This document shows, piece by piece, positions 1 to 64,000 of a stretch of DNA of 64,000 bases. The position numbers were made by a program, and so were the translations under genes. The DNA is taken from contig JBJEGD010000042.1 of NCBI GenBank assembly GCA_051874735.1, positions 1-64,000 of the forward strand. Reading direction: 5' to 3'. The DNA is from Candidatus Bruticola sp. (GTDB taxonomy: Bacteria > Vulcanimicrobiota > Xenobia > Xenobiales > Xenobiaceae). The notes beneath the pieces were generated by a model, which worked only from the letters and a program-made list of their open reading frames with translations, ran no database searches and was not told the DNA's origin. Position 1 is the first letter of the stretch; each line of letters starts with the position of its first letter.

Positions 1-407
1 AGAGCAATTAAAGGTGAGACAACTAAAGCTACTCCAGAACGGAGCAAAGCCGGAATCTGATAGCAAAGAGACTTGCCTCCCCCCGTAGGCATAAGCACTA
101 CAGCGCTGCCTCCTCTAGCGACGTGAAAAATAATGTCTTTCTGAGGACCGCGGAAAGAATGATAACCGAAAACCCGCTGTAAAACAGCGTAAGCCTCCTG
201 TTCCAATTCTGCATCGGTTAACATAGACACAGGATCATCGCCAACAGACGAATTAATCTGCGCTTGCCTCTTGCCGCTTAAAGTGCTGTAAAGCTCATCT
301 CCATTAGAATCTGACCAGAAAAACTCATCTTCATCTGTACAGATGCCATTCGGTTCTACATAGGCTTCATTATAAATTGAGTCGTCACAATCGACCTTAC
401 CCTTCAT
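1..407 (-). CDS. recQ: ATP-dependent DNA helicase RecQ (5' part; runs off the window start)
   Basis: Not in the ORF track. Manual minus-strand translation gives ...[18 protein letters not shown]...[18 protein letters not shown]...VVSPLIAL (RecQ motifs 0, I, Ia). Frame is open back to ATG at 407, which overlaps the upstream ORF stop; alternative ATG at 224. Confidence 0.93.
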
Positions 408-909
408 ACTCAAAATCGGCTTCTTCTAAACGATCGGAACGTTCATCTGCCTCGCGCTGAGACGCCATAGCTACCATAAAAGCATCATCAAAATCGGCTA
501 TTAAATCGCGCAAATGAATAAAAGCCATTCTCGCCCCAGCTAATTCACCGAAAATAGGAGATTCAATTACACTGTCACACCCTTCTTCATTTTCAGATAA
601 ACACTCACTAGGACTGTGTTCCTCAGAATCATCATGTTTATTAGAACTTTCAGCTGAATCTGTTTTGTCAGAGCAATTAGCTAAACGAGGCAAAATATCC
701 ATATAAAGATTTTTAGCACTGACCATTATCTCGGCAAAACGATAAGCGACACTCTCCCGTTCACCGGGTTGCAAACAGTTCTGTTTCGTCAGCTGTTCAT
801 AAATAACTTTAGTTATAGCTATCTCTTCACTACCTGGTTCCAATTCAGGCACTGTAGCCGGAATTTGCCGTTCCTCAGATGTTAAATCATGTTCAAAATG
901 GCTATACAT
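397..909 (-). CDS. Hypothetical acidic helical protein, translationally coupled to recQ
   Basis: 170-aa ORF in a tight co-directional run (5-nt gap upstream, overlap with the recQ ATG); no recognisable family. Confidence 0.7.
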
Positions 910-914
910 ATAAA

Positions 915-2045
915 TTACTTGCCTTTCTCAACGTGCAGAGCCGCTCCGGAATCTTCAGAAGACGCACTCCCCGATTTCAAAATTTCTAACGCATACAAAG
1001 TGAGAAGACTGTGGTAATCAACTCGCAACTGATCTAAATTCTGTCCCATCCAGGCTAGCTGTTTATCATTAAGCAGTTCACCTATATCTTGGCGTATCGT
1101 ATTTTCCCGCTTTTTATCTAAATCTGCCAACTGGCGCAGCAAGGGAGCTACAGCGGCTTTTTGGCCGGAACTCATTTTTAAAGTTTCGACATCTTCCATC
1201 TTAACAATCATGCTAGCAATATCTTGAATTTGAAAATCGATAAATTTATGGGAATAAGTCTGGCGTGTCTTTATTAAACTAGCTCCGCTAGTAAGTATAT
1301 CTAACGCCTTAGCTACTACCGGCTGATAACCAGATTTTTCTCCGGACTTGTAACCTACTAAGTTGGGCTCTCCGCGATGGGAACGGGCCCATTTAATCTG
1401 CTCATCTGTGAAGTAACTCAGCAATTCACTAATTAAGTTATTAGTTTTCTCAATATCTTGACGCAATTCACATAAGACACGAGTTCCTTCACGAATTTGA
1501 GCCGCACTTAAGCGCAATTCCTCGTTAGGGCAACGGCAGAAATAAATAAAACCAGCCAAAACTTGCGTACCATATGCCTGAGCTTTAGGTACAGCTTTGG
1601 GTTCAGGCTTTTCTTTAGGAGACGCAGGAATAACTTTTTTGATATCGACAGGCCCTACTGGACGGCCCCCCGGCTCTACGGCCGGAGGCTCCAACTGTAA
1701 AGAGCTGTTACTAACCTGTTCCATGGGAGGAGGAGGTGGCGGAGCACCAGCGGCCATAACCGGTTCAGGCTGATTAGGCACGCCACTATGCAGCAAGCCG
1801 GGACCGCTGCTGCTTTCTCCCCTGCTCAAGTTGTCTAGAGCACCGCTGTAAATAACAGAATTAAAAGCAACCAACAAAATGACGAAGACTATACCCGCGA
1901 TATTAGCAGGAGTCCAAAAAGTTACGTTCTCCTCAGAAACGTTTTCCTGAACTTCAGACTCTTGGTCTTCTTTATGGCTAACAGATTCAGTCATTTTTTC
2001 ACCATTGTTATCAGAAGACTGACTCGTTTCACTATGTTTTTCCAT
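915..2045 (-). CDS. Single-TM membrane protein with Pro-rich linker and two LTxxQ-type helical repeats
   Basis: TM IAGIVFVILLVAFNSVIY; PPPPPP linker; repeats ELRLSAAQ...YFTDEQIKW and TLKMSSGQ...LLNDKQLAW. Confidence 0.75.
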   Translation of the reverse strand: MEKHSETSQSSDNNGEKMTESVSHKEDQESEVQENVSEENVTFWTPANIAGIVFVILLVAFNSVIYSGALDNLSRGESSSGPGLLHSGVPNQPEPVMAAGAPPPPPPMEQVSNSSLQLEPPAVEPGGRPVGPVDIKKVIPASPKEKPEPKAVPKAQAYGTQVLAGFIYFCRCPNEELRLSAAQIREGTRVLCELRQDIEKTNNLISELLSYFTDEQIKWARSHRGEPNLVGYKSGEKSGYQPVVAKALDILTSGASLIKTRQTYSHKFIDFQIQDIASMIVKMEDVETLKMSSGQKAAVAPLLRQLADLDKKRENTIRQDIGELLNDKQLAWMGQNLDQLRVDYHSLLTLYALEILKSGSASSEDSGAALHVEKGK

Positions 2046-2048
2046 ATT

Positions 2049-3461
2049 TTAATCCTCTCTTGCACTTGGAACAGTCGCATTAGACTGTTCTCTGCGGGTA
2101 CCCAGAAACGTAGTAAATTCCAAGATCAGAGCTTCTCCTCCCCTCTCGAATCCTAAATGCGATTTGGGATTAGTGAGGTCATCTTCTATAGCTTGAAGCT
2201 GCTCGTCGCTGAGAAGGTGGATTACCTCAGCCTGCACCTCAGGATAGCGTTCATAAACCTCATGTTTATTAATGCTACTTATGCAGGTAATGATTTCAGA
2301 CTCAAGTCTGCTGAGACTCTCTATTTGTTTATCAGTGAGACGTACCTTTTCATCGGGCTCCAAAACACGCATAATACCTAAAATAGCTTGACGAAGAGGA
2401 AGTTCGGCTCCTCCTGACACAGGAACCGTTATTGAAGCTTCATCAGTAACATGAGCAGGGGTACGGAGCAGACTATTTATGTCTAGTTCAAAGCCCGCAT
2501 GGCCGATATGGTAGGCCAGCAAAGAATCAAAACTGCGCATAACGCTATGGCTATTAAGCTTCAAGGACAGAACTGAATGTTCCCACAATAATTCCAATAA
2601 ACGTTCCTGCTGTTTATCAGTCAATACTGAGCGCACCTGAGCTTCCAAAATGGGGAAGTAAGTGGAACTCACTTTAGCAAAATCAATAGCCAGCGTCGCT
2701 CTAAGAGGCTCTTCCATAGCTCTCAAAAGAATGGCCTGCTTCTTATTTATAGCGTATTCTGGATCACTTTCTAACAGAATCACTCCAACCAACCAATGCA
2801 ACATGCGCAACTGGCTGACCCTCTCACGCATAGGTGATAACCCGTAATTAGTAAAATCGTTACGTATACCGGCGTCTTGGCAAAGATCTACATAAAATTC
2901 CGTTAAAAATCTAGTCAGCTGCTCGTCAGAATTATCCAGGCGCTTATTGACATAGAGCTCATAAATTGCGGCCTGCTGGTTAGGACGAAGCAAAGACCAA
3001 AGATAATTTTTTAAACAATCTGTCATAGATTTACCTGAAGCAGCCGGTAATTTATTTTCAAACTCAAAAGATTTTTTTGTTTCTTCAAATACAGCCCCCC
3101 TGCGTTCATTATTAATTTTCCCGCTTTCAACAAGTTGACGCGCCAAAGGCAAGACGGCAGCAATTTCAGCAGCCTGATTGGCGTCGAACAGTAAATCGGG
3201 GTCTCCACTCAACGAGTACATACCTTCTAAAACCTGCGGAAGGGTGAGTTTCCAATTTATTTTTGAGGCATAATCGCTGTTATGTTTAGGTAAAACGGAA
3301 ACAGCATTGAGCGGTGAAGCCGTATGACTGACAAAAATCCATAAAAGAAAAGACACCGCAGCCAAAGAACTAAACAGAAAGGCCGCGACTAATTGCCATA
3401 AAAACAGCTTCTTTTCAGAATAAGTTTTTGATTTTTCATCGTGGTGTTCAGTATTTTCCAT
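2049..3461 (-). CDS. Single-TM membrane protein with three LTxxQ-type helical repeats
   Basis: N-terminal TM; repeats DLLFDANQA...LLRPNQQ, EYAINKKQA...VLTDKQQ, KVRLTDKQI...LLSDEQL. Confidence 0.75.
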   Translation of the reverse strand: MENTEHHDEKSKTYSEKKLFLWQLVAAFLFSSLAAVSFLLWIFVSHTASPLNAVSVLPKHNSDYASKINWKLTLPQVLEGMYSLSGDPDLLFDANQAAEIAAVLPLARQLVESGKINNERRGAVFEETKKSFEFENKLPAASGKSMTDCLKNYLWSLLRPNQQAAIYELYVNKRLDNSDEQLTRFLTEFYVDLCQDAGIRNDFTNYGLSPMRERVSQLRMLHWLVGVILLESDPEYAINKKQAILLRAMEEPLRATLAIDFAKVSSTYFPILEAQVRSVLTDKQQERLLELLWEHSVLSLKLNSHSVMRSFDSLLAYHIGHAGFELDINSLLRTPAHVTDEASITVPVSGGAELPLRQAILGIMRVLEPDEKVRLTDKQIESLSRLESEIITCISSINKHEVYERYPEVQAEVIHLLSDEQLQAIEDDLTNPKSHLGFERGGEALILEFTTFLGTRREQSNATVPSARED

Positions 3462-3516
3462 GCATACGCTCCGCAGTCTGCTGACAGTAAATTATGGCCG
3501 CCAACCCTCCAGCTGA

Positions 3517-5337
3517 TTAATCGACTAATTTTTTTGTTCCATCCACTTGGGGAACGACAAAAACTGCCATTCTATTCCAAGCTATTTCCCTTTTGTCAGG
3601 GGCAGGCCATCCCCAGCGTCCTTTAGATAAAGGCTCAAAATCATCGACTAGAGGTACTCCTAAAAGATTGTAAAGCATCAAATAATCACGAAAAAAAACA
3701 GATCCACTAAAAGTCCCCGACTGCATTTCCACATGAGCGCAACCCCGCTCATGCAAAATTATGAAATGGATTCCCCTCTTGCGTAACTCTGCCCAAGCAT
3801 TTTCCCTCATGTTTTTATTATCAATTAAAATGGCAAAATTCTGATTTTTATTGATACTGTTCTGTCCTAAATCATCAAGTAGTTGGCAAAACTCAGCGTA
3901 TCCTGGCGCAGTCACCCCTGCTTCCGTCAGCAAATTAGCCCGACTGACTAAAGGCAGACCATGGGTTGTTTGAGCAAAAAGCCCCAGCGGTTGAGCACTG
4001 AAAGGAAGCTCTAAAATTTTTTTATTTTTAAATTCATCTACCCCGGAAAACACATTATAGACAGGAGCTAAATTAGAATTTAAACCGCCCAAAGGTGAAA
4101 ATTGTCCCCATTCGAGAAGTCCCCAAAAAGATGCTATCAAAACAACAGCTACTAAAGCAGCTTTTTCAGAGCTACGCACTGCAAAAATTTCCGGTGCTGA
4201 GCTTAATAAAATTGAGGAACCGAAAGCCAAAAATATCCCGCTAACAATAAAACCGGCTCTTCCAGCTACTGGAAGCAACAGACAGATAAAGAGAATAGCT
4301 AGGCTATTTTTTTTCTCTTGAGTTCTTTCTTTTAAAGAAAAAACCCAGTTAAAGATCCACCATATCGCCAAAATACCGCCAACAGTAAAAAACGCGCGAG
4401 GGTTATAACCTATCCATTTCAAAGAAAGAGAATAACAAGAAGCAGGTAATAAATAAAAAGCCCAAGCGGCCAAAGCCGCCGCTACTCCTATGTAATCTTG
4501 GCGAAAAGCTATCATTTTCCGCTGCGAAACATAAATGGCTAAATAGGTTATTCCCCAGACAATCAACAACAGCAGAGCGTAATATCCGCAAAAAAAAGCT
4601 GAGGCAGCTAAAACTAAACTGAGCTGCCACCAACTCACTGGTTGGTGGCGCCACATTTTGACAGCTAAAACCATTCCGGCAGCTAATCCAGCCAGACAAG
4701 CCCACTCCCAATTCAGCGCCTGCAGAGCTGCTAGAGTAAGCGGATTGAACATGAATGTCAGCGCCCCCACTACCAGTCCTGGCCAACTTCGCTCTAAAGT
4801 TGTAAACAGCCAAACAGCAGCAGCACCGTTACAGAAAAGTACTCCTAATATAAAAATTACATTAGCATAGCGCCTTCCAAAAATACTGAGCATAGGGTTT
4901 AACAACAAATTATTGACCCAAGGACTGCCACGGTGTATGTACCAATAATAGAAGTCGCTATTTTTTACTTCAAAAGAGGCGAATTGTTTAAATTCTCCTG
5001 CTTTGGGAGCCCCAATGCGTTCTCCACTCAAAGCATAAATAACTTTTCGTTTCAGACCGCCCGCCTTACCTACAGCCTGACAGCGTTTTTGACTAATGCC
5101 TTGCTGCCAATAAACGGCTTCAGCCCAAATACCTCCCGGCAAATCGTACATTGAACTTATATTACTGCGAAAAAACAAAACGGCCGCTGTAATTGCGCCC
5201 CCCAAGAGCAGCAGCAGCCACAATCCATGCAAGCTATTTCTCGCAGAATAACTAACGCGACGTTCTGCTGCCAGCAAAGCACCGGCATTTTCCCGCCGCC
5301 AATATCTAAGTTTATCCATAGTTGGCACTTTCAGCAA
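3517..5337 (-). CDS. Polytopic membrane protein, GT-C/PMT-like glycosyltransferase candidate
   Basis: Many TM segments, then a C-terminal soluble domain with ILELPF...AQTTHGLPLV and LRKRGIHFIILHER, matching the neighbouring paralogue. Confidence 0.55.
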   Translation of the reverse strand: MLKVPTMDKLRYWRRENAGALLAAERRVSYSARNSLHGLWLLLLLGGAITAAVLFFRSNISSMYDLPGGIWAEAVYWQQGISQKRCQAVGKAGGLKRKVIYALSGERIGAPKAGEFKQFASFEVKNSDFYYWYIHRGSPWVNNLLLNPMLSIFGRRYANVIFILGVLFCNGAAAVWLFTTLERSWPGLVVGALTFMFNPLTLAALQALNWEWACLAGLAAGMVLAVKMWRHQPVSWWQLSLVLAASAFFCGYYALLLLIVWGITYLAIYVSQRKMIAFRQDYIGVAAALAAWAFYLLPASCYSLSLKWIGYNPRAFFTVGGILAIWWIFNWVFSLKERTQEKKNSLAILFICLLLPVAGRAGFIVSGIFLAFGSSILLSSAPEIFAVRSSEKAALVAVVLIASFWGLLEWGQFSPLGGLNSNLAPVYNVFSGVDEFKNKKILELPFSAQPLGLFAQTTHGLPLVSRANLLTEAGVTAPGYAEFCQLLDDLGQNSINKNQNFAILIDNKNMRENAWAELRKRGIHFIILHERGCAHVEMQSGTFSGSVFFRDYLMLYNLLGVPLVDDFEPLSKGRWGWPAPDKREIAWNRMAVFVVPQVDGTKKLVD

Positions 5338-5490
5338 CGAATTTATAGGTCATATCAAGGCTAAAGCTGCCCGCAGTTTTCTTGTTGTTCTAATAAAGCT
5401 GATTCCTGCCTGCCACTTGAAAATAAAAACCTATGAACATAAAAAAATATGATATACTGAGGCCCGAAATTACAACTGCAGAGGCTCATT

Positions 5491-7392
5491 TTGCGTTCTT
5501 CCCACCCCCAACAAACTGTTGAAAAGCTCAATTTCAGTGTTTACCCAAACTGGCGTGAATTTCTAAGCGTGTCGGCCATATTTCTGATGCTTATCTGCTC
5601 CTGGGTCGGCAGTTCACTGATGAACGTACAGCAAAACGATAAGCCGGTTACAGCCACAACCTGTTTGACTCAACGTCTGTTGGGGCACCCCTGTTCAGAT
5701 TTATGGAAACACATTTGGGGAGCCTGGTGGACAAGTGAAGAACTTCAGCAAGGACGCTGGCCTACCCAAACTAATTTACAAAATTTTCCCAAAGGCGGTA
5801 AGCTCTACGTAATTGACCAACTGAATGCTTTAACAACAGCCTGCTTAAGTAATTTTTTCGGCTTAGTGGCAGCTTTTAACCTGACTCAAATTTTAAAACT
5901 TTACACGTCATGTCTTGGAGCATGGCTGTTAGCCCGTCTAGTTTGTCAGGATAGCTGGAATGCGGCAGCTGCAGGTATAATTTACGGAATATGCCCCTTT
6001 ATTTTGACTAGTGGCGTAACTAGTGCGATATGTGAAACTACTAATTTAGAGTGGATGCCGCTAAGCTTAATAGGTATGGCCTTATGTTTGCGCTCGAAAC
6101 ATACCAATTTTAGAGCTATCTTTTTTACTTCTGCGTCACTAGCTCTTAGTGCGGTGGGATCGTGGTATTATGCCGAAGCCTGCCTCATCAGCGCTGCAGT
6201 ACTGATAATCTGGGCGGCTGTATATAAAGAAGTTCCTATTCTCAACAATTCTGAAAAAGTTACTATTAGATCAAATAATACAGGCTCTATTTCCAAATCT
6301 AGATTTAAAGCGAATTGGTTCAATACAGCGATGGCTTGTGTGCTCTCTCTTGTCTTAGCCTCTCCCACCGCCTTTCTTTTTGCCTCTAGTTTGAGCGGCC
6401 CAGATTCTTTATTGGCTAAAATAGACGTAACAAACAGACAGCAAGCAGCCAATTTAAAATTTTTTCACAAAGAAGGTGATTTTCACAATAACGCCAGCTT
6501 AGCTGGTTATTTTCTACCTGGCAAAGGACAACTCTCCGTATCTCAAGACGTAGATTTACGCTGCAAAAGCACTTATATAGGGTGGCTCGCCCTATTTTTA
6601 GCTTCAGTTGGCCTATGGAAAAATAAAAAAGAAGGCCGTTTTTGGGTAGTACTGGGGGTTTTTGCCTTCTTCATATCATCGGGCCCTTATCTAGTTTATT
6701 TCGGCAGCCAATCTTTTGAGAACCCTATAAACATATTTTATTGGATACCTTACAACTTCATACCCGGATTCAAAATGGCGGTTATTACTGACCGTTTTTC
6801 TATAATTGTACAGCTCAGTGTCGCTGTCTTGGCGGCTATGGGACTGAAGTATATCTGCTCTCAGTTACATTTCAACCGATTTTTTGCTGTTTTAGTAGCT
6901 ATTTTATTAATTAATGCCGAAATTATGCTTCTATCTCCAGTTCCTTTCCCAATACCCTCCTCATCAGCAACTCAACCGCCTCAGAGTTTATACTTAGCGG
7001 CCCAGCCAGGTAACAAAGGAGTAATACAGCTACCTTTGTCCAGAACAGACAGCCACCTACAACCCGGAGAGTATTATTATTGGCAGACCTGCCACCGCAA
7101 GCCTATGGCTCTTTCCCTGACCACACGAATTCATCCGTATTTGCTAACCAATTTACTTACTAGCAGCCTGTTTCTTTGCGAAGATCCTCAATACGGTGAA
7201 ATTACTTCAGGGAAAATATTCGCTTCCGATATAGAAGCACTGCGGCAGGATGGATTCGGTTGGATCTGCGTCAATGACCAACTTATGGAAAAAGAGGCTG
7301 CCGCTAAAGCGAACAAAATACTCACAGATCTGTTGGGACAGCCTAAGGAATTCGCCAATAGAAGTAAAGTGTACACCATCAATGGTACCTAA
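5491..7392 (+). CDS. Polytopic membrane protein, GT-C/YfhO-like glycosyltransferase candidate
   Basis: SDLWKHIWGAWW first loop, many TMs, YIGW, SGPYL, DRF, C-terminal VIQLPL...YYYWQTCHRKPM...LRQDGFGWICVN. Confidence 0.6.
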   Translation: MRSSHPQQTVEKLNFSVYPNWREFLSVSAIFLMLICSWVGSSLMNVQQNDKPVTATTCLTQRLLGHPCSDLWKHIWGAWWTSEELQQGRWPTQTNLQNFPKGGKLYVIDQLNALTTACLSNFFGLVAAFNLTQILKLYTSCLGAWLLARLVCQDSWNAAAAGIIYGICPFILTSGVTSAICETTNLEWMPLSLIGMALCLRSKHTNFRAIFFTSASLALSAVGSWYYAEACLISAAVLIIWAAVYKEVPILNNSEKVTIRSNNTGSISKSRFKANWFNTAMACVLSLVLASPTAFLFASSLSGPDSLLAKIDVTNRQQAANLKFFHKEGDFHNNASLAGYFLPGKGQLSVSQDVDLRCKSTYIGWLALFLASVGLWKNKKEGRFWVVLGVFAFFISSGPYLVYFGSQSFENPINIFYWIPYNFIPGFKMAVITDRFSIIVQLSVAVLAAMGLKYICSQLHFNRFFAVLVAILLINAEIMLLSPVPFPIPSSSATQPPQSLYLAAQPGNKGVIQLPLSRTDSHLQPGEYYYWQTCHRKPMALSLTTRIHPYLLTNLLTSSLFLCEDPQYGEITSGKIFASDIEALRQDGFGWICVNDQLMEKEAAAKANKILTDLLGQPKEFANRSKVYTINGT

Positions 7393-7473
7393 CTATCCCA
7401 GCCCAAGCGATTTCAGCTCAAATTACTTTAAAAACGTTCGAGCCGAAACGCCCACCGTTTCCCAACATTTATC

Positions 7474-7989
7474 TTATATGTCCGAACTATTATAATTAAC
7501 TTCTTCGCCAGCTGCTTCGCTAGATTCTGACTCATACTGAGAAGCTTTTAGATCTTCAATCTTAGACCAGGACTCTAGAAAATCACCTACGATATCTTGA
7601 TAACGTTCGTCCTCCATAATAGTACGCACTATTTTATCCTTCATTTGAGGATATCCCCGACTAAGTTCTAAACGACCTCCAAAAGCCTCTCTCAGCGCAG
7701 AATCGACCAAAGCGGAAACAGAATCGTAAAAAAAAGCATCAGACTGGGGATTTAATTTGGAAAGCTGCCCTACAGCATCAGCTAAAAAACGTTCCTGAGG
7801 AGTTTGAGGGGAGCTCGCTTCAACCCCCATAGCTTCTTGGGCTTCAGTAGCTTCCGAAGACAAAGAAACATTATCGGCAGCCTCAGCAGCAGATGTTTTA
7901 GAAATGCCCGACTGTTTGAGCATTTTCTTCTGCATGCCTAGAATATTGCTACAGAATGAAGCTAAAATGCCAGTATGCAACGGATCCAA
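7474..7989 (-). CDS. Hypothetical protein divergent from flgB; candidate type III-secreted or accessory protein
   Basis: 171-aa ORF (TTG start after GAGGT); low-complexity N-terminus with AADNVSLSSEA; helical C-terminal domain. Confidence 0.7.
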   Translation of the reverse strand: MDPLHTGILASFCSNILGMQKKMLKQSGISKTSAAEAADNVSLSSEATEAQEAMGVEASSPQTPQERFLADAVGQLSKLNPQSDAFFYDSVSALVDSALREAFGGRLELSRGYPQMKDKIVRTIMEDERYQDIVGDFLESWSKIEDLKASQYESESSEAAGEEVNYNSSDI

Positions 7990-8599
7990 AAGAATGAGAC
8001 CTCACAAAACATAAATATCCGCCTTCCACTTTGTTGTAGCTAAGCACACTTAAAAGAACTTAGCGAATAAAAGGCACACCGATCCCCCTATATTTTTAAG
8101 TAAAAAAACAGTTAAGATATTACAAACAAGATTAACATTCTTTAATAAGACTAGCATTATCCTTTTACTACGCCCAATAAGAAAAGAAGAACCGCGCGGC
8201 GAAATTCTCCTATCTCAGCTTTTTCCCCTGCCGGTTAAACTGTTAGCTTTAATTCAACGCTTTTTATTTTTAAAATCAAAATACTCTGACCTTTTTTACC
8301 GACGCCAATAAAAAGGAAAGCTCAACAGCCCCTAGAAACTCTTGGCGAGTTCCTGCCTATTTTAGGAAGATGCAGCTGTTCAGTTTATTTCCCATTTAGG
8401 AACGAACGAAGCCCTATCAGTCTAGATTAAATAATACTCTCAGCTGAGTCAGACTTCGGAAACGCTTATTTACAATTTTGTAATATTTAAACAAACTATC
8501 AGCAATAGCTTCCTTTTATGATAGTAGGAAGAGAAAGAGTTAATTTTTCCGCTAAATCCGCTCCTGGCGGACAGCCGGAACAGGGAGGAGAATACACCG

Positions 8600-9013
8600 A
8601 TGAAGCCAGTAAAGTTAGTTGACACCAATTTGCTTGAAAGAGCGCTGGACGCCGCCTCTTTACGTCAGCAGGTCATCTCCAGTAACATAGCTAATGTCAA
8701 TACAGAGGGATACGATTCCCAGCGGGTAGTTTTCGAAAGCCATCTCAAAGAAGTCATGGCCATGGAGCAGGAAGACGAAACTGGCGAGTTAACAGCTAAC
8801 ACAGCTGTCGATCCGGAATTCCGCCTCGGTTCCAGCGGCGGCTACACCGCCGACACCTTGAAGGCCACAGTAGAATCTGTGGGAGGCCCTCTTGATATTA
8901 ACCAAGAGATGAGCAACCTTGCCAAGAACCAAATTATGTACAATGCCTTAGCCTCTAAAATTTCTGGCGTTTATGGCACTTTAAAGTATGTAATTGACAA
9001 CTCTGGTCGCTAG
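8600..9013 (+). CDS. flgB: Flagellar basal-body rod protein FlgB
   Basis: ALDAASLRQQVISSNIANVNTEGY; C-terminal DINQEMSNLAKNQIMYNAL; SD GGGAGGAG. Confidence 0.95.
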   Translation: MKPVKLVDTNLLERALDAASLRQQVISSNIANVNTEGYDSQRVVFESHLKEVMAMEQEDETGELTANTAVDPEFRLGSSGGYTADTLKATVESVGGPLDINQEMSNLAKNQIMYNALASKISGVYGTLKYVIDNSGR

Positions 9014-9049
9014 TTTGAGCCCGAAATTCAAGGTAGGAGGACATAAATA

Positions 9050-9511
9050 ATGAATTTTTTCAATACGTTTGATATAGCATCCAGCGGTATGACTGCCCAG
9101 CGCAAAATGATGGACGTAACCGCAGCCAATATTGCCAATGTCAACACCACTGAAACTGCCGACGGCACCCCCTTCCGCCGCATGGTTGCCGTAGTGACTC
9201 AAAAACAAATCGGAGATTTTGAGAACGAGTTCCAGGCTTGTTCCTTTGATGACGAAGCTCCTCAAGTAGCCCAAGGTGTAGAAGTGGCCGGCGTCCAAGC
9301 CGATAATTCCGACTTCCGCTGGGTATATGATCCGTCCAACCCCAAAGCCCAGACGAGCGGCGAGCACAAAGGATACGTAGCTATGCCTAACATTAACGTC
9401 ATTTCTGAAATGACCAACATGATGATGGCCAGCCGCGCCTTTGAAGCTAACGCTACTATTTTGGAAGCTTCCAAGTCTATGGCCAGCAAGGCCCTCGAAA
9501 TTGGCAAGTAA
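9050..9511 (+). CDS. flgC: Flagellar basal-body rod protein FlgC
   Basis: IASSGMTAQRKMMDVTAANIANVNTT; YDPSNPKA; GYVAMPNINVISEMTNMMMASRAFEAN. Confidence 0.97.
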   Translation: MNFFNTFDIASSGMTAQRKMMDVTAANIANVNTTETADGTPFRRMVAVVTQKQIGDFENEFQACSFDDEAPQVAQGVEVAGVQADNSDFRWVYDPSNPKAQTSGEHKGYVAMPNINVISEMTNMMMASRAFEANATILEASKSMASKALEIGK

Positions 9512-9552
9512 TTTTTGGGTGTCTTTTTTCGACATTTTGAGGAGGTTATAAC

Positions 9553-9906
9553 ATGCAGTTTTCTTCTATTCAAGGAATCGGCGGTCTTACCCAGGCCCCC
9601 CAAATGAACTCCGTAAGCTCTACCAATTCTATTCAGGGCATTTCCACTAGTCTTCCTTCAGTCAGCGCTCCTTCTGAAGCTGACGCCAAGTCCTTCTCCA
9701 ATATGCTTGGTGACGCCCTTTCTAATGTCAATACTACCATGACTGAAGCTCAAGAGTGCACCAGCAAGTTGCTCGACGGCAGTTTAAACAATCTTCACGA
9801 AATGTCTATTGCCGGCGCCAAGTCTGAGGTAATGCTTCACCTGACTACCCAGATCGCTTCTAAACTTTGCTCCTCAGCTACCACTTTATTCCAAATGCAG
9901 TTATAA
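9553..9906 (+). CDS. fliE: Flagellar hook-basal body protein FliE
   Basis: SFSNMLGDALSNVN...NLHEMSIAGAKSEVMLHL...LFQMQL; position between flgC and fliF. Confidence 0.9.
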   Translation: MQFSSIQGIGGLTQAPQMNSVSSTNSIQGISTSLPSVSAPSEADAKSFSNMLGDALSNVNTTMTEAQECTSKLLDGSLNNLHEMSIAGAKSEVMLHLTTQIASKLCSSATTLFQMQL

Positions 9907-9937
9907 TCCAAGCATACTGTAGGGAATTATTCGGGAT

Positions 9938-9967
9938 CGGCGTTCCCTCTGTAAGGAGGAAACGCCG
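9938..9967 (+). other. GNRA-tetraloop RNA hairpin between fliE and fliF (no U-tract)
   Basis: CGGCGTT-C-CCTCT GTAA GGAGG-A-AACGCCG. Confidence 0.5.
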
Positions 9968-10038
9968 TTGTGGCTTATAAATGAAGTCACCAAGGGGATA
10001 CCGAATTTTTATCCCCACTGTAGGAAGGAGAAACAACT

Positions 10039-11745
10039 ATGGCCACCGGTATCCAGACGGGCATGCGGACAGGTAGTGGTCCGTTAGCTACAGGAAGAGG
10101 TCCCCTGGGCAAACCGCCGGGTGGAGCCAACAACGGTAGTCCTTTGGGCAAGCTCGGCGCAATGTGGACGGGCATGAACCCGAAGGTGAGGATTGCGATC
10201 GTATGCGTTGTAGTTCTAATGGTAGTAGGAATGGTCGGGCTGAACGTTTACAGTTCTGCCAATCAACCAGTTGAACTTTACGCAACTAAACTCAGTGAAG
10301 ACGACGTAAAAGACGTCTCCATGAAACTGCAAGAGTGGAACATTCCCCACCAGGTAGCTCAAACTAACGATAACCTCTTGGTCTCACCTAAAGATAAAGT
10401 TAGGGCTCAGGCTCAATTGGCTTCCCACGGCCTTCCCCGTCACGCAGTAATGACAGCCGCCACGAAGCCTGATTCAAGCGGCATTAACACCATGTCCGAA
10501 AAAGAAAAGGACGACATTCGCAAACAAGTTCTCGAAGGAGAGCTTACCGAATCTATGCGGCAGATGGACGGAGTTGCCGACGCTTATGTAAAGCTCGGTC
10601 TTCCTGAGCGCACTTTGTTCGATAACGGACAAGAAGGCGCCAAGGCTGCAGTTATGCTTAAGCTTAAACCAGGAGCTCAGCTTAGCCGCGATCAAATCAC
10701 CGGTATCGTAAACTTAGTGGCCTATTCTGTGCCAGATTTAAAAGCAGAAAATGTAAAAATTGTTGACACAAACGGCCGCGACCTCACTGCAAACCTTCCT
10801 ATTAACGGAAATAATTTTGGAATGGCCCCCAGCAGTCAGCTCGAGTATAAGCTGGCTTTGGAGAAGCACCTTAAAGACAAGGTTGAGCAGCAGTTGGCTA
10901 CCGTTCTCGGAGCTCAAAAGTTTGCTGCTCAGGTAACAGCTGAAGTCGATTTCTCTCAGAACGAAGTTCAGCGTGAAGTTGTCGGCGGTCCCGATGACAG
11001 CGGCAAGGTGAAAGTCGGCGGTCAAAAGCGTGTAGAGCAATATAATAAAGACGGCAACAGTTCCTCGTCTAGCAATGATGACGACGGTGCTGTGCAGATG
11101 GACACAAGCAGTACTGAGAAGAAAAAAGGCACGTACGTAAAGACTGAAGAGTCTGAAAAGTATGAAGTTAACAAGACTATATCTAAAAACGTCGATACTT
11201 CTCCTCGTATTCAGCGCTTAACTGTATCCGTTGCTGTGGATAACTTGAAACCGGATCAGGAAGCAGCTATTGCTGGTTTAGTGAAAGATGCCATTGGTAT
11301 CAATGAAAGCCGCGGTGATTCTGTTACTGTAAAGAGCGTTCCTTTTGCTACGGCTACTCTTGACGGCGTTTACAGCGAAATGGCCGCAGGAATGGCCTCT
11401 GGCAACACCCCAGTAGCTCCTCCCAGCAGTGGTATCAGCACTTCTACTTTGGCAGCTATCGCCTTCATACCAGCAGTTCTGCTTATGGCTTTAGTAGCCG
11501 TCTACGTTTCTCGACAGCGTCAAGTTAAAGCTAGTCAGTCACAACTTATACTGGGTGCTTCCACTGGTAGCGCTAGCTCTGATATAGCCGATCTGCTCAA
11601 CGAGAAATCGGGCAAATCGAAAGCTATGGGTGAAACTAGAGTCAACTCTTCTGACCAGTTAGAACGTCTTGCCAAAGAGCGTCCCAATAAGTTGGCTGAA
11701 ATGATCAAAAATACTTGGCTCAGCGATCAGCAGCAGCAAAGATAG
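10039..11745 (+). CDS. fliF: Flagellar MS-ring protein FliF
   Basis: TM1, LEGELTESMRQMDGVADAYVKLGLPERTLF, AAVMLKL, IVNLVAYSVPDLKAENVKIVD, AQVTAEVDFSQ, IQRLTVSVAVD, TM2, C-terminal LAEMIKNTWL. Confidence 0.96.
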   Translation: MATGIQTGMRTGSGPLATGRGPLGKPPGGANNGSPLGKLGAMWTGMNPKVRIAIVCVVVLMVVGMVGLNVYSSANQPVELYATKLSEDDVKDVSMKLQEWNIPHQVAQTNDNLLVSPKDKVRAQAQLASHGLPRHAVMTAATKPDSSGINTMSEKEKDDIRKQVLEGELTESMRQMDGVADAYVKLGLPERTLFDNGQEGAKAAVMLKLKPGAQLSRDQITGIVNLVAYSVPDLKAENVKIVDTNGRDLTANLPINGNNFGMAPSSQLEYKLALEKHLKDKVEQQLATVLGAQKFAAQVTAEVDFSQNEVQREVVGGPDDSGKVKVGGQKRVEQYNKDGNSSSSSNDDDGAVQMDTSSTEKKKGTYVKTEESEKYEVNKTISKNVDTSPRIQRLTVSVAVDNLKPDQEAAIAGLVKDAIGINESRGDSVTVKSVPFATATLDGVYSEMAAGMASGNTPVAPPSSGISTSTLAAIAFIPAVLLMALVAVYVSRQRQVKASQSQLILGASTGSASSDIADLLNEKSGKSKAMGETRVNSSDQLERLAKERPNKLAEMIKNTWLSDQQQQR

Positions 11746-11784
11746 CCAAAATAGTAGGGCACCCCAAGGTGCAAAGTGTAAGGG

Positions 11785-11823
11785 TGCGCCTCGGGGCTTA
11801 GCTAAGCCCCGGGGCGCATTTTT
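11785..11823 (+). terminator. Intrinsic terminator between fliF and fliG
   Basis: TGCGCCTCGGGGCTT-AGCT-AAGCCCCGGGGCGCA followed by TTTTT. Confidence 0.75.
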
Positions 11824-11978
11824 CTATTCCTGTTCATTTTCTAACAGCATATAAACTGCTTAATTCAGTGCTTAGCAAGATATAAGCGCTAGTAGTCGAA
11901 CAACGCCCCCGTATTTTTTCTGTTGCACAGCTGCAGCAGACGAATTATTTTACGATTTATGCTGAGGAGGTGCGGTTA

Positions 11979-12974
11979 ATGTCTGTAAACTTACCCCCTA
12001 AACAAAAGACAGCAATACTATTGATGTCTCTTCCGCCTGAGGCTTCAGCGGAAATTTTTAAAGAGCTTGGTCCTGAAGAAGTTCAAGCTATTACAACTGA
12101 AATTTCTAAGTTGCCTCAAATTTCACCCGAAACACGAGCTCAGGTTATCCAAGAGTTCTTAAATCAGGATGGCGGCGATGCTCCTCGTCCTTTTGCCGGT
12201 TTAGGACAGCTAGGTCATCCTATGGGTGGTCCAGGTAGTTTAGGAGGCCCTCCTCCGATGAGCAGCTTTACACAAACAGCTGCGATGTCCACTTCTTCAA
12301 GCAATAGGCCTCTCGATTTTTTACGACGTGTAGATCCTCGCCAGCTTCTTCAGCTCATACGCAAAGAGCATCCTCAAACCATTGCAGTTATACTTTCTTA
12401 TCTGCAGCCTAGCCAAGCCTCAGCCGTTCTAAGCGACTTGCAACTTCCCACCCAAACAGAAGTAGCCAAACGTTTGGCAGAGCTTCATCCTGTAAATGCC
12501 GAAATCCTTACAGAATTAGAAAAAGTACTTGAATCACGTCTACACCAGGCTTTAGAAGAGGGGTCTTACTCTAATACAGACGGCAAGGAAGCTTTACTGG
12601 AGATACTTAGTCAAGCAGATCGAGGTACTGAAGAAAGAGTTCTCAGCGGCTTAGCCACTAGAAGTCCCCAACTAGTTACCAACTTAAAAACGAAGTTATG
12701 CGACTTCGAAGATCTAAACAATGTTGACGACCCTTCACTTGAACAGGTATTGCGCCTGACCGACTTCCGCGATCTCGTTTTAGCCCTAAAAGGTGCCGAT
12801 GAGAATTTATCTAAGAGAGTATATCGCTTCTTATCTCCTGATGTAGCCCAAGCTTTAAGAGATGACATCGCAAGCCTAGTTCAAGTTTCCTGGGATGAAA
12901 TAAAGCAAGCTCAACAACGCATCCGCAATATTTTGCGCGGATTGGTGACTTTAGGAAAGATTAAATTCAGATAA
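11979..12974 (+). CDS. fliG: Flagellar C-ring protein FliG (torque residues degenerate)
   Basis: QKTAILLMSL, EHPQTIAVILSYL, FEDL, LVLALKGA. ATG at 11979 follows SD GAGGAGGT; the track's GTG start lies inside that SD. Confidence 0.95.
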   Translation: MSVNLPPKQKTAILLMSLPPEASAEIFKELGPEEVQAITTEISKLPQISPETRAQVIQEFLNQDGGDAPRPFAGLGQLGHPMGGPGSLGGPPPMSSFTQTAAMSTSSSNRPLDFLRRVDPRQLLQLIRKEHPQTIAVILSYLQPSQASAVLSDLQLPTQTEVAKRLAELHPVNAEILTELEKVLESRLHQALEEGSYSNTDGKEALLEILSQADRGTEERVLSGLATRSPQLVTNLKTKLCDFEDLNNVDDPSLEQVLRLTDFRDLVLALKGADENLSKRVYRFLSPDVAQALRDDIASLVQVSWDEIKQAQQRIRNILRGLVTLGKIKFR

Positions 12975-12998
12975 ATATCTAAATTCTAAGCAAAGTAG

Positions 12999-14093
12999 GT
13001 GAGCACACTGGCTCTTTTTAAGGGAAATAATAACGGTCTGTCAGGTTCTGACAGTTCACCCAAACGTTCCGCTCTGTTGAAACAACGCCCTGCGGCCTTT
13101 CCCTCAGGCGCCCCCGGCGACGAACTTAGCGATTTCGTGCCTACAAATTTGGGGGCAACTAAAGTGTCTTCAGATGGAGGGCGCATATTCAGAGGGCGCA
13201 GCGCTGTTCCTGAAGCCCCACCTAAGACCAGCGGGGACGGTGTTTTTCGTCCTCAGACCGGACGTCCTCCAGCAGCTTCAACTTTAGGCAAAGTTTTCGG
13301 TAGCAGAAGAACGGAGAACTCCGATTACAAACTACCTCCCATCTCTTCTCAATCGGTAAGTGTGCCTACGGGCGATCCGCCGCCTCCAGGTGCCCCCCAG
13401 CCCCCTCCTCCGCCGCCGGTGGATAAAGAGATCATTGCTAAAGCTGAAGCTCAAGCCAGAGAGATGATTGCTCAGGCTCAAAACCAAATTCAGCAAATGA
13501 TCAACCAAGCTAACGAGCAAATCCAGCAGTTCAATGAACAGGCAGCAGCTGACGCGGAGCATGCCAGACAGGCGGCTTTTCAACAAGGTACTGCCCAAGG
13601 CATTGAAGAGGGCAGGCGCATGGCTCACCGCGAGTACGTCGATCTTATGCTTATGGCCCGCGATATTTACGTTCAGGCTATAAAAGAGCGACGCAAGCTT
13701 ATTGAAGACACTGAACCTGCTTTAGCTAAGTTATCCATCAGTATCGCTGAAAAGATCATAGGTTTAGAGGTCAGCACTAATAACGACGTCATTATGGGCG
13801 TTGTTAAAGAAGCTCTGGGCGATATGAAAGATCGCGAAGAAGTTAGAATCCGTGTCAATCCCGACGACTATCACATAGTGAACAACGATCGTTCGTCGCT
13901 CATGCGCATGGTCGAAGGATTAAAAGATTTTGATCTGGCCATCGATTCGAAAGTTACCCGTGGTGGCTGCGTTATCGAAACAAACTTAGGCAACATAGAT
14001 GCTCGTTTAGAAACACAGCTTGGTGCCATTACAACGGCTTTTGACAGAAGCGGCAAAGGAGAGGACATAGACGATGGCGCAAATGCCAGCTAA
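12999..14093 (+). CDS. fliH: Export ATPase regulator FliH with long Pro-rich N-terminal extension
   Basis: AxxxGxxxGxxxG (AFQQGTAQGIEEG), IAEKIIG, VRIRVNPDD, GGCVIETNLGNIDARLETQL. Confidence 0.93.
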   Translation: MSTLALFKGNNNGLSGSDSSPKRSALLKQRPAAFPSGAPGDELSDFVPTNLGATKVSSDGGRIFRGRSAVPEAPPKTSGDGVFRPQTGRPPAASTLGKVFGSRRTENSDYKLPPISSQSVSVPTGDPPPPGAPQPPPPPPVDKEIIAKAEAQAREMIAQAQNQIQQMINQANEQIQQFNEQAAADAEHARQAAFQQGTAQGIEEGRRMAHREYVDLMLMARDIYVQAIKERRKLIEDTEPALAKLSISIAEKIIGLEVSTNNDVIMGVVKEALGDMKDREEVRIRVNPDDYHIVNNDRSSLMRMVEGLKDFDLAIDSKVTRGGCVIETNLGNIDARLETQLGAITTAFDRSGKGEDIDDGANAS

Positions 14094-15657
14094 AACAGCT
14101 TCCAGAGCAACGGCAGCTCGTCCGGCTTCAGTTCCTAAAACGAACTTCACTGCTCCGCGCCAAGGAGACGGGAAAATAGCATCGGCTCCGATGGCTCCTA
14201 CAACTCCGACACCTCCGCCCTCCCCTACGCCAGCTCCACCGCCTCCCTCTCCCACTGTTCCTCAGCCGACAGATAATGACGATTTATCAGCCAAAGAACA
14301 GGCTCTAGCTCAGCCTCTTCCCCCTGCAGATCCTCTGCCCAAAATTACTTTTCCGGCTTACTACTTATCGCTGAGCCGCTGCCAGCCAATCCGTATGCAC
14401 GGAAGAGTTAGCCAAGTTATAGGCTTAACGATCGAATCGGAAGGGCCAGCCGTTAAGATGGGCGAGCTTTGCTACATTTATGAACGAGAGGGCTCCAAAC
14501 CTATTCGCTCTGAAGTCGTGGGCTTCAAAGGCAGCAAAGTTATGCTCATGCCCTTGGGTGAATTGGGTGGCATAAGTCCCGGATGTGAAGTCCGTGCTAC
14601 TGGCAAGCCTCTGTCTGTAAAAGTTGGTCCGAAACTTTTAGGGCGTGTCCTTGATGGTCTAGGTAATCCCATCGATGGTCTGGGACCGTTAGAATACGAA
14701 ACCGAATATTCAATTTACAACGAACCGCCTAACCCTATTACACGTCCGCGTATTAAAAGGGCTTTGCCGATGGGGGTTCGCGTACTCGATTCAACGTTAA
14801 CTTTGGGCGCTGGACAGCGTGTCGGTATCTTTGCCGGTTCCGGTGTAGGTAAATCAACAACTCTCTCTATGATTGCCAGAAATACGGCTGCTCAAGTAAA
14901 TGTTTTAGCTCTAATCGGAGAACGCGGGCGTGAGCTGCGCGACTTTATTGAGCGCGACTTAGGTCCTGAAGGCATGAAACGTTCCGTAGTAGTGGTAGCT
15001 ACTTCTGACCAACCAGCTTTGGTACGTCTTAAAGGAGCTTACACAGGCACAGCTTTAGCAGAGTACTTCCGCGATCAAGGCAATGACGTCATGCTCATGA
15101 TGGACTCTGTAACACGTTTTGCTATGGCTCAACGTGAGGTAGGTTTGGCCGTAGGCGAACCGCCGGCAACAAAAGGATACACGCCTTCCTGCTTTGCCTT
15201 GCTTCCTAAACTTATGGAACGTGCCGGTACCTCTCCTAAAGGTTCAATCACAGGCATATATACCGTACTGGTAGAAGGTGACGACATGAACGAGCCTATA
15301 GCTGACACCGTGCGAGGTATTCTCGACGGTCACATAGTGCTCAACCGTAAAATCGCCCACAAGAACCGTTACCCTGCCGTCGATGTCTTGCAGTCAGTAT
15401 CCCGTCTGTTTACAGAAATTAATCCCAAAGATATTCAAAAAGCAGCCGGCGTACTAAGAAATGTTCTAGCCGTTTACCAAGAGAACGAAGACCTGATCAA
15501 TATTGGCGCTTATCAAAAAGGTTCAAACCCCAAAGTCGACTTCGCTATAGACAAAATCGATGAAGTTCAAAAATTCCTTTCTCAAGGAATTTACGAACCG
15601 GCCCCCTTCGAAGAAACGCGCCGCCGTTTATTAGAAATGTTTGGAGAGCAGAAGTAA
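14074..15657 (+). CDS. fliI: Type III export ATPase FliI with Pro-rich N-terminal extension
   Basis: Walker A GIFAGSGVGKST, ALIGERGRE, MMDSVTRFAMAQRE, GEPPATKGY, ILDGHIVL, YPAVDVLQSVSR. Confidence 0.98.
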   Translation: MAQMPAKTASRATAARPASVPKTNFTAPRQGDGKIASAPMAPTTPTPPPSPTPAPPPPSPTVPQPTDNDDLSAKEQALAQPLPPADPLPKITFPAYYLSLSRCQPIRMHGRVSQVIGLTIESEGPAVKMGELCYIYEREGSKPIRSEVVGFKGSKVMLMPLGELGGISPGCEVRATGKPLSVKVGPKLLGRVLDGLGNPIDGLGPLEYETEYSIYNEPPNPITRPRIKRALPMGVRVLDSTLTLGAGQRVGIFAGSGVGKSTTLSMIARNTAAQVNVLALIGERGRELRDFIERDLGPEGMKRSVVVVATSDQPALVRLKGAYTGTALAEYFRDQGNDVMLMMDSVTRFAMAQREVGLAVGEPPATKGYTPSCFALLPKLMERAGTSPKGSITGIYTVLVEGDDMNEPIADTVRGILDGHIVLNRKIAHKNRYPAVDVLQSVSRLFTEINPKDIQKAAGVLRNVLAVYQENEDLINIGAYQKGSNPKVDFAIDKIDEVQKFLSQGIYEPAPFEETRRRLLEMFGEQK

Positions 15658-15660
15658 ATT

Positions 15661-16122
15661 ATGGGGCAGAAACGTTTCCGCTATCGTTTACAGCAAATTC
15701 TTGAATTAAAAATTCAAGCTGAAGAAGATGAAAAAGAAAAGCTGGCAAAACTTATTCAACAGCAGGAGAATGAGCGTCAAATTAAAGCTCAGCTCGAAAA
15801 AAAGCTCGTATCCATCAGAGAAGAGTTAAAAGTCAGACAAGCTAATGGCACCCTTGATATCAATCAGCTTAGGTTTTTTCCTCAGCATATTGAGTTCGTT
15901 AAAGGGCAAATTGTAAACCAAGAGCTCAGGCTTAAAGAGCTGACTATTCGTATCGCCCAACAGCGCGATAATCTTATGAAAGCAGCTCAAGAGAGACAGA
16001 GTTACGAAAAAAACAAAGAAAAAAGTCAGGAAAAATGGATGGCCGAAATTGAGCAAGAGGAGAACAAAATGCTAGACGAACTGGCGACTCTCAAATACGC
16101 CCGCGATCCATCCTCTATTTAA
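15661..16122 (+). CDS. fliJ: Export stalk protein FliJ
   Basis: KRFRYRLQQILELK...EEDEK; coiled coil; C-terminal EQEENKMLDELA; follows fliI. Confidence 0.92.
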   Translation: MGQKRFRYRLQQILELKIQAEEDEKEKLAKLIQQQENERQIKAQLEKKLVSIREELKVRQANGTLDINQLRFFPQHIEFVKGQIVNQELRLKELTIRIAQQRDNLMKAAQERQSYEKNKEKSQEKWMAEIEQEENKMLDELATLKYARDPSSI

Positions 16123-16293
16123 CATTATAACTTTTTACATCCGCAAAATATGCGGCCATGTATCTCTGGGAAAACAGCTAAACTTCTACTATAATAAAGA
16201 AAAAGAAGCTTGGCTCCCTGCTGAATATTCTCTGTCTTAACAGAGGCTATGTATAAGCAGCAAGCATAGCAGCGACAAAAGGAGGCTAATGAA

Positions 16294-16917
16294 ATGTCAA
16301 TATTCGCAAGAATAGATCAAATTGAGCGGCAGATGACCTCACTGGAGAACGCTCTGGATACTAAAATGAGTTCCAAATCCAGCGCAGGAAGTCTCAATAC
16401 TCCGCAGGATGCGGCATCATTCCAAAGCATGATTAATAGCATGACCAGTGGTCAGCGTTTCGATCCCGCTGCCGCTGCCATCAATTCCTCAAGCATAACC
16501 GGCAGCAATAGCTCTGGCGATTCTGCTCAGTTTGACAGCATTATCAAAGAAGCTTCCGAGAAGTACAATGTCGATCCCGCTCTTATTAAGGCCGTCATTC
16601 GTCAGGAATCAGCTTTTAATCCCCAGGCCACTTCAGTCTGCGGTGCTCAGGGATTAATGCAACTTATGCCTGAGACGGCCAGCGACTTAGGTGTGAAGAA
16701 CGCCTACGATCCCAAAGAGAATATCATGGGCGGAGCTAAGTATCTTGGCCAGCTTCTGGATATGTTTAACGGCGATATGACTAAAACTATCGCTGCCTAC
16801 AATGCTGGTCCAGGTTCTGTACAGCAGTACGGAGGCGTTCCTCCTTATCAAGAAACCCAAAATTACGTAGACAAAGTTCTGGGCTATTACCAGGAGAACA
16901 AGGGCATCAGCGCTTAG
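16294..16917 (+). CDS. Lytic transglycosylase (SLT family)
   Basis: LIKAVIRQESAFNPQATS, GAQGLMQLMP, ENIMGGAKYL, AAYNAGPG, ETQNYV. Confidence 0.95.
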   Translation: MSIFARIDQIERQMTSLENALDTKMSSKSSAGSLNTPQDAASFQSMINSMTSGQRFDPAAAAINSSSITGSNSSGDSAQFDSIIKEASEKYNVDPALIKAVIRQESAFNPQATSVCGAQGLMQLMPETASDLGVKNAYDPKENIMGGAKYLGQLLDMFNGDMTKTIAAYNAGPGSVQQYGGVPPYQETQNYVDKVLGYYQENKGISA

Positions 16918-16970
16918 CCGTCCTTTCCAAGTCTGCCACCTTTTCCAAATAGAAAAAGTAAGGAGCCGTT

Positions 16971-17921
16971 ATGGAAAATCAACTTTTTATATCTATGCTC
17001 GGATCTTCATCCATACAGCAGAACCGCGACAGCAAAAGCGAAAAAACTGAAACAAATTCCAGTGCTTTTAACAGTTGCTTAGAGGCTGCAACTTCTGATA
17101 AGGCCGGCACTGAAAATGACGTCATCGCTAAAAAAGAGACTCGTAAGGAAGCTGCCGAGCGTCAAAGGGCAGAAAAAGCCGAAGCTCAGGCTCAAGCTAA
17201 AGCTGAGCAGGCTAAGCTAACTCAAAATCCGCAGTCTATGGGCAGCAAAGCTTTCCTATACGACATGATGTACCGCAACCCGGATACTTTAAGTATGGCG
17301 GAAAAACAGGCGATGAAGCTCGATGAAGCTTCTAAGAATCTTAAAATGCAGACCATGCAACCTAAAGAGAACGCTGAAACCGCCAAAGGAACTAATGCCC
17401 AAACGGCCAACAGCGGCAAAGAAGCTACAGCTCTGAGTGCTCAAAAATTTGATGAACTTTTAGGCAAATCAACTAAAGCAAAAGAAGATGGCAAACAGCT
17501 TACTACTGAAGCTAGCCAGGCCGCTTCCAGCGCAACTAAAAGCGATAAGGCAGAAAAAGCTGAAGCTAATACTACCGCTCTTAACAATGCCGATAAAGCA
17601 GAAGAGACCAGCAAAACCCAGAGACTCACTCAAACTCAAAAGCGTCAACAGGTTATCAACCAGATTGTTACTCACATGGAGATCCGCAATTTCACCAGCC
17701 GTGATGAGCTCACTCTGCGCTTGAATCCAGAATATCTTGGCGAACTGAAAATTAAGATCAACCGTGGCAAAGATGGTGAATTGAGCGCCCAGTTCATTAC
17801 AGACTCAGAAGACACTCGTGAAGTTCTTCAAGATAGCCGCGCCGAACTGCGCGAGCATATCGAAAAGAAGGGCATGAACCTGCGCAGCATCGATATTGAA
17901 ATGGTCGATCATATAGCTTAA
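16971..17921 (+). CDS. fliK: Length-control / substrate-switch protein FliK
   Basis: Low-complexity A/K/E/T-rich N-terminus; C-terminal domain ELTLRLNPEYLGELKIKI...LSAQF...TREVLQDSRAELREHIEKKG. Confidence 0.9.
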   Translation: MENQLFISMLGSSSIQQNRDSKSEKTETNSSAFNSCLEAATSDKAGTENDVIAKKETRKEAAERQRAEKAEAQAQAKAEQAKLTQNPQSMGSKAFLYDMMYRNPDTLSMAEKQAMKLDEASKNLKMQTMQPKENAETAKGTNAQTANSGKEATALSAQKFDELLGKSTKAKEDGKQLTTEASQAASSATKSDKAEKAEANTTALNNADKAEETSKTQRLTQTQKRQQVINQIVTHMEIRNFTSRDELTLRLNPEYLGELKIKINRGKDGELSAQFITDSEDTREVLQDSRAELREHIEKKGMNLRSIDIEMVDHIA

Positions 17922-18095
17922 AGTTGGTTTCTAACCTGTTTGGGGCTTTATTGTTTACATTTTAGCAATAAACTGTTTAAGGCCCGACAATAAGCCATTG
18001 ATATTCTTACAGTGAGATGGAGAGGGCTTTTTCTCAGCAGGTCAAAACTTATGAGTGAAAGTGCCCAATGGGTTTAAGGAGGCAAAAAGTAGATC

Positions 18096-18914
18096 ATGTT
18101 TGATTTTAATAATTCAGCCAATGCCATTCAGCAGAACCAGACTATGCTGAACTCTTATTTCCAAAACTTGCAGAACCAGTTCACCCCCGGTTACAAAGCC
18201 GAGAGTGTGCAGTTCAATGACATTATGGGCCAGACTATGGGCGGCGGCGGTGCCAAAACCCAGTCTAATGGCATTATTTTTAGCCAGGGCCAGCTCTTCC
18301 AAACCGAATGTGCCACTAACCTCGCTATCGATGGCCAGGGCTTCTTCATGGTCAATGACGGCAATCAAACTCACTATACTCGTGATGGCCGCTTTGCTTT
18401 TAACAATGGTATGCTGACAAACAGCGAAGGCAAAAACGTCATGGGCTACAAATTAGACGCCCAGGGCAACATTTGCAGTGATCCTCAACCCATCGAACTG
18501 CACATGGATCCCAACACTAAGCTGTATGGCGGAAAATACACCGGTTATCACTTCGATGAAACTGGTAAGCTCTACGGTGAGCAGACCATTACCGATCCTA
18601 CTACTGGTCAGAGCGTTTCTGAGTCCGTGCCTATTGCCCAAGTATCCGTTGCCTCCTTCGCTAACGCTAGCGGTTTGAAGAAAACGGGAACTACCAGCTT
18701 CGGTAAGACTGACAGTTCTGGCGAAGCTGTAGTCGGCGTAGCCGGCCAGGGCGCCATGGGTCGCATCGCCGCTGGTAGCTTAGAGCTCGCCAATGTCGAC
18801 TACGCCCAGCAGGCTGCCGCAATAGGTATGGCCAAACAGAATTATGAAGCTAACTTTGCAGCTTTTAAAGCTATGGATGGTTTGATGGAATCTGCTATCG
18901 GTTTAGTCCGTTAG
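18096..18914 (+). CDS. Short divergent FlgE/FlgF/FlgG-family axial (hook/distal rod) protein
   Basis: TPGYK, FSQGQL, TNLAIDGQGFFMV, YTRDGRF, GKNVMGY, VASFANASGL, GSLELANVD, YEAN; occupies the flgE position. Confidence 0.88.
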   Translation: MFDFNNSANAIQQNQTMLNSYFQNLQNQFTPGYKAESVQFNDIMGQTMGGGGAKTQSNGIIFSQGQLFQTECATNLAIDGQGFFMVNDGNQTHYTRDGRFAFNNGMLTNSEGKNVMGYKLDAQGNICSDPQPIELHMDPNTKLYGGKYTGYHFDETGKLYGEQTITDPTTGQSVSESVPIAQVSVASFANASGLKKTGTTSFGKTDSSGEAVVGVAGQGAMGRIAAGSLELANVDYAQQAAAIGMAKQNYEANFAAFKAMDGLMESAIGLVR

Positions 18915-18948
18915 TTTTTCGTAATTTCCCATAAATACTTTATTTAAT

Positions 18949-18999
18949 AACACGACAAGGATCTATCTTACTATAGATAGTTTCTTGTCGTGTTTTTTT
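18949..18999 (+). terminator. Intrinsic terminator after the flgE-like gene
   Basis: AACACGACAAG...CTATCT/AGATAG...CTTGTCGTGTT followed by a T-run. Confidence 0.75.
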
Positions 19000-19228
19000 G
19001 TAAGGAATTCTATACTCAGCGTCGAAGACGAAGCAACCTTGAGGGGTATCGCTATTCTATTTTGTGTAAAGATACTCTATTTTAGAACTTGTGTTCCAAG
19101 TTCTATGTTGGTCAGAGAATTTGGAACTGTAGGAATACATGAAAAAACCAGCTTTTTAGTCTATACTCGCAGCTGGCCGCAACAAAGATAATAATTTAGA
19201 CCGGCTATGCTGCTTTGGGAGGAATCGA

Positions 19229-20200
19229 TTGCGCCAAGATCCTGGTAGTTATGACGAAATAATGCGGCTCACTTCATCTAGAAACGGTGAAGGAGCCTCA
19301 GCTTATGACTTTCGCAAAACAGAGAAGTTCACCGTAGATCAGAGGAAATTTTTAGAACGCGTTTTCGTGTCTTTTTCTGAAAGCGTAATTACTAGTTTGG
19401 CTCCGCTGATTCAGTCTCGCTTCCGTCTGGAACTTATGAAAATAACTTCGAGAAGTTATACTTCTTATATAAATTCTCTTTCGGGAACCACTCCTATGCT
19501 GGTTTTCCGTTTGGAGCAAGATGTTCAGGGATTTATCGACATAGATTTTGACTTAGCTTTTGCCCTTTTCGAACGGCTTATGGGCGGCAAAGGTATGCCT
19601 ATAGGCGACGAGTTGCGCGATTATTTCACCGATCTAGAGAAAGCGATTTTACAGAAACCTTTAGTCCGTATGCTCGACGCCTACACTCAGGCCTGGAAAA
19701 CTTTGAAACCAGTTAAGCCTCAGTTTGTGTCTTTCGAGTTTAATCCTATGGCTGTCCATATTGCCATTCCTTCTGAGCTCATGGTTATAATACCGTTCCA
19801 GGCAGAAATTGCCGCAGCCAGTGGCGCTATCAATGTAGTTTTGCCCTTCCGCTATTTGCGCGATTGTCTACCTAAAGGTTCTTACGATGAATTTAAGCTA
19901 ACCCAAGGTGTAAAAGCCGGTGCCCCTCAGCAGGCTATGACTCCTTTCTTGGTAGACGGCGTACAGAACGCTAAGGTTCCCATAACAGTCAGCTTAGGAC
20001 GCGCAGAACTGCTTTTCCAAGAATTGCTCAGTTTAGAAAGAGGCGATACTATACGTCTCGACACAGAAATTTCTCAACCTTTAAGAGTTAAAGTTAATAA
20101 TAAAACTAAGTTTTTGGGTCATCCTGGCACCAAAGATTCCAAACTGGCTTGTAAGATAAGCCGAGTATTACAAGATGGAGATGAAGAGTTCGATGAGTGA
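19229..20200 (+). CDS. fliM: C-ring protein FliM (CheY-binding N-terminus degenerate)
   Basis: YDFRKTEKF, ERLMGGKG, FTDLEKAI, FEFNP, C-terminal SPOA domain LLSLERGDTIRL; TTG start after GGAGG. Confidence 0.94.
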   Translation: MRQDPGSYDEIMRLTSSRNGEGASAYDFRKTEKFTVDQRKFLERVFVSFSESVITSLAPLIQSRFRLELMKITSRSYTSYINSLSGTTPMLVFRLEQDVQGFIDIDFDLAFALFERLMGGKGMPIGDELRDYFTDLEKAILQKPLVRMLDAYTQAWKTLKPVKPQFVSFEFNPMAVHIAIPSELMVIIPFQAEIAAASGAINVVLPFRYLRDCLPKGSYDEFKLTQGVKAGAPQQAMTPFLVDGVQNAKVPITVSLGRAELLFQELLSLERGDTIRLDTEISQPLRVKVNNKTKFLGHPGTKDSKLACKISRVLQDGDEEFDE

Positions 20201-20498
20201 TCAGCAAGGTCCGCGTTCTGTACAATTCGGCGTCTTAGACGGTTCTAGTCCTGCAGGAGGCACAGCTTCCAGCATAGATCTACTGCGTGATGTTCCTTTA
20301 GAAGTAAAAGCCGAACTAGGCAAAGCTAAGCGTTTAGTGCGCGAAGTTTTGCGCCTTAATGTAGGTACGGTCATTGACCTAGACAAAGAAGCTGGTGCCC
20401 CAGTCGATTTAATTATCAACAACCGCCCTATTGCCAGAGGAGAAGTCGTTGAAATCGATGGACGCTACGGCATCCGCATTACTGAAATAGTTCGCTGA
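20193..20498 (+). CDS. fliN: C-ring protein FliN (copy 1)
   Basis: SPOA domain DVPLEVKAELG...LNVGTVIDLDKEAGAPVDLIINNRPIARGEVVEIDGRYGIRITEI; ATG at 20193 overlaps the fliM end (alternative start 20175). Confidence 0.93.
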   Translation: MSDQQGPRSVQFGVLDGSSPAGGTASSIDLLRDVPLEVKAELGKAKRLVREVLRLNVGTVIDLDKEAGAPVDLIINNRPIARGEVVEIDGRYGIRITEIVR

Positions 20499-20541
20499 TC
20501 TAGGCCGTTGCGGCAAACTTAAATATATTGGAGGCAAACTA

Positions 20542-20847
20542 TTGGACAGCTTATCGGCTAGTGTAAGACGTTCTCAAAGAGCAAGTGTTTCTGCCAACAT
20601 GGCAGAAAATGCAGAAGATCTAAACATACTCTACGATGTACCTTTTGTTGTTGAAGCCGAGATGGGCAGTACTACCAGAAGCATTCGCGATGTCCTTAAG
20701 CTCGGCCAAGGAGCCCTTCTGGAGCTCGATAAAGATGAAAGGGCCCCTATCGATCTAAAAATAAATGGTCATTTAATAGCCAGAGGTGAAGTCGTAGAAC
20801 TGGATGGCTGTTACGCCGTGCGCATATCAGAACTTGTTTCCCAGTAA
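20542..20847 (+). CDS. fliN: C-ring protein FliN (copy 2)
   Basis: SPOA domain DVPFVVEAEMG...LKLGQGALLELDK...INGHLIARGEVVELDGCYAVRISEL. Confidence 0.9.
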   Translation: MDSLSASVRRSQRASVSANMAENAEDLNILYDVPFVVEAEMGSTTRSIRDVLKLGQGALLELDKDERAPIDLKINGHLIARGEVVELDGCYAVRISELVSQ

Positions 20848-21926
20848 TGTCAGACTTCGAATCGCTTCTTAAGCAAACTAACAAAGGCAAACGTCATTCT
20901 CTCCTTTCGGTGGGTGCCGTTTGCTTTTTGGCGTTTGTGTTTATTATTGGCTTGGGTATTTTTGATGCCAACAAATTGGATACTCTAAGCCGACCTCAAA
21001 CTTCTCAAACTCGAACGGGAAAAGATCTGCTCCATGAAGTTATGGAACAGGAAAAATCGACTCTTGAACAACAGCTGCAACAAGAGAATCAGAGCAAAAC
21101 GGCTCTTACTATCAAGCCGCCTAACTCTGAACTAGCCGAACGCCAAACTGTCCAGGGAGATACCCAAACTAATACAAAAACTAAAGAGACTATACCGCAA
21201 ATTTCTTCTATTTCCTCAAACTCAAAGCCATCCCAATATCAAGACAGCACGCATAATCTTAAGTCTTCGACCGGAGTTAAAGCCGTTTCCCCCCCAAATA
21301 GGACGCCTTCTTTATCGGATCAGAAGCCTCTCTCTTCGATCCAAGCAACCGCTGCAGAGACAAACAAGAGCCAAGATAGCTCTGACAATCCTTATTTTTC
21401 TATTCTTAATGAGCCGTGGCCCCCTTCATCAGCTCCAGGAGCGACAAAAGTTGAGTCAACCTTTTTGCCTCGCTTAGCCTCCATGTTCTTTATGCTGTGT
21501 ATTACCTGCGTTGTTATTTGGTTATCAATAAAGGTTTGTCTTCCAATCTTTAACAAATTTGCTAACAAAGCTACCTCAACTACTCATAATCGTATCAACA
21601 TAATTGAAAGGAAGGCTCTAGCTCCTAACAAGTTAATTGTATTGATCGAAACACACGGCCGCCATCTTCTACTTGGCGTCACAGAGCAGTCCATTTCCTC
21701 TTTGGCTAGTTTTGATATTGAGACTGATCAGATACAAGTTCAAAGTGAAGCTTCCACGGAAGCAGCCAACAGTTCTTCCCCCAGTAATATCGATAAACTT
21801 GGCCAACCTGCGGATATGCCCCAAGATTCTTCCAACTCAGCGGACATAAATCAAGGGAAAAAACCAAATTTAGTAAAAGAAGTAATCGACAGGCACCTTT
21901 CTTCTCTGCCTCTGATCAAAAACTAA
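20847..21926 (+). CDS. fliO: FliO (FliZ in Bacillus) export chaperone with large Ser/Thr/Gln-rich N-terminal extension
   Basis: TM LASMFFMLCITCVVIWL then RINIIERKALAPNKLIVLIETHGRHLLLGVTEQSISSL (FliO motif); position before fliP. Confidence 0.85.
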   Translation: MSDFESLLKQTNKGKRHSLLSVGAVCFLAFVFIIGLGIFDANKLDTLSRPQTSQTRTGKDLLHEVMEQEKSTLEQQLQQENQSKTALTIKPPNSELAERQTVQGDTQTNTKTKETIPQISSISSNSKPSQYQDSTHNLKSSTGVKAVSPPNRTPSLSDQKPLSSIQATAAETNKSQDSSDNPYFSILNEPWPPSSAPGATKVESTFLPRLASMFFMLCITCVVIWLSIKVCLPIFNKFANKATSTTHNRINIIERKALAPNKLIVLIETHGRHLLLGVTEQSISSLASFDIETDQIQVQSEASTEAANSSSPSNIDKLGQPADMPQDSSNSADINQGKKPNLVKEVIDRHLSSLPLIKN

Positions 21927-22032
21927 AAAAGTACCGTTTTTTGTTGTTACTGTTATCCATGTTCGAATGAAAGCGGCCCGTTCTAGTAGAATTATCTAAC
22001 TAAATTATCTTGAGTATAAAGCGAGAGATAGC

Positions 22033-22833
22033 ATGAATTTTCGCCTAAGACACATATTAACAATCTGTCTGCCTATTTTGGCTGTCGCTGTACTCTTTTG
22101 GCTTTTTACCGATGCAGCCAATGCTCAGAATCCATTTCCTCAGCTAAATATGCCGAATATCAGCATTAATGGAGCTAAGGCCAACGAAAAACAAACTTTT
22201 TCCACCACTCTGCTGCTGCTGGGAGGATTGAGTCTGCTGTCACTAGCTCCCTATATTTTAGCTATGTGTACAGCTTTTATACGCATAGTTATGACTCTGA
22301 GCTTCCTAAGATCGGCTATGGGAACCCAGCAAGTTCCTCCAACTCAGGTTTTGATGGGTTTAGCCCTGTTTCTTACCATGTTTGTTATGGCTCCCGTAGG
22401 CGAATCGATTAATAAAGATGCCTTACAGCCTTATCTGGCGGGAAAGATTTCTCAAAGCGCCTTCTTTGCTAAAGCTTACAAGCCCATCCAGTCTTTTATG
22501 CTCTATCAAACCAGAGAGAAAGACATTCAACTTTTCTTTGATATCGGTCGCGTCAAAAATATTACTAAACGCGAGGATATACCTTTCTATATTCTGCTGC
22601 CTTCGTTCGTGCTGTCAGAAATTAAAACTTCATTTCAAATAGGCTTCCTGCTTTACGTACCTTTCCTAGTCATCGATATGGTAGTAGCCTCAGTACTCAT
22701 GTCGATGGGTATGTTTATGCTCTCGCCAATGTCCATTTCTCTACCTTTTAAGCTGCTGCTTTTCGTATTGATAGATGGTTGGCATTTAATTATTAAAGGT
22801 GTAGTGGAGAGTTTCAATTATCCACGCTCTTAG
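22033..22833 (+). CDS. fliP: Export gate protein FliP
   Basis: MCTAFIRIV, LRSAMGTQQVPPTQVLMGLALFLTMFVMAPV, SEIKTSFQIGFLLYVPFLVIDMVVASVLMSMGM, SLPFKLLLFVLIDGW. Confidence 0.98.
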   Translation: MNFRLRHILTICLPILAVAVLFWLFTDAANAQNPFPQLNMPNISINGAKANEKQTFSTTLLLLGGLSLLSLAPYILAMCTAFIRIVMTLSFLRSAMGTQQVPPTQVLMGLALFLTMFVMAPVGESINKDALQPYLAGKISQSAFFAKAYKPIQSFMLYQTREKDIQLFFDIGRVKNITKREDIPFYILLPSFVLSEIKTSFQIGFLLYVPFLVIDMVVASVLMSMGMFMLSPMSISLPFKLLLFVLIDGWHLIIKGVVESFNYPRS

Positions 22834-22882
22834 CCTAGACAATAAGTTATAGTGTAGTAATAAAAGGATTATAGGAGGAAAG

Positions 22883-23179
22883 ATGTTCGTACTGGGGGCA
22901 GAAGTTTTCGACGACGGCTTCGTGCTAGCTCTCTGCACAAAGGCTCTTTATCTGGTGCTGGTTCTCTCAGCCCCAATGCTAATGTCCGCCCTGTCTGTAG
23001 GTCTTATGGTCAGTATCGTCCAGGCGACCACTCAGGTTCAGGAGCAGACGCTCTCGTTTGTACCCAAAATTATAGCTACTTTTATGGCTATAGTTTTGTG
23101 CGGAAACTGGATGTTCAATATGCTTTCCAGTTTTACTATATCCACTTTTGCCGATATCGCCCGCTTGGGGCCCAAATAA
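22883..23179 (+). CDS. fliQ: Export gate protein FliQ
   Basis: VGLMVSIVQATTQVQEQTLSFVPKI. Confidence 0.97.
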   Translation: MFVLGAEVFDDGFVLALCTKALYLVLVLSAPMLMSALSVGLMVSIVQATTQVQEQTLSFVPKIIATFMAIVLCGNWMFNMLSSFTISTFADIARLGPK

Positions 23180-23185
23180 AGTAGC

Positions 23186-23971
23186 ATGACTGGAATGATG
23201 AGCGATCCGGCCCTGCAGCTGCTGGGTGTAGGAATGCTTGCCTTCGTAAGAATGGCTCTTATATTTGTGCAGGCGCCGATTTTTGGAAGTAACCACATTC
23301 CCAATACCGTACTGGTGGGGACTGCGGCAGCTTTCACGATGGTGTTGTATCCTACTCTGCCCGTTCCTAACGATATGCCTACCGATCTGTTCCCTTTTTT
23401 GGGAGCTTTGCTCACTCAAGCATGCGTCGGGTTAGTAATAGGTTTCGTCTCGTTTATCGTCATCGCTGCAGCTCAGTTCGGCGGTGAAATGCTCGATATT
23501 CAAATGGGCCTATCTTCGGCAGCTTCCTTCGATCCTGCCAGCCATGGTGCTATCAACCTGCTGCGCAAAGTGCTATTTTACACATCTATGAATCTATACT
23601 TGGTTCTTGGTGGTCACCATCAACTTTTGGCCGCCGTCTACAAGAGCTATCAAGTAGTACCTCTGACCTATTTTCATATGTCAGAAAATTTAGCTATGAC
23701 TCTTCTGCGTATGAGCAGCGATCTTCTAGTTATAGGTACGCAGATTGCTGCGCCAGCCTTAGCAGCTTTATTCATAGCCCAGTGCGCTTTGGGTTTATTG
23801 GCCCGCGTGGCTCCTCAAATGAACATTTTCATGTTGAGTTTCCCACTCAACATTGCTATCGGATTGGTACTCCTGCGCCTCTCTTATCCTCTGGTAATGA
23901 GAGTGCTGGGCAATCAATTTGAAATAAACCTCGATATTTTGCTACAATGTATAGGAATGATGAAGCCATAA
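23186..23971 (+). CDS. fliR: Export gate protein FliR
   Basis: APIFG, AAQFGGEMLDIQMGLSSAASFDP, GGHH, IAAP, LLARVAPQMNIFMLSFPLNI. Confidence 0.97.
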   Translation: MTGMMSDPALQLLGVGMLAFVRMALIFVQAPIFGSNHIPNTVLVGTAAAFTMVLYPTLPVPNDMPTDLFPFLGALLTQACVGLVIGFVSFIVIAAAQFGGEMLDIQMGLSSAASFDPASHGAINLLRKVLFYTSMNLYLVLGGHHQLLAAVYKSYQVVPLTYFHMSENLAMTLLRMSSDLLVIGTQIAAPALAALFIAQCALGLLARVAPQMNIFMLSFPLNIAIGLVLLRLSYPLVMRVLGNQFEINLDILLQCIGMMKP

Positions 23972-23985
23972 GGAGGTGAAATTAG

Positions 23986-25188
23986 ATGGGTGGTCAGGAT
24001 AGCGACAAAACTGAAGAACCAACTGAACATAAGTTACAAGAAGCCCGCAAAAAAGGCCAGGTAATGAAAAGTCAGGAGGTGATATCCACCTGCCTGCTTT
24101 TGGCTACGGCCGGTGCCATGTACGGAGCCGGCGGCGGTATGTTGTCGAGAATACGTGAACTAACCATCTATGTATGGAGCTTAATACCGACCTATAATAT
24201 GAATGCTCGCAGTCTTAACGGGGATATTTTCCACGTTATGATTACCATTTTGTTAGTGTTGGCGCCGCTTTTAGCGGCAGGCTTCATGATGGCCATTGTG
24301 GCCAATATAGCTCAAGTACAGTTCATATTCTCAACTGAAACTCTTAAACCAAGTCTAAACAAGATAAATCCTTTAGAAGGCTTTAAAAAGATATTCAGTG
24401 TCAAATCAGCAGTTGAGCTACTTAAGCAGCTTGCTAAATTAGGTGTTATAGGTTACATATGCTATAAGGTTGTAGGGGAAGTTCTGCCCCAGCTGCAGAC
24501 AGCTCCAGCTATTCCTCTTATGGCTACTTTGGAACTCGTTGGTCTAACTGTTAAGAGCCTCGTTATGAAGGTTTTAGTTGGCATGGTGGTGATTGCCGGC
24601 CTCGACTACATCTTCCAGAAGAAGCAGTTTATGAAACAGATGCGCATGAGCATGCAAGACCTGAAAGACGAATACAAAGAGACTGAAGGAAACCCACAAG
24701 TAAAGGGTAAGCTCCGTCAGCTTATGCGCCAAAGCTCTCAAGGCGGTGGAGGCGGAGGTAACATGATGGCTGAAGTTCCTGATGCTTCGGCTGTAGTTAC
24801 TAACCCGACCCATTTGGCAGTAGCTCTCCGCTATAAACAAGGTGAAGATCCTGTGCCTATTGTTGTAGCTAAAGGCGAAAACATGACGGCCGTCCAGATA
24901 AAAATTATGGCTGAAGATCACGATGTGCCTATTGTCGAAAACGTCGAACTAGCTAGAGCCTTGTTTAAGACCTGTGAACTTTCCGGTCCGGTACCTACCG
25001 AAATGTACAAAGCTGTCGCTGAAGTGCTGGCTTATGTTATTAAACTTAAAAGAAAGCGCGAATTGCTGCGCAGGCGCCGTTTGGCCCGTAATGGCCCTCC
25101 ACGTCGGACAGCTCGTGCCGCTGTAGCCTCACCTTCTATGCCGAAAACTCAATTTACGGCTAGGAGCATGGCTTCAGGAAGACGTTAA
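23986..25188 (+). CDS. flhB: Export switch protein FlhB
   Basis: KTEEPTEHKLQEARKKGQV, KINPLEG, KDEYKETEGNP, intact NPTH autocleavage site, PIVVAKG; Arg-rich C-terminal tail. Confidence 0.97.
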   Translation: MGGQDSDKTEEPTEHKLQEARKKGQVMKSQEVISTCLLLATAGAMYGAGGGMLSRIRELTIYVWSLIPTYNMNARSLNGDIFHVMITILLVLAPLLAAGFMMAIVANIAQVQFIFSTETLKPSLNKINPLEGFKKIFSVKSAVELLKQLAKLGVIGYICYKVVGEVLPQLQTAPAIPLMATLELVGLTVKSLVMKVLVGMVVIAGLDYIFQKKQFMKQMRMSMQDLKDEYKETEGNPQVKGKLRQLMRQSSQGGGGGGNMMAEVPDASAVVTNPTHLAVALRYKQGEDPVPIVVAKGENMTAVQIKIMAEDHDVPIVENVELARALFKTCELSGPVPTEMYKAVAEVLAYVIKLKRKRELLRRRRLARNGPPRRTARAAVASPSMPKTQFTARSMASGRR

Positions 25189-25194
25189 TCAACA

Positions 25195-25220
25195 TTGACT
25201 GCTTTTCAGTCAGCTTTTTT
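25195..25220 (+). terminator. Weak intrinsic terminator candidate between flhB and flhA
   Basis: TGACTG-CTTTT-CAGTCA then GCTTTTTT. Confidence 0.4.
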
Positions 25221-25335
25221 CCAAGACTCGCACTTTTACCAAACGCGCAGTTCTTCCAGCAGCGCCAGGTTAATGTGTGAGTCTGTTGGTATTTAAATTA
25301 TATTTAATTTTAATATACTGGAGAAGTCGAATAAT

Positions 25336-27471
25336 ATGGGTGCCCAGCCCGGTGCAGAAGTATTAGACAAACTTATGAAATGCTCCGATATCGGCAGTGC
25401 TGTTGCTATTGTCGGTATTGTAGGCATGTTGATTGTTCCTCTCCCGCCAGACATGCTCGATGTGCTTCTGGCCTTCAATTTGGCCTGCGCCATCATTACA
25501 GTACTCATTTCAATTTACATTGAAGAGCCTCTGCAATTTGCTGTATTCCCTACAGTCTTGCTAGTAGCAACTTTGTTCCGTCTGGCTCTGGACGTCTCAG
25601 CTACGCGTATGATTCTGCTCCACGGCAATGAAATTGACGTAGTAACCAAGATGCCCACCGGTGCCGGCCACCTAATTCCTACATTCGGAAAGGTGGCTGT
25701 AGGAGGCAACTTAATCGTAGGCTTCATTATGTTTATCATTCTGATTATCATTCAGATTATGGTAATCACCAATGGTGCCGAACGTATAGCTCAGGTAGCG
25801 GCCCGTTTTAACTTAGACGCTATGCCTGGTAAGCAAATGGCTATCGACGCCGACCTCCATGCCGGCAATATCGATGCCGAAACAGCTAGAAAAAAACGCA
25901 AAGACATTGAGCGCGAATCTGACTTCTATGGTTCTATGGACGGTGCCGGCAAATTCGTAAAAGGTGACGCTATGGCTTCTATCGTCATTATGTTGGTCAA
26001 CGTCATCGGCGGTATCGGCATAGGCGTACTATACCACGGTATGGACATCGCTCACGCTCTTAACACCTACGCCATTTTATCTATAGGCAACGGACTTATG
26101 ACAACTTTGCCGGCCTTCTTAATGTCCACAGCTATGGGCTTGGTAGTTTCTCGTGCAGCCTCCGAATCTAACCTCGGACGCGACGTTGTCGAGCAGGTTT
26201 CCGGTCAGCCTGGCGCTTTAAAAATGGCTGGCGCCTTCATGCTCACCTTGGCCCTACTCTCCCTTTTAGCTGGTCTTCCTAAATTTATGGCCTTTACTTT
26301 GGCCTGCATCGGCGGCGCTCTCTTCTTCATGGGACATCAATTGGAAAAGAAAAACCAAGAAGTGGCTGCTGCAGTTACCGGAGGCACCACTACGGCCCAG
26401 GAGCAAAAGAAAAAGACGGAACAGAAAAAACCGGAGAGTGTCGTCCAGCTCATGCAGGTCGATCCCATCTCTTTGGAAGTTGGCCGCGGCTTGCTCTCTT
26501 TAGTAGACCCCAATCAAGGGGCCAAACTGCTCGATCGTGTAACCTCAATTCGCCGTCACATTGCTTTAGAGCTGGGTATTGTAGTACCAGGCGTGCGCTT
26601 CCGTGACAATTTGCAACTTAAGCCGAACGCTTATGTTATCAAGATAAAAGAAATAGAAGTCGCTCAGGGTGAAGTTCAAGTTAACCAATTCTTAGCGATA
26701 GGCCCTGAAGAGAAGCTTAAAAACTTACGCGGTACCAAAACTGTTGACCCGACTTACGGTATGCCAGGCGTATGGATTTCCCCAGAACAACGCGGCGATG
26801 CCGAACGTTTAGGATGCATGATCTTTGACCCTGTAAGCGTTATTGCAACTCAGCTGACCGAGGTTGTCAGAACTCATGCTTCTGAAATGCTGGGACGCCA
26901 GGAAGTTCAGGCTCTCATCGACACGGTCAAAAAGACCCATCCAGCAGTTGTCAAAGAAATCTTCCCCGACGCCTTGGGATTGGGCGAAATTCAGAAAGTG
27001 CTGCAGAATTTGGTCAAAGAGCGCGTGTCTGTGCGCGACTTAGTTTCTATTTTAGAAACTATGGGCGACAACGTACATATTACCAAAGATCCTGAAATGC
27101 TTACAGAATTCTGCCGTGTCAGCCTTTCTCGGGTCATTTGCAAGGACTACTGCAACAATGATGGTACGATCAACGTGATTACGCTCGATCCTAAAATTGA
27201 GCAAATGATTCAAGGCGCCATCCAGCGCAGTGAACTGGGCTCTTTCTTAACTCTCGATCCGAACTTAGGCCAGGAGATTTTGCAGGCTATATCTCAGCAA
27301 GCCAATGCTTTGCAAGAGCGAGGTCTTCAACCGATACTTTTGGTAGCTCCGCAGATTCGCCCAGCTGTACGTAAATTGACAGAGCGATCTTTCCCGAACT
27401 TGGTAGTTCTCTCTTGGAATGAGATAGCTCCTAAAATTAACGTAAACTCCGTGGGTATGGTCTCCTTCTAA
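25336..27471 (+). CDS. flhA: Export apparatus protein FlhA
   Basis: FPTVLLVATLFRLALDVSATRMIL, AQVAARFNLDAMPGKQMAIDADL, FYGSMDGAGKFVKGDA, KVLQNLVKERVSVRDL, VLSWNEI. Confidence 0.98.
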   Translation: MGAQPGAEVLDKLMKCSDIGSAVAIVGIVGMLIVPLPPDMLDVLLAFNLACAIITVLISIYIEEPLQFAVFPTVLLVATLFRLALDVSATRMILLHGNEIDVVTKMPTGAGHLIPTFGKVAVGGNLIVGFIMFIILIIIQIMVITNGAERIAQVAARFNLDAMPGKQMAIDADLHAGNIDAETARKKRKDIERESDFYGSMDGAGKFVKGDAMASIVIMLVNVIGGIGIGVLYHGMDIAHALNTYAILSIGNGLMTTLPAFLMSTAMGLVVSRAASESNLGRDVVEQVSGQPGALKMAGAFMLTLALLSLLAGLPKFMAFTLACIGGALFFMGHQLEKKNQEVAAAVTGGTTTAQEQKKKTEQKKPESVVQLMQVDPISLEVGRGLLSLVDPNQGAKLLDRVTSIRRHIALELGIVVPGVRFRDNLQLKPNAYVIKIKEIEVAQGEVQVNQFLAIGPEEKLKNLRGTKTVDPTYGMPGVWISPEQRGDAERLGCMIFDPVSVIATQLTEVVRTHASEMLGRQEVQALIDTVKKTHPAVVKEIFPDALGLGEIQKVLQNLVKERVSVRDLVSILETMGDNVHITKDPEMLTEFCRVSLSRVICKDYCNNDGTINVITLDPKIEQMIQGAIQRSELGSFLTLDPNLGQEILQAISQQANALQERGLQPILLVAPQIRPAVRKLTERSFPNLVVLSWNEIAPKINVNSVGMVSF

Positions 27472-27547
27472 ATTACAACATTTCTCAAGCAGTAAACGTT
27501 TAGCAATTTTGCCGCTCCAAAAGCGAGAACGGATGGTATAAAAGGCT

Positions 27548-27865
27548 ATGGAAATGGAACCTAGAGTAGGTTTAACTCCTGAAGAAATGATTACTAATTT
27601 TAACCGTATGTATCAAGATTCTTGGGAGCGCAGCCGCGAACAGATAGACTGGCAAGCCATTAAGAGACCTAACGCAGATCTCTCAAAATGGGTTCTGGAA
27701 GTATTAGAAATAGTGATGGCTGCTTCCAGAGATGCCATGACTTTTACCATAATGGAAAATAATAAGCGTATTGCTGAACAGATGGTGGAACAAGGGCTGC
27801 CAGTTCACATGGAAGAGGTACAAGATGACGGCTCTTCGGAATTAGATTTCGATCGCATGGCTTAA
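27548..27865 (+). CDS. Small acidic helical hypothetical protein (in the flhF position); candidate chaperone
   Basis: 105-aa ORF directly after flhA and before a strong terminator; no GTPase motifs, no TM. Confidence 0.75.
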   Translation: MEMEPRVGLTPEEMITNFNRMYQDSWERSREQIDWQAIKRPNADLSKWVLEVLEIVMAASRDAMTFTIMENNKRIAEQMVEQGLPVHMEEVQDDGSSELDFDRMA

Positions 27866-27871
27866 TTCTTG

Positions 27872-27926
27872 TACAAAAAAAATACGCCTTACCGAATGTT
27901 ATTCGGTAAGGCGTATTTTTTTTGTA
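27872..27926. terminator. Perfect inverted-repeat intrinsic terminator (works in either direction)
   Basis: TACAAAAAAAATACGCCTTACCGAAT-GTT-ATTCGGTAAGGCGTATTTTTTTTGTA (26-bp arms). Confidence 0.9.
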
Positions 27927-28062
27927 ATAAAGCGATAAATAAACAGCAAAGCTTTAGATTACAAGTTGTCAATACTCTTTTTTTACACTGCAGTCATAAA
28001 CAGGCGGAATCAGTTCTCTTGCAGAGCAAGCCCCTGAAATGCTAACAAGCGAGGTAAAAAAT

Positions 28063-28341
28063 ATGAGTATACTTTCTAATGTATTCAGCAGTTTAGGCAA
28101 CGCTTTTTTTCAAAATAGCCAGCAGGCCCATATGCTGCAAATGTACACTAACGATATACAAAATGCCCAAACTATTTATGCCTCTATTGAAGCTCAAGCT
28201 CAAAAGAGCCAAATGGAACGCTGGAAGATAGCCAACGATACCCAAACTAAAATATTTGAAATTCAGCAAGACGTCACAGTCAATCGTGCTAAAACACAAG
28301 ACAAAATGTTTAATAAATGGAGCGATTACATTCGCTCTTAA
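28063..28341 (+). CDS. 92-aa helical protein, shared-C-terminal-domain family member 1 (needle/filament subunit candidate)
   Basis: ATG at 28063 follows SD GAGGT; last 55 aa align without gaps to the C-termini of the next two ORFs. Confidence 0.85.
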   Translation: MSILSNVFSSLGNAFFQNSQQAHMLQMYTNDIQNAQTIYASIEAQAQKSQMERWKIANDTQTKIFEIQQDVTVNRAKTQDKMFNKWSDYIRS

Positions 28342-28405
28342 TTAAGCGGCTTTCTTAAATTAATTTCCTTCCAGACTTATCCTTAAAGAAAGAGGTACAT
28401 TAAGT

Positions 28406-29215
28406 ATGGTGATTTCCGAAAGCCGCCTGTCTAATCCAACAGCTACGGCTACAATACATCCTCTCAATTCCTCCCCTATCTCAGACAGTCAAAATCCGTC
28501 AAGCTCATCCCAACCCACCGATACTTTTATAACTCAACAGCCAAGCACATATATCCCTACTATAAACAGATTTCCTTCAACAAGCTCACCATCAGATTCT
28601 TTAAGTACTTCAGAAGACAGTGAACTAACGGATACAAATACAACTATAAGTTCAAACGATTCTGATCCAGAAGCCATCTCATCAGACTCAAACTCTAATA
28701 CCTGCACTTCAGAAACTGAAAGGAATTGCTGCCATGAAGAGATCCCCCCCCCAGCCGCCCCCACCTTCATTTTTCAAGAAAATTTTTTCCAGCCTCTATC
28801 GTCAGCTACTCCAGCTGAAGCCAATAGCTCTCAACAAGAAGTTTCATCAATACCTGAAACTGTACAAGCTGCATCTGAAGATACTCAAAACTCTCAAGAC
28901 CAGACAAACGCCACTTTGCCAGCAGCCTATTACCCAGAAGCCAAAAAAGCGGATCCAACTCCAGAGCCCCCTCTGAGCCAAGCGGAAGAAAGAGCTCTAG
29001 CTGAAGAAAAAGAGCAGCAAGAGAAACTTCGCGTCCAGGCTATCTACGATCGTATGGAAGCCGAAAAAATCATTGCTGAAAATAAACGCCAGGCGATATG
29101 GGCCGATTTGCAAACTGAACTACAGCGCATCTGGAGAGAAGTCATGATTCGGCGCAAAAAATCAGAAGACGATTATATGAAAAACTGGCAAAAAGTATTC
29201 CTTAATGTAGGTTAA
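28406..29215 (+). CDS. 269-aa protein, Ser/Thr-rich disordered N-terminus plus shared C-terminal domain (family member 2)
   Basis: SD GAGGT; C-terminus IYDRMEAEKIIAENKRQAIWADLQTELQRIWREVMIRRKKSEDDYMKNWQKVF. Confidence 0.85.
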   Translation: MVISESRLSNPTATATIHPLNSSPISDSQNPSSSSQPTDTFITQQPSTYIPTINRFPSTSSPSDSLSTSEDSELTDTNTTISSNDSDPEAISSDSNSNTCTSETERNCCHEEIPPPAAPTFIFQENFFQPLSSATPAEANSSQQEVSSIPETVQAASEDTQNSQDQTNATLPAAYYPEAKKADPTPEPPLSQAEERALAEEKEQQEKLRVQAIYDRMEAEKIIAENKRQAIWADLQTELQRIWREVMIRRKKSEDDYMKNWQKVFLNVG

Positions 29216-29634
29216 TGTCTTATATTTTGCGTCCTATAAGCCGGCTGTATATCAATTGTAAATTTATAAAAAAGCCGAACTACAGCCGGCCTAAAAAGTT
29301 GACATAAAAATATTTAATCGACGAACATTTAATACGATCTAGCTAATTTCCTATTGAGACAGCAATAGAAATTTATCAATATCTATACAGCGATATAAAA
29401 AAGACTCGCACTATATGTATAAAGTTAAGCATACAATAGACGAACAAACATGATTTTTTTCGACAAAATCATGATCGCCAACAGCTATAAAATTCCAACA
29501 ATGGGGCTAAATTTCACAAATAAGCAACAAGACAACCTTTTTTTTAACAGGCTTAACAATTATAATGGTAGGGAAAATAAATGCATTATAGCCAGAGAGT
29601 TCTGGCCTTTAGCCTTGCAAGGAGGCCTGTATAA

Positions 29635-30378
29635 ATGGTTGCCCCTATCGGAATCAATACTAATGCCTATTCGCAGACCAATGCTGTCCGCAATATGCAG
29701 CAAGTTGGCGGTCAGAGCCAAGTAACCCGCCAATCCGACGTAGCTCCATCTCAGAGCGAAAATCAGCATACTGCTGCAGCTGACAATGTTCAGCTTTCCG
29801 AAGGTGTTTCGTTTGCTCAAGATGCCCAGGAAAATGCCACTCATATAGGTGCTGCTCAGAACCAATTTGAAAGTGAAATCGGTGACGCTTTTGAAAGTGC
29901 CGCAGAATCTGAAGTTGGTGCCTCTCAAGCTGGTGCGGCCGGTACTTCCGAAGAAGCAGCCGCTCCCCGTGAGCCTCAAACTGATGAGTATGGTTTCATT
30001 TTGATGGATGAACAGGGCAATCCTATTGGCGGAAGCGTTCCTCCAGAGGATGGCGGCTCCGGTGCTCCTCCTATTGACGGTGGTGGCAATGCTGGTCAAG
30101 CTGGTGAAGTACCCCCTGAGGATGGTGGTGCTGGGGAAACTCAAGAAAGCGAAGCTTCCAGAGCTTCTCGTCTTCAGTCGATGGAGCAAGATCGTGAAGA
30201 GGCCATGAAGATCTACACTCAAATGATGGCAGATCGTCAAAAGTGGTTTGCTGAACTGATGAAGATCCTTGCCGATACTCAGGCGTCAATTTTCGACATT
30301 ATCCAACAGACCATGACCAACCGTGCTATGGCTTTCGATAGAGCTATGGCTGGATGGTCCAGAGCCTTCAACGGATAA
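29635..30378 (+). CDS. 247-aa protein, acidic Gly/Pro-rich N-terminus plus shared C-terminal domain (family member 3)
   Basis: SD AAGGAGG; AADNVQLSE; three PP(E/I)DGG repeats; C-terminus IYTQMMADRQKWFAELMKILADTQASIFDIIQQTMTNRAMAFDRAMAGWSRAF. Confidence 0.88.
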   Translation: MVAPIGINTNAYSQTNAVRNMQQVGGQSQVTRQSDVAPSQSENQHTAAADNVQLSEGVSFAQDAQENATHIGAAQNQFESEIGDAFESAAESEVGASQAGAAGTSEEAAAPREPQTDEYGFILMDEQGNPIGGSVPPEDGGSGAPPIDGGGNAGQAGEVPPEDGGAGETQESEASRASRLQSMEQDREEAMKIYTQMMADRQKWFAELMKILADTQASIFDIIQQTMTNRAMAFDRAMAGWSRAFNG

Positions 30379-30537
30379 ATAAACACTTCCTAAGTATTTC
30401 AAATAACAACTAGAGGTGCGGAGCTTGCCGTTTTTCGCTCGTAAATAGTGATGCGGCAGGCTTTTTGTCTTAAATGCAAGATAAATAGCGAAGTTTTTTT
30501 CCAATACTTTTTGCAGAACATGTTTTCTTATAGTCTT

Positions 30538-30578
30538 AAAAATAGGGCCGCTCCCTTAAGGGAGCGGCCCTATTTTTT
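30538..30578. terminator. Bidirectional terminator between convergent genes
   Basis: Perfect palindrome AAAAATAGGGCCGCTCCCTTAAGGGAGCGGCCCTATTTTT. Confidence 0.9.
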
Positions 30579-30606
30579 GACTATATCCTTTTATAGAACA
30601 ACAAAC

Positions 30607-31530
30607 CTATTGCTGAACACAACGCCAATCGGCGGTAAAATCGTTATGAGCGCCTGCTTTAGCTTTTTCTATCAAAAGATCGGCCATTTTATTGACAGCC
30701 CAAGGGAAGTGAGCATCACGCAGAGAGCGATAATCGAAGTCGCAAACATAATTAGTAATATCAATGGCGTAGAGAACATGATCTTTGATTGCAAACTCCA
30801 AAGCATTCATATCATAGCCAATCGCCCTATTAAATTTAATAGTATATTCCTCTGCCTTAGCTAAATCGCTGGGATCGAGCACACCACGATCCTGAACATA
30901 CTCACCATTGCCCATAGGACGAGGTATATAGCGAATAGCACGAGCATTATCACGACCGATACTTAAGCAGCGAATATAATCTTCCCAAGCGATAAACTCC
31001 TGCAAAGTCATGGTCAAACAGCCAGATTCATTGTAAGCCTGGATAGCATCTTCTTTACTGTAAATTTTATACACGTTCTTCCAGCCGCCGCCAAAAGCCG
31101 GCTTCATTATACAAGGCAGACCAACTTCAGCCAAACGGGCATCCCAATCTATAGGCCACATATTGCGCAGAGAACCAGACGTAATATCAGCGGTATAAGA
31201 CAAATTGGGCAAGACCACGGTTTTAGGGACCGGAATACCCAAACGCTTAGCTAAAGAATACCCAAAAAACTTATCATCAACGTTCATCCAGAAGGGATTA
31301 TTGACCACATAAGTTCCCTGCATTGAGGCTTGTTTTAGATACACTTGGTAATATGGAACTTCATGGGAGATGCGATCTAAAATAGCGCTGTAAGGGCATT
31401 CTTCTCCGCAGCTCGTGCCACCTAAATGAATGTATTCAGCATGAACACCACAGTCACGGCGATTAATTTCGGCAATCACGCCATCCGGGAAACTATCTTC
31501 ACGACCACGCAGAACACCAACCTTCAACAT
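30607..31530 (-). CDS. ATP-grasp (RimK/glutathione-synthetase-like) ligase
   Basis: ILDRISHEVPYY, VVNNPFW..DDKFF, GIPVPKTVVLP, MKPAFGGGWKNVYKI, LQEFI, YDMNALEFA; ATG at 31530 follows GAGGAGG. Confidence 0.88.
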   Translation of the reverse strand: MLKVGVLRGREDSFPDGVIAEINRRDCGVHAEYIHLGGTSCGEECPYSAILDRISHEVPYYQVYLKQASMQGTYVVNNPFWMNVDDKFFGYSLAKRLGIPVPKTVVLPNLSYTADITSGSLRNMWPIDWDARLAEVGLPCIMKPAFGGGWKNVYKIYSKEDAIQAYNESGCLTMTLQEFIAWEDYIRCLSIGRDNARAIRYIPRPMGNGEYVQDRGVLDPSDLAKAEEYTIKFNRAIGYDMNALEFAIKDHVLYAIDITNYVCDFDYRSLRDAHFPWAVNKMADLLIEKAKAGAHNDFTADWRCVQQ

Positions 31531-31609
31531 ATTAAACAACCCTCCTCAGCATAATAAATAGCTCCAAACAACCACTCTGAAAAAAATGGCGCGAACTGAA
31601 AAATAGGGA

Positions 31610-32593
31610 CTAATTAAGCTTACTCACATAGCTCAACGCCCAATTGCGCACACCCAAGTCTTTATCATGTAAAGCCTTGCGCAAGAACTCATAATCCTCT
31701 GTTTCCGCAGCTAAAGCATAAGCACGACGACGCACCGCAGCATCCCCATAATTTATACAGAGCTCATAAATACCTAAACTATTGACTCCCTGATTCTGCA
31801 AATCTAAACGTTCTTGAGGCTCCATGGAAACCATTAAGTCGAGCATACCATGCAGAATAGCTCTAGTATCAGGCCAACAAGTGAAATTCTTTACAATATG
31901 ACGGATAACTTTGGAAGCATCCTCGCCAGTACCGACTAAACAAGTAATCGCTTTGCGAGCTAAAAATGTGGGAGCAAGAAGGGGCCTTTCCTGGGTGGGT
32001 TTTAAAAAACCTACGGAAATATCTTTCTCTACATCGAGTCCCATAGCCCACTGGCAGATAGTGCGCCTATTGCTGTTATCAAAACACCGCATATCTAAAG
32101 AACGTTCTACAATAGCAGAGCGTCCTTCTTCACTTAGACAATTACTCATCAACAAACAAATCAGCAGACAAACTCTGTCATTTTTACTAACTTCTGCCTT
32201 ACTCAGAATAGCTTCACAACAGTAGAGACTGTCATCTTTGTCCAGCGGTTCCAAAGAAGCCTCTCTGGTGAGATTCATATTTGTATCCGGATCAGCAAGT
32301 TCACAGGCATAACTAATAATTTTATCAACAGTAATAGTTTCACTAGCATTGCTGCAAAGCCAAGCCAGTGCCAAAAGTCCGCCGGGAGAGACCTGCACAA
32401 GTTGACTAAAAGCACGCTGACGTATATTTTGGTCTAAGCGAGCTCTAAATAATTCTCTAGCCCAAGCATCGCGACAATCTTGCTCAGTTAAAGCCACTTG
32501 CTCATTTAGTCCACGCCTAGCACAGCGACGCAAACGCTGACGGGCACGCCTCTTTATATTCTGTAAGGCTGCGCTACTGAAAACCTCGTCCAA
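31610..32593 (-). CDS. Hypothetical helical protein with C-terminal HEAT-like repeats
   Basis: DAAVRRRAYALA...ALHDKDLGVRNWAL. Confidence 0.65.
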   Translation of the reverse strand: MDEVFSSAALQNIKRRARQRLRRCARRGLNEQVALTEQDCRDAWARELFRARLDQNIRQRAFSQLVQVSPGGLLALAWLCSNASETITVDKIISYACELADPDTNMNLTREASLEPLDKDDSLYCCEAILSKAEVSKNDRVCLLICLLMSNCLSEEGRSAIVERSLDMRCFDNSNRRTICQWAMGLDVEKDISVGFLKPTQERPLLAPTFLARKAITCLVGTGEDASKVIRHIVKNFTCWPDTRAILHGMLDLMVSMEPQERLDLQNQGVNSLGIYELCINYGDAAVRRRAYALAAETEDYEFLRKALHDKDLGVRNWALSYVSKLN

Positions 32594-32747
32594 AAGAAAA
32601 TCCTCCCAATAAGAGCCTGGGACATCGCTCTTCCCCTACTCCATTACCTTACTTATATATCCTGATCACTTTAGCAAAATAGGGAAAAAAACCTGCTCAG
32701 CCTCAGTGAGAGAAGAAGAAAAAGGCGAATACGCCCTCATGTAAGCA

Positions 32748-32793
32748 ATAAGAACGCTCCGCCTTCCATATACAGAAACATAGAAAGGCGGAG
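32748..32793 (-). terminator. Probable terminator hairpin downstream of rpoC
   Basis: CTCCGCCTT...AAGGCGGAG inverted repeat; weak U-tract. Confidence 0.45.
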
Positions 32794-32838
32794 TTTATGA
32801 AACTTACTGTTCCATAAATTCCGCCCTCAATTAACCAC

Positions 32839-35800
32839 CTATAAGCCCAAAGGATCGCTTCCTAAGCTGATGGCTAAATTATCTTCGGGAGTCAACGAGC
32901 CATCAAAGACCGAAGAGGCTTCATGGTTGTTGTTCTTATAAATTCTAGCACCGTGCAGACCGACATGAACTTGACGGTACTGTTCCATGCCTGTACCAGC
33001 AGGGATCAACTTGCCGATAATAACGTTTTCCTTCAAACCACGCAAATGATCGACTTTACCGTTGATAGCAGCTTCTGTCAAAACTTTAGTAGTTTCTTGG
33101 AAGGAAGCAGCCGACAAGAACGAGTCTGTCGCTAAAGACGCTTTAGTTACACCTAAGAGAACAGGCTCAAATTCGGCAAAGGCTTTGAGATGCTCGAGCG
33201 CCGCTTCTTTGCCCATTTCTGCAATCAGCTTATTGTTCTCAGCGCGAATCATATTATTCTGATTTTCCACGAAGAGTACATCTTGGAGACTGCCAGGCAA
33301 CATATTCGTATCGCCAGCATCAGTAATGCGCACTTTGCGCAGCATCTGACGGACAATGACCTCAACATGCTTATCGCTGATATCTACACCCTGATCGCGG
33401 TATACAGTCTGAACTTGGTCAACGATATAACGCTGCACTTCTTCTAATCCTTTAATGCGCAATACATCATGAGGATTCATGAAGCCATCTACCAGCACAT
33501 CGCCAGCGACAACCTTACTATGATCTGAAACATTAAGCTTAGCCTTGTAAGGTACCAGCATGGAGAACTCTTCTTCAATAGTATCGTCGGCACGGTAACG
33601 AGTAATCGTAACCTTATGCTGTCCCTTCTCTTCGCTCAGAGTAACTTCACCGCTTATTTCGGCTAAGAAGCCCAAATTCTTAGGCTTACGGGCCTCAAAG
33701 AGCTCTTCTACACGTGGCAAACCTTGGACGATATCTTCCTGAGCGACACCACCAGTGTGGAAAGTACGTAAGGTCAGCTGAGTACCGGGTTCACCAATAG
33801 ACTGGGCAGCCACAATACCCACCGTCTCGCCGATTTCCACAGGCTTGCCAGTAGCCAAGTTGCGTCCGTAGCACTTAGCACAAACACCATGTTCCGCATG
33901 ACAAGTCATCACAGAACGAATTCTGAAGCCCGGACGGTGCCAAGTGTGGCGATCGTTAGGATCGGGCTTAATAAAACCGTCAATATCAGCATCACGAGAG
34001 AGCCAACGCTCGATATCAGCCGCCTGCTCTTCTTCAATAAGATCGCCAGAGCTGATATGGCAAGCGTTGCCATTCTTGTCCTCGTAATCAAGATCTTGAG
34101 CTGCGTAGCGACCAGTTAAACGCTCAGACAAGCGCATCTTAACGTCGTTGCCATTAACTGCCGGCTCAACTAAAATACCGTGACTGGTACCGCAGTCATC
34201 CTCGCGCACGATAATATCTTGAGAGACATCGATCAAGCGGCGAGTGAGATATCCAGAGTCAGCTGTACGCAAAGCAGTGTCAGCCAAACCTTTACGAGCG
34301 CCGTGAGTGCCGATAAAGTACTCTAACACCGTCAAACCTTCGCGCAAGTTAGAACGGATAGGCATAGGAATAATTTTACCAGTCGGGTCAGCCATCAATC
34401 CGCGCATACCGGCCAGCTGCTTAACCTGAGATGGGTTACCACGAGCACCAGAGGTGGCCATCATAAACACCGGGTTCAAGCGATCTAAGTGGCGCATCAT
34501 CGCTGAACCGACTTCCTCAGTAGCACTAGCCCAAATTTTATTGAGCTGCAGATAATGTTCGTTTTCGGTTAAGAAACCTCTAGCCAAGAACCGATCGGCC
34601 TCAGCGACTTTAGCGTCAGCCCGTCCTAAAATGTGAGCCTTTTCAGGGGGGATCTTAATATCATTCACGCTGATAGACGTACCGGAGCGAGTGGCGAACT
34701 TATAACCTAAAGCCTTAAGGTTGTCGAGGAAAGCCGCTGTTTTGGTATTGCCATGCGCAGAGTGAGTGCGCTTAACCAAAGCAACAATATCTTTCTTTCC
34801 AAAAGGATGGTTAAACTCAGCGAAGACCATACGTCCCTTGCCAAGTTTGCGACCATCGCCAGGTAAAATAGAATCCTCGCGTATATTATCAGGTACAGCT
34901 CCCCACATGAGCAAGCGTCCGACCGTAGTGGAAACACGCTCGCCGAAGAGACTTACAAATATAGGAGCCTGAATCTCGACTGCACCAGATTCATAAGCTA
35001 AAACAGCTTCGTTTATAGAACCGAAGCACTTGCCTTCACCCTTAGAGTCATGTTTCTCAATAGTGAGATAATACATGCCCAATACCATATCTTGAGTAGG
35101 TACGGTTGCAGGCGAGCCATAAGCCGGCAGCAAAATGTTATGGGCTGACAGCATGAGGATACGAGCTTCAGCCTGAGCACCAGCAGACAAAGGCAGGTGT
35201 ACAGCCATCTGGTCGCCATCAAAGTCGGCGTTATAGGGAGTACAGACCAACGGATGGAGCTGCAAAGCTTTACCTTCTACCAACACAGGTTCGAAAGCCT
35301 GAATACCTAAACGGTGCAGAGTTGGGGCACGGTTAAGCAATACCGGATGGTCGACAATAACTTCCTCTAAAGCATCCCAAACTTCAGCGCGAGACTTTTC
35401 AACCATGCGTTTGGCAGCTTTGATATTGAGAGCCTTGCCATTATCAACCAAGTTCTTCATAACAAAAGGTTTGAAGAGCTCTAAGGCCATCTCTTTAGGC
35501 AAACCGCACTGATGCAGCTTAAGTTTAGGGCCAACTACGATTACTGAACGTCCGGAATAGTCTACACGCTTACCCAACAAGTTCTGGCGGAAGCGTCCCT
35601 GTTTGCCTTTCAGCATATCTGACAAGCTCTTCAGGGGGCGACTGTTAGGACCAGTCACGGGGCGACCACGGCGTCCGTTGTCGATCAAAGCGTCAACAGC
35701 TTCCTGAAGCATGCGCTTTTCATTTTTAACAATAATGTCGGGAGCCCCTAAGTCTTGGAGGCGGCGCAAACGGTTATTGCGGTTAATAACGCGGCGATAT

Positions 35801-36576
35801 AAGTCGTTTAAATCGGAAGTTGCAAACCGAGCACCGTCGAGCTGAACCATAGGACGCAAATCCGGAGGAATAACGGGAATAACCGTCAGAACCATCCATT
35901 CCGGACGATTGCCAGATTTACGGAAAGCCTCGACAACTTCAAGACGCTTAATAGCTTTGGCCTTGCGCTGTCCGCTCTGCTCGGCGATTTCTGCACGCAG
36001 CTGCTCATAAAGCTGATCGAGATCGAGTTCTCTAAGAAGCTCCTGAATGGCCTCAGCTCCCATACCAGCACGGAACTGACCGAAGGCGAACTTTTCTTTG
36101 AGCCCGCGGTACTCTTGTTCAGAAAGAAGCTGATACTTTTTCAGTCCGGTTTTCTCATCACCGGGATCGATCACAATATAGCTACTGAAATAAATAACTT
36201 TTTCTAAGTTGCGGGGAGAAAGCTCGAGAAGCAGACCGATACGAGAAGGTACGCCTTTAAAATACCAGATATGCGTTACAGGAGAGGCCAAATTGATATG
36301 GCCCATACGCTCGCGGCGCACCTTAGCGCGGGTAACTTCTACACCGCATTTTTCACAAATTAAGCCCTTGTGACGAACGCGTTTGTATTTTCCGCAATGG
36401 CATTCCCAGTCTTTTACCGGACCGAAAATACGCTCGCAAAAAAGTCCATCTCGCTCAGGCTTAAGAGTTCTATAGTTAATAGTTTCGGGCTTCTTGACTT
36501 CGCCGGACGACCACTTGCGAATTTGTTCTGGAGAGGCCAGACCAATCTGCATAGCCTCAAAATTATTGACATCCAT
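32839..36576 (-). CDS. rpoC: DNA-directed RNA polymerase beta' subunit
   Basis: [43 protein letters not shown] Zn finger, [10 protein letters not shown] catalytic motif, [22 protein letters not shown]. Confidence 0.99.
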
Positions 36577-36674
36577 ATTAACTTGAGTCCTCCTGGTGGA
36601 GAGGCAGAGCCTGCCGATTCACTAATACGAGACAACTCTGCCCACTGCAGTAAGAGCTTTAAACCTAATAGTCT

Positions 36675-39600
36675 TTAGAGTTTAGCAGCTAGATCGTTAT
36701 TGGGGAGCTCAAACATCTCATGAGCCATGCTACTGTGCACAGGCTCTTGATCTTCCATTGAGAGCATATCAATCTCACGCCCCTCAGAATTCAAAATTTT
36801 GACATCTAAAGCCAAACTCTGCAATTCTTTGATCAGCACCTTAAATGACTCAGGGACACCAGGTTCGAGGACATTTTCACCTTTAACAATGGCCTCATAA
36901 GTTTTGACTCTGCCTAAAACATCGTCTGACTTTACGGTGAGCAACTCTTGAAGCGTATAAGCAGCACCATAAGCCTCAAGAGCCCAAACTTCCATTTCTC
37001 CAAAGCGCTGACCACCGAACTGAGCTTTACCACCTAAAGGCTGCTGAGTAATTAAGCTGTAAGGTCCAGTAGAGCGTGCGTGGATCTTGTCATCGACCAA
37101 GTGGGCCAGCTTGAGCATATAAATTTGACCAACAGTCACGCGACCATCATAGGGCTCACCAGTGCGTCCATCGTAGAGAACGGTTTTGCCGTCGACTACA
37201 ACATGTCTGCGGTAAAGTTCTATATAAGTGGCGATCTCGCGGATCTGTTCTAGGCTATAGTGCTTGCGGTGGCCGATTAAAACTTCTCCCAAGCGATCTT
37301 CCAAGCTGCGCTCGCGCAAGACTTGATTAATCTCGTTAATATCAACACCGTAGCCAACTAACTCTTTGCTGATAGCTGAAGCCAGCTGATTTGCAGGCGT
37401 TTCATCAACAATTTTCTTGAGCTCTTGGGTCGTATAAATGAGCTTAGTCTTGTTTTTAATAAACTCTTGCAAGCGCGAAATTAAGCTGGGCTCATCGAGA
37501 ACATAAACCAACTCTTCAGTATTGAGATAAACTCCCTTACGCTGCAAATCCGCCTGTAAATTAGCGGTATTCATAACGTAACGCAATTCCTGCTCAGAAG
37601 CAGAGTCGAAAACGGGAACTTCAACACGGAAGCGAGGCTGGCCAGGCTCTGAAAGCATAGCCATAGCTAATCCTAAATGAGTTTCCAAAATTTGGCCGAT
37701 GTTCATACGGGAAGGCACACCCAAAGGATTAAGCACAATCTGAACAGGGGTGCCGTCGGGCAGATAAGGCATATCTTCAATAGGCATAACCCTGGAAACT
37801 ACACCCTTATTTCCGTGACGGCCGGCCATTTTGTCGCCCTGCATAATTTTACGCTTCTGAGCCACGTAAACACGCACCAGCTTATTAACGCCAGGCTTCA
37901 ACTCATTCTTTTTGCCGCTGCCCTCTTCGTCTTCACGGTTGAAAACTTTGACGTCGATGACTTTGCCCTTTTGACCGTGAGGCACCTTCAAAGATGTATC
38001 GCGGACGTCGCGGGCCTTCTCACCAAAGATAGCTCTAAGCAGACGCTCCTCAGCTGTAAGCTCCGTCTCACCCTTAGGAGTGACTTTACCCACCAAAATA
38101 TCTTCAGTATTAACCTCAGCGCCAATGCGTACAATACCGTCTTCATCGAGATCTTTGAGGGCATCCTCACCCACGCTGGGAATATCACGAGTAATCTCTT
38201 CCGCTCCCAACTTGGTGTCTCGAGCTTCGCACTCATGCTCTTCAATGTGAATAGAAGTGAATACGTCGTCACGAGCAACCTCTTCGCTAAGCAGGATAGC
38301 GTCTTCGTAGTTATAGCCTTCCCAAGGCATAAACGCTACCAGAACGTTACGTCCTAAAGCCAGCTCACCGTTGACAGAAGACGCACCGTCAGCCAAAACG
38401 CTGCGCACGTCAACACGCTGTCCTAAATTGACTGCAGGGCGCTGGTTAATACAAGTTCCCGCATTGGATCGTTTGAACTTGCGCAGAGGATAAACGTGTT
38501 CCTGTCCCTGTTCATCAGTGACTGTAACGGAAGTAGCGCAAACAGCACTCACATAGCCTTTGTGTTTGGAAACTACCAAAGCTCCGGAGTCTGTAGCCGC
38601 TCTATACTCCATACCAGTACCGACAATAGGTGCCTGAGGAGAAAGCAGGGGAACGGCCTGACGCTGCATGTTAGCTCCCATGAGAGCTCGGTTGGCGTCG
38701 TCATGCTCCAAGAAGGGAATCAGAGCTGTAGCTACAGAGACAATCTGCTTAGGAGTTACATCCATGAAGTCAACTTCTTCACGAGAAACTACTGTCGTCT
38801 CTTTTTTACCGCGTTTGCGGCGCACAACTACGCGATCGTCGATAATATTGCTGCGCTCATCAAGGCGCGTATTGGCCTGGCAAATAACAAATTCATCTTC
38901 AACATCGGCATCTTGGTACTGAATGTTATCTGTAACGTGAACTCGCACAGAAGGTTTTATATCATGAGCGACAAGATCGTCGTAATCTTTGCGTTCAAGT
39001 ACCTCACCGCTGTGGAAAACAGTTCCTGTCACGGGATGAACGACATCTCGAGAAAGAATAAGATCGACCTTGCGATACGGAGCTTCAATAAATCCGAAGG
39101 AATTTACCCGACCATACGTAGCTAAAGAACCGATCAAACCGATATTGGGGCCTTCAGGAGTCTCAATAGGACAGATACGACCATAGTGAGAGTCATGGAC
39201 ATCGCGGACTTCGAAACCGGCACGCTCACGGGAAAGACCGCCGGGGCCCAAAGCAGACAGACGGCGCTTGTGTGTGAGTTCAGCCAGCATATTAGTCTGG
39301 TCCATAAACTGGGACAACTGAGAAGAGCCAAAGAACTCTTTAATAGCGGCCGTTACTGGACGAGTGTTAATGAGTAGCTGCGGAGTAATAGTTTCTATAT
39401 CCTGCACAGACATACGCTCGCGGACTACGCGCTCCAAACGAAGCAGTCCAACTCGGAACTGATTCTGAAGCAATTCACCCACGCCGCGGATACGACGGTT
39501 GCCTAAGTGGTCTATGTCGTCGTGTTTAACTAAAACGTCAAAGCTGCCTTCACCACAAGCTTTTAATTTGAAGACTCCATTTTCAAGGTAAAGGGGCAGT

Positions 39601-40670
39601 CCTTCATTTAAGCTAATGGAAGCTGATTTATCATCTTTCTTACTACCCTCTTCTTGACGGCGATAGGCATCGGCCTTCATAAGAGCAAGAACGTAGCGAA
39701 CAACAGCAACCACATCGTCTTTTCTCAGAATGGACGGATATTCTAAATGTTGACCGCACTCGCAGCACTCTTCTTTATCGGGCATATTGTAAGCACCGCA
39801 GTTGGTACAAACTATTTTTTGTCCGAGCTTGCGAGCTAAACGATAACTGCCGACCCTAGCTAAATCGTAGCGTTTGCGCTCAAAGAATAAATTATTTAAG
39901 AGCGTGCGGGCACTCTCTTGAGAGGGCTGCTCGCCTGGGCGCTGTTTTTTATAAATTTCTAAGAGAGCGTCTTCAACACTTTCTACAGTATCTTTTTCAA
40001 GAGTTTTTTCCAGCAGAGGCTCATAATTGAAGAGAGCCCTGATATCGTCATTGCTTTCATACTCTAAAGCGCGCAGCAGTACGGTGGCAGGCAGCTTGCG
40101 GGCCTTATCGATACGCACATAAATAACGCCCGAGGTATCAGTTTCAAACTCCATCCAGGCACCGCGGTTGGGAATGACTACAGCAGACCAGGTAGAACGG
40201 CCGGTATCAGGATCTTCATGGTGTTGATAATAAATGCCTGGAGAGCGCACCAACTGGCTGACAATAACTCGCTCAGCACCATTAATAATAAAAGTTCCGC
40301 GATCAGTCATAGCAGGGAAATCGCCAATAAAGATCTCCTGCTCTCTAGCTTCGCGCACTTCACCGTTCTCTTTAGTAGTCAAACGAACCTTGACTTTTAA
40401 AGGATAAGCGTAAGTGGCATCTTTATCACGGCATTTCTCAACCGACTGGGGCGGTTCGTCTAATTTATGCTCAAGGAATTCCAGCACTAAGTTGCCGGTA
40501 AAATCCTCAATTGGAGATATATCTTTAAAGGTATCGTCCATACCTTTTTTTAGAAAGCGGTCGTAAGACGAGCACTGGAGTTCAATTAAATAAGGAAGCT
40601 CCATTACCGGCGGAATTTTTTGAAAAGATATACGCCCTGTGGCCTCGTTCTTGTGTCGAAGAAACGACAT
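36675..40670 (-). CDS. rpoB: DNA-directed RNA polymerase beta subunit (with lineage-specific insertions)
   Basis: [65 protein letters not shown]; ATG at 40670 follows AGGAGG. Confidence 0.99.
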
Positions 40671-41112
40671 TCGAGAAGATCCTCCTCTGCGCAATTAGCT
40701 GACATATTCCCCACGCCCGGCAAAGGCGGAGGATTCTTAGATATTAACGAGCTCAGCCGCAAAAACAAATCGGACAGGCTCTCTCTAAATAGATGATGCC
40801 CCATCTATGCTAACTTTCAGCACCAGCGCTGTGCGATTAAGTCTGCAATTAGGCAGAGCCAGAGACAGCGCCTTGGTTGAAGCATGAAAACAGCAGAAAC
40901 CGCTGCTAAGTCCAATCAAAGAACAAAAAGAGCGCACACCAACCAGCAGTCGGCGCGTAAGCTCTTCTTATCCTAATTTATAGATATATATCAAGCAAAA
41001 CTTGTTCCGAGCTTTTTATCGATACTCAACCCATACAGATCGGCCTGCAATGCCAACCCCGCGGAGGCTTAACAGCCTCATGAAGGTATCTTATCCTTCT
41101 ATCGCGCATGAT

Positions 41113-41141
41113 ATACTACAACAATAAAAATTTAAAGTCAA
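41113..41141 (-). promoter_or_regulatory. Sigma70-type promoter for rpoBC
   Basis: Minus strand TTGACT-N17-TAGTAT about 440 nt upstream of the rpoB start. Confidence 0.6.
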
Positions 41142-41249
41142 GTTCGGTCAACAGCTAATAGTTCCATGGTTTTTCGCCCAAACAAATCTCAACTTTTAGT
41201 TGAAATAATTGTCTAAATATAATTCCAGCTAGTTTATCTGCCTTTTTTT

Positions 41250-41258
41250 TGTTATAAT
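41250..41258 (+). promoter_or_regulatory. Extended -10 element upstream of the GapR-like gene
   Basis: TGTTATAAT (TGnTATAAT). Confidence 0.5.
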
Positions 41259-41335
41259 TCCCCGGCATCGTTTAGGGGGAAAGCAGAGGATATGAATTCT
41301 CGGCGCAGCCTCTGCAATTTTTTGGAGGGAAAAGA

Positions 41336-41620
41336 ATGGAAGAAAACCGCACGAATTTGGAGCACTTAGAAGGAACAGATGCTAAGCTGGCCGCTATTGT
41401 CGAGCGGATAGAAGCTTTGGAAGAAGAAAAAGCTGGTATTGCTCAAGACATTAAAGATGTTTATGCTGAAGCAAAAATTGAAGGCTTCGACGTCAAAGTT
41501 CTGCGCCGCATTATCAGCCTACGCAAAATGGAGCCTCAAGAAAGGGAAGAGCAAGAGAGCCTCCTATCTCTGTACATGCAGGCTTTAGGCATGTATGCCA
41601 ATCAGCAGCAGTCGAACTAA
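41336..41620 (+). CDS. gapR: GapR/DUF2312 (UPF0335) nucleoid-associated DNA-binding protein
   Basis: [69 protein letters not shown]; SD GGAGG. Confidence 0.92.
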
Positions 41621-41773
41621 TATACTTATAGAAGAGGACTAGAGCTTACATGGTTAAATGATTTGCTTATCCTTTACTTCAGCTAATTAAGCTAAGTGCA
41701 GCCGCAGCTGTTTTACACTTATAGTTAAGTATAAGTGTCCTAGAATTGCCGTGACCGCCACATTGTAAAAACG

Positions 41774-41801
41774 TTGACATTTTTAATGATATTGATATAA
41801 T
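41774..41801 (+). promoter_or_regulatory. Consensus sigma70 promoter of the tRNA gene
   Basis: TTGACA-N16-TATAAT with extended -10 TG. Confidence 0.85.
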
Positions 41802-41819
41802 GAGCGTGCTTGTTTATGT

Positions 41820-41896
41820 CGAGGCGTAGCGCAGCCTGGCAGCGCGCAACGTTCGGGACGTTGAGGTCGGAGGTTCAAATCCTCTCGCCTCGACCA
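41820..41896 (+). tRNA. tRNA-Pro (anticodon CGG)
   Basis: 77 nt; acceptor stem CGAGGCG/CGCCTCG, anticodon arm CAACG-TTCGGGA-CGTTG, T-loop GTTCAAAT, encoded CCA. Confidence 0.97.
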
Positions 41897-41908
41897 CACA
41901 GCGGATAG

Positions 41909-41951
41909 AAGCGGAGCGATCAGATTGTTTTCTGGTTCCTCTGCTTTTTTT
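41909..41951 (+). terminator. Terminator after tRNA-Pro
   Basis: Imperfect stem AAGCGGAG..TCAGA/TCTGG..CTCTGCTT followed by a T-run. Confidence 0.6.
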
Positions 41952-42071
41952 GTTTAAATATGCGCACACAAAAAAATTTTCCAGCCTCAAAATCAGCTTT
42001 TCCCAAGCGATTTGTCAGCTGGAAAATTTGCAGCAGCTCAAACAAAGCGGCGCCCCTAAGATTGCACTTGA

Positions 42072-42977
42072 TTACACTTGAATATCAATAACCTCTTCAG
42101 GATCTACCGTTTCGAAATTTCTATGCTTAGCCGGTAAAATTTCCATTAACCGCTTCATAATAGGCAAACGAAAGGCGGACGTGTCCTCTATAATTCTGTG
42201 TTCAAAAGGCCGAACTGCCGTTCTTATATAAGGTTTTATAATTTCCTCAATCTGACTGAAACGCACGACCACATTTTCAGCTTCCCCAGCTGGAAAACGT
42301 CCGAAAATAAGTTTTCCCGGTTTGCTCAAAACTACGGCATCAACATCGGGCAAGACCGTAGGTTCCATTTCAGTCCAAAATATAGAGCGGAATATTTGCT
42401 GACGAGATAGTTTATTTCGCAGCAGAACTATACGCGGCACATAAATATTGCGGCCGTTGTAGCGCTTAGTCAACTGAGAGCGAGCGTTAGCGTACGCCCA
42501 CATGGCATCCATCTGTTCAGGAGGGAAATAGTGCGGTAGTTCATCGTCGCCCATAGACATACGGTGAATAGTTCGCTTGTTTTGTTCATTCCAGAGAACC
42601 TGCAGCTGAGCTCCATCCGGCTTTTCTATAACCTGACCATTAGGCGCATATATCCAATATTTGGTATTTTTGCAGAACTGAGCCAGTATGGGAAGACTTT
42701 CGCGAGCGATAAAACTAGGGCAGACACAAGGCACGCTCACACTCAGGCCGGTTTCATAAGCACAGAAGTTAATTACTCCAGCCCCAGGAGCTTTGCAGAC
42801 GAAATCAAAAGAAACTAAAGTTTCCGGATTAATGTATTCGGCACTCCATAAGGCTCCACGAGCTCCGCCTTCAGAGAACTCGATATTAGGAGAAAGGGCG
42901 GCGACCTGCTGCTTAAGTTCTTCTGGGGTGGGACGCTTCTCCGACGTTGATACTAAAATATCCAAATCGAAACCCAA
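42072..42977 (-). CDS. Hypothetical protein
   Basis: 301-aa ORF, TTG start after GGAGGT; alpha/beta composition; no motif recognised. Confidence 0.75.
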   Translation of the reverse strand: MGFDLDILVSTSEKRPTPEELKQQVAALSPNIEFSEGGARGALWSAEYINPETLVSFDFVCKAPGAGVINFCAYETGLSVSVPCVCPSFIARESLPILAQFCKNTKYWIYAPNGQVIEKPDGAQLQVLWNEQNKRTIHRMSMGDDELPHYFPPEQMDAMWAYANARSQLTKRYNGRNIYVPRIVLLRNKLSRQQIFRSIFWTEMEPTVLPDVDAVVLSKPGKLIFGRFPAGEAENVVVRFSQIEEIIKPYIRTAVRPFEHRIIEDTSAFRLPIMKRLMEILPAKHRNFETVDPEEVIDIQV

Positions 42978-43192
42978 AATTCATACCTCCAGAATAAAAC
43001 TTTCCTTAAACTTCTACTTTTGTTTTTTATTAGGTTAAACCTCCCGCCCAAAGAAATCATATTCAAAAATGCTTTTACGGCTAAACGTCCTTACAGTTAT
43101 AAACATTCAAAAAGAAGGGCCTAGGACAGCCAGACAAGAAGAGTTCCCTTCCAAATAACTATAGAGGCGTCTGTAAGAGGTAGATACAGTTT

Positions 43193-44374
43193 ATGACCGC
43201 TTTCAATTTCAAACAGTACTTATCTATTGCCGGAACTTTAGCAGTGCTTTCTTGTACTGCTCCCTTTATATCTCCGGTACAAGCTGAAAATGCCGGGGAT
43301 AGCGGAAGTATAACTATATACAAAGCTTCAGAAACTGAATCGCAGCCTAACGATGATGCGCATAAATTGGGTATTGACGAATCTTCCGCCTCCTCCACTA
43401 CAGAAGCATCACCTGCTCAAAAGACTTCGGAACCTGAGAACCATGAAAAAATGGGGGAAACATCTCCAGACTATACAAACGACGAGCAGCCAATTTTTGA
43501 TATGCGCGGCGACGACGGCGTACTCATGGACTTCCGCCCCAGCGGCATCTCTTTTCTTAGCCAGAATAGACTCTTAGTATGCGACGAAAATAGTCAGCAG
43601 ATGCATATATTTGACACTGAAGGACGACGCTTCCGCCGTTTAGAAGTGCCACGTGTCTTTTCTCAGCCCCGCTATACAGGTTTATGCAACTTAGAAGATA
43701 ATAAGTTCTTTGTTATAGGCAGTCATCACCACATAAATAACAATACTCGCTTTCTTTGGGCTCGAGGTGTGCTGCATTATTATGAACTGCGCGGAGAACG
43801 CTTTACCGATAACTCTTCAGTGAACAATTACGATCCAGATACAGCTTGGAGAAACACTGGCTTTTTTGGTGAGAGTGCTAAACAACGCTTAAAAGTAGAA
43901 GGCATCGCTTGCAATCCCGTAGACGATGCACTTTATTTTGCCCTTTCCCAACCAGTTAACCCGGATGAGAGCGTAATTGTTTATAAAACTTCTCTCAACC
44001 AAGTTATCGAAAAAAAGAAAAAGATCAGTTTTGAAGTTCTTAAAACTAACTTAAAACCTGGTCTAGACGCTTCTTTAAATGAGCCCTTTATTTTAACGGA
44101 TATATACTATTTGCAGGACAAGGGACTCCTCTTCCTGCTCTCTTCTAGAACTACCGACGAAAGATTCAGCGGTACCAGCCAAATTTGGTACCAACCCGAC
44201 GGCTCAGAAGAGGCCCGCCTCGTCGCCGATGAAATAGCTCCGGGCAACTTCGGTTCTGGTTTAGCCGCTTTCAAAATAGGCAACGCCTATAACATAGGCA
44301 TAGTATTTGATAACAATCCATCCCAGAATGACACACCATCGCGCTTCATGCTTTTAGAAAACGTCGACATTTAA
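43193..44374 (+). CDS. Secreted beta-propeller-like protein
   Basis: Signal peptide ending VQA-E; blade-like motifs RPSGISFLSQNRLLVCDE, KVEGIACNPVDDALYFAL, GSGLAAF. Confidence 0.7.
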   Translation: MTAFNFKQYLSIAGTLAVLSCTAPFISPVQAENAGDSGSITIYKASETESQPNDDAHKLGIDESSASSTTEASPAQKTSEPENHEKMGETSPDYTNDEQPIFDMRGDDGVLMDFRPSGISFLSQNRLLVCDENSQQMHIFDTEGRRFRRLEVPRVFSQPRYTGLCNLEDNKFFVIGSHHHINNNTRFLWARGVLHYYELRGERFTDNSSVNNYDPDTAWRNTGFFGESAKQRLKVEGIACNPVDDALYFALSQPVNPDESVIVYKTSLNQVIEKKKKISFEVLKTNLKPGLDASLNEPFILTDIYYLQDKGLLFLLSSRTTDERFSGTSQIWYQPDGSEEARLVADEIAPGNFGSGLAAFKIGNAYNIGIVFDNNPSQNDTPSRFMLLENVDI

Positions 44375-44381
44375 AGCGCAT

Positions 44382-44954
44382 TTGAGGAATAAAATTATTA
44401 TGACAGATGCCCAAGTATCATCTATTGAGCAGGTTGCTACCCCCGATAATAATCAGCGTGAGTGGTATGCTGACGGCTTGAAGTTTACCTGCCAGCGATG
44501 CGGACGATGTTGTTCTGGCCCTTCTGGAATAGTGCAGTGTACTCGCGAAGAAGCTGAAGCGATGCTCAAAGAACTAAATATGGATTGGTCTGAATTCCTC
44601 AATTCCGTAGCTTGCGAATATGAAGGGCAGCTTTATATAAGAGAAGTACGCTGCAAATACGGCTTTGACTGCGTACTTTTAGAACGCAACAAAAACGATC
44701 GACGCGCTCCTACCGGCTGTATGGTCAGGAATTCGCGTCCAATGCAATGCAGAACTTGGCCTTTCTGGTCAGAGGTGATTTACTCTCCCAAAACTTGGAA
44801 GTTAGCCTCAAAACGCTGTCCCGGAATAGGCGTGGGCGAGCTTCATTCTGCGGAGGAGATAAAACGCAAAGCGCAAGAAACTTCAGATCCAGTCGGCGCT
44901 CCCCCAGAAGAGATGAGCCGCGCTGCCCGTCTGCAGCGCGGCTCATCGAAATAG
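44382..44954 (+). CDS. YkgJ-family cysteine cluster (CxxCxxCC) protein
   Basis: WYADGLKFTCQRCGRCC, DCVLL, RPMQCRTWPFW, CPGIG. Confidence 0.9.
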   Translation: MRNKIIMTDAQVSSIEQVATPDNNQREWYADGLKFTCQRCGRCCSGPSGIVQCTREEAEAMLKELNMDWSEFLNSVACEYEGQLYIREVRCKYGFDCVLLERNKNDRRAPTGCMVRNSRPMQCRTWPFWSEVIYSPKTWKLASKRCPGIGVGELHSAEEIKRKAQETSDPVGAPPEEMSRAARLQRGSSK

Positions 44955-45012
44955 AGCTAAACGGTAAATTCTGAGAGCAATTAGGCAATCTAATTCAGCC
45001 CTTGATGCTTTT

Positions 45013-45384
45013 TTAGTACCAAATTTTCCTAGCATCAATAGATCTATCCCAATCCCGTCCTCCGTGTACCTTGATCACAACTCCTTTCTTGATTTCTCCA
45101 AAAAATTCAGACCAGTTGACCTTATCGCAGCGGAACTGACTTTCATCTGTATCAGAATGAGTGAGCTTCATCATTTCTGTGTTATGCTTGATATACACCC
45201 AGTTCTGCACCCTGTTAGGGTCAGCATCGAGTTCGGCAATACCTAAGCGCTGCTGAGCTTTATCAATAACTACAACCCTGTAATCACCGGTAGTTAGAAC
45301 AATTTGAGCGTTTGCTTCCTGAAGACCGCAAGCTAAAAATACTAATGCGGCTAAAAATACGAAATATTTCGCGATTTTTTCCAT
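45013..45384 (-). CDS. Small secreted beta-rich protein
   Basis: Signal peptide ending ANA-Q; beta-strand pattern ending IDARKIWY. Confidence 0.7.
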   Translation of the reverse strand: MEKIAKYFVFLAALVFLACGLQEANAQIVLTTGDYRVVVIDKAQQRLGIAELDADPNRVQNWVYIKHNTEMMKLTHSDTDESQFRCDKVNWSEFFGEIKKGVVIKVHGGRDWDRSIDARKIWY

Positions 45385-45728
45385 GAGGTTCTCTCCTACC
45401 TATACCCATTATTTACATGTAGTGAAATATATTTCGCTCTTCTTTGTTTGCAATCTAAATTTCTCAAAATGAACGAGAAAAAAACAGCCGACTTTTCGGC
45501 AGCCGTTTATCCTTATCCCTCTTAAGCAGGATTTAATAACTAAGGCTCGCAGATATACAGACGGCAGTATTGCCGCGACATAAAATATAAAATAAGAGAG
45601 CGGGGTGGCTCTCAGCTTTTTCAGAAAAATACTAGTACACAAAAATTACGGCTAGGCGGATGATAAGGCTTTATCAGACTGCCAAACTACTAGTAACATA
45701 GTAAGTTTTTATTAGGCGGTGCGTTTTT

Positions 45729-46202
45729 ATGGCAAATTATCCCTGCGCAGAATGCGGTTCTATGGTAGAAACTGCCGGCCTTGGCGCTTGTAAAAAATGC
45801 GGAAGCAAGAAACCCTTTAAGTGCAGCAAGTGTGGCAAACAAGTGGGTCTGGATTATGTTTACAAACCAGATAAGTTAACTTTCAGCGGCAAGCCTCTGT
45901 ATTGTCTTGATTGCGGAGCCGATGTAGAGCAAGTGCCCTGCGCTCGCTGCGGCAAAACCTTAATACGTTCAACAGGTGTAGAGCGTCCAGTTGACGGCGT
46001 AATTAAGGTCTATCACAAAGAGTGTATTGAACAGCAGAGCAAAATATACAAATATGTTATGCCTATTATCGTAATAGTTGGAGCTATTACCATAGGTTAT
46101 GCTGCTTATATGATTCTCCATAGCCTGGGAGGAGCAGTACTTGGCGCCCTCATTGGCGCTACATTGGGTAAAGTTGGAGCAGATAAATATCTGCCTAACT
46201 AA
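45729..46202 (+). CDS. Membrane protein with three predicted Zn-finger units
   Basis: Five CxxC plus one HxxC motif, followed by two TM helices. Confidence 0.8.
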   Translation: MANYPCAECGSMVETAGLGACKKCGSKKPFKCSKCGKQVGLDYVYKPDKLTFSGKPLYCLDCGADVEQVPCARCGKTLIRSTGVERPVDGVIKVYHKECIEQQSKIYKYVMPIIVIVGAITIGYAAYMILHSLGGAVLGALIGATLGKVGADKYLPN

Positions 46203-46214
46203 ATAGGCAAAAAT

Positions 46215-46260
46215 AAAAAAAAGCAGCCCCCTTCCTAAAGTCGGAATAGGGGGCTATTTT
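46215..46260. terminator. Bidirectional terminator between convergent genes
   Basis: A-run, AGCCCCC-TTCC...GGAA-TA-GGGGGCT, then ATTTT. Confidence 0.65.
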
Positions 46261-46280
46261 GTATTTAGAGAAATTATGAT

Positions 46281-46589
46281 TTATTCAGAAAGCTCTTTGG
46301 GAACAACACCCAAACAATGCAGACGCGCCATCGACTCTATAAAATATTCTTTACTACCCGGCTCAAGTTCTTCCCAAATGTAGGTAAATACCTTATCGGC
46401 AGCTCCTAAAGCACGACGCACTCGACGGCTCTGATTAAAATAACTGTTCAGCCTCCTGTTCAAGCCTACATCAGGGCATTCAACTTTTATACCTTCTTCA
46501 TCGCTGAAACTAACAGTCCCTAAGGGGAACTCCCCCAGTTTACGTCCATCGCGAGCCATAACTAAAGGATACAAGGCATATTCCATCAT
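46281..46589 (-). CDS. Small hypothetical protein co-transcribed with the 503-aa ORF
   Basis: 102 aa, SD GGAGAGGT, 13 nt after the upstream stop. Confidence 0.7.
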   Translation of the reverse strand: MMEYALYPLVMARDGRKLGEFPLGTVSFSDEEGIKVECPDVGLNRRLNSYFNQSRRVRRALGAADKVFTYIWEELEPGSKEYFIESMARLHCLGVVPKELSE

Positions 46590-46602
46590 TTATGAACCTC
46601 TC

Positions 46603-48114
46603 CTAAGCCTGCTTACCGCTTTTTAAATGCAAGTACTCTAGGTAGTCGTACATAAGCCGGTCAAAGTCATAGAGATCTTCCCGACTCCATAACGCCTCGG
46701 TACAATCGTTAGCTGAGAAATAAGCTTCCACCGCTTGGGCGAAATAGTTAACAGGATCAGCGCATGACATAGGATCGGGAGCGCAATGGCCTTCTAAAGC
46801 CGTTTGGCAAGCCTGAGCGTTGGCCTTAATTACTGGAGACTGCAAACTAGCGAAACTTCCTTCACCTAATGCATGATCCCAAGCCATACCGAAATAGTAC
46901 AAAGCTGGATGAAAACCATACAGAGCTTCAGAAGCTTCTTCAAGAAAAATATCCTCAGCTATCAAACAAATGCGTTCTTCAGGAAGATAAGCCCCATAAC
47001 CTATATTTTTTTCCTTAAGATCTGAATCTGCTTGACATACCCGGCGAACTAATTCTTGATGGGATAGCAACTCCACTTTAAGCCCGTCGCGCATGCAAGC
47101 ATCTAAGACCCCCTTGCCAAAACGGCTCAGCAAAATGCGCAGAGATTCTCCCGCCTCAGGGGTAGAACGACAAACGATAAGCTGATCGAGAACCTTTTCC
47201 AGCTCATGGGGAACTTTCAATGTCTCTGTTTCGCGCTTCATTTTTGAAGTGCGTCCGGAAATCTCTACTACTTCAGGCACAGCTTCATGGAAGATAAATC
47301 CCTCAGAATTATCTAGCAGCGATGATATAAAACTGCTACCAGCAGCAGCTCCCGCCCCTTTATCAGTCTTGGCCCTGGAATTAGAAAGATCGACATCTTC
47401 GCCAGCAGGAACCACCGTTTCTTGAGCAGAGACAGAAACTTTAACAGCTCGCTCCGCAGACTGCTCGGAATCTTGTTCAGCAGTCACAGTAACCGTTGGC
47501 ACTGCCTTGTCGATAGCAGTTTCTTCGTTGTTTGTTTCTTCATCGCGGGCTAAAGCTGCAGAGAGAGCCGCTTCTCGTCCGCCTTCCAAATCTATTACAG
47601 CATCATTACCTAAATGATCACTATGCTGAATTTCTTTTACTGGCTGTTCAGCAGTTGGCAGCTGAGGCTCTTCATTAACTTCGGGAAGCAGCGGCTCAGC
47701 CTGAGCAACCAAGTTAGAACCATCTGAAGAATTAGCGCTGCCCGGATCGGACTCGGCTATAGCGTCTATTAAGCTGGCACCTTGACCATCATCGAAAAGA
47801 GTATTCGCCGAGCGCATGGCTGCTTTTCTGTCTTCTTCTTCGACATCTTCTTCCCACATTTTGCGAAAGAGAGCCGCCCCACCTCCACCGCCTCCACCAC
47901 CGACTAAATCGTCCATACCGCCAAGCATATCTTCGCCCATATCAGAAAGGTCTGAACTAAATTCAGCGGTATCGTCTATATAATGGCTCTTGCGTACACC
48001 GGCTTTTTCTTTACGTTCGCGCATCATATTGGTACGCAAACCATCACTAGAGCGCTGCGTATTTTCCAGCATACGCTGATTCTGCGAATTCATTATAAAG
48101 ATAGGATCCATCAT
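46603..48114 (-). CDS. Disordered acidic N-terminus plus inactive lethal-factor-like (ATLF) zincin domain
   Basis: GYGAYLP, LYYFGMAWDHAL (HExxH position degenerate), NYFAQAVEAYF (EYFAE position degenerate), REDLYDFDRLMYDYL. Confidence 0.65.
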   Translation of the reverse strand: MMDPIFIMNSQNQRMLENTQRSSDGLRTNMMRERKEKAGVRKSHYIDDTAEFSSDLSDMGEDMLGGMDDLVGGGGGGGGAALFRKMWEEDVEEEDRKAAMRSANTLFDDGQGASLIDAIAESDPGSANSSDGSNLVAQAEPLLPEVNEEPQLPTAEQPVKEIQHSDHLGNDAVIDLEGGREAALSAALARDEETNNEETAIDKAVPTVTVTAEQDSEQSAERAVKVSVSAQETVVPAGEDVDLSNSRAKTDKGAGAAAGSSFISSLLDNSEGFIFHEAVPEVVEISGRTSKMKRETETLKVPHELEKVLDQLIVCRSTPEAGESLRILLSRFGKGVLDACMRDGLKVELLSHQELVRRVCQADSDLKEKNIGYGAYLPEERICLIAEDIFLEEASEALYGFHPALYYFGMAWDHALGEGSFASLQSPVIKANAQACQTALEGHCAPDPMSCADPVNYFAQAVEAYFSANDCTEALWSREDLYDFDRLMYDYLEYLHLKSGKQA

Positions 48115-48190
48115 ATCGCTCTTACCTTCGCTTCATAAAGGTAATTCCTTCATACCTTTAGTTTACGCTTATGTAGCGATCTGACAAATC

Positions 48191-48247
48191 AAAAAAAAGC
48201 TGCAGCACCGGATTTAGTATCATAAATTCCGGACTCGCTGCAGCTTT
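48191..48247 (-). terminator. Intrinsic terminator after trpB
   Basis: AAAGCTGCAGC...GCTGCAGCTTT with an 8-A run (U-tract on the minus strand). Confidence 0.75.
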
Positions 48248-48290
48248 ACGTATCTCAAATTACAGCACTAACTGGCCACAACTTTAGCGC

Positions 48291-49526
48291 TTACTTAATA
48301 AGATAATCTTCACCATAACCGTAATTTTCAATAATATAATCCATGTCTTTGTCACCACGGCCAGAAAGATTGACCAAAATAGAGCCATGAGCCTTATTTC
48401 TAGCCAGCTTCATAGCGTAAGCTAGAGCGTGAGAACTCTCTAAAGCCGGAATAATTCCCTCGTACCGTGAAAGGTTATAAAAAGCTTCTAAAGCTTCTTT
48501 GTCACTTACCTTATCGTAGACAACACGACCTAAGCTGTGCAGAAAAGCATGCTCTGGACCGACTGAAGGGTAATCCAAACCAGAAGCGACAGAATAGACG
48601 GGAGCGGGGTTACCTTTTTCATCTTTTAACATTAAGCTGTTAAATCCGTGCATAACGCCAGGAGTGCCGTAAGTAATACTGGCGGCATGGTCGCCCATAG
48701 AATCTCCACGTCCCAAAGGCTCAACTCCGTAAATTTTGACTGGATCGTTCAAGAAGGCGCCGAAAAGTCCCATAGAATTGCTGCCGCCACCGACACAAGC
48801 CACCACAGCGTCAGGTAGAAAGCCCATCATGTCCAAAAACTGCTCACGAGCTTCAATCCCTACAACCATTTGAAAATCACGGACAATTAAAGGAAATGGA
48901 TGGGGGCCAACAGCAGAACCGATACAATATATAGCCGTCTCGTATTCCTTCAAATAGGCTTCAAAAGCGGCATCGACAGCTTCTTTCAATGTTTTTAAAC
49001 CGTGAGAAACAGGGACAACTCTGGCCCCTAAAAGCTTCATGCGCGACACGTTAGGGGCCTGCTTCTTAATATCTACTTCTCCCATATAAATGTCGCACTC
49101 TAAGCCAAAATAAGCGGCGGCAGTGGCTAAAGCCACACCATGCTGACCAGCGCCAGTTTCAGCTATCAGCTTCTTTTTGCCCATAAATTTAGCTAAAAGT
49201 CCCTCGCCCATACAATGATTGAGTTTATGCGCTCCAGTATGGTTAAGATCTTCACGCTTTAAATAAATTTGCGTATGGCCTAATAAGTTCGAGAGACGCT
49301 CACAATGGTAAACCGGAGTCGGACGCCCTTGAAACTCCCGGCGAATACGGCGCAGCTCTGTAACGAACTTAGAAGAATGGCATATAGTACGATAAGCCTC
49401 AGTAATTTCTTCAAAAGCAGGAACGAGCTGTTCAGGCAGATAGGCACCTCCAAAGGGGCCAAACATGCCTTTTGAGTCGGGATAATCTTTTAAATATGTG
49501 TCAAAATCTACATTGTTCTTAATCAT
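48291..49526 (-). CDS. trpB: Tryptophan synthase beta chain (stand-alone)
   Basis: [20 protein letters not shown] (PLP lysine), [37 protein letters not shown]; ATG at 49526 follows GGGAG. Confidence 0.96.
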
Positions 49527-49766
49527 TAAAAATAACTCCCAACTAACCGATCGAAACAAAAGAACCGGCAGAAACTAAAATACTGACTGCTGACGCATGA
49601 GCCCAGTTTAGCACTTGAAAGAGAATTAAGAAAATAAAAAAGTTCAATTAATAAGAAATATTTATATTTTTTTTATGTTTTAATATTAAAAAGGGAATAT
49701 TTATATTTTTTATCCTAAGATAAAAACAATAAACAGGCATAAAAAGTTGCTTTATCGGTTCCAAAA

Positions 49767-52700
49767 TTAATTTACAAAACAATTTTCTCCCAAAAGTCGG
49801 CTCAATTCAAAACGAAGTTCACTGGAATCAGCAACACAATAACTGCGACTTAAGCGGATTACCGTAGTACGTTCAGTATCGTGAACATGTACAAAAACGA
49901 AGCTATCGCCACGATAACGCAGCAAAATTTCTCTAAAATTCCCTACAAGATGGCGCTGATTAGAAGATATACTAATATTGAGGCCTTTTAAACTTTTAGC
50001 TACAGAGTCATCAAATTTTTTGTCAGCTTTATTGCCAGAAGCTAAAATAAAATTGACGTCGGTAACCTCAATAGTATTAATGCGGTATTTTTCTTCTTCA
50101 GGCTCAGACGACTCATTGGTTAAAATTTCTTCCTCATCACTGTCTTCATCATTATCTTCAAAGACAGGCTGAGGCGCAGGGTTGAAACCGTGATCAATTT
50201 CTACAGCACCCCGCACAATAATAACTTGGCCCTCCCCACATTTTTCTATATTGGCCTCAAAATCGCGAGGTTTTAAAGAGAAATCTACTGTACCTGTAAA
50301 ATCTTGCACCGTGACAAAGGCCATTTTCTCTTTGCGTTTAGTTACCACCGTGCGACAAGCCGTCACTAATCCCCCGATTTTAACAACGCTGCCCACCGCT
50401 GATCCTAAATTATCGATGGTATGAGTAACGTTTTCTTTTAAAACCTCTTTGTAATCTTCCAAAGGTGACCCTGAAAGATACACACCTAACATATCTTTTT
50501 CAAAATCGAGTAGTTCACGCCGACTAAATTCCTCTTCATGCTGGCGAATCACACAACTAACGTCATCTTGATCGCCATCGTCATCTGTACTGCCGAAAAG
50601 ACCGCCCTGAAATTCAGCGGCTTCACGCTGGCGCATCTTCATATATTCTGAAATATGGTCTAAATTACTCAGTAAAGTAGCTCTGTTAATACCAAAGATA
50701 TCGGTCGCTCCAGACTTAATAAGTCCTTCCCACACTTTTTTGTTTACATAGCGCGGATCTACTCTAGAGCAGAAATCGACCAAATTTTTATAAGGGCCAT
50801 TAGCTTTGCGCTCATTTACAATAACATTGACAGCGCCAACTCCCACGCCTCGCAAAGCAGCCATTCCCCAACGCACAGCCCCATTACTTACAGAGAAACT
50901 GGCTAAGGATTCGTTGATATCAGGCCCCAGCACCTCCAAACCGGAACTGCGACACTCGTGAATAAAAAATGATACTTTTTTTATATCATTCATAACGCTG
51001 GTCATTAAGGCAGCCATATATTCCGGCCGATAATAAGTTTTTAACCACGCAGTCTGGAAAGTGACCATCGCGTAAGCTGCTGAATGGGATTTATTGAAAC
51101 CGTATTCAGCGAAATTAGCCATAGTTTGGAAAATATCTTCAGCACACTGTCTATCTACGCCGCGTTCTTCAGCTCCATTAACAAAGTAAACACGATGTTC
51201 AGCCATGACGTCTTTTTTCTTTTTACCCATGGCCTTGCGCAGTTTATCAGCTTTAGCCATAGTATATCCAGCTAAAGTAGTGGCCGTCAGCATGACCTGT
51301 TCTTGATAAAGGAAAAAGCCGTAAGTATCAGCTAAAATGTGTTCCAATTTAGGGTGAGGGTAGACTACTCCTCCGCCGCGACCGTGACGGCGAGCAATAA
51401 AATCATCGACAACGCCTCCTTTGATAGGACCAGGACGATAGAGAGCTAAAAAAGCGACAATATCGGTAAAACGATCTGGTTTCAGCTGCTTTAAATAGCG
51501 CTTCATACCGTCAGATTCAAGCTGAAAAACTCCGTTGGTATCGGCGGCGGAAAGCAGAGCATAAACATTCGGATCTTCATAGTTTATATCTTTATTAAGA
51601 TCGATCTTTTTGCCCCTAGAGTACTCGATAATTTTTAAACAATTATCAATTACTGTTAAGTTACGCAAACCCAAAAAGTCCATTTTGACCATGCCAACTT
51701 CAGCAGAATCATTCATATCATACTGTACTACCACATCATCGCCGTTTTTTTGCAAAGGAACCAACTGGCCCAGCGGCAGACTGGAAATAATAACGCCTGC
51801 TGCATGCATACCTGTATTTCGGGCCATTCCCTCGCAGCGTCTGGCTTCATCTACTAATTGTCGGTACGTGTCATTACTCTCATACAATTTTTTAAAATCA
51901 GGACTGTTGAGAGCCGTCTTTAAATTAATTTTCGGTTCATCGGGAATAGCTTTACAGAGTTTACCGACGTCGCTTAAAGGCACGTCCATTACTCGTCCCA
52001 CATCGCGAACGGCATTTTTAGCTTTCATGCGCCCATAAGTAGCGATCTGTGAAACGCGATCTTCACCATAACGTTCACGGCAATACTGAATAACTTCGCC
52101 TCGTCTATCAACACAAAAATCAGTATCAATATCAGGTAATTCTGTTCGTTCAGGATTTAAAAAGCGTTCAAAAAGCAGATCGTATTTGAGCGGGTCTAAT
52201 TGAGTTATCCCTATTAAATAGGCTACTAATGAACCGGCAGCCGAACCACGCCCCGGCCCCACGGGAATGCCGTGTTTGCGCGACCAGTTAATAAAGTCCC
52301 AAACCAGCAGGAAATAGTCAGGGAAACCTTTACCAATAATAACATCGAGCTCAGTTTCTAACCTGTCAAGATATTGCTGTCCAGGTTCAAGCGTGCCAAA
52401 ACGTTCAAGCAGTCCTTTGCGGCAGAGGTCTTTAAGGTAATCGGTGCTGTTAGTTCCCTCAGGAACCGGAAACTTAGGCAAGTAAGTAGTACTAAAATCC
52501 ATTTCAAAGCAACACCGCTGAGCCACAAGCAAAGTGTTGTCCACTGCTTCAGGGCAGAAAGAAAAAGCTTCCAGCATTTCCTCCCGCGTTTTTAAGTAAC
52601 ACTCCGGGCAGGAATGTAAACGCTTCGATTCACTTAAAAGTTTGCCGGAGCCGACACAGATAAGCGTGTCCTGTACATCGGTATCTTCTCTGTTCAAAAA

Positions 52701-53321
52701 GTGAGCGTCGTTTGTAGCCACCACTTTCAAGCCATGCTCTCGAGCCAATTTTATAAGCAGTGGATTAGTCTTTTGCTGCTCTTCCAAGCCATGGTTCATC
52801 AGTTCCACAAAGAGATCGTCTGAACCAAAACATTTTTTCAAAAAGGCCAGACGCTGACTAGCTAATTCATAATTATCATTTAAAAGAGCGTCGTTAACTT
52901 CGCCGCGCAAACATCCGGTCAAAGCCACTAAGCCCTTGGCGTGCTTTTCCAAAAGTTCATGATCAGCACGCGGTTTATAGTAAAAACCATGCAGATAGGC
53001 TTCAGACACTATCTGACACAAATTAGAGTATCCTTCGCGATCCTTAGCTATTAAAGTTAAATGAAAGTAGTGCTTATCTAAGTCGACTTCACGATCAAAC
53101 CGCGTGCGGGGAGCTACATATATTTCGCAGCCTATAAGGGGCTTAATGCCAGCATTTACACAAGCATGATAAAATTTTACACACCCTCCCATAACACCAT
53201 GATCGGTAATAGCCAGGGCCGGCATGCCGCAACTTTTAGCTTTACTTACAATATCGCTAATGCGGTTAGCCCCATCCAGCAAGCTATACTCGGTGTGAAC
53301 ATGTAAATGAACAAACGACAT
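49767..53321 (-). CDS. dnaE: DNA polymerase III alpha subunit
   Basis: PHP motif HLHVHTEYSLLDG, GPGRGSAAGSL, PDIDTDF, KMDFLGL, YGFNKSHSAAY, C-terminal OB fold. Confidence 0.98.
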   Translation of the reverse strand: MSFVHLHVHTEYSLLDGANRISDIVSKAKSCGMPALAITDHGVMGGCVKFYHACVNAGIKPLIGCEIYVAPRTRFDREVDLDKHYFHLTLIAKDREGYSNLCQIVSEAYLHGFYYKPRADHELLEKHAKGLVALTGCLRGEVNDALLNDNYELASQRLAFLKKCFGSDDLFVELMNHGLEEQQKTNPLLIKLAREHGLKVVATNDAHFLNREDTDVQDTLICVGSGKLLSESKRLHSCPECYLKTREEMLEAFSFCPEAVDNTLLVAQRCCFEMDFSTTYLPKFPVPEGTNSTDYLKDLCRKGLLERFGTLEPGQQYLDRLETELDVIIGKGFPDYFLLVWDFINWSRKHGIPVGPGRGSAAGSLVAYLIGITQLDPLKYDLLFERFLNPERTELPDIDTDFCVDRRGEVIQYCRERYGEDRVSQIATYGRMKAKNAVRDVGRVMDVPLSDVGKLCKAIPDEPKINLKTALNSPDFKKLYESNDTYRQLVDEARRCEGMARNTGMHAAGVIISSLPLGQLVPLQKNGDDVVVQYDMNDSAEVGMVKMDFLGLRNLTVIDNCLKIIEYSRGKKIDLNKDINYEDPNVYALLSAADTNGVFQLESDGMKRYLKQLKPDRFTDIVAFLALYRPGPIKGGVVDDFIARRHGRGGGVVYPHPKLEHILADTYGFFLYQEQVMLTATTLAGYTMAKADKLRKAMGKKKKDVMAEHRVYFVNGAEERGVDRQCAEDIFQTMANFAEYGFNKSHSAAYAMVTFQTAWLKTYYRPEYMAALMTSVMNDIKKVSFFIHECRSSGLEVLGPDINESLASFSVSNGAVRWGMAALRGVGVGAVNVIVNERKANGPYKNLVDFCSRVDPRYVNKKVWEGLIKSGATDIFGINRATLLSNLDHISEYMKMRQREAAEFQGGLFGSTDDDGDQDDVSCVIRQHEEEFSRRELLDFEKDMLGVYLSGSPLEDYKEVLKENVTHTIDNLGSAVGSVVKIGGLVTACRTVVTKRKEKMAFVTVQDFTGTVDFSLKPRDFEANIEKCGEGQVIIVRGAVEIDHGFNPAPQPVFEDNDEDSDEEEILTNESSEPEEEKYRINTIEVTDVNFILASGNKADKKFDDSVAKSLKGLNISISSNQRHLVGNFREILLRYRGDSFVFVHVHDTERTTVIRLSRSYCVADSSELRFELSRLLGENCFVN

Positions 53322-53379
53322 AACAGAAATAGGCTCCCCTTATTTGTAAATCAAGAAAAAATTCTTATGCAGATTAAAT

Positions 53380-53982
53380 TTAAATGCAGATACAGTTGTT
53401 CAGCAATTTTATAATCTCAGAGAGAGTAACCCCTACAGAAATATCCCCGTTTATATGATGGAAACAAAAATTGTCATTTATAGCTGCCACTTTAGGGCGC
53501 GGCTGAAACTGCCAGACTCGATGCAGATACTGTTCCAACAAGGAATCTCCAGGAACTGTAACAGCAATTAAAACCTCAGCGGCAGCCATTCCCTGCAATT
53601 CAACCTCTCGAAAACACCATTTCCAGGACACAGGGTCAAATTGAGTAATTTCTAACAAATAAGCAGTTAACGAACTCATCAGCTGACCGCTGACAAAATT
53701 AATAGTAATTTTTTGTTTGCGGGCCCAATCGAGACACGACCAAACTGAGAGCAACGATACCAGGGCATTGTCATTCATACGCCAGAACTCCATTTCTAAA
53801 TTAAGACGTTCTGCATAGACTTTATCAAGACGAGATTTATTAAAACGCTGAATTATGCCACCCCGACAGAGCTTATCAAGAAACTGCAGATTTGATTTTC
53901 CGTCAGGTGCTGTAAAAAGCAGCGGTTCGTTCTCAGTTATATGCATTTTCTCTCCCCAGGCCGAACGCAATAGCTTAGCCAA
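53380..53982 (-). CDS. Degenerate, truncated DnaE-like protein (catalytic residues absent)
   Basis: FLDKLCRGGIIQRF...YAERLNLEM...VWSCLDWARKQKI...SLTAYLLEITQFDP aligns to DnaE YLKDLCRKGLLERF...YLDRLETEL...VWDFINWSRKHGI...SLVAYLIGITQLDP; start overlaps the proB stop. Confidence 0.75.
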   Translation of the reverse strand: MAKLLRSAWGEKMHITENEPLLFTAPDGKSNLQFLDKLCRGGIIQRFNKSRLDKVYAERLNLEMEFWRMNDNALVSLLSVWSCLDWARKQKITINFVSGQLMSSLTAYLLEITQFDPVSWKWCFREVELQGMAAAEVLIAVTVPGDSLLEQYLHRVWQFQPRPKVAAINDNFCFHHINGDISVGVTLSEIIKLLNNCICI

Positions 53983-55096
53983 TAATCATATTGTCGCAGT
54001 GCACCACATCAGCATAGGCAGGATGGCCTAAAATAGACGCAGCTTCAGAATTGGGCCGCCCAGCGATTAAATTCAACTCACCGCTGCTGTAATTACTCAG
54101 TCCGCGAGCGAAAGGAACTCCTTCCCGCCCCTGCACAACAATAGTAACTAAATCACCCGCTTGAAAATGACCGCTGCAGCCTATACACCCCACAGCTAAC
54201 AAGCTGCTGCCTCCACCAGCCAGTGCTTCTGCCGCTCCTTTATCGATAATTACAGTGCCTTCCGAACGGGCAGCTTCTGCTAGCCAACGCTGCCTACTGT
54301 TGAGACGATTTTCCGCACCTTCAAAAAGAGTACCTAAAGACTCTCCAGAGGCCAAACGCAATAATACGTTTTCTTCACTCGCTGAAGCTATGACCATGGC
54401 CCCACCGTAGCGCATCACCATTTTAGCGGCTCTCAGCTTAGAAGCTAAGCCACCAGTGCCTCCCTTTGTAGTTGTACCGCGATCGAGACTCTCAATTTCT
54501 GGAGTAATTTCGCTAATATGCTCAATCACGTGTTCCTCCGCCCCTACTCCAGCCAAAATGCCAGGTACCGAAGTTAAATTCACCACGACGTCGGAATTTA
54601 CTATTGAGCCTACCATAGCCGCTAAGCTATCATTATCGCCGAAACGTATTTCTCCAGTTGATACTGAATCGTTTTCATTAATAATTGGCAGAATGCCGTA
54701 ATCTAGAAGCGCATTTAAAGCGTTGCGAGCGTTCAAATAACGATCGCGGGCGGCGATATCATCACGAGTTAGTAGCACTTGCCCGACTTTTATGCCTAAC
54801 ATAGCAAAAAGATTTTTATAACTGTTCATAATTTCTACTTGCCCCATAGCTGCTAAGGCCTGCTTTAAGGGCAAATTTTCGCCACATCCCTCAAGCCGCA
54901 TAAGCTCACGCCCCATGCCGATGGCCCCAGAGCTTACCAAACAAATTTTACTCCCTTGCTCACGCAGTTTCTGAATTTGAGTGGCTAAACCAAGCATAAT
55001 TTTGCCGTTTAAACGACCGTAACCATCAACACAAACTCTGGTTCCTACTTTGATAATCCAAATTTTAGCATTTCTAAGTGTATCTCGCATAAGCAA
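53975..55096 (-). CDS. proB: Glutamate 5-kinase (with PUA domain)
   Basis: IIKVGT, VSSGAIGMG, KQALAAMGQ, PIINENDSV, FGDNDSLAA, GTGGLASKLRAA, C-terminal PUA. Confidence 0.96.
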   Translation of the reverse strand: MLMRDTLRNAKIWIIKVGTRVCVDGYGRLNGKIMLGLATQIQKLREQGSKICLVSSGAIGMGRELMRLEGCGENLPLKQALAAMGQVEIMNSYKNLFAMLGIKVGQVLLTRDDIAARDRYLNARNALNALLDYGILPIINENDSVSTGEIRFGDNDSLAAMVGSIVNSDVVVNLTSVPGILAGVGAEEHVIEHISEITPEIESLDRGTTTKGGTGGLASKLRAAKMVMRYGGAMVIASASEENVLLRLASGESLGTLFEGAENRLNSRQRWLAEAARSEGTVIIDKGAAEALAGGGSSLLAVGCIGCSGHFQAGDLVTIVVQGREGVPFARGLSNYSSGELNLIAGRPNSEAASILGHPAYADVVHCDNMIIG

Positions 55097-55205
55097 ACTC
55101 TTACCTCATCAGCGGGGAAAATAAAGAAAGCCTCCTTACTTATTAGCAGGAGGCCGCTCCTAAACATTATTAGTTATATAAATTTACGCAGAAGAAAATA
55201 AGCAA

Positions 55206-56840
55206 CTATTTTTTTTCTGCAGAATCTGTTTTGTTATCGGCCTTACTCAAAGACTGCAGCAACTCGCCAGCCTCAGGCATCCCCATCAAAGCTGCTTCAC
55301 TCAGAAGCTGCCGACCCCGCTCCTGATTTACTTCCACTCCCCGGCCTTCTAAATAACATGTGGCTAAAGCAAAAAGAGCCGGCGGATATTTCATTTGGGC
55401 AGCCTTGGAAAGCCAATGGACTTCCTGCTCCACATTTTGCTGCACTCCTTTTCCATCGCGGTAGCAGGCTGCCAGAATAAAAGCGGCCATTTCTGAGCCA
55501 TGTTCTGCAGCTTCACTTAACCAACGAACTCCTTCTGCCTCGTTTTTAGGAACGCCATCGCCCCCTAAATAACATATACCGAGCCTATACTGAGCCAAAG
55601 TGACCCCAGACTTAGCTGCTAAGGTATAGTAATGAACGGCCTGCTGAACATTTTTTTCTACTCCCTCGCCGTTGTGATAGCACTGAGCCAGATTGAACTG
55701 GGCTCCAGAATATCCGCTGTCTGCAGCCAATTTGTAGTAACGAACCGCTTTTTGCAAATCGCGTTTTACACCAATACCACGATGATAATAGGTGCCAACC
55801 GTACTACAGGCAGCAGCGTTTCCGTTTTGAGCACAGCGCAGATAATAATTCAAAGCTTTATTATAATCTTGAGGCACTCCGCTGCCGCGTTCGTAGCAAT
55901 CGGCTAAGAAATAAGCGGCCTTGTTGTCCCCCTGGTCAGCAGCCTTTAAAAACCACTTAGCCGATTCGTTGGGATCAGCCCCCACTCCATACCCCCGCCG
56001 ATAATAAATGCCTAAATTAGTCTGAGCTTTATCGTAACCTTGCTCAGCGGCTTGCAGCAAATACTTAAATGATTCAGAAGGGGAAGCTTTTACTCCGGTG
56101 CCGTTAGCTAAACAGACAGAATATTCATACTGAGCTTCAGCTAATCCCATATGCGCAGCTTTGGCATACAGTTCTGCTGCCTGAGCATGTTGCCCCGATT
56201 CAGTCAAGTTTACAGCTTTAACAAAGATATCATAACCAGGCTGAGCCGTGATATCACGCTTGTTATTTCGATCTGAACTAGCTGCAGATGAAGACATTTT
56301 TCCTGCCTCCTCAGCTTCTTTACTGGAAGCAATTTGACTCCTGGCCCCCTGACTGAGAGCAGAAACAGCCGGATTATCTTTGCCCATAACTTTGGGTGGA
56401 CCGGCTGGACGAGCTGCGGGATAATCGGCAGCTTTAAAAGCAGATTTTCTGATAGATTTAGACGAAGCGTTGGAGTTTAATTTTTCGGATGGAGCTTTAG
56501 AGACAGGTGCAGTCGCAACAGCACTGCGGGATAAAGTTTGCTTCTGGCCTACTTGAGAAGCAGCACTAATTTGACTATCAGCCTTAGAAGAAGGATTTTT
56601 TACAGAGGAAAACGACTCCGTAACCGGAGCGGGCTCATCTTTTCCAGTTGAAACTTTAGCACCAGTCTTTTTAGTACTAGAGGTTGTCTTCTGCTGGGGA
56701 GATGAAGAGACAACCTGCCGACCAACAGGGGCATTTCCAAGTTCCGTCTGCCTATCCGGCTGTTTAGTACAGGCGCACATAGAAAACACGAACGTGCTGC
56801 ATCCCAGAAGCACTACCAATCTACGCCAATTGAGCGCCAT
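55206..56840 (-). CDS. Sel1-repeat lipoprotein with long Ser/Lys/Ala-rich linker
   Basis: Lipobox-like SMCAC; eight 36-aa Sel1 repeats (e.g. AQTNLGIYYRRGYGVGADPNESAKWFLKAADQG); ATG at 56840 follows GGGAGG. Confidence 0.9.
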   Translation of the reverse strand: MALNWRRLVVLLGCSTFVFSMCACTKQPDRQTELGNAPVGRQVVSSSPQQKTTSSTKKTGAKVSTGKDEPAPVTESFSSVKNPSSKADSQISAASQVGQKQTLSRSAVATAPVSKAPSEKLNSNASSKSIRKSAFKAADYPAARPAGPPKVMGKDNPAVSALSQGARSQIASSKEAEEAGKMSSSAASSDRNNKRDITAQPGYDIFVKAVNLTESGQHAQAAELYAKAAHMGLAEAQYEYSVCLANGTGVKASPSESFKYLLQAAEQGYDKAQTNLGIYYRRGYGVGADPNESAKWFLKAADQGDNKAAYFLADCYERGSGVPQDYNKALNYYLRCAQNGNAAACSTVGTYYHRGIGVKRDLQKAVRYYKLAADSGYSGAQFNLAQCYHNGEGVEKNVQQAVHYYTLAAKSGVTLAQYRLGICYLGGDGVPKNEAEGVRWLSEAAEHGSEMAAFILAACYRDGKGVQQNVEQEVHWLSKAAQMKYPPALFALATCYLEGRGVEVNQERGRQLLSEAALMGMPEAGELLQSLSKADNKTDSAEKK

Positions 56841-56950
56841 AAACATTCCTCCCAAAAAAAACCAACCCAATTCAATGAGAACCGCAAAGAACTTTTATCA
56901 GTTCTTAGGCAGCTCCTGCCAAATATTACATAGCGACTAGGACAAAATCT

Positions 56951-58210
56951 TCAAGATAAAACCTGCTTATTTTCTGCCAATTCAACAGCAGCCGTAAACA
57001 GTACATCAGTAGAAGAATTCAAGGCCGTTTCGCAAGAATCTTGGATTACACCTATAACAAAACCTATGCCAACTACTTGCATCGCTATATCGCTGGGAAT
57101 ACCGAACAACTCACAAGCTAAGGGAATAAGCAACAGAGAGCCGCCAGCAACTCCTGAAGTGCCGCAGGCACTGATCGCAGCTGTAATACAAAGCAGCAAA
57201 GCAGTAATAAAATTGATCTGAATATCGAAAGTATTAGCCGCTGCCAGAGTCAGAATAGATATAGTACAGGCGGCTCCTCCCATATTTATAGTAGCACCTA
57301 AAGGTATAGAAACAGAATAAGTGCTTTTATCCAACTTAAGTTCTTCGCATATGCTCATATTGACAGGGATATTAGCTGCCGAACTGCGCGTAAAAAAAGC
57401 TGGAATGCCGCTATCACGCAAACATTTGAAAACTAAAGGATAAGGATTATGGTGAAGTTTGCACCATACAATAAACGGGTTGACAATTAAAGCTATGACA
57501 ATCATGGAGCCAACTAAAACTAAAATCAGCTTACCATAAACAGTTAAAGCCTCTAAACCACATTCGGAAATGGCTTTAAAAACTAATCCCATAATTCCCA
57601 AAGGGGCACAGCTAATTACATAAGTTATAATCTTAGTAAGAGCCTCAGCCAGTTCAGATAAAAATAACTTCGATGTGTCAGACGCTGAGCGCATCACTAA
57701 ACCAAGAGCTACAGCCCAGACAAGTATCCCCATATAGTTGGCTGAACTGACGGCAGCGACTGGATTATCTACAAGACTTACAATCATATGACCCAGCACG
57801 TCCGATAAGCTGGTAGGGCGAAGACTCTCACTTTCAAAGCCAGTTCCCAAAACTAAAGTAGGATGAAAAATAAAGTTCATGCCAACAGAAACGGCTCCAG
57901 CCAGCAGCATACCGATAACATACAAAACAACTATTTTACCAATATTGCTCTTTGATTCCTGACTATGTTGGGCTAACGAAGAAGATACCAGAACAAATAC
58001 TAAAATAGGAGCAATAGCTTTCAAGGCTCCTATGAAAAGTTGCCCTAAAATCGATAATAAAGTTAGCTGAGGAAAAACTAGAGCCAAAATAATTCCCAAG
58101 ATTAATCCGATAATTATTTTCGTTATAAAACTCAGCTGAATCAGTCTACTAAAGATAGACTTCATAATTTGCATATTACAAGACTCCCCTTCCGCGCAGT
58201 AATACTTCAA
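56951..58210 (-). CDS. sstT: Serine/threonine:Na+ symporter SstT
   Basis: ALKAIAPILVFVLV, AFFTRSSAANIPVN, SIPLGATINMGGA, ACGTSGVAGGSLLLIP, QDSCETALNSSTD; true start probably slightly downstream. Confidence 0.95.
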   Translation of the reverse strand: MKYYCAEGESCNMQIMKSIFSRLIQLSFITKIIIGLILGIILALVFPQLTLLSILGQLFIGALKAIAPILVFVLVSSSLAQHSQESKSNIGKIVVLYVIGMLLAGAVSVGMNFIFHPTLVLGTGFESESLRPTSLSDVLGHMIVSLVDNPVAAVSSANYMGILVWAVALGLVMRSASDTSKLFLSELAEALTKIITYVISCAPLGIMGLVFKAISECGLEALTVYGKLILVLVGSMIVIALIVNPFIVWCKLHHNPYPLVFKCLRDSGIPAFFTRSSAANIPVNMSICEELKLDKSTYSVSIPLGATINMGGAACTISILTLAAANTFDIQINFITALLLCITAAISACGTSGVAGGSLLLIPLACELFGIPSDIAMQVVGIGFVIGVIQDSCETALNSSTDVLFTAAVELAENKQVLS

Positions 58211-58384
58211 AGAAATTATCCTTTAAGAAGCTGCCGCCTGCCTGAAAGCGAAGTTTTTGACTCATTTATTTCCAACGGTTCTTCTAAAATATATTAAAAA
58301 AGGTTTTTTTAAGGTGAATTTGAATAAAAAGACCGGTGCGGTGTCTGGCCATATCCTGCCATTTCTGCAAGCTGAGGGCAAACT

Positions 58385-59170
58385 ATGAGTACAACTATTT
58401 TAGGAAAATTACTTAAGAAACTCCGCGTAGAACACAGCGAAACTATTAACGATATGGCCAAAAAACTAGAAATTACTCCTTCCTATCTATCCTCTATAGG
58501 CGTAGGCAAGCGTTCTTTGCCAGCCAAGCAGCTAGAAATGATAAAAAAGCACTACCACCCTAGCCGCAAACTGATGCGTCAAATTTTCTGGGCAGCTGAG
58601 TTTTCCAAATTAGGCGTCAAGGTTAATTACGCTAAGCTAAATGAGCCCCAGCGTCAGTTGACGGCCGTATTCGCCCGCAACATAGCGAAACTAGACGCAG
58701 AAGCCATTGCCAAGTGCTATCAAGCTCTTAATATCCCCCATCAGGAACTGAGGGGCTGGTGTGCTTTATTTAAGCAGAATCAGTGCTCATACAAACCTTT
58801 TCAACATATTCTCGAGTATATCCAGAGCGAACAGCATCATGACAAAACTTTACAGCTCCTTCTGCATAAATCTGGCCTGGATTCTTCAGCTTCTGCCAAA
58901 TCTAAGCTCAATGCTCTGCAAGAGCAGCTGAGAATTCTTCAAGAATCACTGCCCTCTAACGAAGCAAATTTACAGAATTTAGCTTTCAGCCTGAAAAATT
59001 CCCTGCAACAGTTAAGCATAGAGATCACAGCTTTAGCCGCCCTGCTCAACCGTGAAAATGAAACTAATAATTTATCCCTAAAAACTGATCCAGCTTCAGC
59101 AAACAGCGAGGCTGAAGATCCAGAAGATATGTACGATACCGGTCCAGGACAGGAATTGCTAGATTTTTAA
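58385..59170 (+). CDS. XRE-family HTH transcriptional regulator with C-terminal coiled coil
   Basis: LGKLLKKLRVEHSETINDMAKKLEITPSYLSSIGVGKR. Confidence 0.85.
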   Translation: MSTTILGKLLKKLRVEHSETINDMAKKLEITPSYLSSIGVGKRSLPAKQLEMIKKHYHPSRKLMRQIFWAAEFSKLGVKVNYAKLNEPQRQLTAVFARNIAKLDAEAIAKCYQALNIPHQELRGWCALFKQNQCSYKPFQHILEYIQSEQHHDKTLQLLLHKSGLDSSASAKSKLNALQEQLRILQESLPSNEANLQNLAFSLKNSLQQLSIEITALAALLNRENETNNLSLKTDPASANSEAEDPEDMYDTGPGQELLDF

Positions 59171-59248
59171 ACTGACCGAAATTATTATCCGTTTGTCCCT
59201 TCTATTTGACGATTAACATATACAATACAGATGTTATTAAAAAAACAT

Positions 59249-59291
59249 AAAAGAAGCCCCGATTGGCGTTTGCCAATCGGGGCTTCTCTTT
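59249..59291. terminator. Bidirectional terminator between the XRE gene and ppdK
   Basis: AGAAGCCCCGATTGGC-GTTT-GCCAATCGGGGCTTCT. Confidence 0.85.
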
Positions 59292-59360
59292 GCTTTTATC
59301 AAACAACTCTGCCCGTCAGAGACTAGGCAGAGCGAAAGCAATCGTTATCAGGTCAAAGCA

Positions 59361-62270
59361 CTAACGGATGTCAGCAGCAGCTCCCTGACCATTGCGCTTC
59401 TCACGCACAGCAGCCTGAGCAGCGGCCAAACGGGCGATAGGCACACGGTAAGGAGAGCAAGACACATAAGTGAGGCCTATTTCATGGCAGAAAGCTACCG
59501 AAGAGGGCTCACCGCCATGTTCGCCGCAGATACCGATTTCCATATCTTCACCGCGAGTAGCGCGTCCTTCTTTGACAGCCAGCTTCATTAAGCGGCCCAC
59601 ACCTACCTGATCCAGTACCTGGAAAGGATCAGCTTTCAAGATATGCTGATCTAAGTAAATAGGCACGAAGGTCTTGGCTGCGTCGTCACGAGAGTAGCCG
59701 AAAGTGGTCTGAGAGAGGTCGTTAGTACCGAAACTGAAGAATTCAGCTTCAGTAGCGATGTCGCCGGCAGTCAAAGCAGCTCTGGGAATCTCAACCATGG
59801 TACCGACCTTATACTTAACGGTTACACCCATTTCGGCCATAACCTTTTCAGCCATCTCAGTAACCATACGGCGGTTCCAGCGCATCTCCTCAACGGTACC
59901 TACACCGGGGATCATAATTTCGGGCTTAGCATCGATGCCCTCTTTAACCAAACCGCAAGCAGCTTCCATAATACCACGGACCTGCATTTTGACGATTTCA
60001 GGGAAAACGATACCTAAACGGCAGACGCGCAGACCGAGCATGGGGTTGCACTCGCTCATCTTCTCCACACGGCCCAACAAGCTGACTAAGCTCTCCAAGG
60101 TCACATCGGCGCCGCGCTTGCTGCGAATTTCACTCAAAGCAGCCTCATAAGCCTCAGTGCTAACCTCTTTAAGAGTTCTGAGACGAACTACATCTTCGAA
60201 AAGAGGACCATGCTTAGGAAGGAACTCATGTAAAGGCGGGTCAATCAGACGAATAATTGTCCAGCAGCCCTTCATAGCTTCCAAAATACCGCGGAAGTCG
60301 CCGCGCTGGAACTCAAGCAACTTGCCTAAAAGTTCCTGATAGCGATTCCAAACAGGCATGTGCTCTTTATCGAACTCAACCAGTTTAGCTTCCAAAGCTT
60401 CTTTGTGGCGTCCGTTAGCCTCAGCCAGCTCTTTTACAATGCTCTGTCTGGCACGATTGCCATTTTCAGCCTCACCAGCGATCAGGATCATATCCTGCAC
60501 GTAAGGCAAGCGCTCAGTTTCCATGAACATGTGCTCCGTACGGCACAGACCGATACCGGCAGCACCGAAAGCTCTAGCTCTAGCGGCGTCTTTGGGATTG
60601 TCAGCGTTGGCATAAACTCTCAAACGCTTAACTTCATCGGCCCATCCTAAAAGTTCTTTAGTTTCAGGAGTGAGATCTTTGGGCTCTTCCAGAGGAAGTT
60701 CGCCGAGCATAACTTCACCGGTAGAACCATCAATAGTGAGGAAGTCGCCATCTTTGAAAGACTTGTTACCTACGGTAACAGTCTTGTTCTCAATGTCGAT
60801 GTGCAAAGCTTCGCAGCCTACCACGCAAGGGATCCCCCAGCCACGGGCGACCAAAGCAGCGTGAGATGAAGGTCCGCCGGTAGAAGTCAGGATACCTTTA
60901 GCCACCAACATACCAGCGGCATCTTCGGGAGTAGTATCTATACGAACCAAAATGACGGGAGTCTCACCATGGAGGCGTACAGCTTCGTTCTTGTCGAATA
61001 CTACGCGTCCGCAAGCAGCACCGGGAGAAGCAGCAGTACCTTTGGCCAACATGCTACCATCAGCTTTAGCCTGCTTCTTAACCTTATCGGGTATGAAGGG
61101 GTGAAGCAAACGATCGAGCTGATCGGGAGCTACACGCATAACGGCCTCTTCTTTGGTTATAAGACCTTCGTGAACCATATCGACAGCGATCTTGACAGCA
61201 GCGGCAGCAGTTCTCTTACCATTGCGGGTCTGCAGCATGAACAGACGGCCCTTTTCAATAGTGAACTCCATGTCCTGAAGATCTTTATAATGAAGCTCTA
61301 AGTTGCTGGCGATGTCGGAAAGAGCTTTGTAACTTTCCGGCATAATTCTCTTGAGCTCGTCGATAGGAGAAACTTTGCGGATACCGGCTACGACGTCTTC
61401 GCCCTGAGCGTTCAAAAGGAAGTCGCCGACCAAGCCCTTAGTACCATCGTTGTAGTCGCGGCTGAAGGCTACGCCCGTACCAGAATTCTCACCCATGTTA
61501 CCGAAGCACATAGCCTGAACGTTTACTGCAGTACCAAGGTTGTGAGGGATCTTCTCGTGGTTACGGTAAATAATAGCGCGCTCGTTCATCCAGGAACGGA
61601 ATACTGCCAGAACGGCCTCTTTGAGCTGCTGATGGACGTCTTGAGGGAAATCAAAACCTTTTTCATCTTTGAAGAGCTTTTTATAGAGCTCGACAACTTC
61701 TTTCAAAGCTTCAGCAGAAAGCTTGGAGTCTTCTTTGACGCCTTCGGCATCTTTTTTAGCGCGCAGAATTTTTTCAAATTCGGACTTAGGGAGCTCCATA
61801 ACGACATCGGAGAACATCATAATGAAGCGGCGGTAAGCGTCATAAGCAAAACGCTCATCGTTGGATTGCTCAGCCAGACCTTTGACAGTTTCATCATTAA
61901 GACCGAGGTTGAGGATGGTGTCCATCATACCAGGCATAGAGAATTTAGCACCGGAACGAACCGAAACTAAGAGAGGATTCTTCGGGCAGCCGAAGCCCTT
62001 GTCCATCTTCTTAGCCAAAACAGCCATCTGCTCTTCAATTTCTTCATCGAGGCCGGGAGGCATAATTTTGCCCAGCTCATAATACATATTGCAGACTTCA
62101 GTCGTTACAGTAAAGCCGGGAGGTACGGGGATTCCCATACGAGTCATCTCAGCTAAGTTGGCGCCTTTGCCGCCCAAGATAGCGCGCATTTCGGCGTTAC
62201 CTTCTTCAAATTGGTAAGTAGCTTTCTCATTGGTCAGCTTTTTACGCCAACTCTCACAACTACACGTCAT
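59361..62270 (-). CDS. ppdK: Pyruvate, phosphate dikinase
   Basis: LGGKGANLAEM, SVRSGAKFSMPGMMDT, SHAA phospho-His, GIGLCRTEHMF, FSFGTNDL, GICGEHGG. Confidence 0.98.
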   Translation of the reverse strand: MTCSCESWRKKLTNEKATYQFEEGNAEMRAILGGKGANLAEMTRMGIPVPPGFTVTTEVCNMYYELGKIMPPGLDEEIEEQMAVLAKKMDKGFGCPKNPLLVSVRSGAKFSMPGMMDTILNLGLNDETVKGLAEQSNDERFAYDAYRRFIMMFSDVVMELPKSEFEKILRAKKDAEGVKEDSKLSAEALKEVVELYKKLFKDEKGFDFPQDVHQQLKEAVLAVFRSWMNERAIIYRNHEKIPHNLGTAVNVQAMCFGNMGENSGTGVAFSRDYNDGTKGLVGDFLLNAQGEDVVAGIRKVSPIDELKRIMPESYKALSDIASNLELHYKDLQDMEFTIEKGRLFMLQTRNGKRTAAAAVKIAVDMVHEGLITKEEAVMRVAPDQLDRLLHPFIPDKVKKQAKADGSMLAKGTAASPGAACGRVVFDKNEAVRLHGETPVILVRIDTTPEDAAGMLVAKGILTSTGGPSSHAALVARGWGIPCVVGCEALHIDIENKTVTVGNKSFKDGDFLTIDGSTGEVMLGELPLEEPKDLTPETKELLGWADEVKRLRVYANADNPKDAARARAFGAAGIGLCRTEHMFMETERLPYVQDMILIAGEAENGNRARQSIVKELAEANGRHKEALEAKLVEFDKEHMPVWNRYQELLGKLLEFQRGDFRGILEAMKGCWTIIRLIDPPLHEFLPKHGPLFEDVVRLRTLKEVSTEAYEAALSEIRSKRGADVTLESLVSLLGRVEKMSECNPMLGLRVCRLGIVFPEIVKMQVRGIMEAACGLVKEGIDAKPEIMIPGVGTVEEMRWNRRMVTEMAEKVMAEMGVTVKYKVGTMVEIPRAALTAGDIATEAEFFSFGTNDLSQTTFGYSRDDAAKTFVPIYLDQHILKADPFQVLDQVGVGRLMKLAVKEGRATRGEDMEIGICGEHGGEPSSVAFCHEIGLTYVSCSPYRVPIARLAAAQAAVREKRNGQGAAADIR

Positions 62271-62469
62271 TTATTGCCATTCCCTTCCAACGCCGCAGCA
62301 GACAAATTTCCCGCTGCATGCGGTTTATGATTTTATTAATAAGCTTCGGCTTCCATCTCTGAAAGCTCACTAATTCTTAACAAAACTAAAGCCAAGCCGT
62401 CGTAAGCAACGCCCAAACAGCCCGCTCGCATGTGTTTTTTATCTATATAAAAAAGTTTATTTCCACTAG

Positions 62470-62982
62470 TTATACACTTTTTTGCGCTAAAGCCAGCATT
62501 TCTTCTGTACTAGCCTGCAGCATGGTATAAGACTTCCAATTCAGGACTATAGCCTTATTAAGCATTTTCGTACCGCTCTCAGCAGCTTGAAGGGCCAAAT
62601 CACGCAAATAGCTATCGCCGCTTTCAGCATACTGGCCGATCAGCTCTAAAGAACGAATCAGGTTTTCCAATCCCATTCTTCCGACCTGAAGTTCTTCACT
62701 AATTTCAGTGCGCACATCATCGGGGACTTCCATAGAGCAGACGCCGGAGAGGGTTGATTTATAAAAAGACTTGCGCTTTTCTAAACGTTCGCACAACTCT
62801 TCCTTAGAGATCTTACCTCCATCCCAATCAAATAAAATAGAGGTTACTTCTACTAAAGGACCGTTCTGATAAGGCGGAAGCGCCTTTCGGGAAGGAAGAG
62901 GCGCTTTACAGTACTCGCATACATCTGTTGAATCGGTAATTTTACCACAAGACACACACAACATATCGGACGTATCTTTCAC
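62470..62982 (-). CDS. Hypothetical protein with N-terminal Zn-ribbon and helical bundle
   Basis: CVSCG...CEYCKAPL. Confidence 0.7.
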   Translation of the reverse strand: MKDTSDMLCVSCGKITDSTDVCEYCKAPLPSRKALPPYQNGPLVEVTSILFDWDGGKISKEELCERLEKRKSFYKSTLSGVCSMEVPDDVRTEISEELQVGRMGLENLIRSLELIGQYAESGDSYLRDLALQAAESGTKMLNKAIVLNWKSYTMLQASTEEMLALAQKSV

Positions 62983-63039
62983 TCAAAAGAAGTCATTCCC
63001 TCCTGTCGCATACCGACTAATTGCCATTTGTTTTGAAGT

Positions 63040-64000
63040 TCACTTATTTACCGGCTTAAAAGAGGCCACAAAACAAGGGCGCTTAGGATCAGTATTACTA
63101 CCATTCACCAATCGTACTTCTTTGAAACCAGCCATATTCATTACGTAACGCACGCGTTCAATAGGAGGATCGCCTCCATCATCTATTAGTAACAGTCCAC
63201 CTGGTTTCAAAGCTTTTTTTATACTGCTAAGCAAAGGCAACCAATCGCGCTTAAGCAACTCTTCAGGGCCGTCACCTATATGAATTAAACCGGCATGCAC
63301 AATATCGACACTATTCTCCAGCATACAGCAGTTTCGGTAAGTTCCGTCTATATATTTCACCGTTCCCCAATTTACGCAGCCTGAAGACTGCAAATCTTGG
63401 ACGAAACGCTTACAGGAGCCATCTATTTCTACGGCCCAAATAATTCCCTGACTACCTAATTCATTTCTTAAAGAAGAAAAGATTTTTCCGCTTCCGTAAC
63501 CAATTTCGCACCAGTTAACTCCCGAAAAGCTACTTCCTGCGGGAAGAAGTTTCTTAAGCTCCTCCATTTGCTTTTGGCCTCCTTCACTGCCGGCGTAAGT
63601 GTAAAGCTGGCGAAAAGCCTCTAGAGGCCACTGAGGAGCAGGTCCTAAACCTATTTCATTATGAAGTTTCTGCATAGAGTCGTAATCGCGGTTGCGCACA
63701 GCTAACAAAATTTCCAAGGAGCGGATTAAAGGGAAATCTTTATTTTTATCCTTGTAATAAGCTTGGTATACGGCCTCTTCAAAACTCTGGAACTGCCAAT
63801 TCGGCTTTTTTACCTGCCAATGACCAGCTGTATCGGCATAATAAGCAGCATTCTCCTTCAAGGTTTCCAACTTAGGATCGAGTGCTACCAAATTTTCCAG
63901 AGCTGAGCGCAAAGGATACTTATACATGTAAAGCATAGGAAAATCGGCGTTAGGCGGCAGTTGACGCGCTCCGTTAAGCACTTGAGCTAATTGCTGCGCC
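63040..64000 (-). CDS. Class I SAM-dependent methyltransferase domain protein (5' end outside the window)
   Basis: WCEIGYGSG motif I, IWAVEID, SVDIV, ALKPGGLLLIDD; frame stays open to the window edge. Confidence 0.85.
   Translation of the reverse strand, partial: AQQLAQVLNGARQLPPNADFPMLYMYKYPLRSALENLVALDPKLETLKENAAYYADTAGHWQVKKPNWQFQSFEEAVYQAYYKDKNKDFPLIRSLEILLAVRNRDYDSMQKLHNEIGLGPAPQWPLEAFRQLYTYAGSEGGQKQMEELKKLLPAGSSFSGVNWCEIGYGSGKIFSSLRNELGSQGIIWAVEIDGSCKRFVQDLQSSGCVNWGTVKYIDGTYRNCCMLENSVDIVHAGLIHIGDGPEELLKRDWLPLLSSIKKALKPGGLLLIDDGGDPPIERVRYVMNMAGFKEVRLVNGSNTDPKRPCFVASFKPVNK

What the first reader, a model, noticed from the sequence alone, without database searches (positions are those of the whole stretch)
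8600..30378. Flagellum-derived, apparently non-motile type III secretion machine with its own substrate family
Seen: all export-gate, ATPase, MS-ring, C-ring, proximal-rod and length-control genes are intact and in Bacillota fla/che order. At the usual positions of flgD (after fliK), motA/motB/fliL (after flgE), cheY (before fliO) and flhF/flhG (after flhA) there are only short intergenic regions or novel genes. No flagellin, flgK/flgL, fliD, fliS, flgH/flgI, fliA or secretin is in the window. Rotation and chemotaxis residues in FliG and FliM are degenerate, while export motifs (FliI Walker A, FlhB NPTH, FliK C-domain) are intact. Established: injectisomes evolved from flagella, and Buchnera keeps motor-less basal bodies. 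Inference: an independent repurposing of the flagellum into a secretion/injection or attachment device that keeps flagellar rod proteins but uses novel distal subunits.
Basis: partly seen in the sequence, partly recalled or inferred. Interest (0 to 1): 0.92.

Follow-up and report, generated by a model that had tools for sequence, protein, structure and literature searches.

The report
Second, filament-less flagellum-type secretion machine
This gut bacterium keeps a complete flagellum-like protein-export machine but has no propeller filament, motor or chemotaxis link, and the machine's closest genomic companion is a previously undescribed family of tiny helical proteins.

Summary
Window 8600-27471 encodes flgB, flgC, fliE-J, a lytic transglycosylase, fliK, a short FlgE-like protein, fliM, two fliN, fliO-R, flhB and flhA. 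Novel genes follow.

The genome (92% complete) has no flagellin, FlgD, FliD, FliS, MotB or FlgI. A second locus adds FlgF, FlgG, a FlgJ rod-binding protein, a second FliK-like protein and a FliA/WhiG sigma factor.

This cluster is not a decayed flagellum.
- It occurs in 41 of 41 relatives from genus to class, with the same gene order in 6 of 7 genomes inspected (the seventh is cut by a contig end).
- Only 8 of the 41 also carry flagellin. Those same 8 carry a second FlhA (42-46% identical); the one examined has its own separate set of flagellar genes.
- FlhA of this type forms its own clade, apart from the phylum's canonical flagellar FlhA.

The organism appears to belong to Eremiobacterota (Xenobia/Bruticola-like).

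Downstream genes define a new family: 78-100-residue proteins predicted as one long helix, in four copies here. Their roughly 65-residue C-terminal domain recurs in two larger neighbouring genes.

That this family is the machine's cargo or distal subunit is inferred, not shown. Secretion, injection or attachment is untested.

The parts
8600..9013 (+). flgB, proximal rod
   Evidence: Pfam Flg_bb_rod E 4.4e-09. 48-80% identical in 6 relatives.
9050..9511 (+). flgC, proximal rod
   Evidence: Pfam Flg_bbr_C and Flg_bb_rod. dN 0.038 against saturated dS versus G005.
9553..9906 (+). fliE
   Evidence: Pfam FliE E 5.3e-13.
10039..11745 (+). fliF, MS ring
   Evidence: Pfam YscJ_FliF and YscJ_FliF_C. 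NCBIfam fliF 211.7 bits against a 129.75 cut-off; SctJ model only 55 bits.
11970..12974 (+). fliG, with a divergent torque helix
   Evidence: Pfam FliG_N, FliG_M and FliG_C. NCBIfam fliG 219.9 bits, below the 226.7 cut-off. Alignment.
12999..14093 (+). fliH
   Evidence: Pfam FliH E 7.9e-22.
14074..15657 (+). fliI export ATPase, with a roughly 90-residue proline-rich N-terminal extension
   Evidence: Pfam ATP-synt_ab and T3SS_ATPase_C. NCBIfam FliI_clade2 657.7 bits against a 629.8 cut-off. Walker A GSGVGKST.
15661..16122 (+). fliJ
   Evidence: Pfam FliJ E 8.3e-13.
16294..16917 (+). Lytic transglycosylase (SLT) inside the cluster, probably opening the peptidoglycan for the rod
   Evidence: Pfam SLT E 1.1e-33. 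Found at the same position in 6 of 7 relatives whose loci reach it. The role is inferred.
16971..17921 (+). fliK, length control and substrate switch
   Evidence: Pfam Flg_hook E 4.2e-14 over residues 245-310. The C-domain is conserved and the N-terminal part is variable.
18096..18914 (+). Short (272 aa) FlgE/F/G-type axial protein at the hook-gene position
   Evidence: Pfam LlgE_F_G_D1 plus a weak Flg_bbr_C hit. NCBIfam FlgEFG_subfam 144 bits. 61-93% identical across the class.
19229..20200 (+). fliM, without the N-terminal CheY-binding-type motif
   Evidence: Pfam FliM and FliMN_C. NCBIfam fliM 177.8 bits, below the 219.6 cut-off. Alignment.
20175..20498 (+). fliN, copy 1
   Evidence: Pfam FliMN_C E 1.4e-25.
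20542..20847 (+). fliN, copy 2
   Evidence: Pfam FliMN_C E 7.2e-21.
20847..21926 (+). FliO-like protein with a long low-complexity N-terminal part
   Evidence: Pfam FliO E 5.1e-11 over residues 241-307. Fast evolving, dN 0.65 versus G005.
22033..22833 (+). fliP
   Evidence: Pfam FliP E 7.2e-78. NCBIfam fliP 264 bits against a 217 cut-off.
22883..23179 (+). fliQ
   Evidence: Pfam Bac_export_3.
23186..23971 (+). fliR
   Evidence: Pfam Bac_export_1. NCBIfam fliR 171.9 bits against a 168.6 cut-off.
23986..25188 (+). flhB, with the NPTH autocleavage motif
   Evidence: Pfam Bac_export_2 E 2.6e-118. NCBIfam flhB 371.6 bits against a 349.25 cut-off. NPTH read.
25336..27471 (+). flhA of the lineage-specific type
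   Evidence: Pfam FHIPEP E 9.7e-252. NCBIfam FlhA 801 bits against a 772 cut-off; hrcV model 620 bits, below its cut-off. Distribution; tree.
27548..27865 (+). Acidic 105-aa protein of no known family, a candidate chaperone, followed by a terminator-like hairpin
   Evidence: No Pfam or PHROG hit. Found after flhA in 5 of 7 relatives. AlphaFold2 predicts a helical hairpin, pLDDT 81. The chaperone role is inferred only.
28039..28341 (+). Small single-helix protein, founding member of the new family. Three more copies lie at G000:C26:114705-116067.
   Evidence: phmmer/hmmsearch family. 158 homologues, all unnamed. 423 representative clusters. AlphaFold2 predicts one helix over residues 4-99, pLDDT 81.
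28406..29215 (+). 269-aa Ser/Thr/Pro-rich protein ending in the family domain
   Evidence: Family HMM E 1.8e-22 at the third iteration. No Pfam hit.
29635..30378 (+). 247-aa protein: conserved N-terminus, acidic low-complexity middle, C-terminal family domain
   Evidence: Family HMM E 1.9e-27. Alignment A4. hhalign against flagellin gave 0.1% probability.

Best explanation
The window encodes the main operon of a complete flagellum-type type III export machine that is a paralogue of the swimming flagellum, not a broken copy of it. The operon supplies the MS ring, C ring, export gate, ATPase complex, proximal rod, peptidoglycan-opening enzyme, FliK/FlhB switch and a short hook-type protein. A second locus supplies the distal rod (FlgF, FlgG), a rod-binding FlgJ-type protein and a FliA/WhiG sigma factor. 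The system has no flagellin, junction or cap proteins, stator or P ring. Its FliM lacks the CheY-docking N-terminus.

Most likely mechanism (inferred): a non-rotating basal body assembles through the cell wall. After the FliK/FlhB switch it exports a lineage-specific family of small proteins predicted as one long helix. These are encoded directly after flhA and in tandem copies elsewhere. Larger proteins carrying the same roughly 65-residue C-terminal domain are exported with them. These proteins either polymerise as a new distal structure or are released.

Shown: the gene content, the absences, the paralogy with canonical flagella, the conservation, and the reality and genomic linkage of the family.

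Inferred: export of the family, absence of rotation, and any extracellular structure or target.
For: 1. Full core, all ORFs intact. FlhA, FliI, FliP, FlhB, FliF and FliR pass NCBIfam flagellar equivalog cut-offs and score above the Sct models.

2. Absences in G000 (92.4% complete):
- Flagellin_N 0 hits.
- The only MotA_ExbB hit lies beside two ExbD genes.
- FlgD 0, FliD_C 0; FlgI 0; MotB_plug 0; FliS 0.
- Only 4 Flg_bbr_C proteins: FlgC, the short FlgE-like protein, FlgF and FlgG.
- Flagellin, FlgI and MotB_plug are also absent from all 10 genomes of the genus.

3. Paralogy with the canonical flagellum:
- This type of FlhA (70-100% identity, whole or as contig-end fragments) is in 41 of 41 genomes.
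- Flagellin is in 8 of 41. Those are exactly the 8 with an extra FlhA at 42-46% identity.
- FlgI is in 7 of those 8. Strong MotB_plug hits are in the same 8.
- G028 carries its own separate FliM, FlhA, FlhB, FliR, FliQ, FliF, FliG, FliI, FliP and FlgE next to flagellin and FliD.
- This system's own FlgG (67-100% identity) is in 38 of 41 genomes, beside FlgF wherever that hit is listed. Seven flagellate genomes add a second FlgG at 48-52%.

4. FlhA tree of 107 rows:
- The 18 rows of this type form one clade (SH-aLRT 99).
- They join three fast-evolving FlhAs from another family of the phylum (SH-aLRT 100).
- The 7 canonical FlhAs of the phylum form a different clade (SH-aLRT 99) among those of 79 other-phylum rows.

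5. Selection. Synteny holds in 6 of 7 inspected genomes; the seventh is cut by a contig end. Between G000 and G005, dS is saturated while dN is 0.04-0.3 for the core genes.

6. The family:
- Four small copies plus two larger members in G000.
- A member lies downstream of flhA in 6 of 7 inspected relatives and in G069.
- The profile hits 35 of 41 relatives, with 1-9 hits each.
- The domain is nearly invariant across the class.
- The shortest homologues (77-78 aa) have only about a dozen residues ahead of the conserved domain, so no room for a Sec-type signal peptide (read from the alignment; no signal-peptide predictor was run).

7. FliM lacks the N-terminal motif present in the canonical FliM of G028. 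FliM and FliG fall below their equivalog cut-offs.
Against: - No experimental or expression data. No RNA run could be listed.
- Export of the small-protein family is not shown. No relation to flagellin, needle proteins or any Pfam, PHROG or PDB family was detected.
- The family profile found nothing in 6 of 6 genomes of genus g8, which do carry this FlhA type. Those genomes have only a marginal 81-aa look-alike downstream of flhA (E 0.006 in a small search).
- The family profile found nothing in 4 genomes of family f15, which carry the fast-evolving form of the cluster.
- The same C-terminal domain ends Rhs/SLH, VgrG-like, trypsin-TIR-TPR and multi-pass membrane proteins, and lies inside an autotransporter passenger (residues 619-675 of 1036), elsewhere in the protein library. 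This fits a general interaction or effector module at least as well as a dedicated axial subunit.
- FliG is retained and its C-domain is highly conserved, with the acidic pair intact. This leaves room for an unrecognised stator.
- There is no obvious route across the outer membrane. Both secretins sit in pilus- or T2SS-like operons.
- The genome is a 42-contig draft.
Confidence: 0.6

Rival explanations
1. It is still a rotary organelle: a very divergent flagellum. The small helical family has replaced flagellin as filament. An unrecognised stator, for instance the orphan ExbB-ExbD-ExbD module, drives FliG.
For: - FliG, FliM and two FliN are kept. The FliG C-domain is strongly conserved, with the acidic pair of the torque helix intact.
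- The small proteins are multi-copy. In 7 of the 10 small-gene upstream regions inspected I read by eye a TTTAC-type box about 16-19 bases ahead of a GATAAT- or GATAxx-type box. Multiple copies with their own promoters resemble flagellin genes.
- ExbB-ExbD-ExbD stands alone on C39. No TonB_C domain was found in 0 of 10 genomes of the genus.
- A chemosensory cluster exists.
Against: - No hook cap, junction proteins, filament cap or P ring in a bacterium with outer-membrane systems.
- Two arginine positions of the FliG helix are replaced, one by an acidic residue, in all 7 orthologues aligned.
- FliM has lost the CheY-docking N-terminus.
- The Che cluster has a CheA-receiver fusion and a CheR-TPR protein. 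From recall, that pattern is typical of pilus or alternative systems.
- Eight genomes keep a second FlhA with flagellin and stator genes beside this system, and the one examined has a full separate flagellar set.
- The ExbBD link is pure conjecture.
Confidence: 0.13
2. The basal body is real, but the small helical family is not its cargo. The conserved C-terminal domain is a general interaction, oligomerisation or effector module that merely lies next to flhA. The machine's true substrates would then be only rod and hook proteins and perhaps a regulator, giving a structural or regulatory basal body in the envelope.
For: - The domain ends Rhs+SLH, VgrG-like and trypsin-TIR-TPR proteins and two multi-pass membrane proteins, and lies inside an autotransporter passenger. 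Of 10 long members scanned, 4 had Pfam hits over the cut-off.
- No profile hit in 6 of 6 g8 genomes, nor in 4 f15 genomes that have the diverged form of the cluster.
- A FliA/WhiG sigma factor is kept without a recognisable FlgM. An export-coupled regulatory circuit is therefore conceivable.
Against: - A family member lies downstream of flhA in 6 of 7 relatives and in G069.
- The larger neighbours n247 and n269 carry the same domain.
- g8 genomes keep an 81-aa look-alike plus two larger ORFs at the same place.
- An intact FliK and FlhB NPTH switch implies a late substrate class (role from established knowledge of flagellar export).
Confidence: 0.22
3. It is an ordinary flagellar operon. The missing genes lie in unassembled parts of a draft genome, or the locus is a decaying relic.
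For: The genome is a 42-contig draft, 92.4% complete. The gene order matches what I recall of the Bacillota fla/che operon.
Against: - Flagellin, FlgI and MotB_plug gave 0 hits in 10 of 10 genomes of the genus (88-98% complete). Flagellin and FlgI gave 0 hits in 19 of 19 genomes of the family, including G000; MotB_plug gave only two weak hits there.
- All 24 listed genes are open and conserved, with saturated dS and low dN.
- The flagellate relative examined (G028) has a second, separate gene set, and all 8 flagellate relatives have a second FlhA.
Confidence: 0.03

Closest known systems
Bacterial flagellum, Bacillota-type fla/che operon (gene order recalled, not tested)
   Same: Same core families in the same order: flgB, flgC, fliE-J, fliK, a short FlgE, fliM, fliN, fliO-R, flhB, flhA. 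Core proteins pass the flagellar equivalog cut-offs. A complete rod and a FliA/WhiG sigma factor are present.
   Different: No flagellin, FlgK/L, FliD, FliS, FlgD, MotAB, FliL-position gene, cheY or flhF/flhG at their places, and no P ring. FliM lacks the N-terminal motif. The system coexists with a second FlhA, flagellin and stator genes in 8 of 41 relatives.
Reduced flagellar basal bodies of the aphid symbiont Buchnera (recalled from the literature; no paper read here)
   Same: A flagellin-less, stator-less basal body that is kept and proposed to act as a protein exporter.
   Different: The Buchnera structure is the remnant of the cell's only flagellum in a shrinking genome. Here the system is a distinct paralogous lineage. 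It is found in genomes of 1.9-9.5 Mb and alongside a second FlhA, flagellin and stator genes. It is linked to its own novel protein family.
Non-flagellar T3SS (injectisome); Abby and Rocha 2012, PMC3459982 (search listing and abstract only)
   Same: A flagellum-derived export apparatus without a motility function. It has small helical proteins encoded beside the core and a FliK/SctP-type ruler. A weak HpaP/YscP-type hit supports the ruler likeness.
   Different: It keeps FliG, FliE, FlgB, FlgC, FlgF, FlgG, FliM and FliO, which injectisomes lack (recalled). There is no secretin in the loci; both secretins of the genome sit in pilus- or T2SS-like operons. Core proteins score lower on the Sct models than on the flagellar ones. 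The small proteins show no detectable relation to needle proteins; only a weak language-model likeness to HrpA/HrpE pilins was seen.
Conserved C-terminal delivery domains on modular effectors, such as the BID and XVIPCD domains of type IV secretion substrates (recalled)
   Same: A constant C-terminal domain of roughly 65 residues sits on proteins with very different N-terminal parts.
   Different: The secretion system is different. No binding partner is known. The domain also occurs alone as a multi-copy small protein.

Membership tests
Bacterial flagellum (motility organelle) | Flagellar T3SS core: FlhA, FlhB, FliP, FliQ, FliR, FliH, FliI, FliJ | tested here: met
   Pfam. NCBIfam equivalog cut-offs are passed by FlhA, FlhB, FliP, FliR and FliI.
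Bacterial flagellum (motility organelle) | MS ring, C ring and rod: FliF, FliG, FliM, FliN, FliE, FlgB, FlgC, FlgF, FlgG | tested here: met
   FliG and FliM score below their equivalog cut-offs.
Bacterial flagellum (motility organelle) | Hook with its cap: FlgE and FlgD | tested here: not met
   A short FlgE/F/G-type protein is present. FlgD gave 0 hits in G000, G005 and G013 but was found in flagellate G021 and G028.
Bacterial flagellum (motility organelle) | Filament, junction and cap: flagellin, FlgK, FlgL, FliD, with chaperone FliS | tested here: not met
   Flagellin_N 0 hits. FliD_C 0. FliS 0. No further Flg_bbr_C protein that could be FlgK.
Bacterial flagellum (motility organelle) | Stator MotA/MotB | tested here: not met
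   MotB_plug gave 0 hits in G000 and in all 10 genomes of the genus. The only MotA_ExbB-family protein is followed by two ExbD genes.
Bacterial flagellum (motility organelle) | L/P rings in bacteria with an outer membrane: FlgH, FlgI | tested here: not met
   FlgI gave 0 hits in G000 and in 34 of 41 relatives, and was present in 7 flagellate ones. FlgH was not searched.
Bacterial flagellum (motility organelle) | Rotation and swimming | not testable with these tools
   The lineage is uncultured. No imaging or expression data were available.
Non-flagellar T3SS (injectisome) | Secretin SctC encoded with the system | tested here: not met
   The genome has two secretins. One follows a pilin gene, a prepilin-peptidase-size ORF and three ORFs of PilM/N/O-like size. 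The other lies among GspE/F-size genes (neighbours judged by order and size only).
Non-flagellar T3SS (injectisome) | Core proteins of the Sct type (SctV, SctN, SctR, SctU, SctJ) and no FliG or flagellar rod | tested here: not met
   Every core protein scores higher on the flagellar model, and hrcV, SctN, SctR, SctU and SctJ are below their cut-offs. FliG, FliE, FlgB, FlgC, FlgF and FlgG are present.
Non-flagellar T3SS (injectisome) | Needle protein SctF, tip and translocators | tested here: inconclusive
   The novel downstream proteins have no Pfam, PHROG or PDB-profile hit. Only a weak feature likeness to HrpA/HrpE pilins was seen (score 0.91, low recognition).
Buchnera-type reduced flagellum | Arises by loss from the cell's single flagellar gene set | tested here: not met
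   The system is a separate FlhA clade that coexists with the phylum's canonical flagellar clade.
Buchnera-type reduced flagellum | Basal body retained without flagellin and stators | tested here: met

The most novel reading that the evidence does not exclude
Eremiobacterota carry a third, ancient lineage of type III machines beside the flagellum and the injectisome. It is a non-rotating flagellar basal body that polymerises a new single-helix subunit of about 80 residues into a fibre. Through the same C-terminal domain it co-assembles or exports modular proteins with adhesin-, enzyme- or toxin-like heads.
Probability: 0.2. Interest if true: 0.92.

Novelty: new variant of a known kind. Interest (0 to 1): 0.8.

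Why it matters
Only two uses of the type III export core are well established: the flagellum and the injectisome. The way one evolved from the other is known from end states only.

This system is widely conserved. It occurs in 41 of 41 relatives up to class level, and in 23 further genomes from 12 other families of the phylum. It has dropped the filament, stators and chemotaxis coupling, yet it keeps the C ring, the full rod and the substrate switch. It also sits beside genes of a new small-protein family.

It therefore offers a natural intermediate, or a parallel experiment, in repurposing the flagellum. It can be tested in a phylum that now has at least one cultured member.

It also warns against reading 'flagellar assembly genes present' as 'motile' in genome surveys of this phylum and of gut and rumen metagenomes.

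Tried and rejected
1. Kiritimatiellales or Planctomycetota origin. I guessed this from genome sizes and read a Pontiella preprint. I dropped it when close homologues of the small protein carried the names Candidatus Bruticola, Ca. Xenobium and Ca. Eremiobacterota.

2. Homology of the new family to flagellin. hhalign of A1 and A4 against six canonical flagellins of the order gave 0.1% probability. The N-terminus of the 247-aa protein looks flagellin-like by eye, but this is not supported.

3. Known folds or families for the novel proteins.
- Pfam, PHROGs and a PDB profile search gave nothing meaningful.
- Foldseek on the 105-aa model gave no match with E <= 0.001.
- The small protein folds as a single helix, so I ran no fold search on it.
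- NCBIfam was not run on the novel proteins.

4. Chaperone-substrate test. Complex prediction of the 105-aa protein with the small protein gave no verdict (score 0.00). It counts neither for nor against.

5. Expression. No RNA holder was listed.

6. A sigma-28-type promoter (consensus recalled) upstream of the small genes. My loose regex matched 1 of 15 upstream regions. By eye, a TTTAC-type box lies about 16-19 bases ahead of a GATAAT- or GATAxx-type box in 7 of the 10 small-gene upstream regions. This was not tested statistically.

7. Co-expansion of stand-alone FlhA-C paralogues with the small family. Rejected: genus g8 has the most FlhA-C hits (10-14) and no family hit.

8. Literature.
- Searches found no description of this system.
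- Ji et al. 2021 is not held.
- No SctV sequences were available, so the FlhA tree is unrooted.

Full report
**What is in the window**

ORF listing and Pfam scans confirm a single co-directional cluster from 8600 to 27471. It contains flgB, flgC, fliE, fliF, fliG, fliH, fliI, fliJ, an SLT lytic transglycosylase, fliK, a 272-aa FlgE/F/G-type protein, fliM, two fliN genes, a long FliO-like protein, fliP, fliQ, fliR, flhB and flhA.

The spaces where a Bacillota-type operon would carry other genes are empty or nearly so (operon order recalled):
- flgD position: 174 bp.
- motAB/fliL position: 314 bp, holding only a 68-aa ORF for which tblastn found no match in 7 relatives.
- cheY position: 0 bp.
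- flhF/flhG position: ORFs with no Pfam family.

FliI has the Walker A motif GSGVGKST and FlhB has NPTH. FliK has the Flg_hook C-domain.

**What the rest of the genome holds**

The window is contig C42 of a 2.47-Mb, 42-contig assembly rated 92.4% complete. Family searches of the whole genome gave these results:
- No Flagellin_N.
- No FlgD, FliD_C, FlgI, MotB_plug or FliS.
- No FlgM above noise.
- The single MotA/ExbB-family gene is followed by two ExbD genes.
- Only four proteins carry the Flg_bbr_C domain: FlgC and the short FlgE-like protein in the window, and two on contig C26.

The C26 locus encodes a MerR-type regulator, a second FliK-like protein, a 94-aa FlhB-C-like protein, FlgF, FlgG, a FlgJ-type rod-binding protein, a FliA/WhiG sigma factor and a TPR protein.

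So the system has a complete rod, a rod-binding FlgJ-type protein and its own sigma factor. It has no hook cap, junction, filament, filament cap, stator or P ring.

Two secretins exist. One follows a pilin gene, a prepilin-peptidase-size ORF and three ORFs of PilM/N/O-like size. The other lies among GspE/F-size genes (neighbours judged by order and size only).

A chemosensory cluster lies on C5: CheW, CheR-TPR, CheW, MCP, CheA fused to a receiver, and CheB.

**Not a relic and not an assembly gap**

- An FlhA 70-100% identical to the window's occurs in 41 of 41 genomes sampled from the genus up to the class. In five fragmented assemblies it appears only as contig-end pieces.
- Seven relatives were inspected by tblastn. 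Six show the whole cluster in the same order, and the seventh is cut by a contig end.
- Flagellin occurs in only 8 of the 41. These are exactly the eight genomes with an additional full-length FlhA at 42-46% identity.
- FlgI is in 7 of those 8. Strong MotB_plug hits are in the same 8, plus two weak hits elsewhere.
- In G028 the flagellin region carries its own FliM, FlhA, FlhB, FliR, FliQ, FliF and FliG. A further locus carries FliI, FlgD, a long FlgE and FliP.
- FlgG of the window's type (67-100% identity) is in 38 of 41 genomes, next to FlgF wherever that hit is listed. The three misses are assemblies 64-75% complete. Seven flagellate genomes add a second FlgG at 48-52%.
- Between G000 and its congener G005 synonymous sites are saturated, while dN is 0.04-0.3 for the core genes.

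The cluster is therefore a selectively maintained paralogue of the canonical flagellum.

**Where it sits**

Names attached to close homologues of one window protein place the organism in Eremiobacterota, in the Xenobia/UBP9 part of the phylum. The names are Candidatus Bruticola sp. at 90% identity, Ca. Xenobium and Ca. Eremiobacterota. This is an inference from names, not a phylogenomic placement.

A sample of 151 genomes of the phylum was searched:
- 139 had an FlhA match.
- Hits of 63-75% identity occur in 23 genomes from 12 further families outside the class.
- The large family f15, and families f20 and f21, have only hits of 49% or less.

An FlhA tree of 107 rows used IQ-TREE with LG+G4 and SH-aLRT support only. 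It has no SctV outgroup, and seven rows (six near-identical genus copies and one duplicate) were left out. It shows:
- The 18 FlhAs of this type form one clade (99).
- Their sister (100) is a fast-evolving group from family f15.
- The seven canonical flagellar FlhAs of the phylum form a different clade (99) among FlhAs of 79 rows from other phyla.

One f15 genome (single contig, 3.5 Mb, no flagellin) has a diverged, partly syntenic cluster.

By NCBIfam, FlhA, FliI, FliP, FlhB, FliF and FliR pass the flagellar equivalog cut-offs and always outscore the Sct models. FliM and FliG fall just below theirs.

**The switch proteins**

The canonical FliM of G028 begins with the LSQ-EID-type motif, known from recall as the CheY-P docking site. 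The orthologues of this system do not.

In FliG the helix that faces the stator in model organisms (recalled) keeps its acidic pair. It has an acidic residue and a proline or serine at two positions where the canonical G028 protein has arginines. The whole C-domain is nevertheless very conserved among the seven orthologues.

This is compatible with loss of MotA coupling, but it does not prove it.

**The novel genes**

A 105-aa acidic protein follows flhA at 27548-27865. AlphaFold2 predicts a helical hairpin with pLDDT 81, and Foldseek found nothing. A terminator-like hairpin follows it.

Next is a 100-aa protein at 28039-28341. Three tandem paralogues of 90-95 aa lie on C26. The C-termini of the next two window genes (269 aa and 247 aa) carry the same domain of roughly 65 residues.

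Features of the family:
- The domain is almost invariant across the class, with 27 invariant columns in 32 sequences.
- The small protein is predicted as one long helix, pLDDT 81.
- The shortest homologues have only about a dozen residues ahead of the domain, so there is no room for a Sec-type signal peptide (read from the alignment; no predictor was run).
- Family members lie downstream of flhA in 6 of 7 inspected relatives and in G069. G021 has three identical tandem copies there.
- The profile hits 35 of 41 relatives. It hits none of six g8 genomes, which have only a marginal 81-aa look-alike at the same place. It also hits none of four f15 genomes.
- In a library of 1.84 billion representatives the profile finds 423 clusters. 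The domain is almost always at the C-terminus of proteins of 42-1938 aa.
- Ten long members were scanned. Four had Pfam domains over the cut-off: RHS repeats with SLH, a VgrG-like spike fragment, trypsin-TIR-TPR, and an autotransporter, in which the domain lies inside the passenger. Two others that were printed are multi-pass membrane proteins.
- No relation to flagellin, to PDB sequences or to phage families was detectable. A protein-language-model search gave only a weak likeness to HrpA/HrpE pilins.

**Reading**

The best-supported account is a non-rotating, flagellum-type export apparatus. An intact FliK/FlhB switch implies a late substrate class. The most economical candidates are the multi-copy small helical proteins and their larger relatives encoded beside flhA. 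They may act as a distal polymer or as released proteins.

The domain's presence on Rhs, VgrG-like, TIR and membrane proteins is the main fact pulling the other way. It suggests a portable interaction or effector module.

A rotary reading needs an unrecognised filament and stator. The orphan ExbB-ExbD-ExbD operon is noted in that light only; no TonB_C domain was found in 0 of 10 genomes of the genus.

I found no description of this system in the held literature.

Noticed in passing
G000:C22:122510-123985 (L003:1222-2697): A stand-alone 491-aa protein consisting of an FlhA cytoplasmic domain (FHIPEP positions 326-655, E 8.7e-65) without the membrane part. It is flanked by two ORFs with no Pfam family. 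One such paralogue occurs in every genome of the genus. Related large genomes have many more, up to 14 FlhA-type hits per genome.
   Followed up: partly
G000:C39:17073-18697: An ExbB-ExbD-ExbD operon stands alone. No TonB_C domain was found in 0 of 10 genomes of the genus. Its partner is unknown, and only PF03544 was searched.
   Followed up: partly
Library proteins P0192, P0170, P0150, P0238, P0141, P0162: The roughly 65-residue domain of the small helical family ends an RHS+SLH protein, a VgrG-like spike fragment, a trypsin-TIR-TPR protein and two multi-pass membrane proteins. In an autotransporter (P0238) it lies inside the passenger, at residues 619-675 of 1036. The constant part is C-terminal in five of these six and the N-terminal parts vary.
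   Followed up: partly
L128+L129 (G050:C1:2772000-2811999): A single-contig 3.5-Mb genome of another family of the phylum lacks flagellin. It has a fast-evolving, partly syntenic version of the cluster: fliF, fliH, fliI, SLT, a flgE-like gene, fliN, fliP, then a roughly 9-kb insert, then fliQ, flhB, flhA. It has no small-helix family. I cannot tell whether this is the cultured Vulcanimicrobium alpinus, which is reported to lack flagella and flagellin.
   Followed up: partly
G030:C2:158514-160577, G033:C70:59448-61532, G098:C595:7808-9847 and others: Some large genomes carry a second FlhA of this same lineage-specific type, 55-63% identical and inside the same clade. That suggests the system has been duplicated.
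   Followed up: partly
Upstream of window 28039; upstream of the C26 copies at 114992, 115522, 116067; relatives' copies: By eye, 7 of the 10 small-gene upstream regions inspected carry a TTTAC-type box about 16-19 bases ahead of a GATAAT- or GATAxx-type box. Two share a GGGGCAAG stretch after it. No statistics were done.
   Followed up: no
G000:C5:16000-24000 (L127:8062-15886): A chemosensory operon with two CheW genes, a CheR-TPR fusion, one MCP, a CheA fused to a receiver domain, and CheB, in a genome without flagellin or stators. It may serve type IV pili. A pilin-to-PilQ-like operon lies on C27.
   Followed up: partly
L145:528-845 and L146 (reverse strand) 457-819: In two g8 genomes the ORF directly after flhA reads like a small membrane protein resembling FliQ. 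This was judged by eye only and not tested.
   Followed up: no
window 32839-40694 (- strand): Two very large ORFs of 1245 and 1339 aa lie just past the finding.
   Followed up: no

Follow-up and report, generated by a model that had tools for sequence, protein, structure and literature searches.

A multi-copy family of small helical proteins beside a flagellar-type type III secretion operon in Candidatus Bruticola: candidate late export substrates

[quoted passage not shown] The features are as follows.

8600..27471, + strand: flagellar-type T3SS core operon, assigned by Pfam matches and NCBIfam flagellar equivalogs
27548..27865, + strand: orf105, a small acidic conserved ORF between flhA and the family genes
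27878..27920, + strand: intrinsic-terminator-like hairpin, with a 20-pair stem and a T run
28063..28341, + strand: 92-aa stand-alone member, candidate major subunit, with the shared domain at 28123-28338
28406..29215, + strand: 269-aa paralogue, with a Ser/Thr/Pro-rich N-terminal region and the shared domain at 28982-29212
29635..30378, + strand: 247-aa paralogue, with a conserved N-terminal motif (..N.QQVGGQ..), a Pro/Gly-rich linker and the shared domain at 30160-30375

An earlier reading, made from the letters of the sequence without database searches (the sequence-only reading), had described the three products as unannotated proteins with unrelated N-termini and a common, ungapped C-terminal domain. 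The domain peptides given there are exact translations of 28174-28338, 29042-29212 and 30211-30375, and recounting gives the same ungapped identities, namely 21/55 for the first against the third and 15/55 both for the first against the second and for the second against the third. The same ten positions are invariant (I1, Y2, A7, I19, D22, Q24, I30, R38, D43 and W49), and the 92-, 269- and 247-aa ORFs end 6, 8 and 6 residues after the Trp. None of 20,000 shuffles per pair equalled the observed identities. In BLASTP, the 92-aa protein matches the 247-aa one with E=2e-8 (39% over 67 aa) and the 269-aa one with E=3e-5, while the two long proteins match each other with E=0.08. The domain is somewhat longer than had been proposed, as the three-way similarity begins about 17 residues earlier, at 28123, 28982 and 30160. 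Upstream of it there is no alignable similarity among the three ORFs, none of which has a Pfam or NCBIfam family at or above cut-off. The lack of Sec signals at the three N-termini was also part of that reading, and stands as a judgement made by eye from the sequence, without a predictor. All three ORFs have an ATG start and a TAA stop and are preceded by a GAGG/AGAGG/GGAGG motif. They are real paralogous genes of an unnamed family.

Both long proteins have counterparts elsewhere. Orthologues of the 269-aa paralogue, 237-356 aa in length, hold the same position in related genomes, and the 247-aa paralogue belongs to a subfamily that is visible in a separate alignment (A6, 22 members). Some long paralogues start with MRINPNIQ.. 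or MKINPHIQ.. and contain a D.V.LS.QAK stretch. Two glycine-zipper ORFs were considered as relatives of the family by their N-termini and were rejected, the hhalign result (E=0.011, probability 3.9%) being not significant.

The family comprises 478 representatives at 50% identity, mainly from metagenome-assembled genomes of Eremiobacterota (Xenobia), and no model in Pfam or NCBIfam covers it. Its stand-alone form has 77-92 aa and is multi-copy. The source genome has six family copies, three of which are tandem, near-identical small genes on another contig, and the 54 family-positive genomes have between one and nine matches each. The small proteins are conserved very unevenly along their length: across 118 of them, mean pairwise identity rises from 43% over the first 20 columns to 87% over the last 40. 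Their hydrophobic moment has its maximum at 98 degrees per residue, and the AF2 monomer of the 92-aa protein is predicted as one helix spanning residues 3-91 (mean pLDDT 80.5, 57-93 along the chain), with no hairpin; the assembled form of such a subunit may not be visible in a monomer model. Among 150 listed representatives, a crude heuristic for N-termini classed 34 as small stand-alone proteins without a signal-peptide-like N-terminus and found Sec-signal-like N-termini in 15, which suggests that the domain acts outside the cytoplasm in some lineages, independently of any T3SS.

The operon encodes FlgB, FlgC, FliE, FliF, FliG, FliH, FliI, FliJ, an SLT lytic transglycosylase, a FliK-like protein, a short FlgE-like protein (272 aa), FliM, two FliN proteins, FliO, FliP, FliQ, FliR, FlhB and FlhA. 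FlhA scores 801 bits with TIGR01398 (cut-off 772) versus 620 with SctV (cut-off 692). FlhB (372, cut-off 349), FliI_clade2 (658, cut-off 630), FliF and FliP also pass as NCBIfam flagellar equivalogs; all Sct models are below cut-off for the core proteins, and no injectisome parts were identified in the export machine. Judged by these profile scores, the machine next to the family genes is a flagellar-type T3SS and not an injectisome-type one. The source genome also has a FliA/WhiG sigma factor (TIGR02479, 195.8 bits, cut-off 189.6), together with the FliK-like protein and FlhB.

The characteristic parts of a flagellum proper, i.e. flagellin, hook-associated proteins, cap and stator, were not found in the source genome, which is 92% complete, so that absence is not provable. 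At this completeness there is no match to Flagellin_N, FliD_C, FliS, FlgH or FlgI, and no further Flg_bbr_C protein and hence none of the FlgK type; FlgM gives nothing over the Pfam cut-off. There is likewise no MotB_plug, and the sole MotA/ExbB match is an ExbB beside two ExbD genes. The pattern extends to relatives, with Flagellin_N in 0/18 genomes of the same taxonomic family plus G000 and MotB_plug in 0/10 genomes of the genus (G000 included). Strong MotB_plug matches are limited to 7/40 genomes of the order, all seven of them flagellin-positive, and 40 of the 54 family-positive genomes are without a Flagellin_N match.

Between the operon and the 92-aa gene, the hairpin at 27878..27920 would, from its terminator-like form, close the flhA-orf105 transcript. 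Homologues of orf105, 81-144 aa long, precede a family gene in 29/79 fetched loci and are also present in L010, L011, L013, L015 and L016. A protein database search returned two homologues, the others being taken from the fetched loci; orf105 has no Pfam, NCBIfam or PDB-sequence match, and a homologue of it gave no usable match in the ESM Atlas. We consider it a candidate dedicated chaperone or partner. The small genes themselves have a promoter-like motif, TTTAC-N17/18-GATAA, located 25-55 nt upstream (in one case inside the called ORF), in 35/101 cases versus 1/504 other genes. The motif was derived from k-mer counts, a DNA alignment of the upstream regions being uninformative. The canonical sigma-28-like motif was found upstream of 0/101 family genes. 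Flagellin genes of related genomes have a sigma-28-like T[TA]AAG..GCCGATA, and the family motif in 0/20.

The sequence-only reading had suggested a search for co-occurrence of the family with motor-less flagellar clusters. Of the 54 family-positive genomes, at least 30 have a co-directional family copy at 0.5-4.1 kb downstream of flhA. Of the 79 fetched family loci, 24 have flhA in the flank, and in all 24 an orf105 homologue is located between flhA and the family gene; neither flagellin nor a stator was found with the source machine. On the other hand, about 50 of these 79 have no flhA nearby and are satellites, which counts against a purely structural role. Co-occurrence at the level of genomes says little, since FlhA was found in 238/251 genomes of the phylum sample. 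In the FlhA tree, all 23 family-linked rows fall on one side of a split with 100/100 support, and all six flagellin/MotB-linked rows on the opposite side, second copies from the same genomes included. True flagella occur alongside the family-linked clade within the phylum, and in some cases one genome has both.

Among the closest known systems, the Hrp pilins (HrpA, PF09589; HrpE, PF28047) resemble the family in layout. Like the small form they are small (ca 60-115 aa), mostly helical and without a Sec signal, with a variable N-terminal part, a conserved helical C-terminal part and a gene in a T3SS locus. HrpE is described as having a T3SS signal at its N-terminus, an N-terminal half that varies and a C-terminal half that is helical and conserved (PMC6026121). 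With the HrpA_pilin HMM, matches at E<=10 were obtained for 6 of 26 members, all below the gathering cut-off; the best match, P0014 (21.5 bits, cut-off 25, E=4e-4), aligns residues 11-61 with profile positions 28-78 of 96 and falls on a Gln/Ala-rich stretch. In the ESM Atlas, queried with a stored homologue of the 92-aa protein, the top clusters score 0.91 with 184 shared features, and 23-24% of their members carry HrpA_pilin, although scores of 0.9 arise there by chance 4-10 times in 100; a HrpE-like cluster scores 0.86 and one bearing T3SS_needle_F 0.81. We regard the HMM and Atlas results as weak independent leads to Hrp pilins, not as proof of membership. There are also differences: the present machine is of the flagellar type and includes rod, hook, FliK and C-ring, and the family has many gene copies and is extremely conserved, whereas Hrp pilins are hypervariable.

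The likeness to the needle and inner-rod proteins SctF (PF09392) and SctI consists of size, helical nature, a conserved C-terminus proposed for assembly and an adjoining ORF for a possible chaperone. However, the AF2 monomer model, which may not show the assembled form, has one continuous helix instead of the helix-turn-helix hairpin of SctF, and the core proteins score as flagellar, not Sct, equivalogs. The Pfam families listed for the 26 members at E<=10 do not include SctF. Flagellin and the other late flagellar substrates (FliC, FlgK, FlgL, FliD, FlgM) resemble the family in gene position downstream of the export gate genes, in a separate promoter class whose two-block geometry matches sigma-28-like sites, in the several tandem copies and in the candidate chaperone. 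Unlike flagellin, the family proteins are five times smaller, and the promoter blocks themselves differ. Flagellin (PF00669/PF00700) has no Pfam match in the three ORFs and none in 22 long paralogues at E<=1, and Flg_bbr_C and FliD have none in the family proteins. Profiles A3, A6 and, for orf105, A5 gave nothing below E=0.02 against PDB sequences, and the family profile against PDB chains returned neither needle, flagellin nor any other chain, but coiled-coil noise at E>=0.5. The kinship with SctF, SctI, EspA or flagellin D0 that the sequence-only reading had suggested looking for finds no Pfam or PDB-sequence match. Its wider proposal of a candidate needle or filament family is supported in part: the tie to a type III locus, the variable N-terminus and conserved helical C-terminus, the multi-copy short form and the long paralogues sharing its tail all agree with it, as do the sub-threshold HrpA_pilin and Atlas leads, while the AF2 monomer model shows one long helix and no hairpin. 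A further parallel is found in Buchnera, where flagellar basal bodies are kept as protein exporters in non-motile bacteria; the export core is here similarly kept without flagellin, but the system retains hook, FliK, C-ring and a sigma factor, has conserved candidate substrates of its own in multiple copies, and forms an FlhA clade separate from that of the true flagella in the phylum.

We tentatively favor, at somewhat less than an even chance, the view that the family proteins are substrates exported late, the small form self-assembling as the major subunit and the long paralogues contributing minor ones. Paralogy, the extent of the family, its linkage to flhA, the gene inventory, copy numbers, the gradient of conservation and the promoter-like motif are observed; export, polymerization, the division of roles and the chaperone function of orf105 are what we infer. 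The host machine would be the flagellar-type T3SS, in which searches for flagellin, hook-associated protein, cap, L/P ring and stator found none, and the shared C-terminal amphipathic helix of ca 70 residues would be a self-association module. A rod and a short hook would be built first, and the FliK/FlhB switch would next redirect export to the family proteins. The 77-92-aa form, supplied by several separately promoted copies and kept in the cytoplasm by orf105 acting as a chaperone, could then polymerize via its conserved helix on or beyond the hook and serve as the major subunit, much as Hrp pilins or needle proteins do. Long paralogues would join the polymer by way of this helix, expose their variable N-terminal regions, and serve as minor, adaptor or tip subunits. 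Further results count against this scheme. No L/P ring or secretin candidate was found, which leaves a filament without a candidate passage through the outer membrane, and one genus of the same FlhA clade has diverged long forms only, with the small form in 0/6 genomes.

The domain also occurs on proteins that a plain filament subunit would not predict, and these bear on the alternatives. Among the proteins scanned, it is C-terminal on nine TIR (TIR_2) proteins, one of which has a Trypsin_2+TIR+TPR architecture, and on one CHAT protein. A VgrG (P0158/P0271) likewise carries it at the C-terminus, as does a PAAR protein (L133:5047-6189) in an Acidobacteriaceae-labelled T6SS locus, where a 127-nt gap separates the PAAR gene from an FHA-DUF4123 adaptor-type gene and leaves no room for an immunity gene. 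In the Rhs protein P0198, it is placed after the end of the RHS repeat core; 40 related Rhs loci have the same core (matches end at 1857-1858 or earlier), and the domain in 0/40. A serious rival, which has a real but distinctly smaller chance of being right, is therefore that the helix is a docking tag or effector part, i.e. a homotypic coupling or targeting module by which the long paralogues and the TIR, CHAT, trypsin, PAAR and VgrG proteins are recruited through helix-helix pairing, the small proteins being secreted or envelope proteins that form no long polymer. The C-terminal fusions, the lack of space for an immunity gene between the L133 PAAR gene and the adaptor-type gene after it, and the members with Sec-signal-like N-termini are in line with this. 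Similar small, all-helical terminal domains, the EADs of bacterial conflict systems, are proposed to be homotypic coupling adaptors in the part of their description relied on here (Kaur et al. 2020, PMC7159879). The present domain resembles them as a small non-enzymatic helical domain at the termini of TIR_2, CHAT and Trypsin_2+TIR+TPR effectors, with many stand-alone or paralogous copies. It differs in its link to T3SS loci and in its presence on T6SS spike proteins and Rhs, which do not appear in that part of the EAD description; Pfam at E<=10, including EAD models if Pfam has them, gave chance-level matches only. The small form is, moreover, far more conserved and copied than usual adaptors, and a retained switch and late promoter class in a flagellin-less system would be unexplained by docking unless an abundant product were exported.

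That the domain is instead a small helical toxin, secreted by the T3SS when stand-alone and by T6SS or Rhs when fused, we consider very improbable. Polymorphic toxins carry their toxin tip after the RHS repeat core, which is where P0198 has the domain, the related loci with a shared core but no domain are as expected of an exchangeable tip, and the VgrG and PAAR fusions have it at the site where evolved spike proteins bear effectors. The very high conservation is nevertheless unlike that of fast-evolving toxin tips, producers carry up to nine copies, and the TIR, CHAT and trypsin proteins already have an effector domain N-terminal to it. No immunity-like gene follows the PAAR fusion or lies between the tandem small copies, where in L007 there is no ORF of at least 70 aa apart from overlaps with the genes themselves. 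Somewhat less improbable, but still improbable, is a non-structural cytoplasmic regulator or export helper, such as a FlgM-like anti-sigma factor, a FliJ/FlgN-like coiled-coil helper or an FlhA-binding gate regulator. A sigma factor is present without a FlgM over the Pfam cut-off, and we take the size (ca 80-90 aa) and helical nature of the small form to fit FlgM-type proteins; the MRINPNIQ../MKINPHIQ.. starts and D.V.LS.QAK stretch presumably resemble flagellin and FlgM N-termini. Against it, Pfam FlgM (PF04316) has no match in the 22 long paralogues at E<=1 or in the small ones, and profile searches of PDB chains, which contain FlgM and FliJ, gave coiled-coil or low-complexity noise only. 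Four to nine copies per genome, each with a promoter and terminator of its own, are unlike FlgM, as is 87% identity in the last 40 columns across the phylum, and fusions to Sec signals, Rhs and VgrG do not fit a cytoplasmic role.

To our knowledge, the well-described families of type III machines are two only, flagella and injectisomes, and the origin of one from the other is an old question. The family-linked loci make up a whole clade of flagellar-type export systems without flagellin or stator in the genomes examined, with a conserved, multi-copy candidate substrate of its own that is Hrp-pilin-like in layout. Should the small protein prove to be exported and to assemble, a flagellar export core would have been re-used for a non-flagellin appendage or for secretion. 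This would, if true, account for the flagellar genes annotated in another class of Eremiobacterota in which neither flagella nor flagellin has been seen (PMC9758169). A still broader reading, which we offer as speculative and in its entirety unlikely, is that of a third type III nanomachine in Eremiobacterota, neither flagellum nor injectisome. It would descend from the flagellum or be its sister, lack motor and flagellin, and export a 78-aa single-helix subunit, polymerizing it into a pilus-like or periplasmic filament, with minor subunits sharing the assembly helix. Different phyla would have borrowed this helix as a docking tag that self-assembles, on T6SS spikes, Rhs proteins and TIR/CHAT effectors. 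Apart from this, the family is a new helical module among those known from such proteins. As a separate observation, a TIR_2 scan of the phylum placed the sole TIR ORF of the genus itself on a contig without a family match.

The three ORFs considered here end in a common helical domain, referred to below as the tail, and all of them have an ATG preceded by a Shine-Dalgarno-like motif. They are located directly after a small acidic gene:

27548..27865 (+), orf105, a 105-aa ORF between flhA and the 92-aa gene
28063..28341 (+), 92-aa ORF, of the stand-alone small form (77-92 aa)
28406..29215 (+), 269-aa ORF, a long paralogue with the tail behind a variable N-terminal region
29635..30378 (+), 247-aa ORF, a second long paralogue

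An ungapped alignment of the tails had been reported in the sequence-only reading, and its peptides, coordinates and counts are all exact, with identities of 21/55, 15/55 and 15/55, ten positions invariant, and the Trp followed by 6-8 residues in each of the three. The observed identity was reached in 0 of 20,000 shuffles per pair, and BLASTP gives E=2e-8 for the 92- and 247-aa ORFs, E=3e-5 for the 92- and 269-aa ORFs, and E=0.08 for the 269- and 247-aa ORFs. The shared domain is real, and the similarity starts some 17 residues upstream of the boundary originally drawn. No Pfam or NCBIfam model scores over its cut-off in any of the three ORFs.

The flagellar export core upstream of these genes is complete. 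The order on the same strand is FlgB, FlgC, FliE, FliF, FliG, FliH, FliI, FliJ, lytic transglycosylase, FliK-like, FlgE-like (short, 272 aa), FliM, two FliN, FliO, FliP, FliQ, FliR, FlhB and FlhA. The flagellar NCBIfam equivalog cut-offs are passed by FlhA, FlhB, FliI, FliF and FliP, and the injectisome equivalog cut-offs are missed. Further components are encoded on a separate contig of the same genome (G000):

C26:82625-88970 (6625-12970 of fetched locus L008), second flagellar locus with a FliK-like protein of 469 aa, a FlhB-C-terminal-like 94-aa ORF, FlgF, FlgG, a FlgJ-type rod-binding protein without the hydrolase domain, a FliA/WhiG sigma factor and a TPR protein

In the inventory of this genome (2.47 Mb, 92% complete), Flagellin_N, a further Flg_bbr_C protein, FliD_C, FliS, FlgH, FlgI and MotB_plug were not found, FlgM gave no match over its cut-off, and the sole MotA/ExbB-family match is an ExbB adjoining two ExbD genes. 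The machine, according to this inventory, thus retains rod, short hook, length ruler and substrate switch, with no known late substrate or stator found.

Three other ORFs near the operon can be mentioned. Divergent from flgB is a 171-aa ORF (7474-7989, -) with a 'DNVSLSSEATEAQ' stretch and no Pfam or NCBIfam match; its position and this motif we take to be reminiscent of flgM. Directly upstream of the operon are two large ORFs, of 606 aa (3517-5337, -) and 633 aa (5491-7392, +), neither with a Pfam match and the latter also without an NCBIfam match.

We now turn to the linkage between the tail family and flhA, using an even sample of 251 Eremiobacterota genomes, which includes a few unpublished ones, none of them family-positive. 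The family profile matches 54 of these genomes, including all 18 of the host's own taxonomic family plus the source genome. Co-occurrence at the genome level is uninformative, because FlhA is present in 238/251; the telling evidence is gene position. Coordinate comparison shows that, in at least 30 of the 54 positive genomes, flhA is followed at 0.5-4.1 kb by a family copy in the same orientation. Among 79 family loci from named species genomes, flhA is within the 6-kb flank in 24, and an orf105 homologue is found between flhA and the first family gene in all 24; 5 further loci have such a homologue with no flhA in reach. Typically flhA is followed by orf105, next by small copies numbering one to three, and after these by the 269- and 247-aa types of long paralogue. 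The remaining ca 50 loci lie away from flhA as satellites, each holding one to three small copies; in the source genome, three tandem small copies stand beside fabI and bamA/bamB-like genes.

Flagellin_N is matched in 102/251 genomes, and 40 of the 54 family-positive genomes have no flagellin match. A maximum-likelihood tree of 47 FlhA sequences, from which a filter removed two further flagellin-linked rows, splits in two with support 100/100. One side (32 rows) contains all 23 family-linked copies, and the other (15 rows) all 6 flagellin/MotB-linked copies, including second FlhA genes from genomes that also have a family-linked FlhA. In the host's order, strong MotB_plug matches occur in only 7/40 genomes, all 7 flagellin-positive, with 2 weak matches elsewhere. 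The family therefore belongs to a lineage of its own among flagellar-type export systems, one that is flagellin- and stator-less. For the first cultured member of the phylum, excerpts of the report record no flagella and no flagellin gene (PMC9758169), and neither family nor system was found described in excerpts of the literature on Eremiobacterota/Xenobia/UBP9 flagella and flagellin-less flagellar T3SS.

One genus with a family-type FlhA clade, including genome G048, has no family profile match and no small form seen in its 6 genomes. A few kb downstream of flhA in G048, two ORFs (L139:13879-14478 and 14491-15333) end in Trp-containing helices and resemble long paralogues that have diverged strongly. 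Two families of the phylum, f15 and f20, have a third FlhA type that is very divergent (ca 43% identical to the window FlhA), and many of their genomes have neither a flagellin nor a family match:

G011:C1:2790572-2792551 (locus L141), third FlhA type
G041:C12:13146-15149 (locus L142), third FlhA type
G036:C1:1379835-1381790 (locus L143), third FlhA type

In several genomes further genes are kept 3' of the long paralogues. Zinc-ribbon helical proteins, one or two per locus and encoded on the opposite strand, are found in 12 loci, a LolA-like secreted protein in 8 and a LysM-NlpC/P60 peptidoglycan hydrolase also in 8, the latter two coming after the module in several genomes; such loci include L122, L075, L089, L093, L101 and L108.

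When the 92-aa protein was used as query in a word-indexed search, 204 proteins were recovered, and among the 120 matches listed the majority are 'hypothetical proteins' of 77-81 aa under few source names (Candidatus Bruticola, Xenobium, Xenobia, Eremiobacterota and some differently labelled MAGs). An exhaustive profile search gave 478 representatives at E<=1e-3, 241 of them at E<=1e-10, and in nearly all of them the domain forms the very C-terminal end, preceded by 0 to 1,876 residues. Mean pairwise identity of 118 small members rises from 43% in the first 20 columns through 67% in the middle to 87% in the last 40. Gln makes up 17% of their residues, Cys and Pro are nearly missing, and the hydrophobic moment has its maximum at 98 degrees per residue, as in an amphipathic helix. 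AF2 with a 26-row alignment predicts the 92-aa protein to be a single unbroken helix (residues 3-91, mean pLDDT 80.5).

Against PDB sequences, the profiles of the family, the 247-aa subfamily and orf105 return coiled-coil and low-complexity noise only. In a Pfam scan of 26 members at E<=10, HrpA_pilin is the only biologically meaningful recurrent family (6/26; best match E=4e-4, 21.5 bits, below the cut-off of 25). In an ESM Atlas feature search started from a stored 78-aa member, the top matches score 0.91 with 184 shared features, HrpA_pilin being carried by 23-24% of members in the top clusters; lower down are a HrpE-like cluster (0.86) and one bearing T3SS_needle_F (0.81). We regard these sequence likenesses as leads, short of proof. 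The layout of the family agrees with that given in excerpts on the Xanthomonas pilin HrpE, a 9.7 kDa protein that has its T3SS signal at the N-terminus and in which the N-terminal half varies and the C-terminal half is conserved and the most helical (PMC6026121).

Our tentative preference, held at somewhat below even probability, is that the flagellin-less system would export the family proteins as late substrates, the small form acting as major self-assembling subunit, the long paralogues as minor subunits and orf105 as chaperone. With neither an L/P ring nor a secretin candidate found, the product may stay in the periplasm or cross the outer membrane by a passage of another kind. It is also conceivable, with somewhat over half the likelihood of the preferred reading, that the tail is a docking tag or secreted cargo and forms no filament. 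The same tail is found on an SLH-DUF6531-RHS protein (P0198), following its end; this protein has 40 relatives with the common core but without the family tip. It also stands after the gp5 trimerisation domain of a VgrG (P0158/P0271), on one Trypsin-TIR-TPR protein, on a single CHAT protein and on eight TIR proteins besides. A PAAR protein whose gene lies between those of VgrG and an FHA-DUF4123 protein, in an Acidobacteriaceae-labelled MAG, ends in it too:

L133:2269-7644, T6SS locus in the order ClpV, VgrG, 151-aa ORF, PAAR with tail, FHA-DUF4123, DUF7948 protein of >1,454 aa

A common class of 145-180 aa has the tail behind a ca 90-aa N-terminal domain (consensus start M.T.VVEL.GP.F) with no Pfam match (P0244, P0164, P0128, P0138, P0228, P0153, P0191 and others), and Sec-signal-like N-termini were assigned, with a crude heuristic, to 15 of the 150 representatives listed.

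The positions on Rhs, VgrG and PAAR proteins would suit a toxin module, but the loci checked (tandem small copies and the PAAR fusion) contain no immunity-like genes, the very high conservation does not suit a toxin, and the TIR, CHAT and trypsin proteins with the tail already have an effector; we consider this reading quite improbable. A cytoplasmic regulator or helper is only slightly easier to credit, and the remaining probability is assigned to something else. Self-association of the helix is the property that would fit all of these contexts: TIR or protease effectors would be joined into oligomers by it, spike proteins extended or loaded, and the stand-alone form would polymerise. Coupling logic of this kind is given for effector-associated domains in excerpts of PMC7159879.

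Finally, the small genes have expression signals of their own. Between orf105 and the 92-aa gene stands a terminator-like hairpin of 20 pairs (27878-27920). K-mer counting followed by a pattern count yielded a two-block promoter-like motif, TTTAC-N17/18-GATAA, before 35/101 small family genes in 29/72 loci, ending 25-55 nt before the start (in one case within the called ORF) and with mutually unrelated spacers. It precedes 0/43 long paralogues, 0/29 orf105 genes, 1/504 other genes and 0/20 flagellin genes of related genomes. As the enrichment is restricted to the small genes, these are, to judge from the motif, a separate promoter class. The motif T[TA]AAG-N14-16-GCCGATA, which we take to be canonical sigma-28-like, is instead found before 4/20 flagellin genes and 0/101 family genes; the two have a common geometry but different blocks. 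A FliA/WhiG-type factor would be the obvious candidate reader of the small-gene motif. The same promoter-like motif as before the small family genes (TTTACTT..GTGATAA) precedes two tandem ORFs in the source genome:

G000:C4:90921-91763 (L144:4922-5761), 280-aa ORF with a Gly-zipper_Omp match over cut-off (26.4 bits)
G000:C4:91959-93446 (L144:5960-7444), 495-aa ORF with additional GGxGxD-like and GGMYGNM repeats

Their N-termini show no significant likeness to the family (hhalign E=0.011). The two are 45% identical over 132 aa and may share a regulon with the small family genes, as candidate substrates that are membrane-active.
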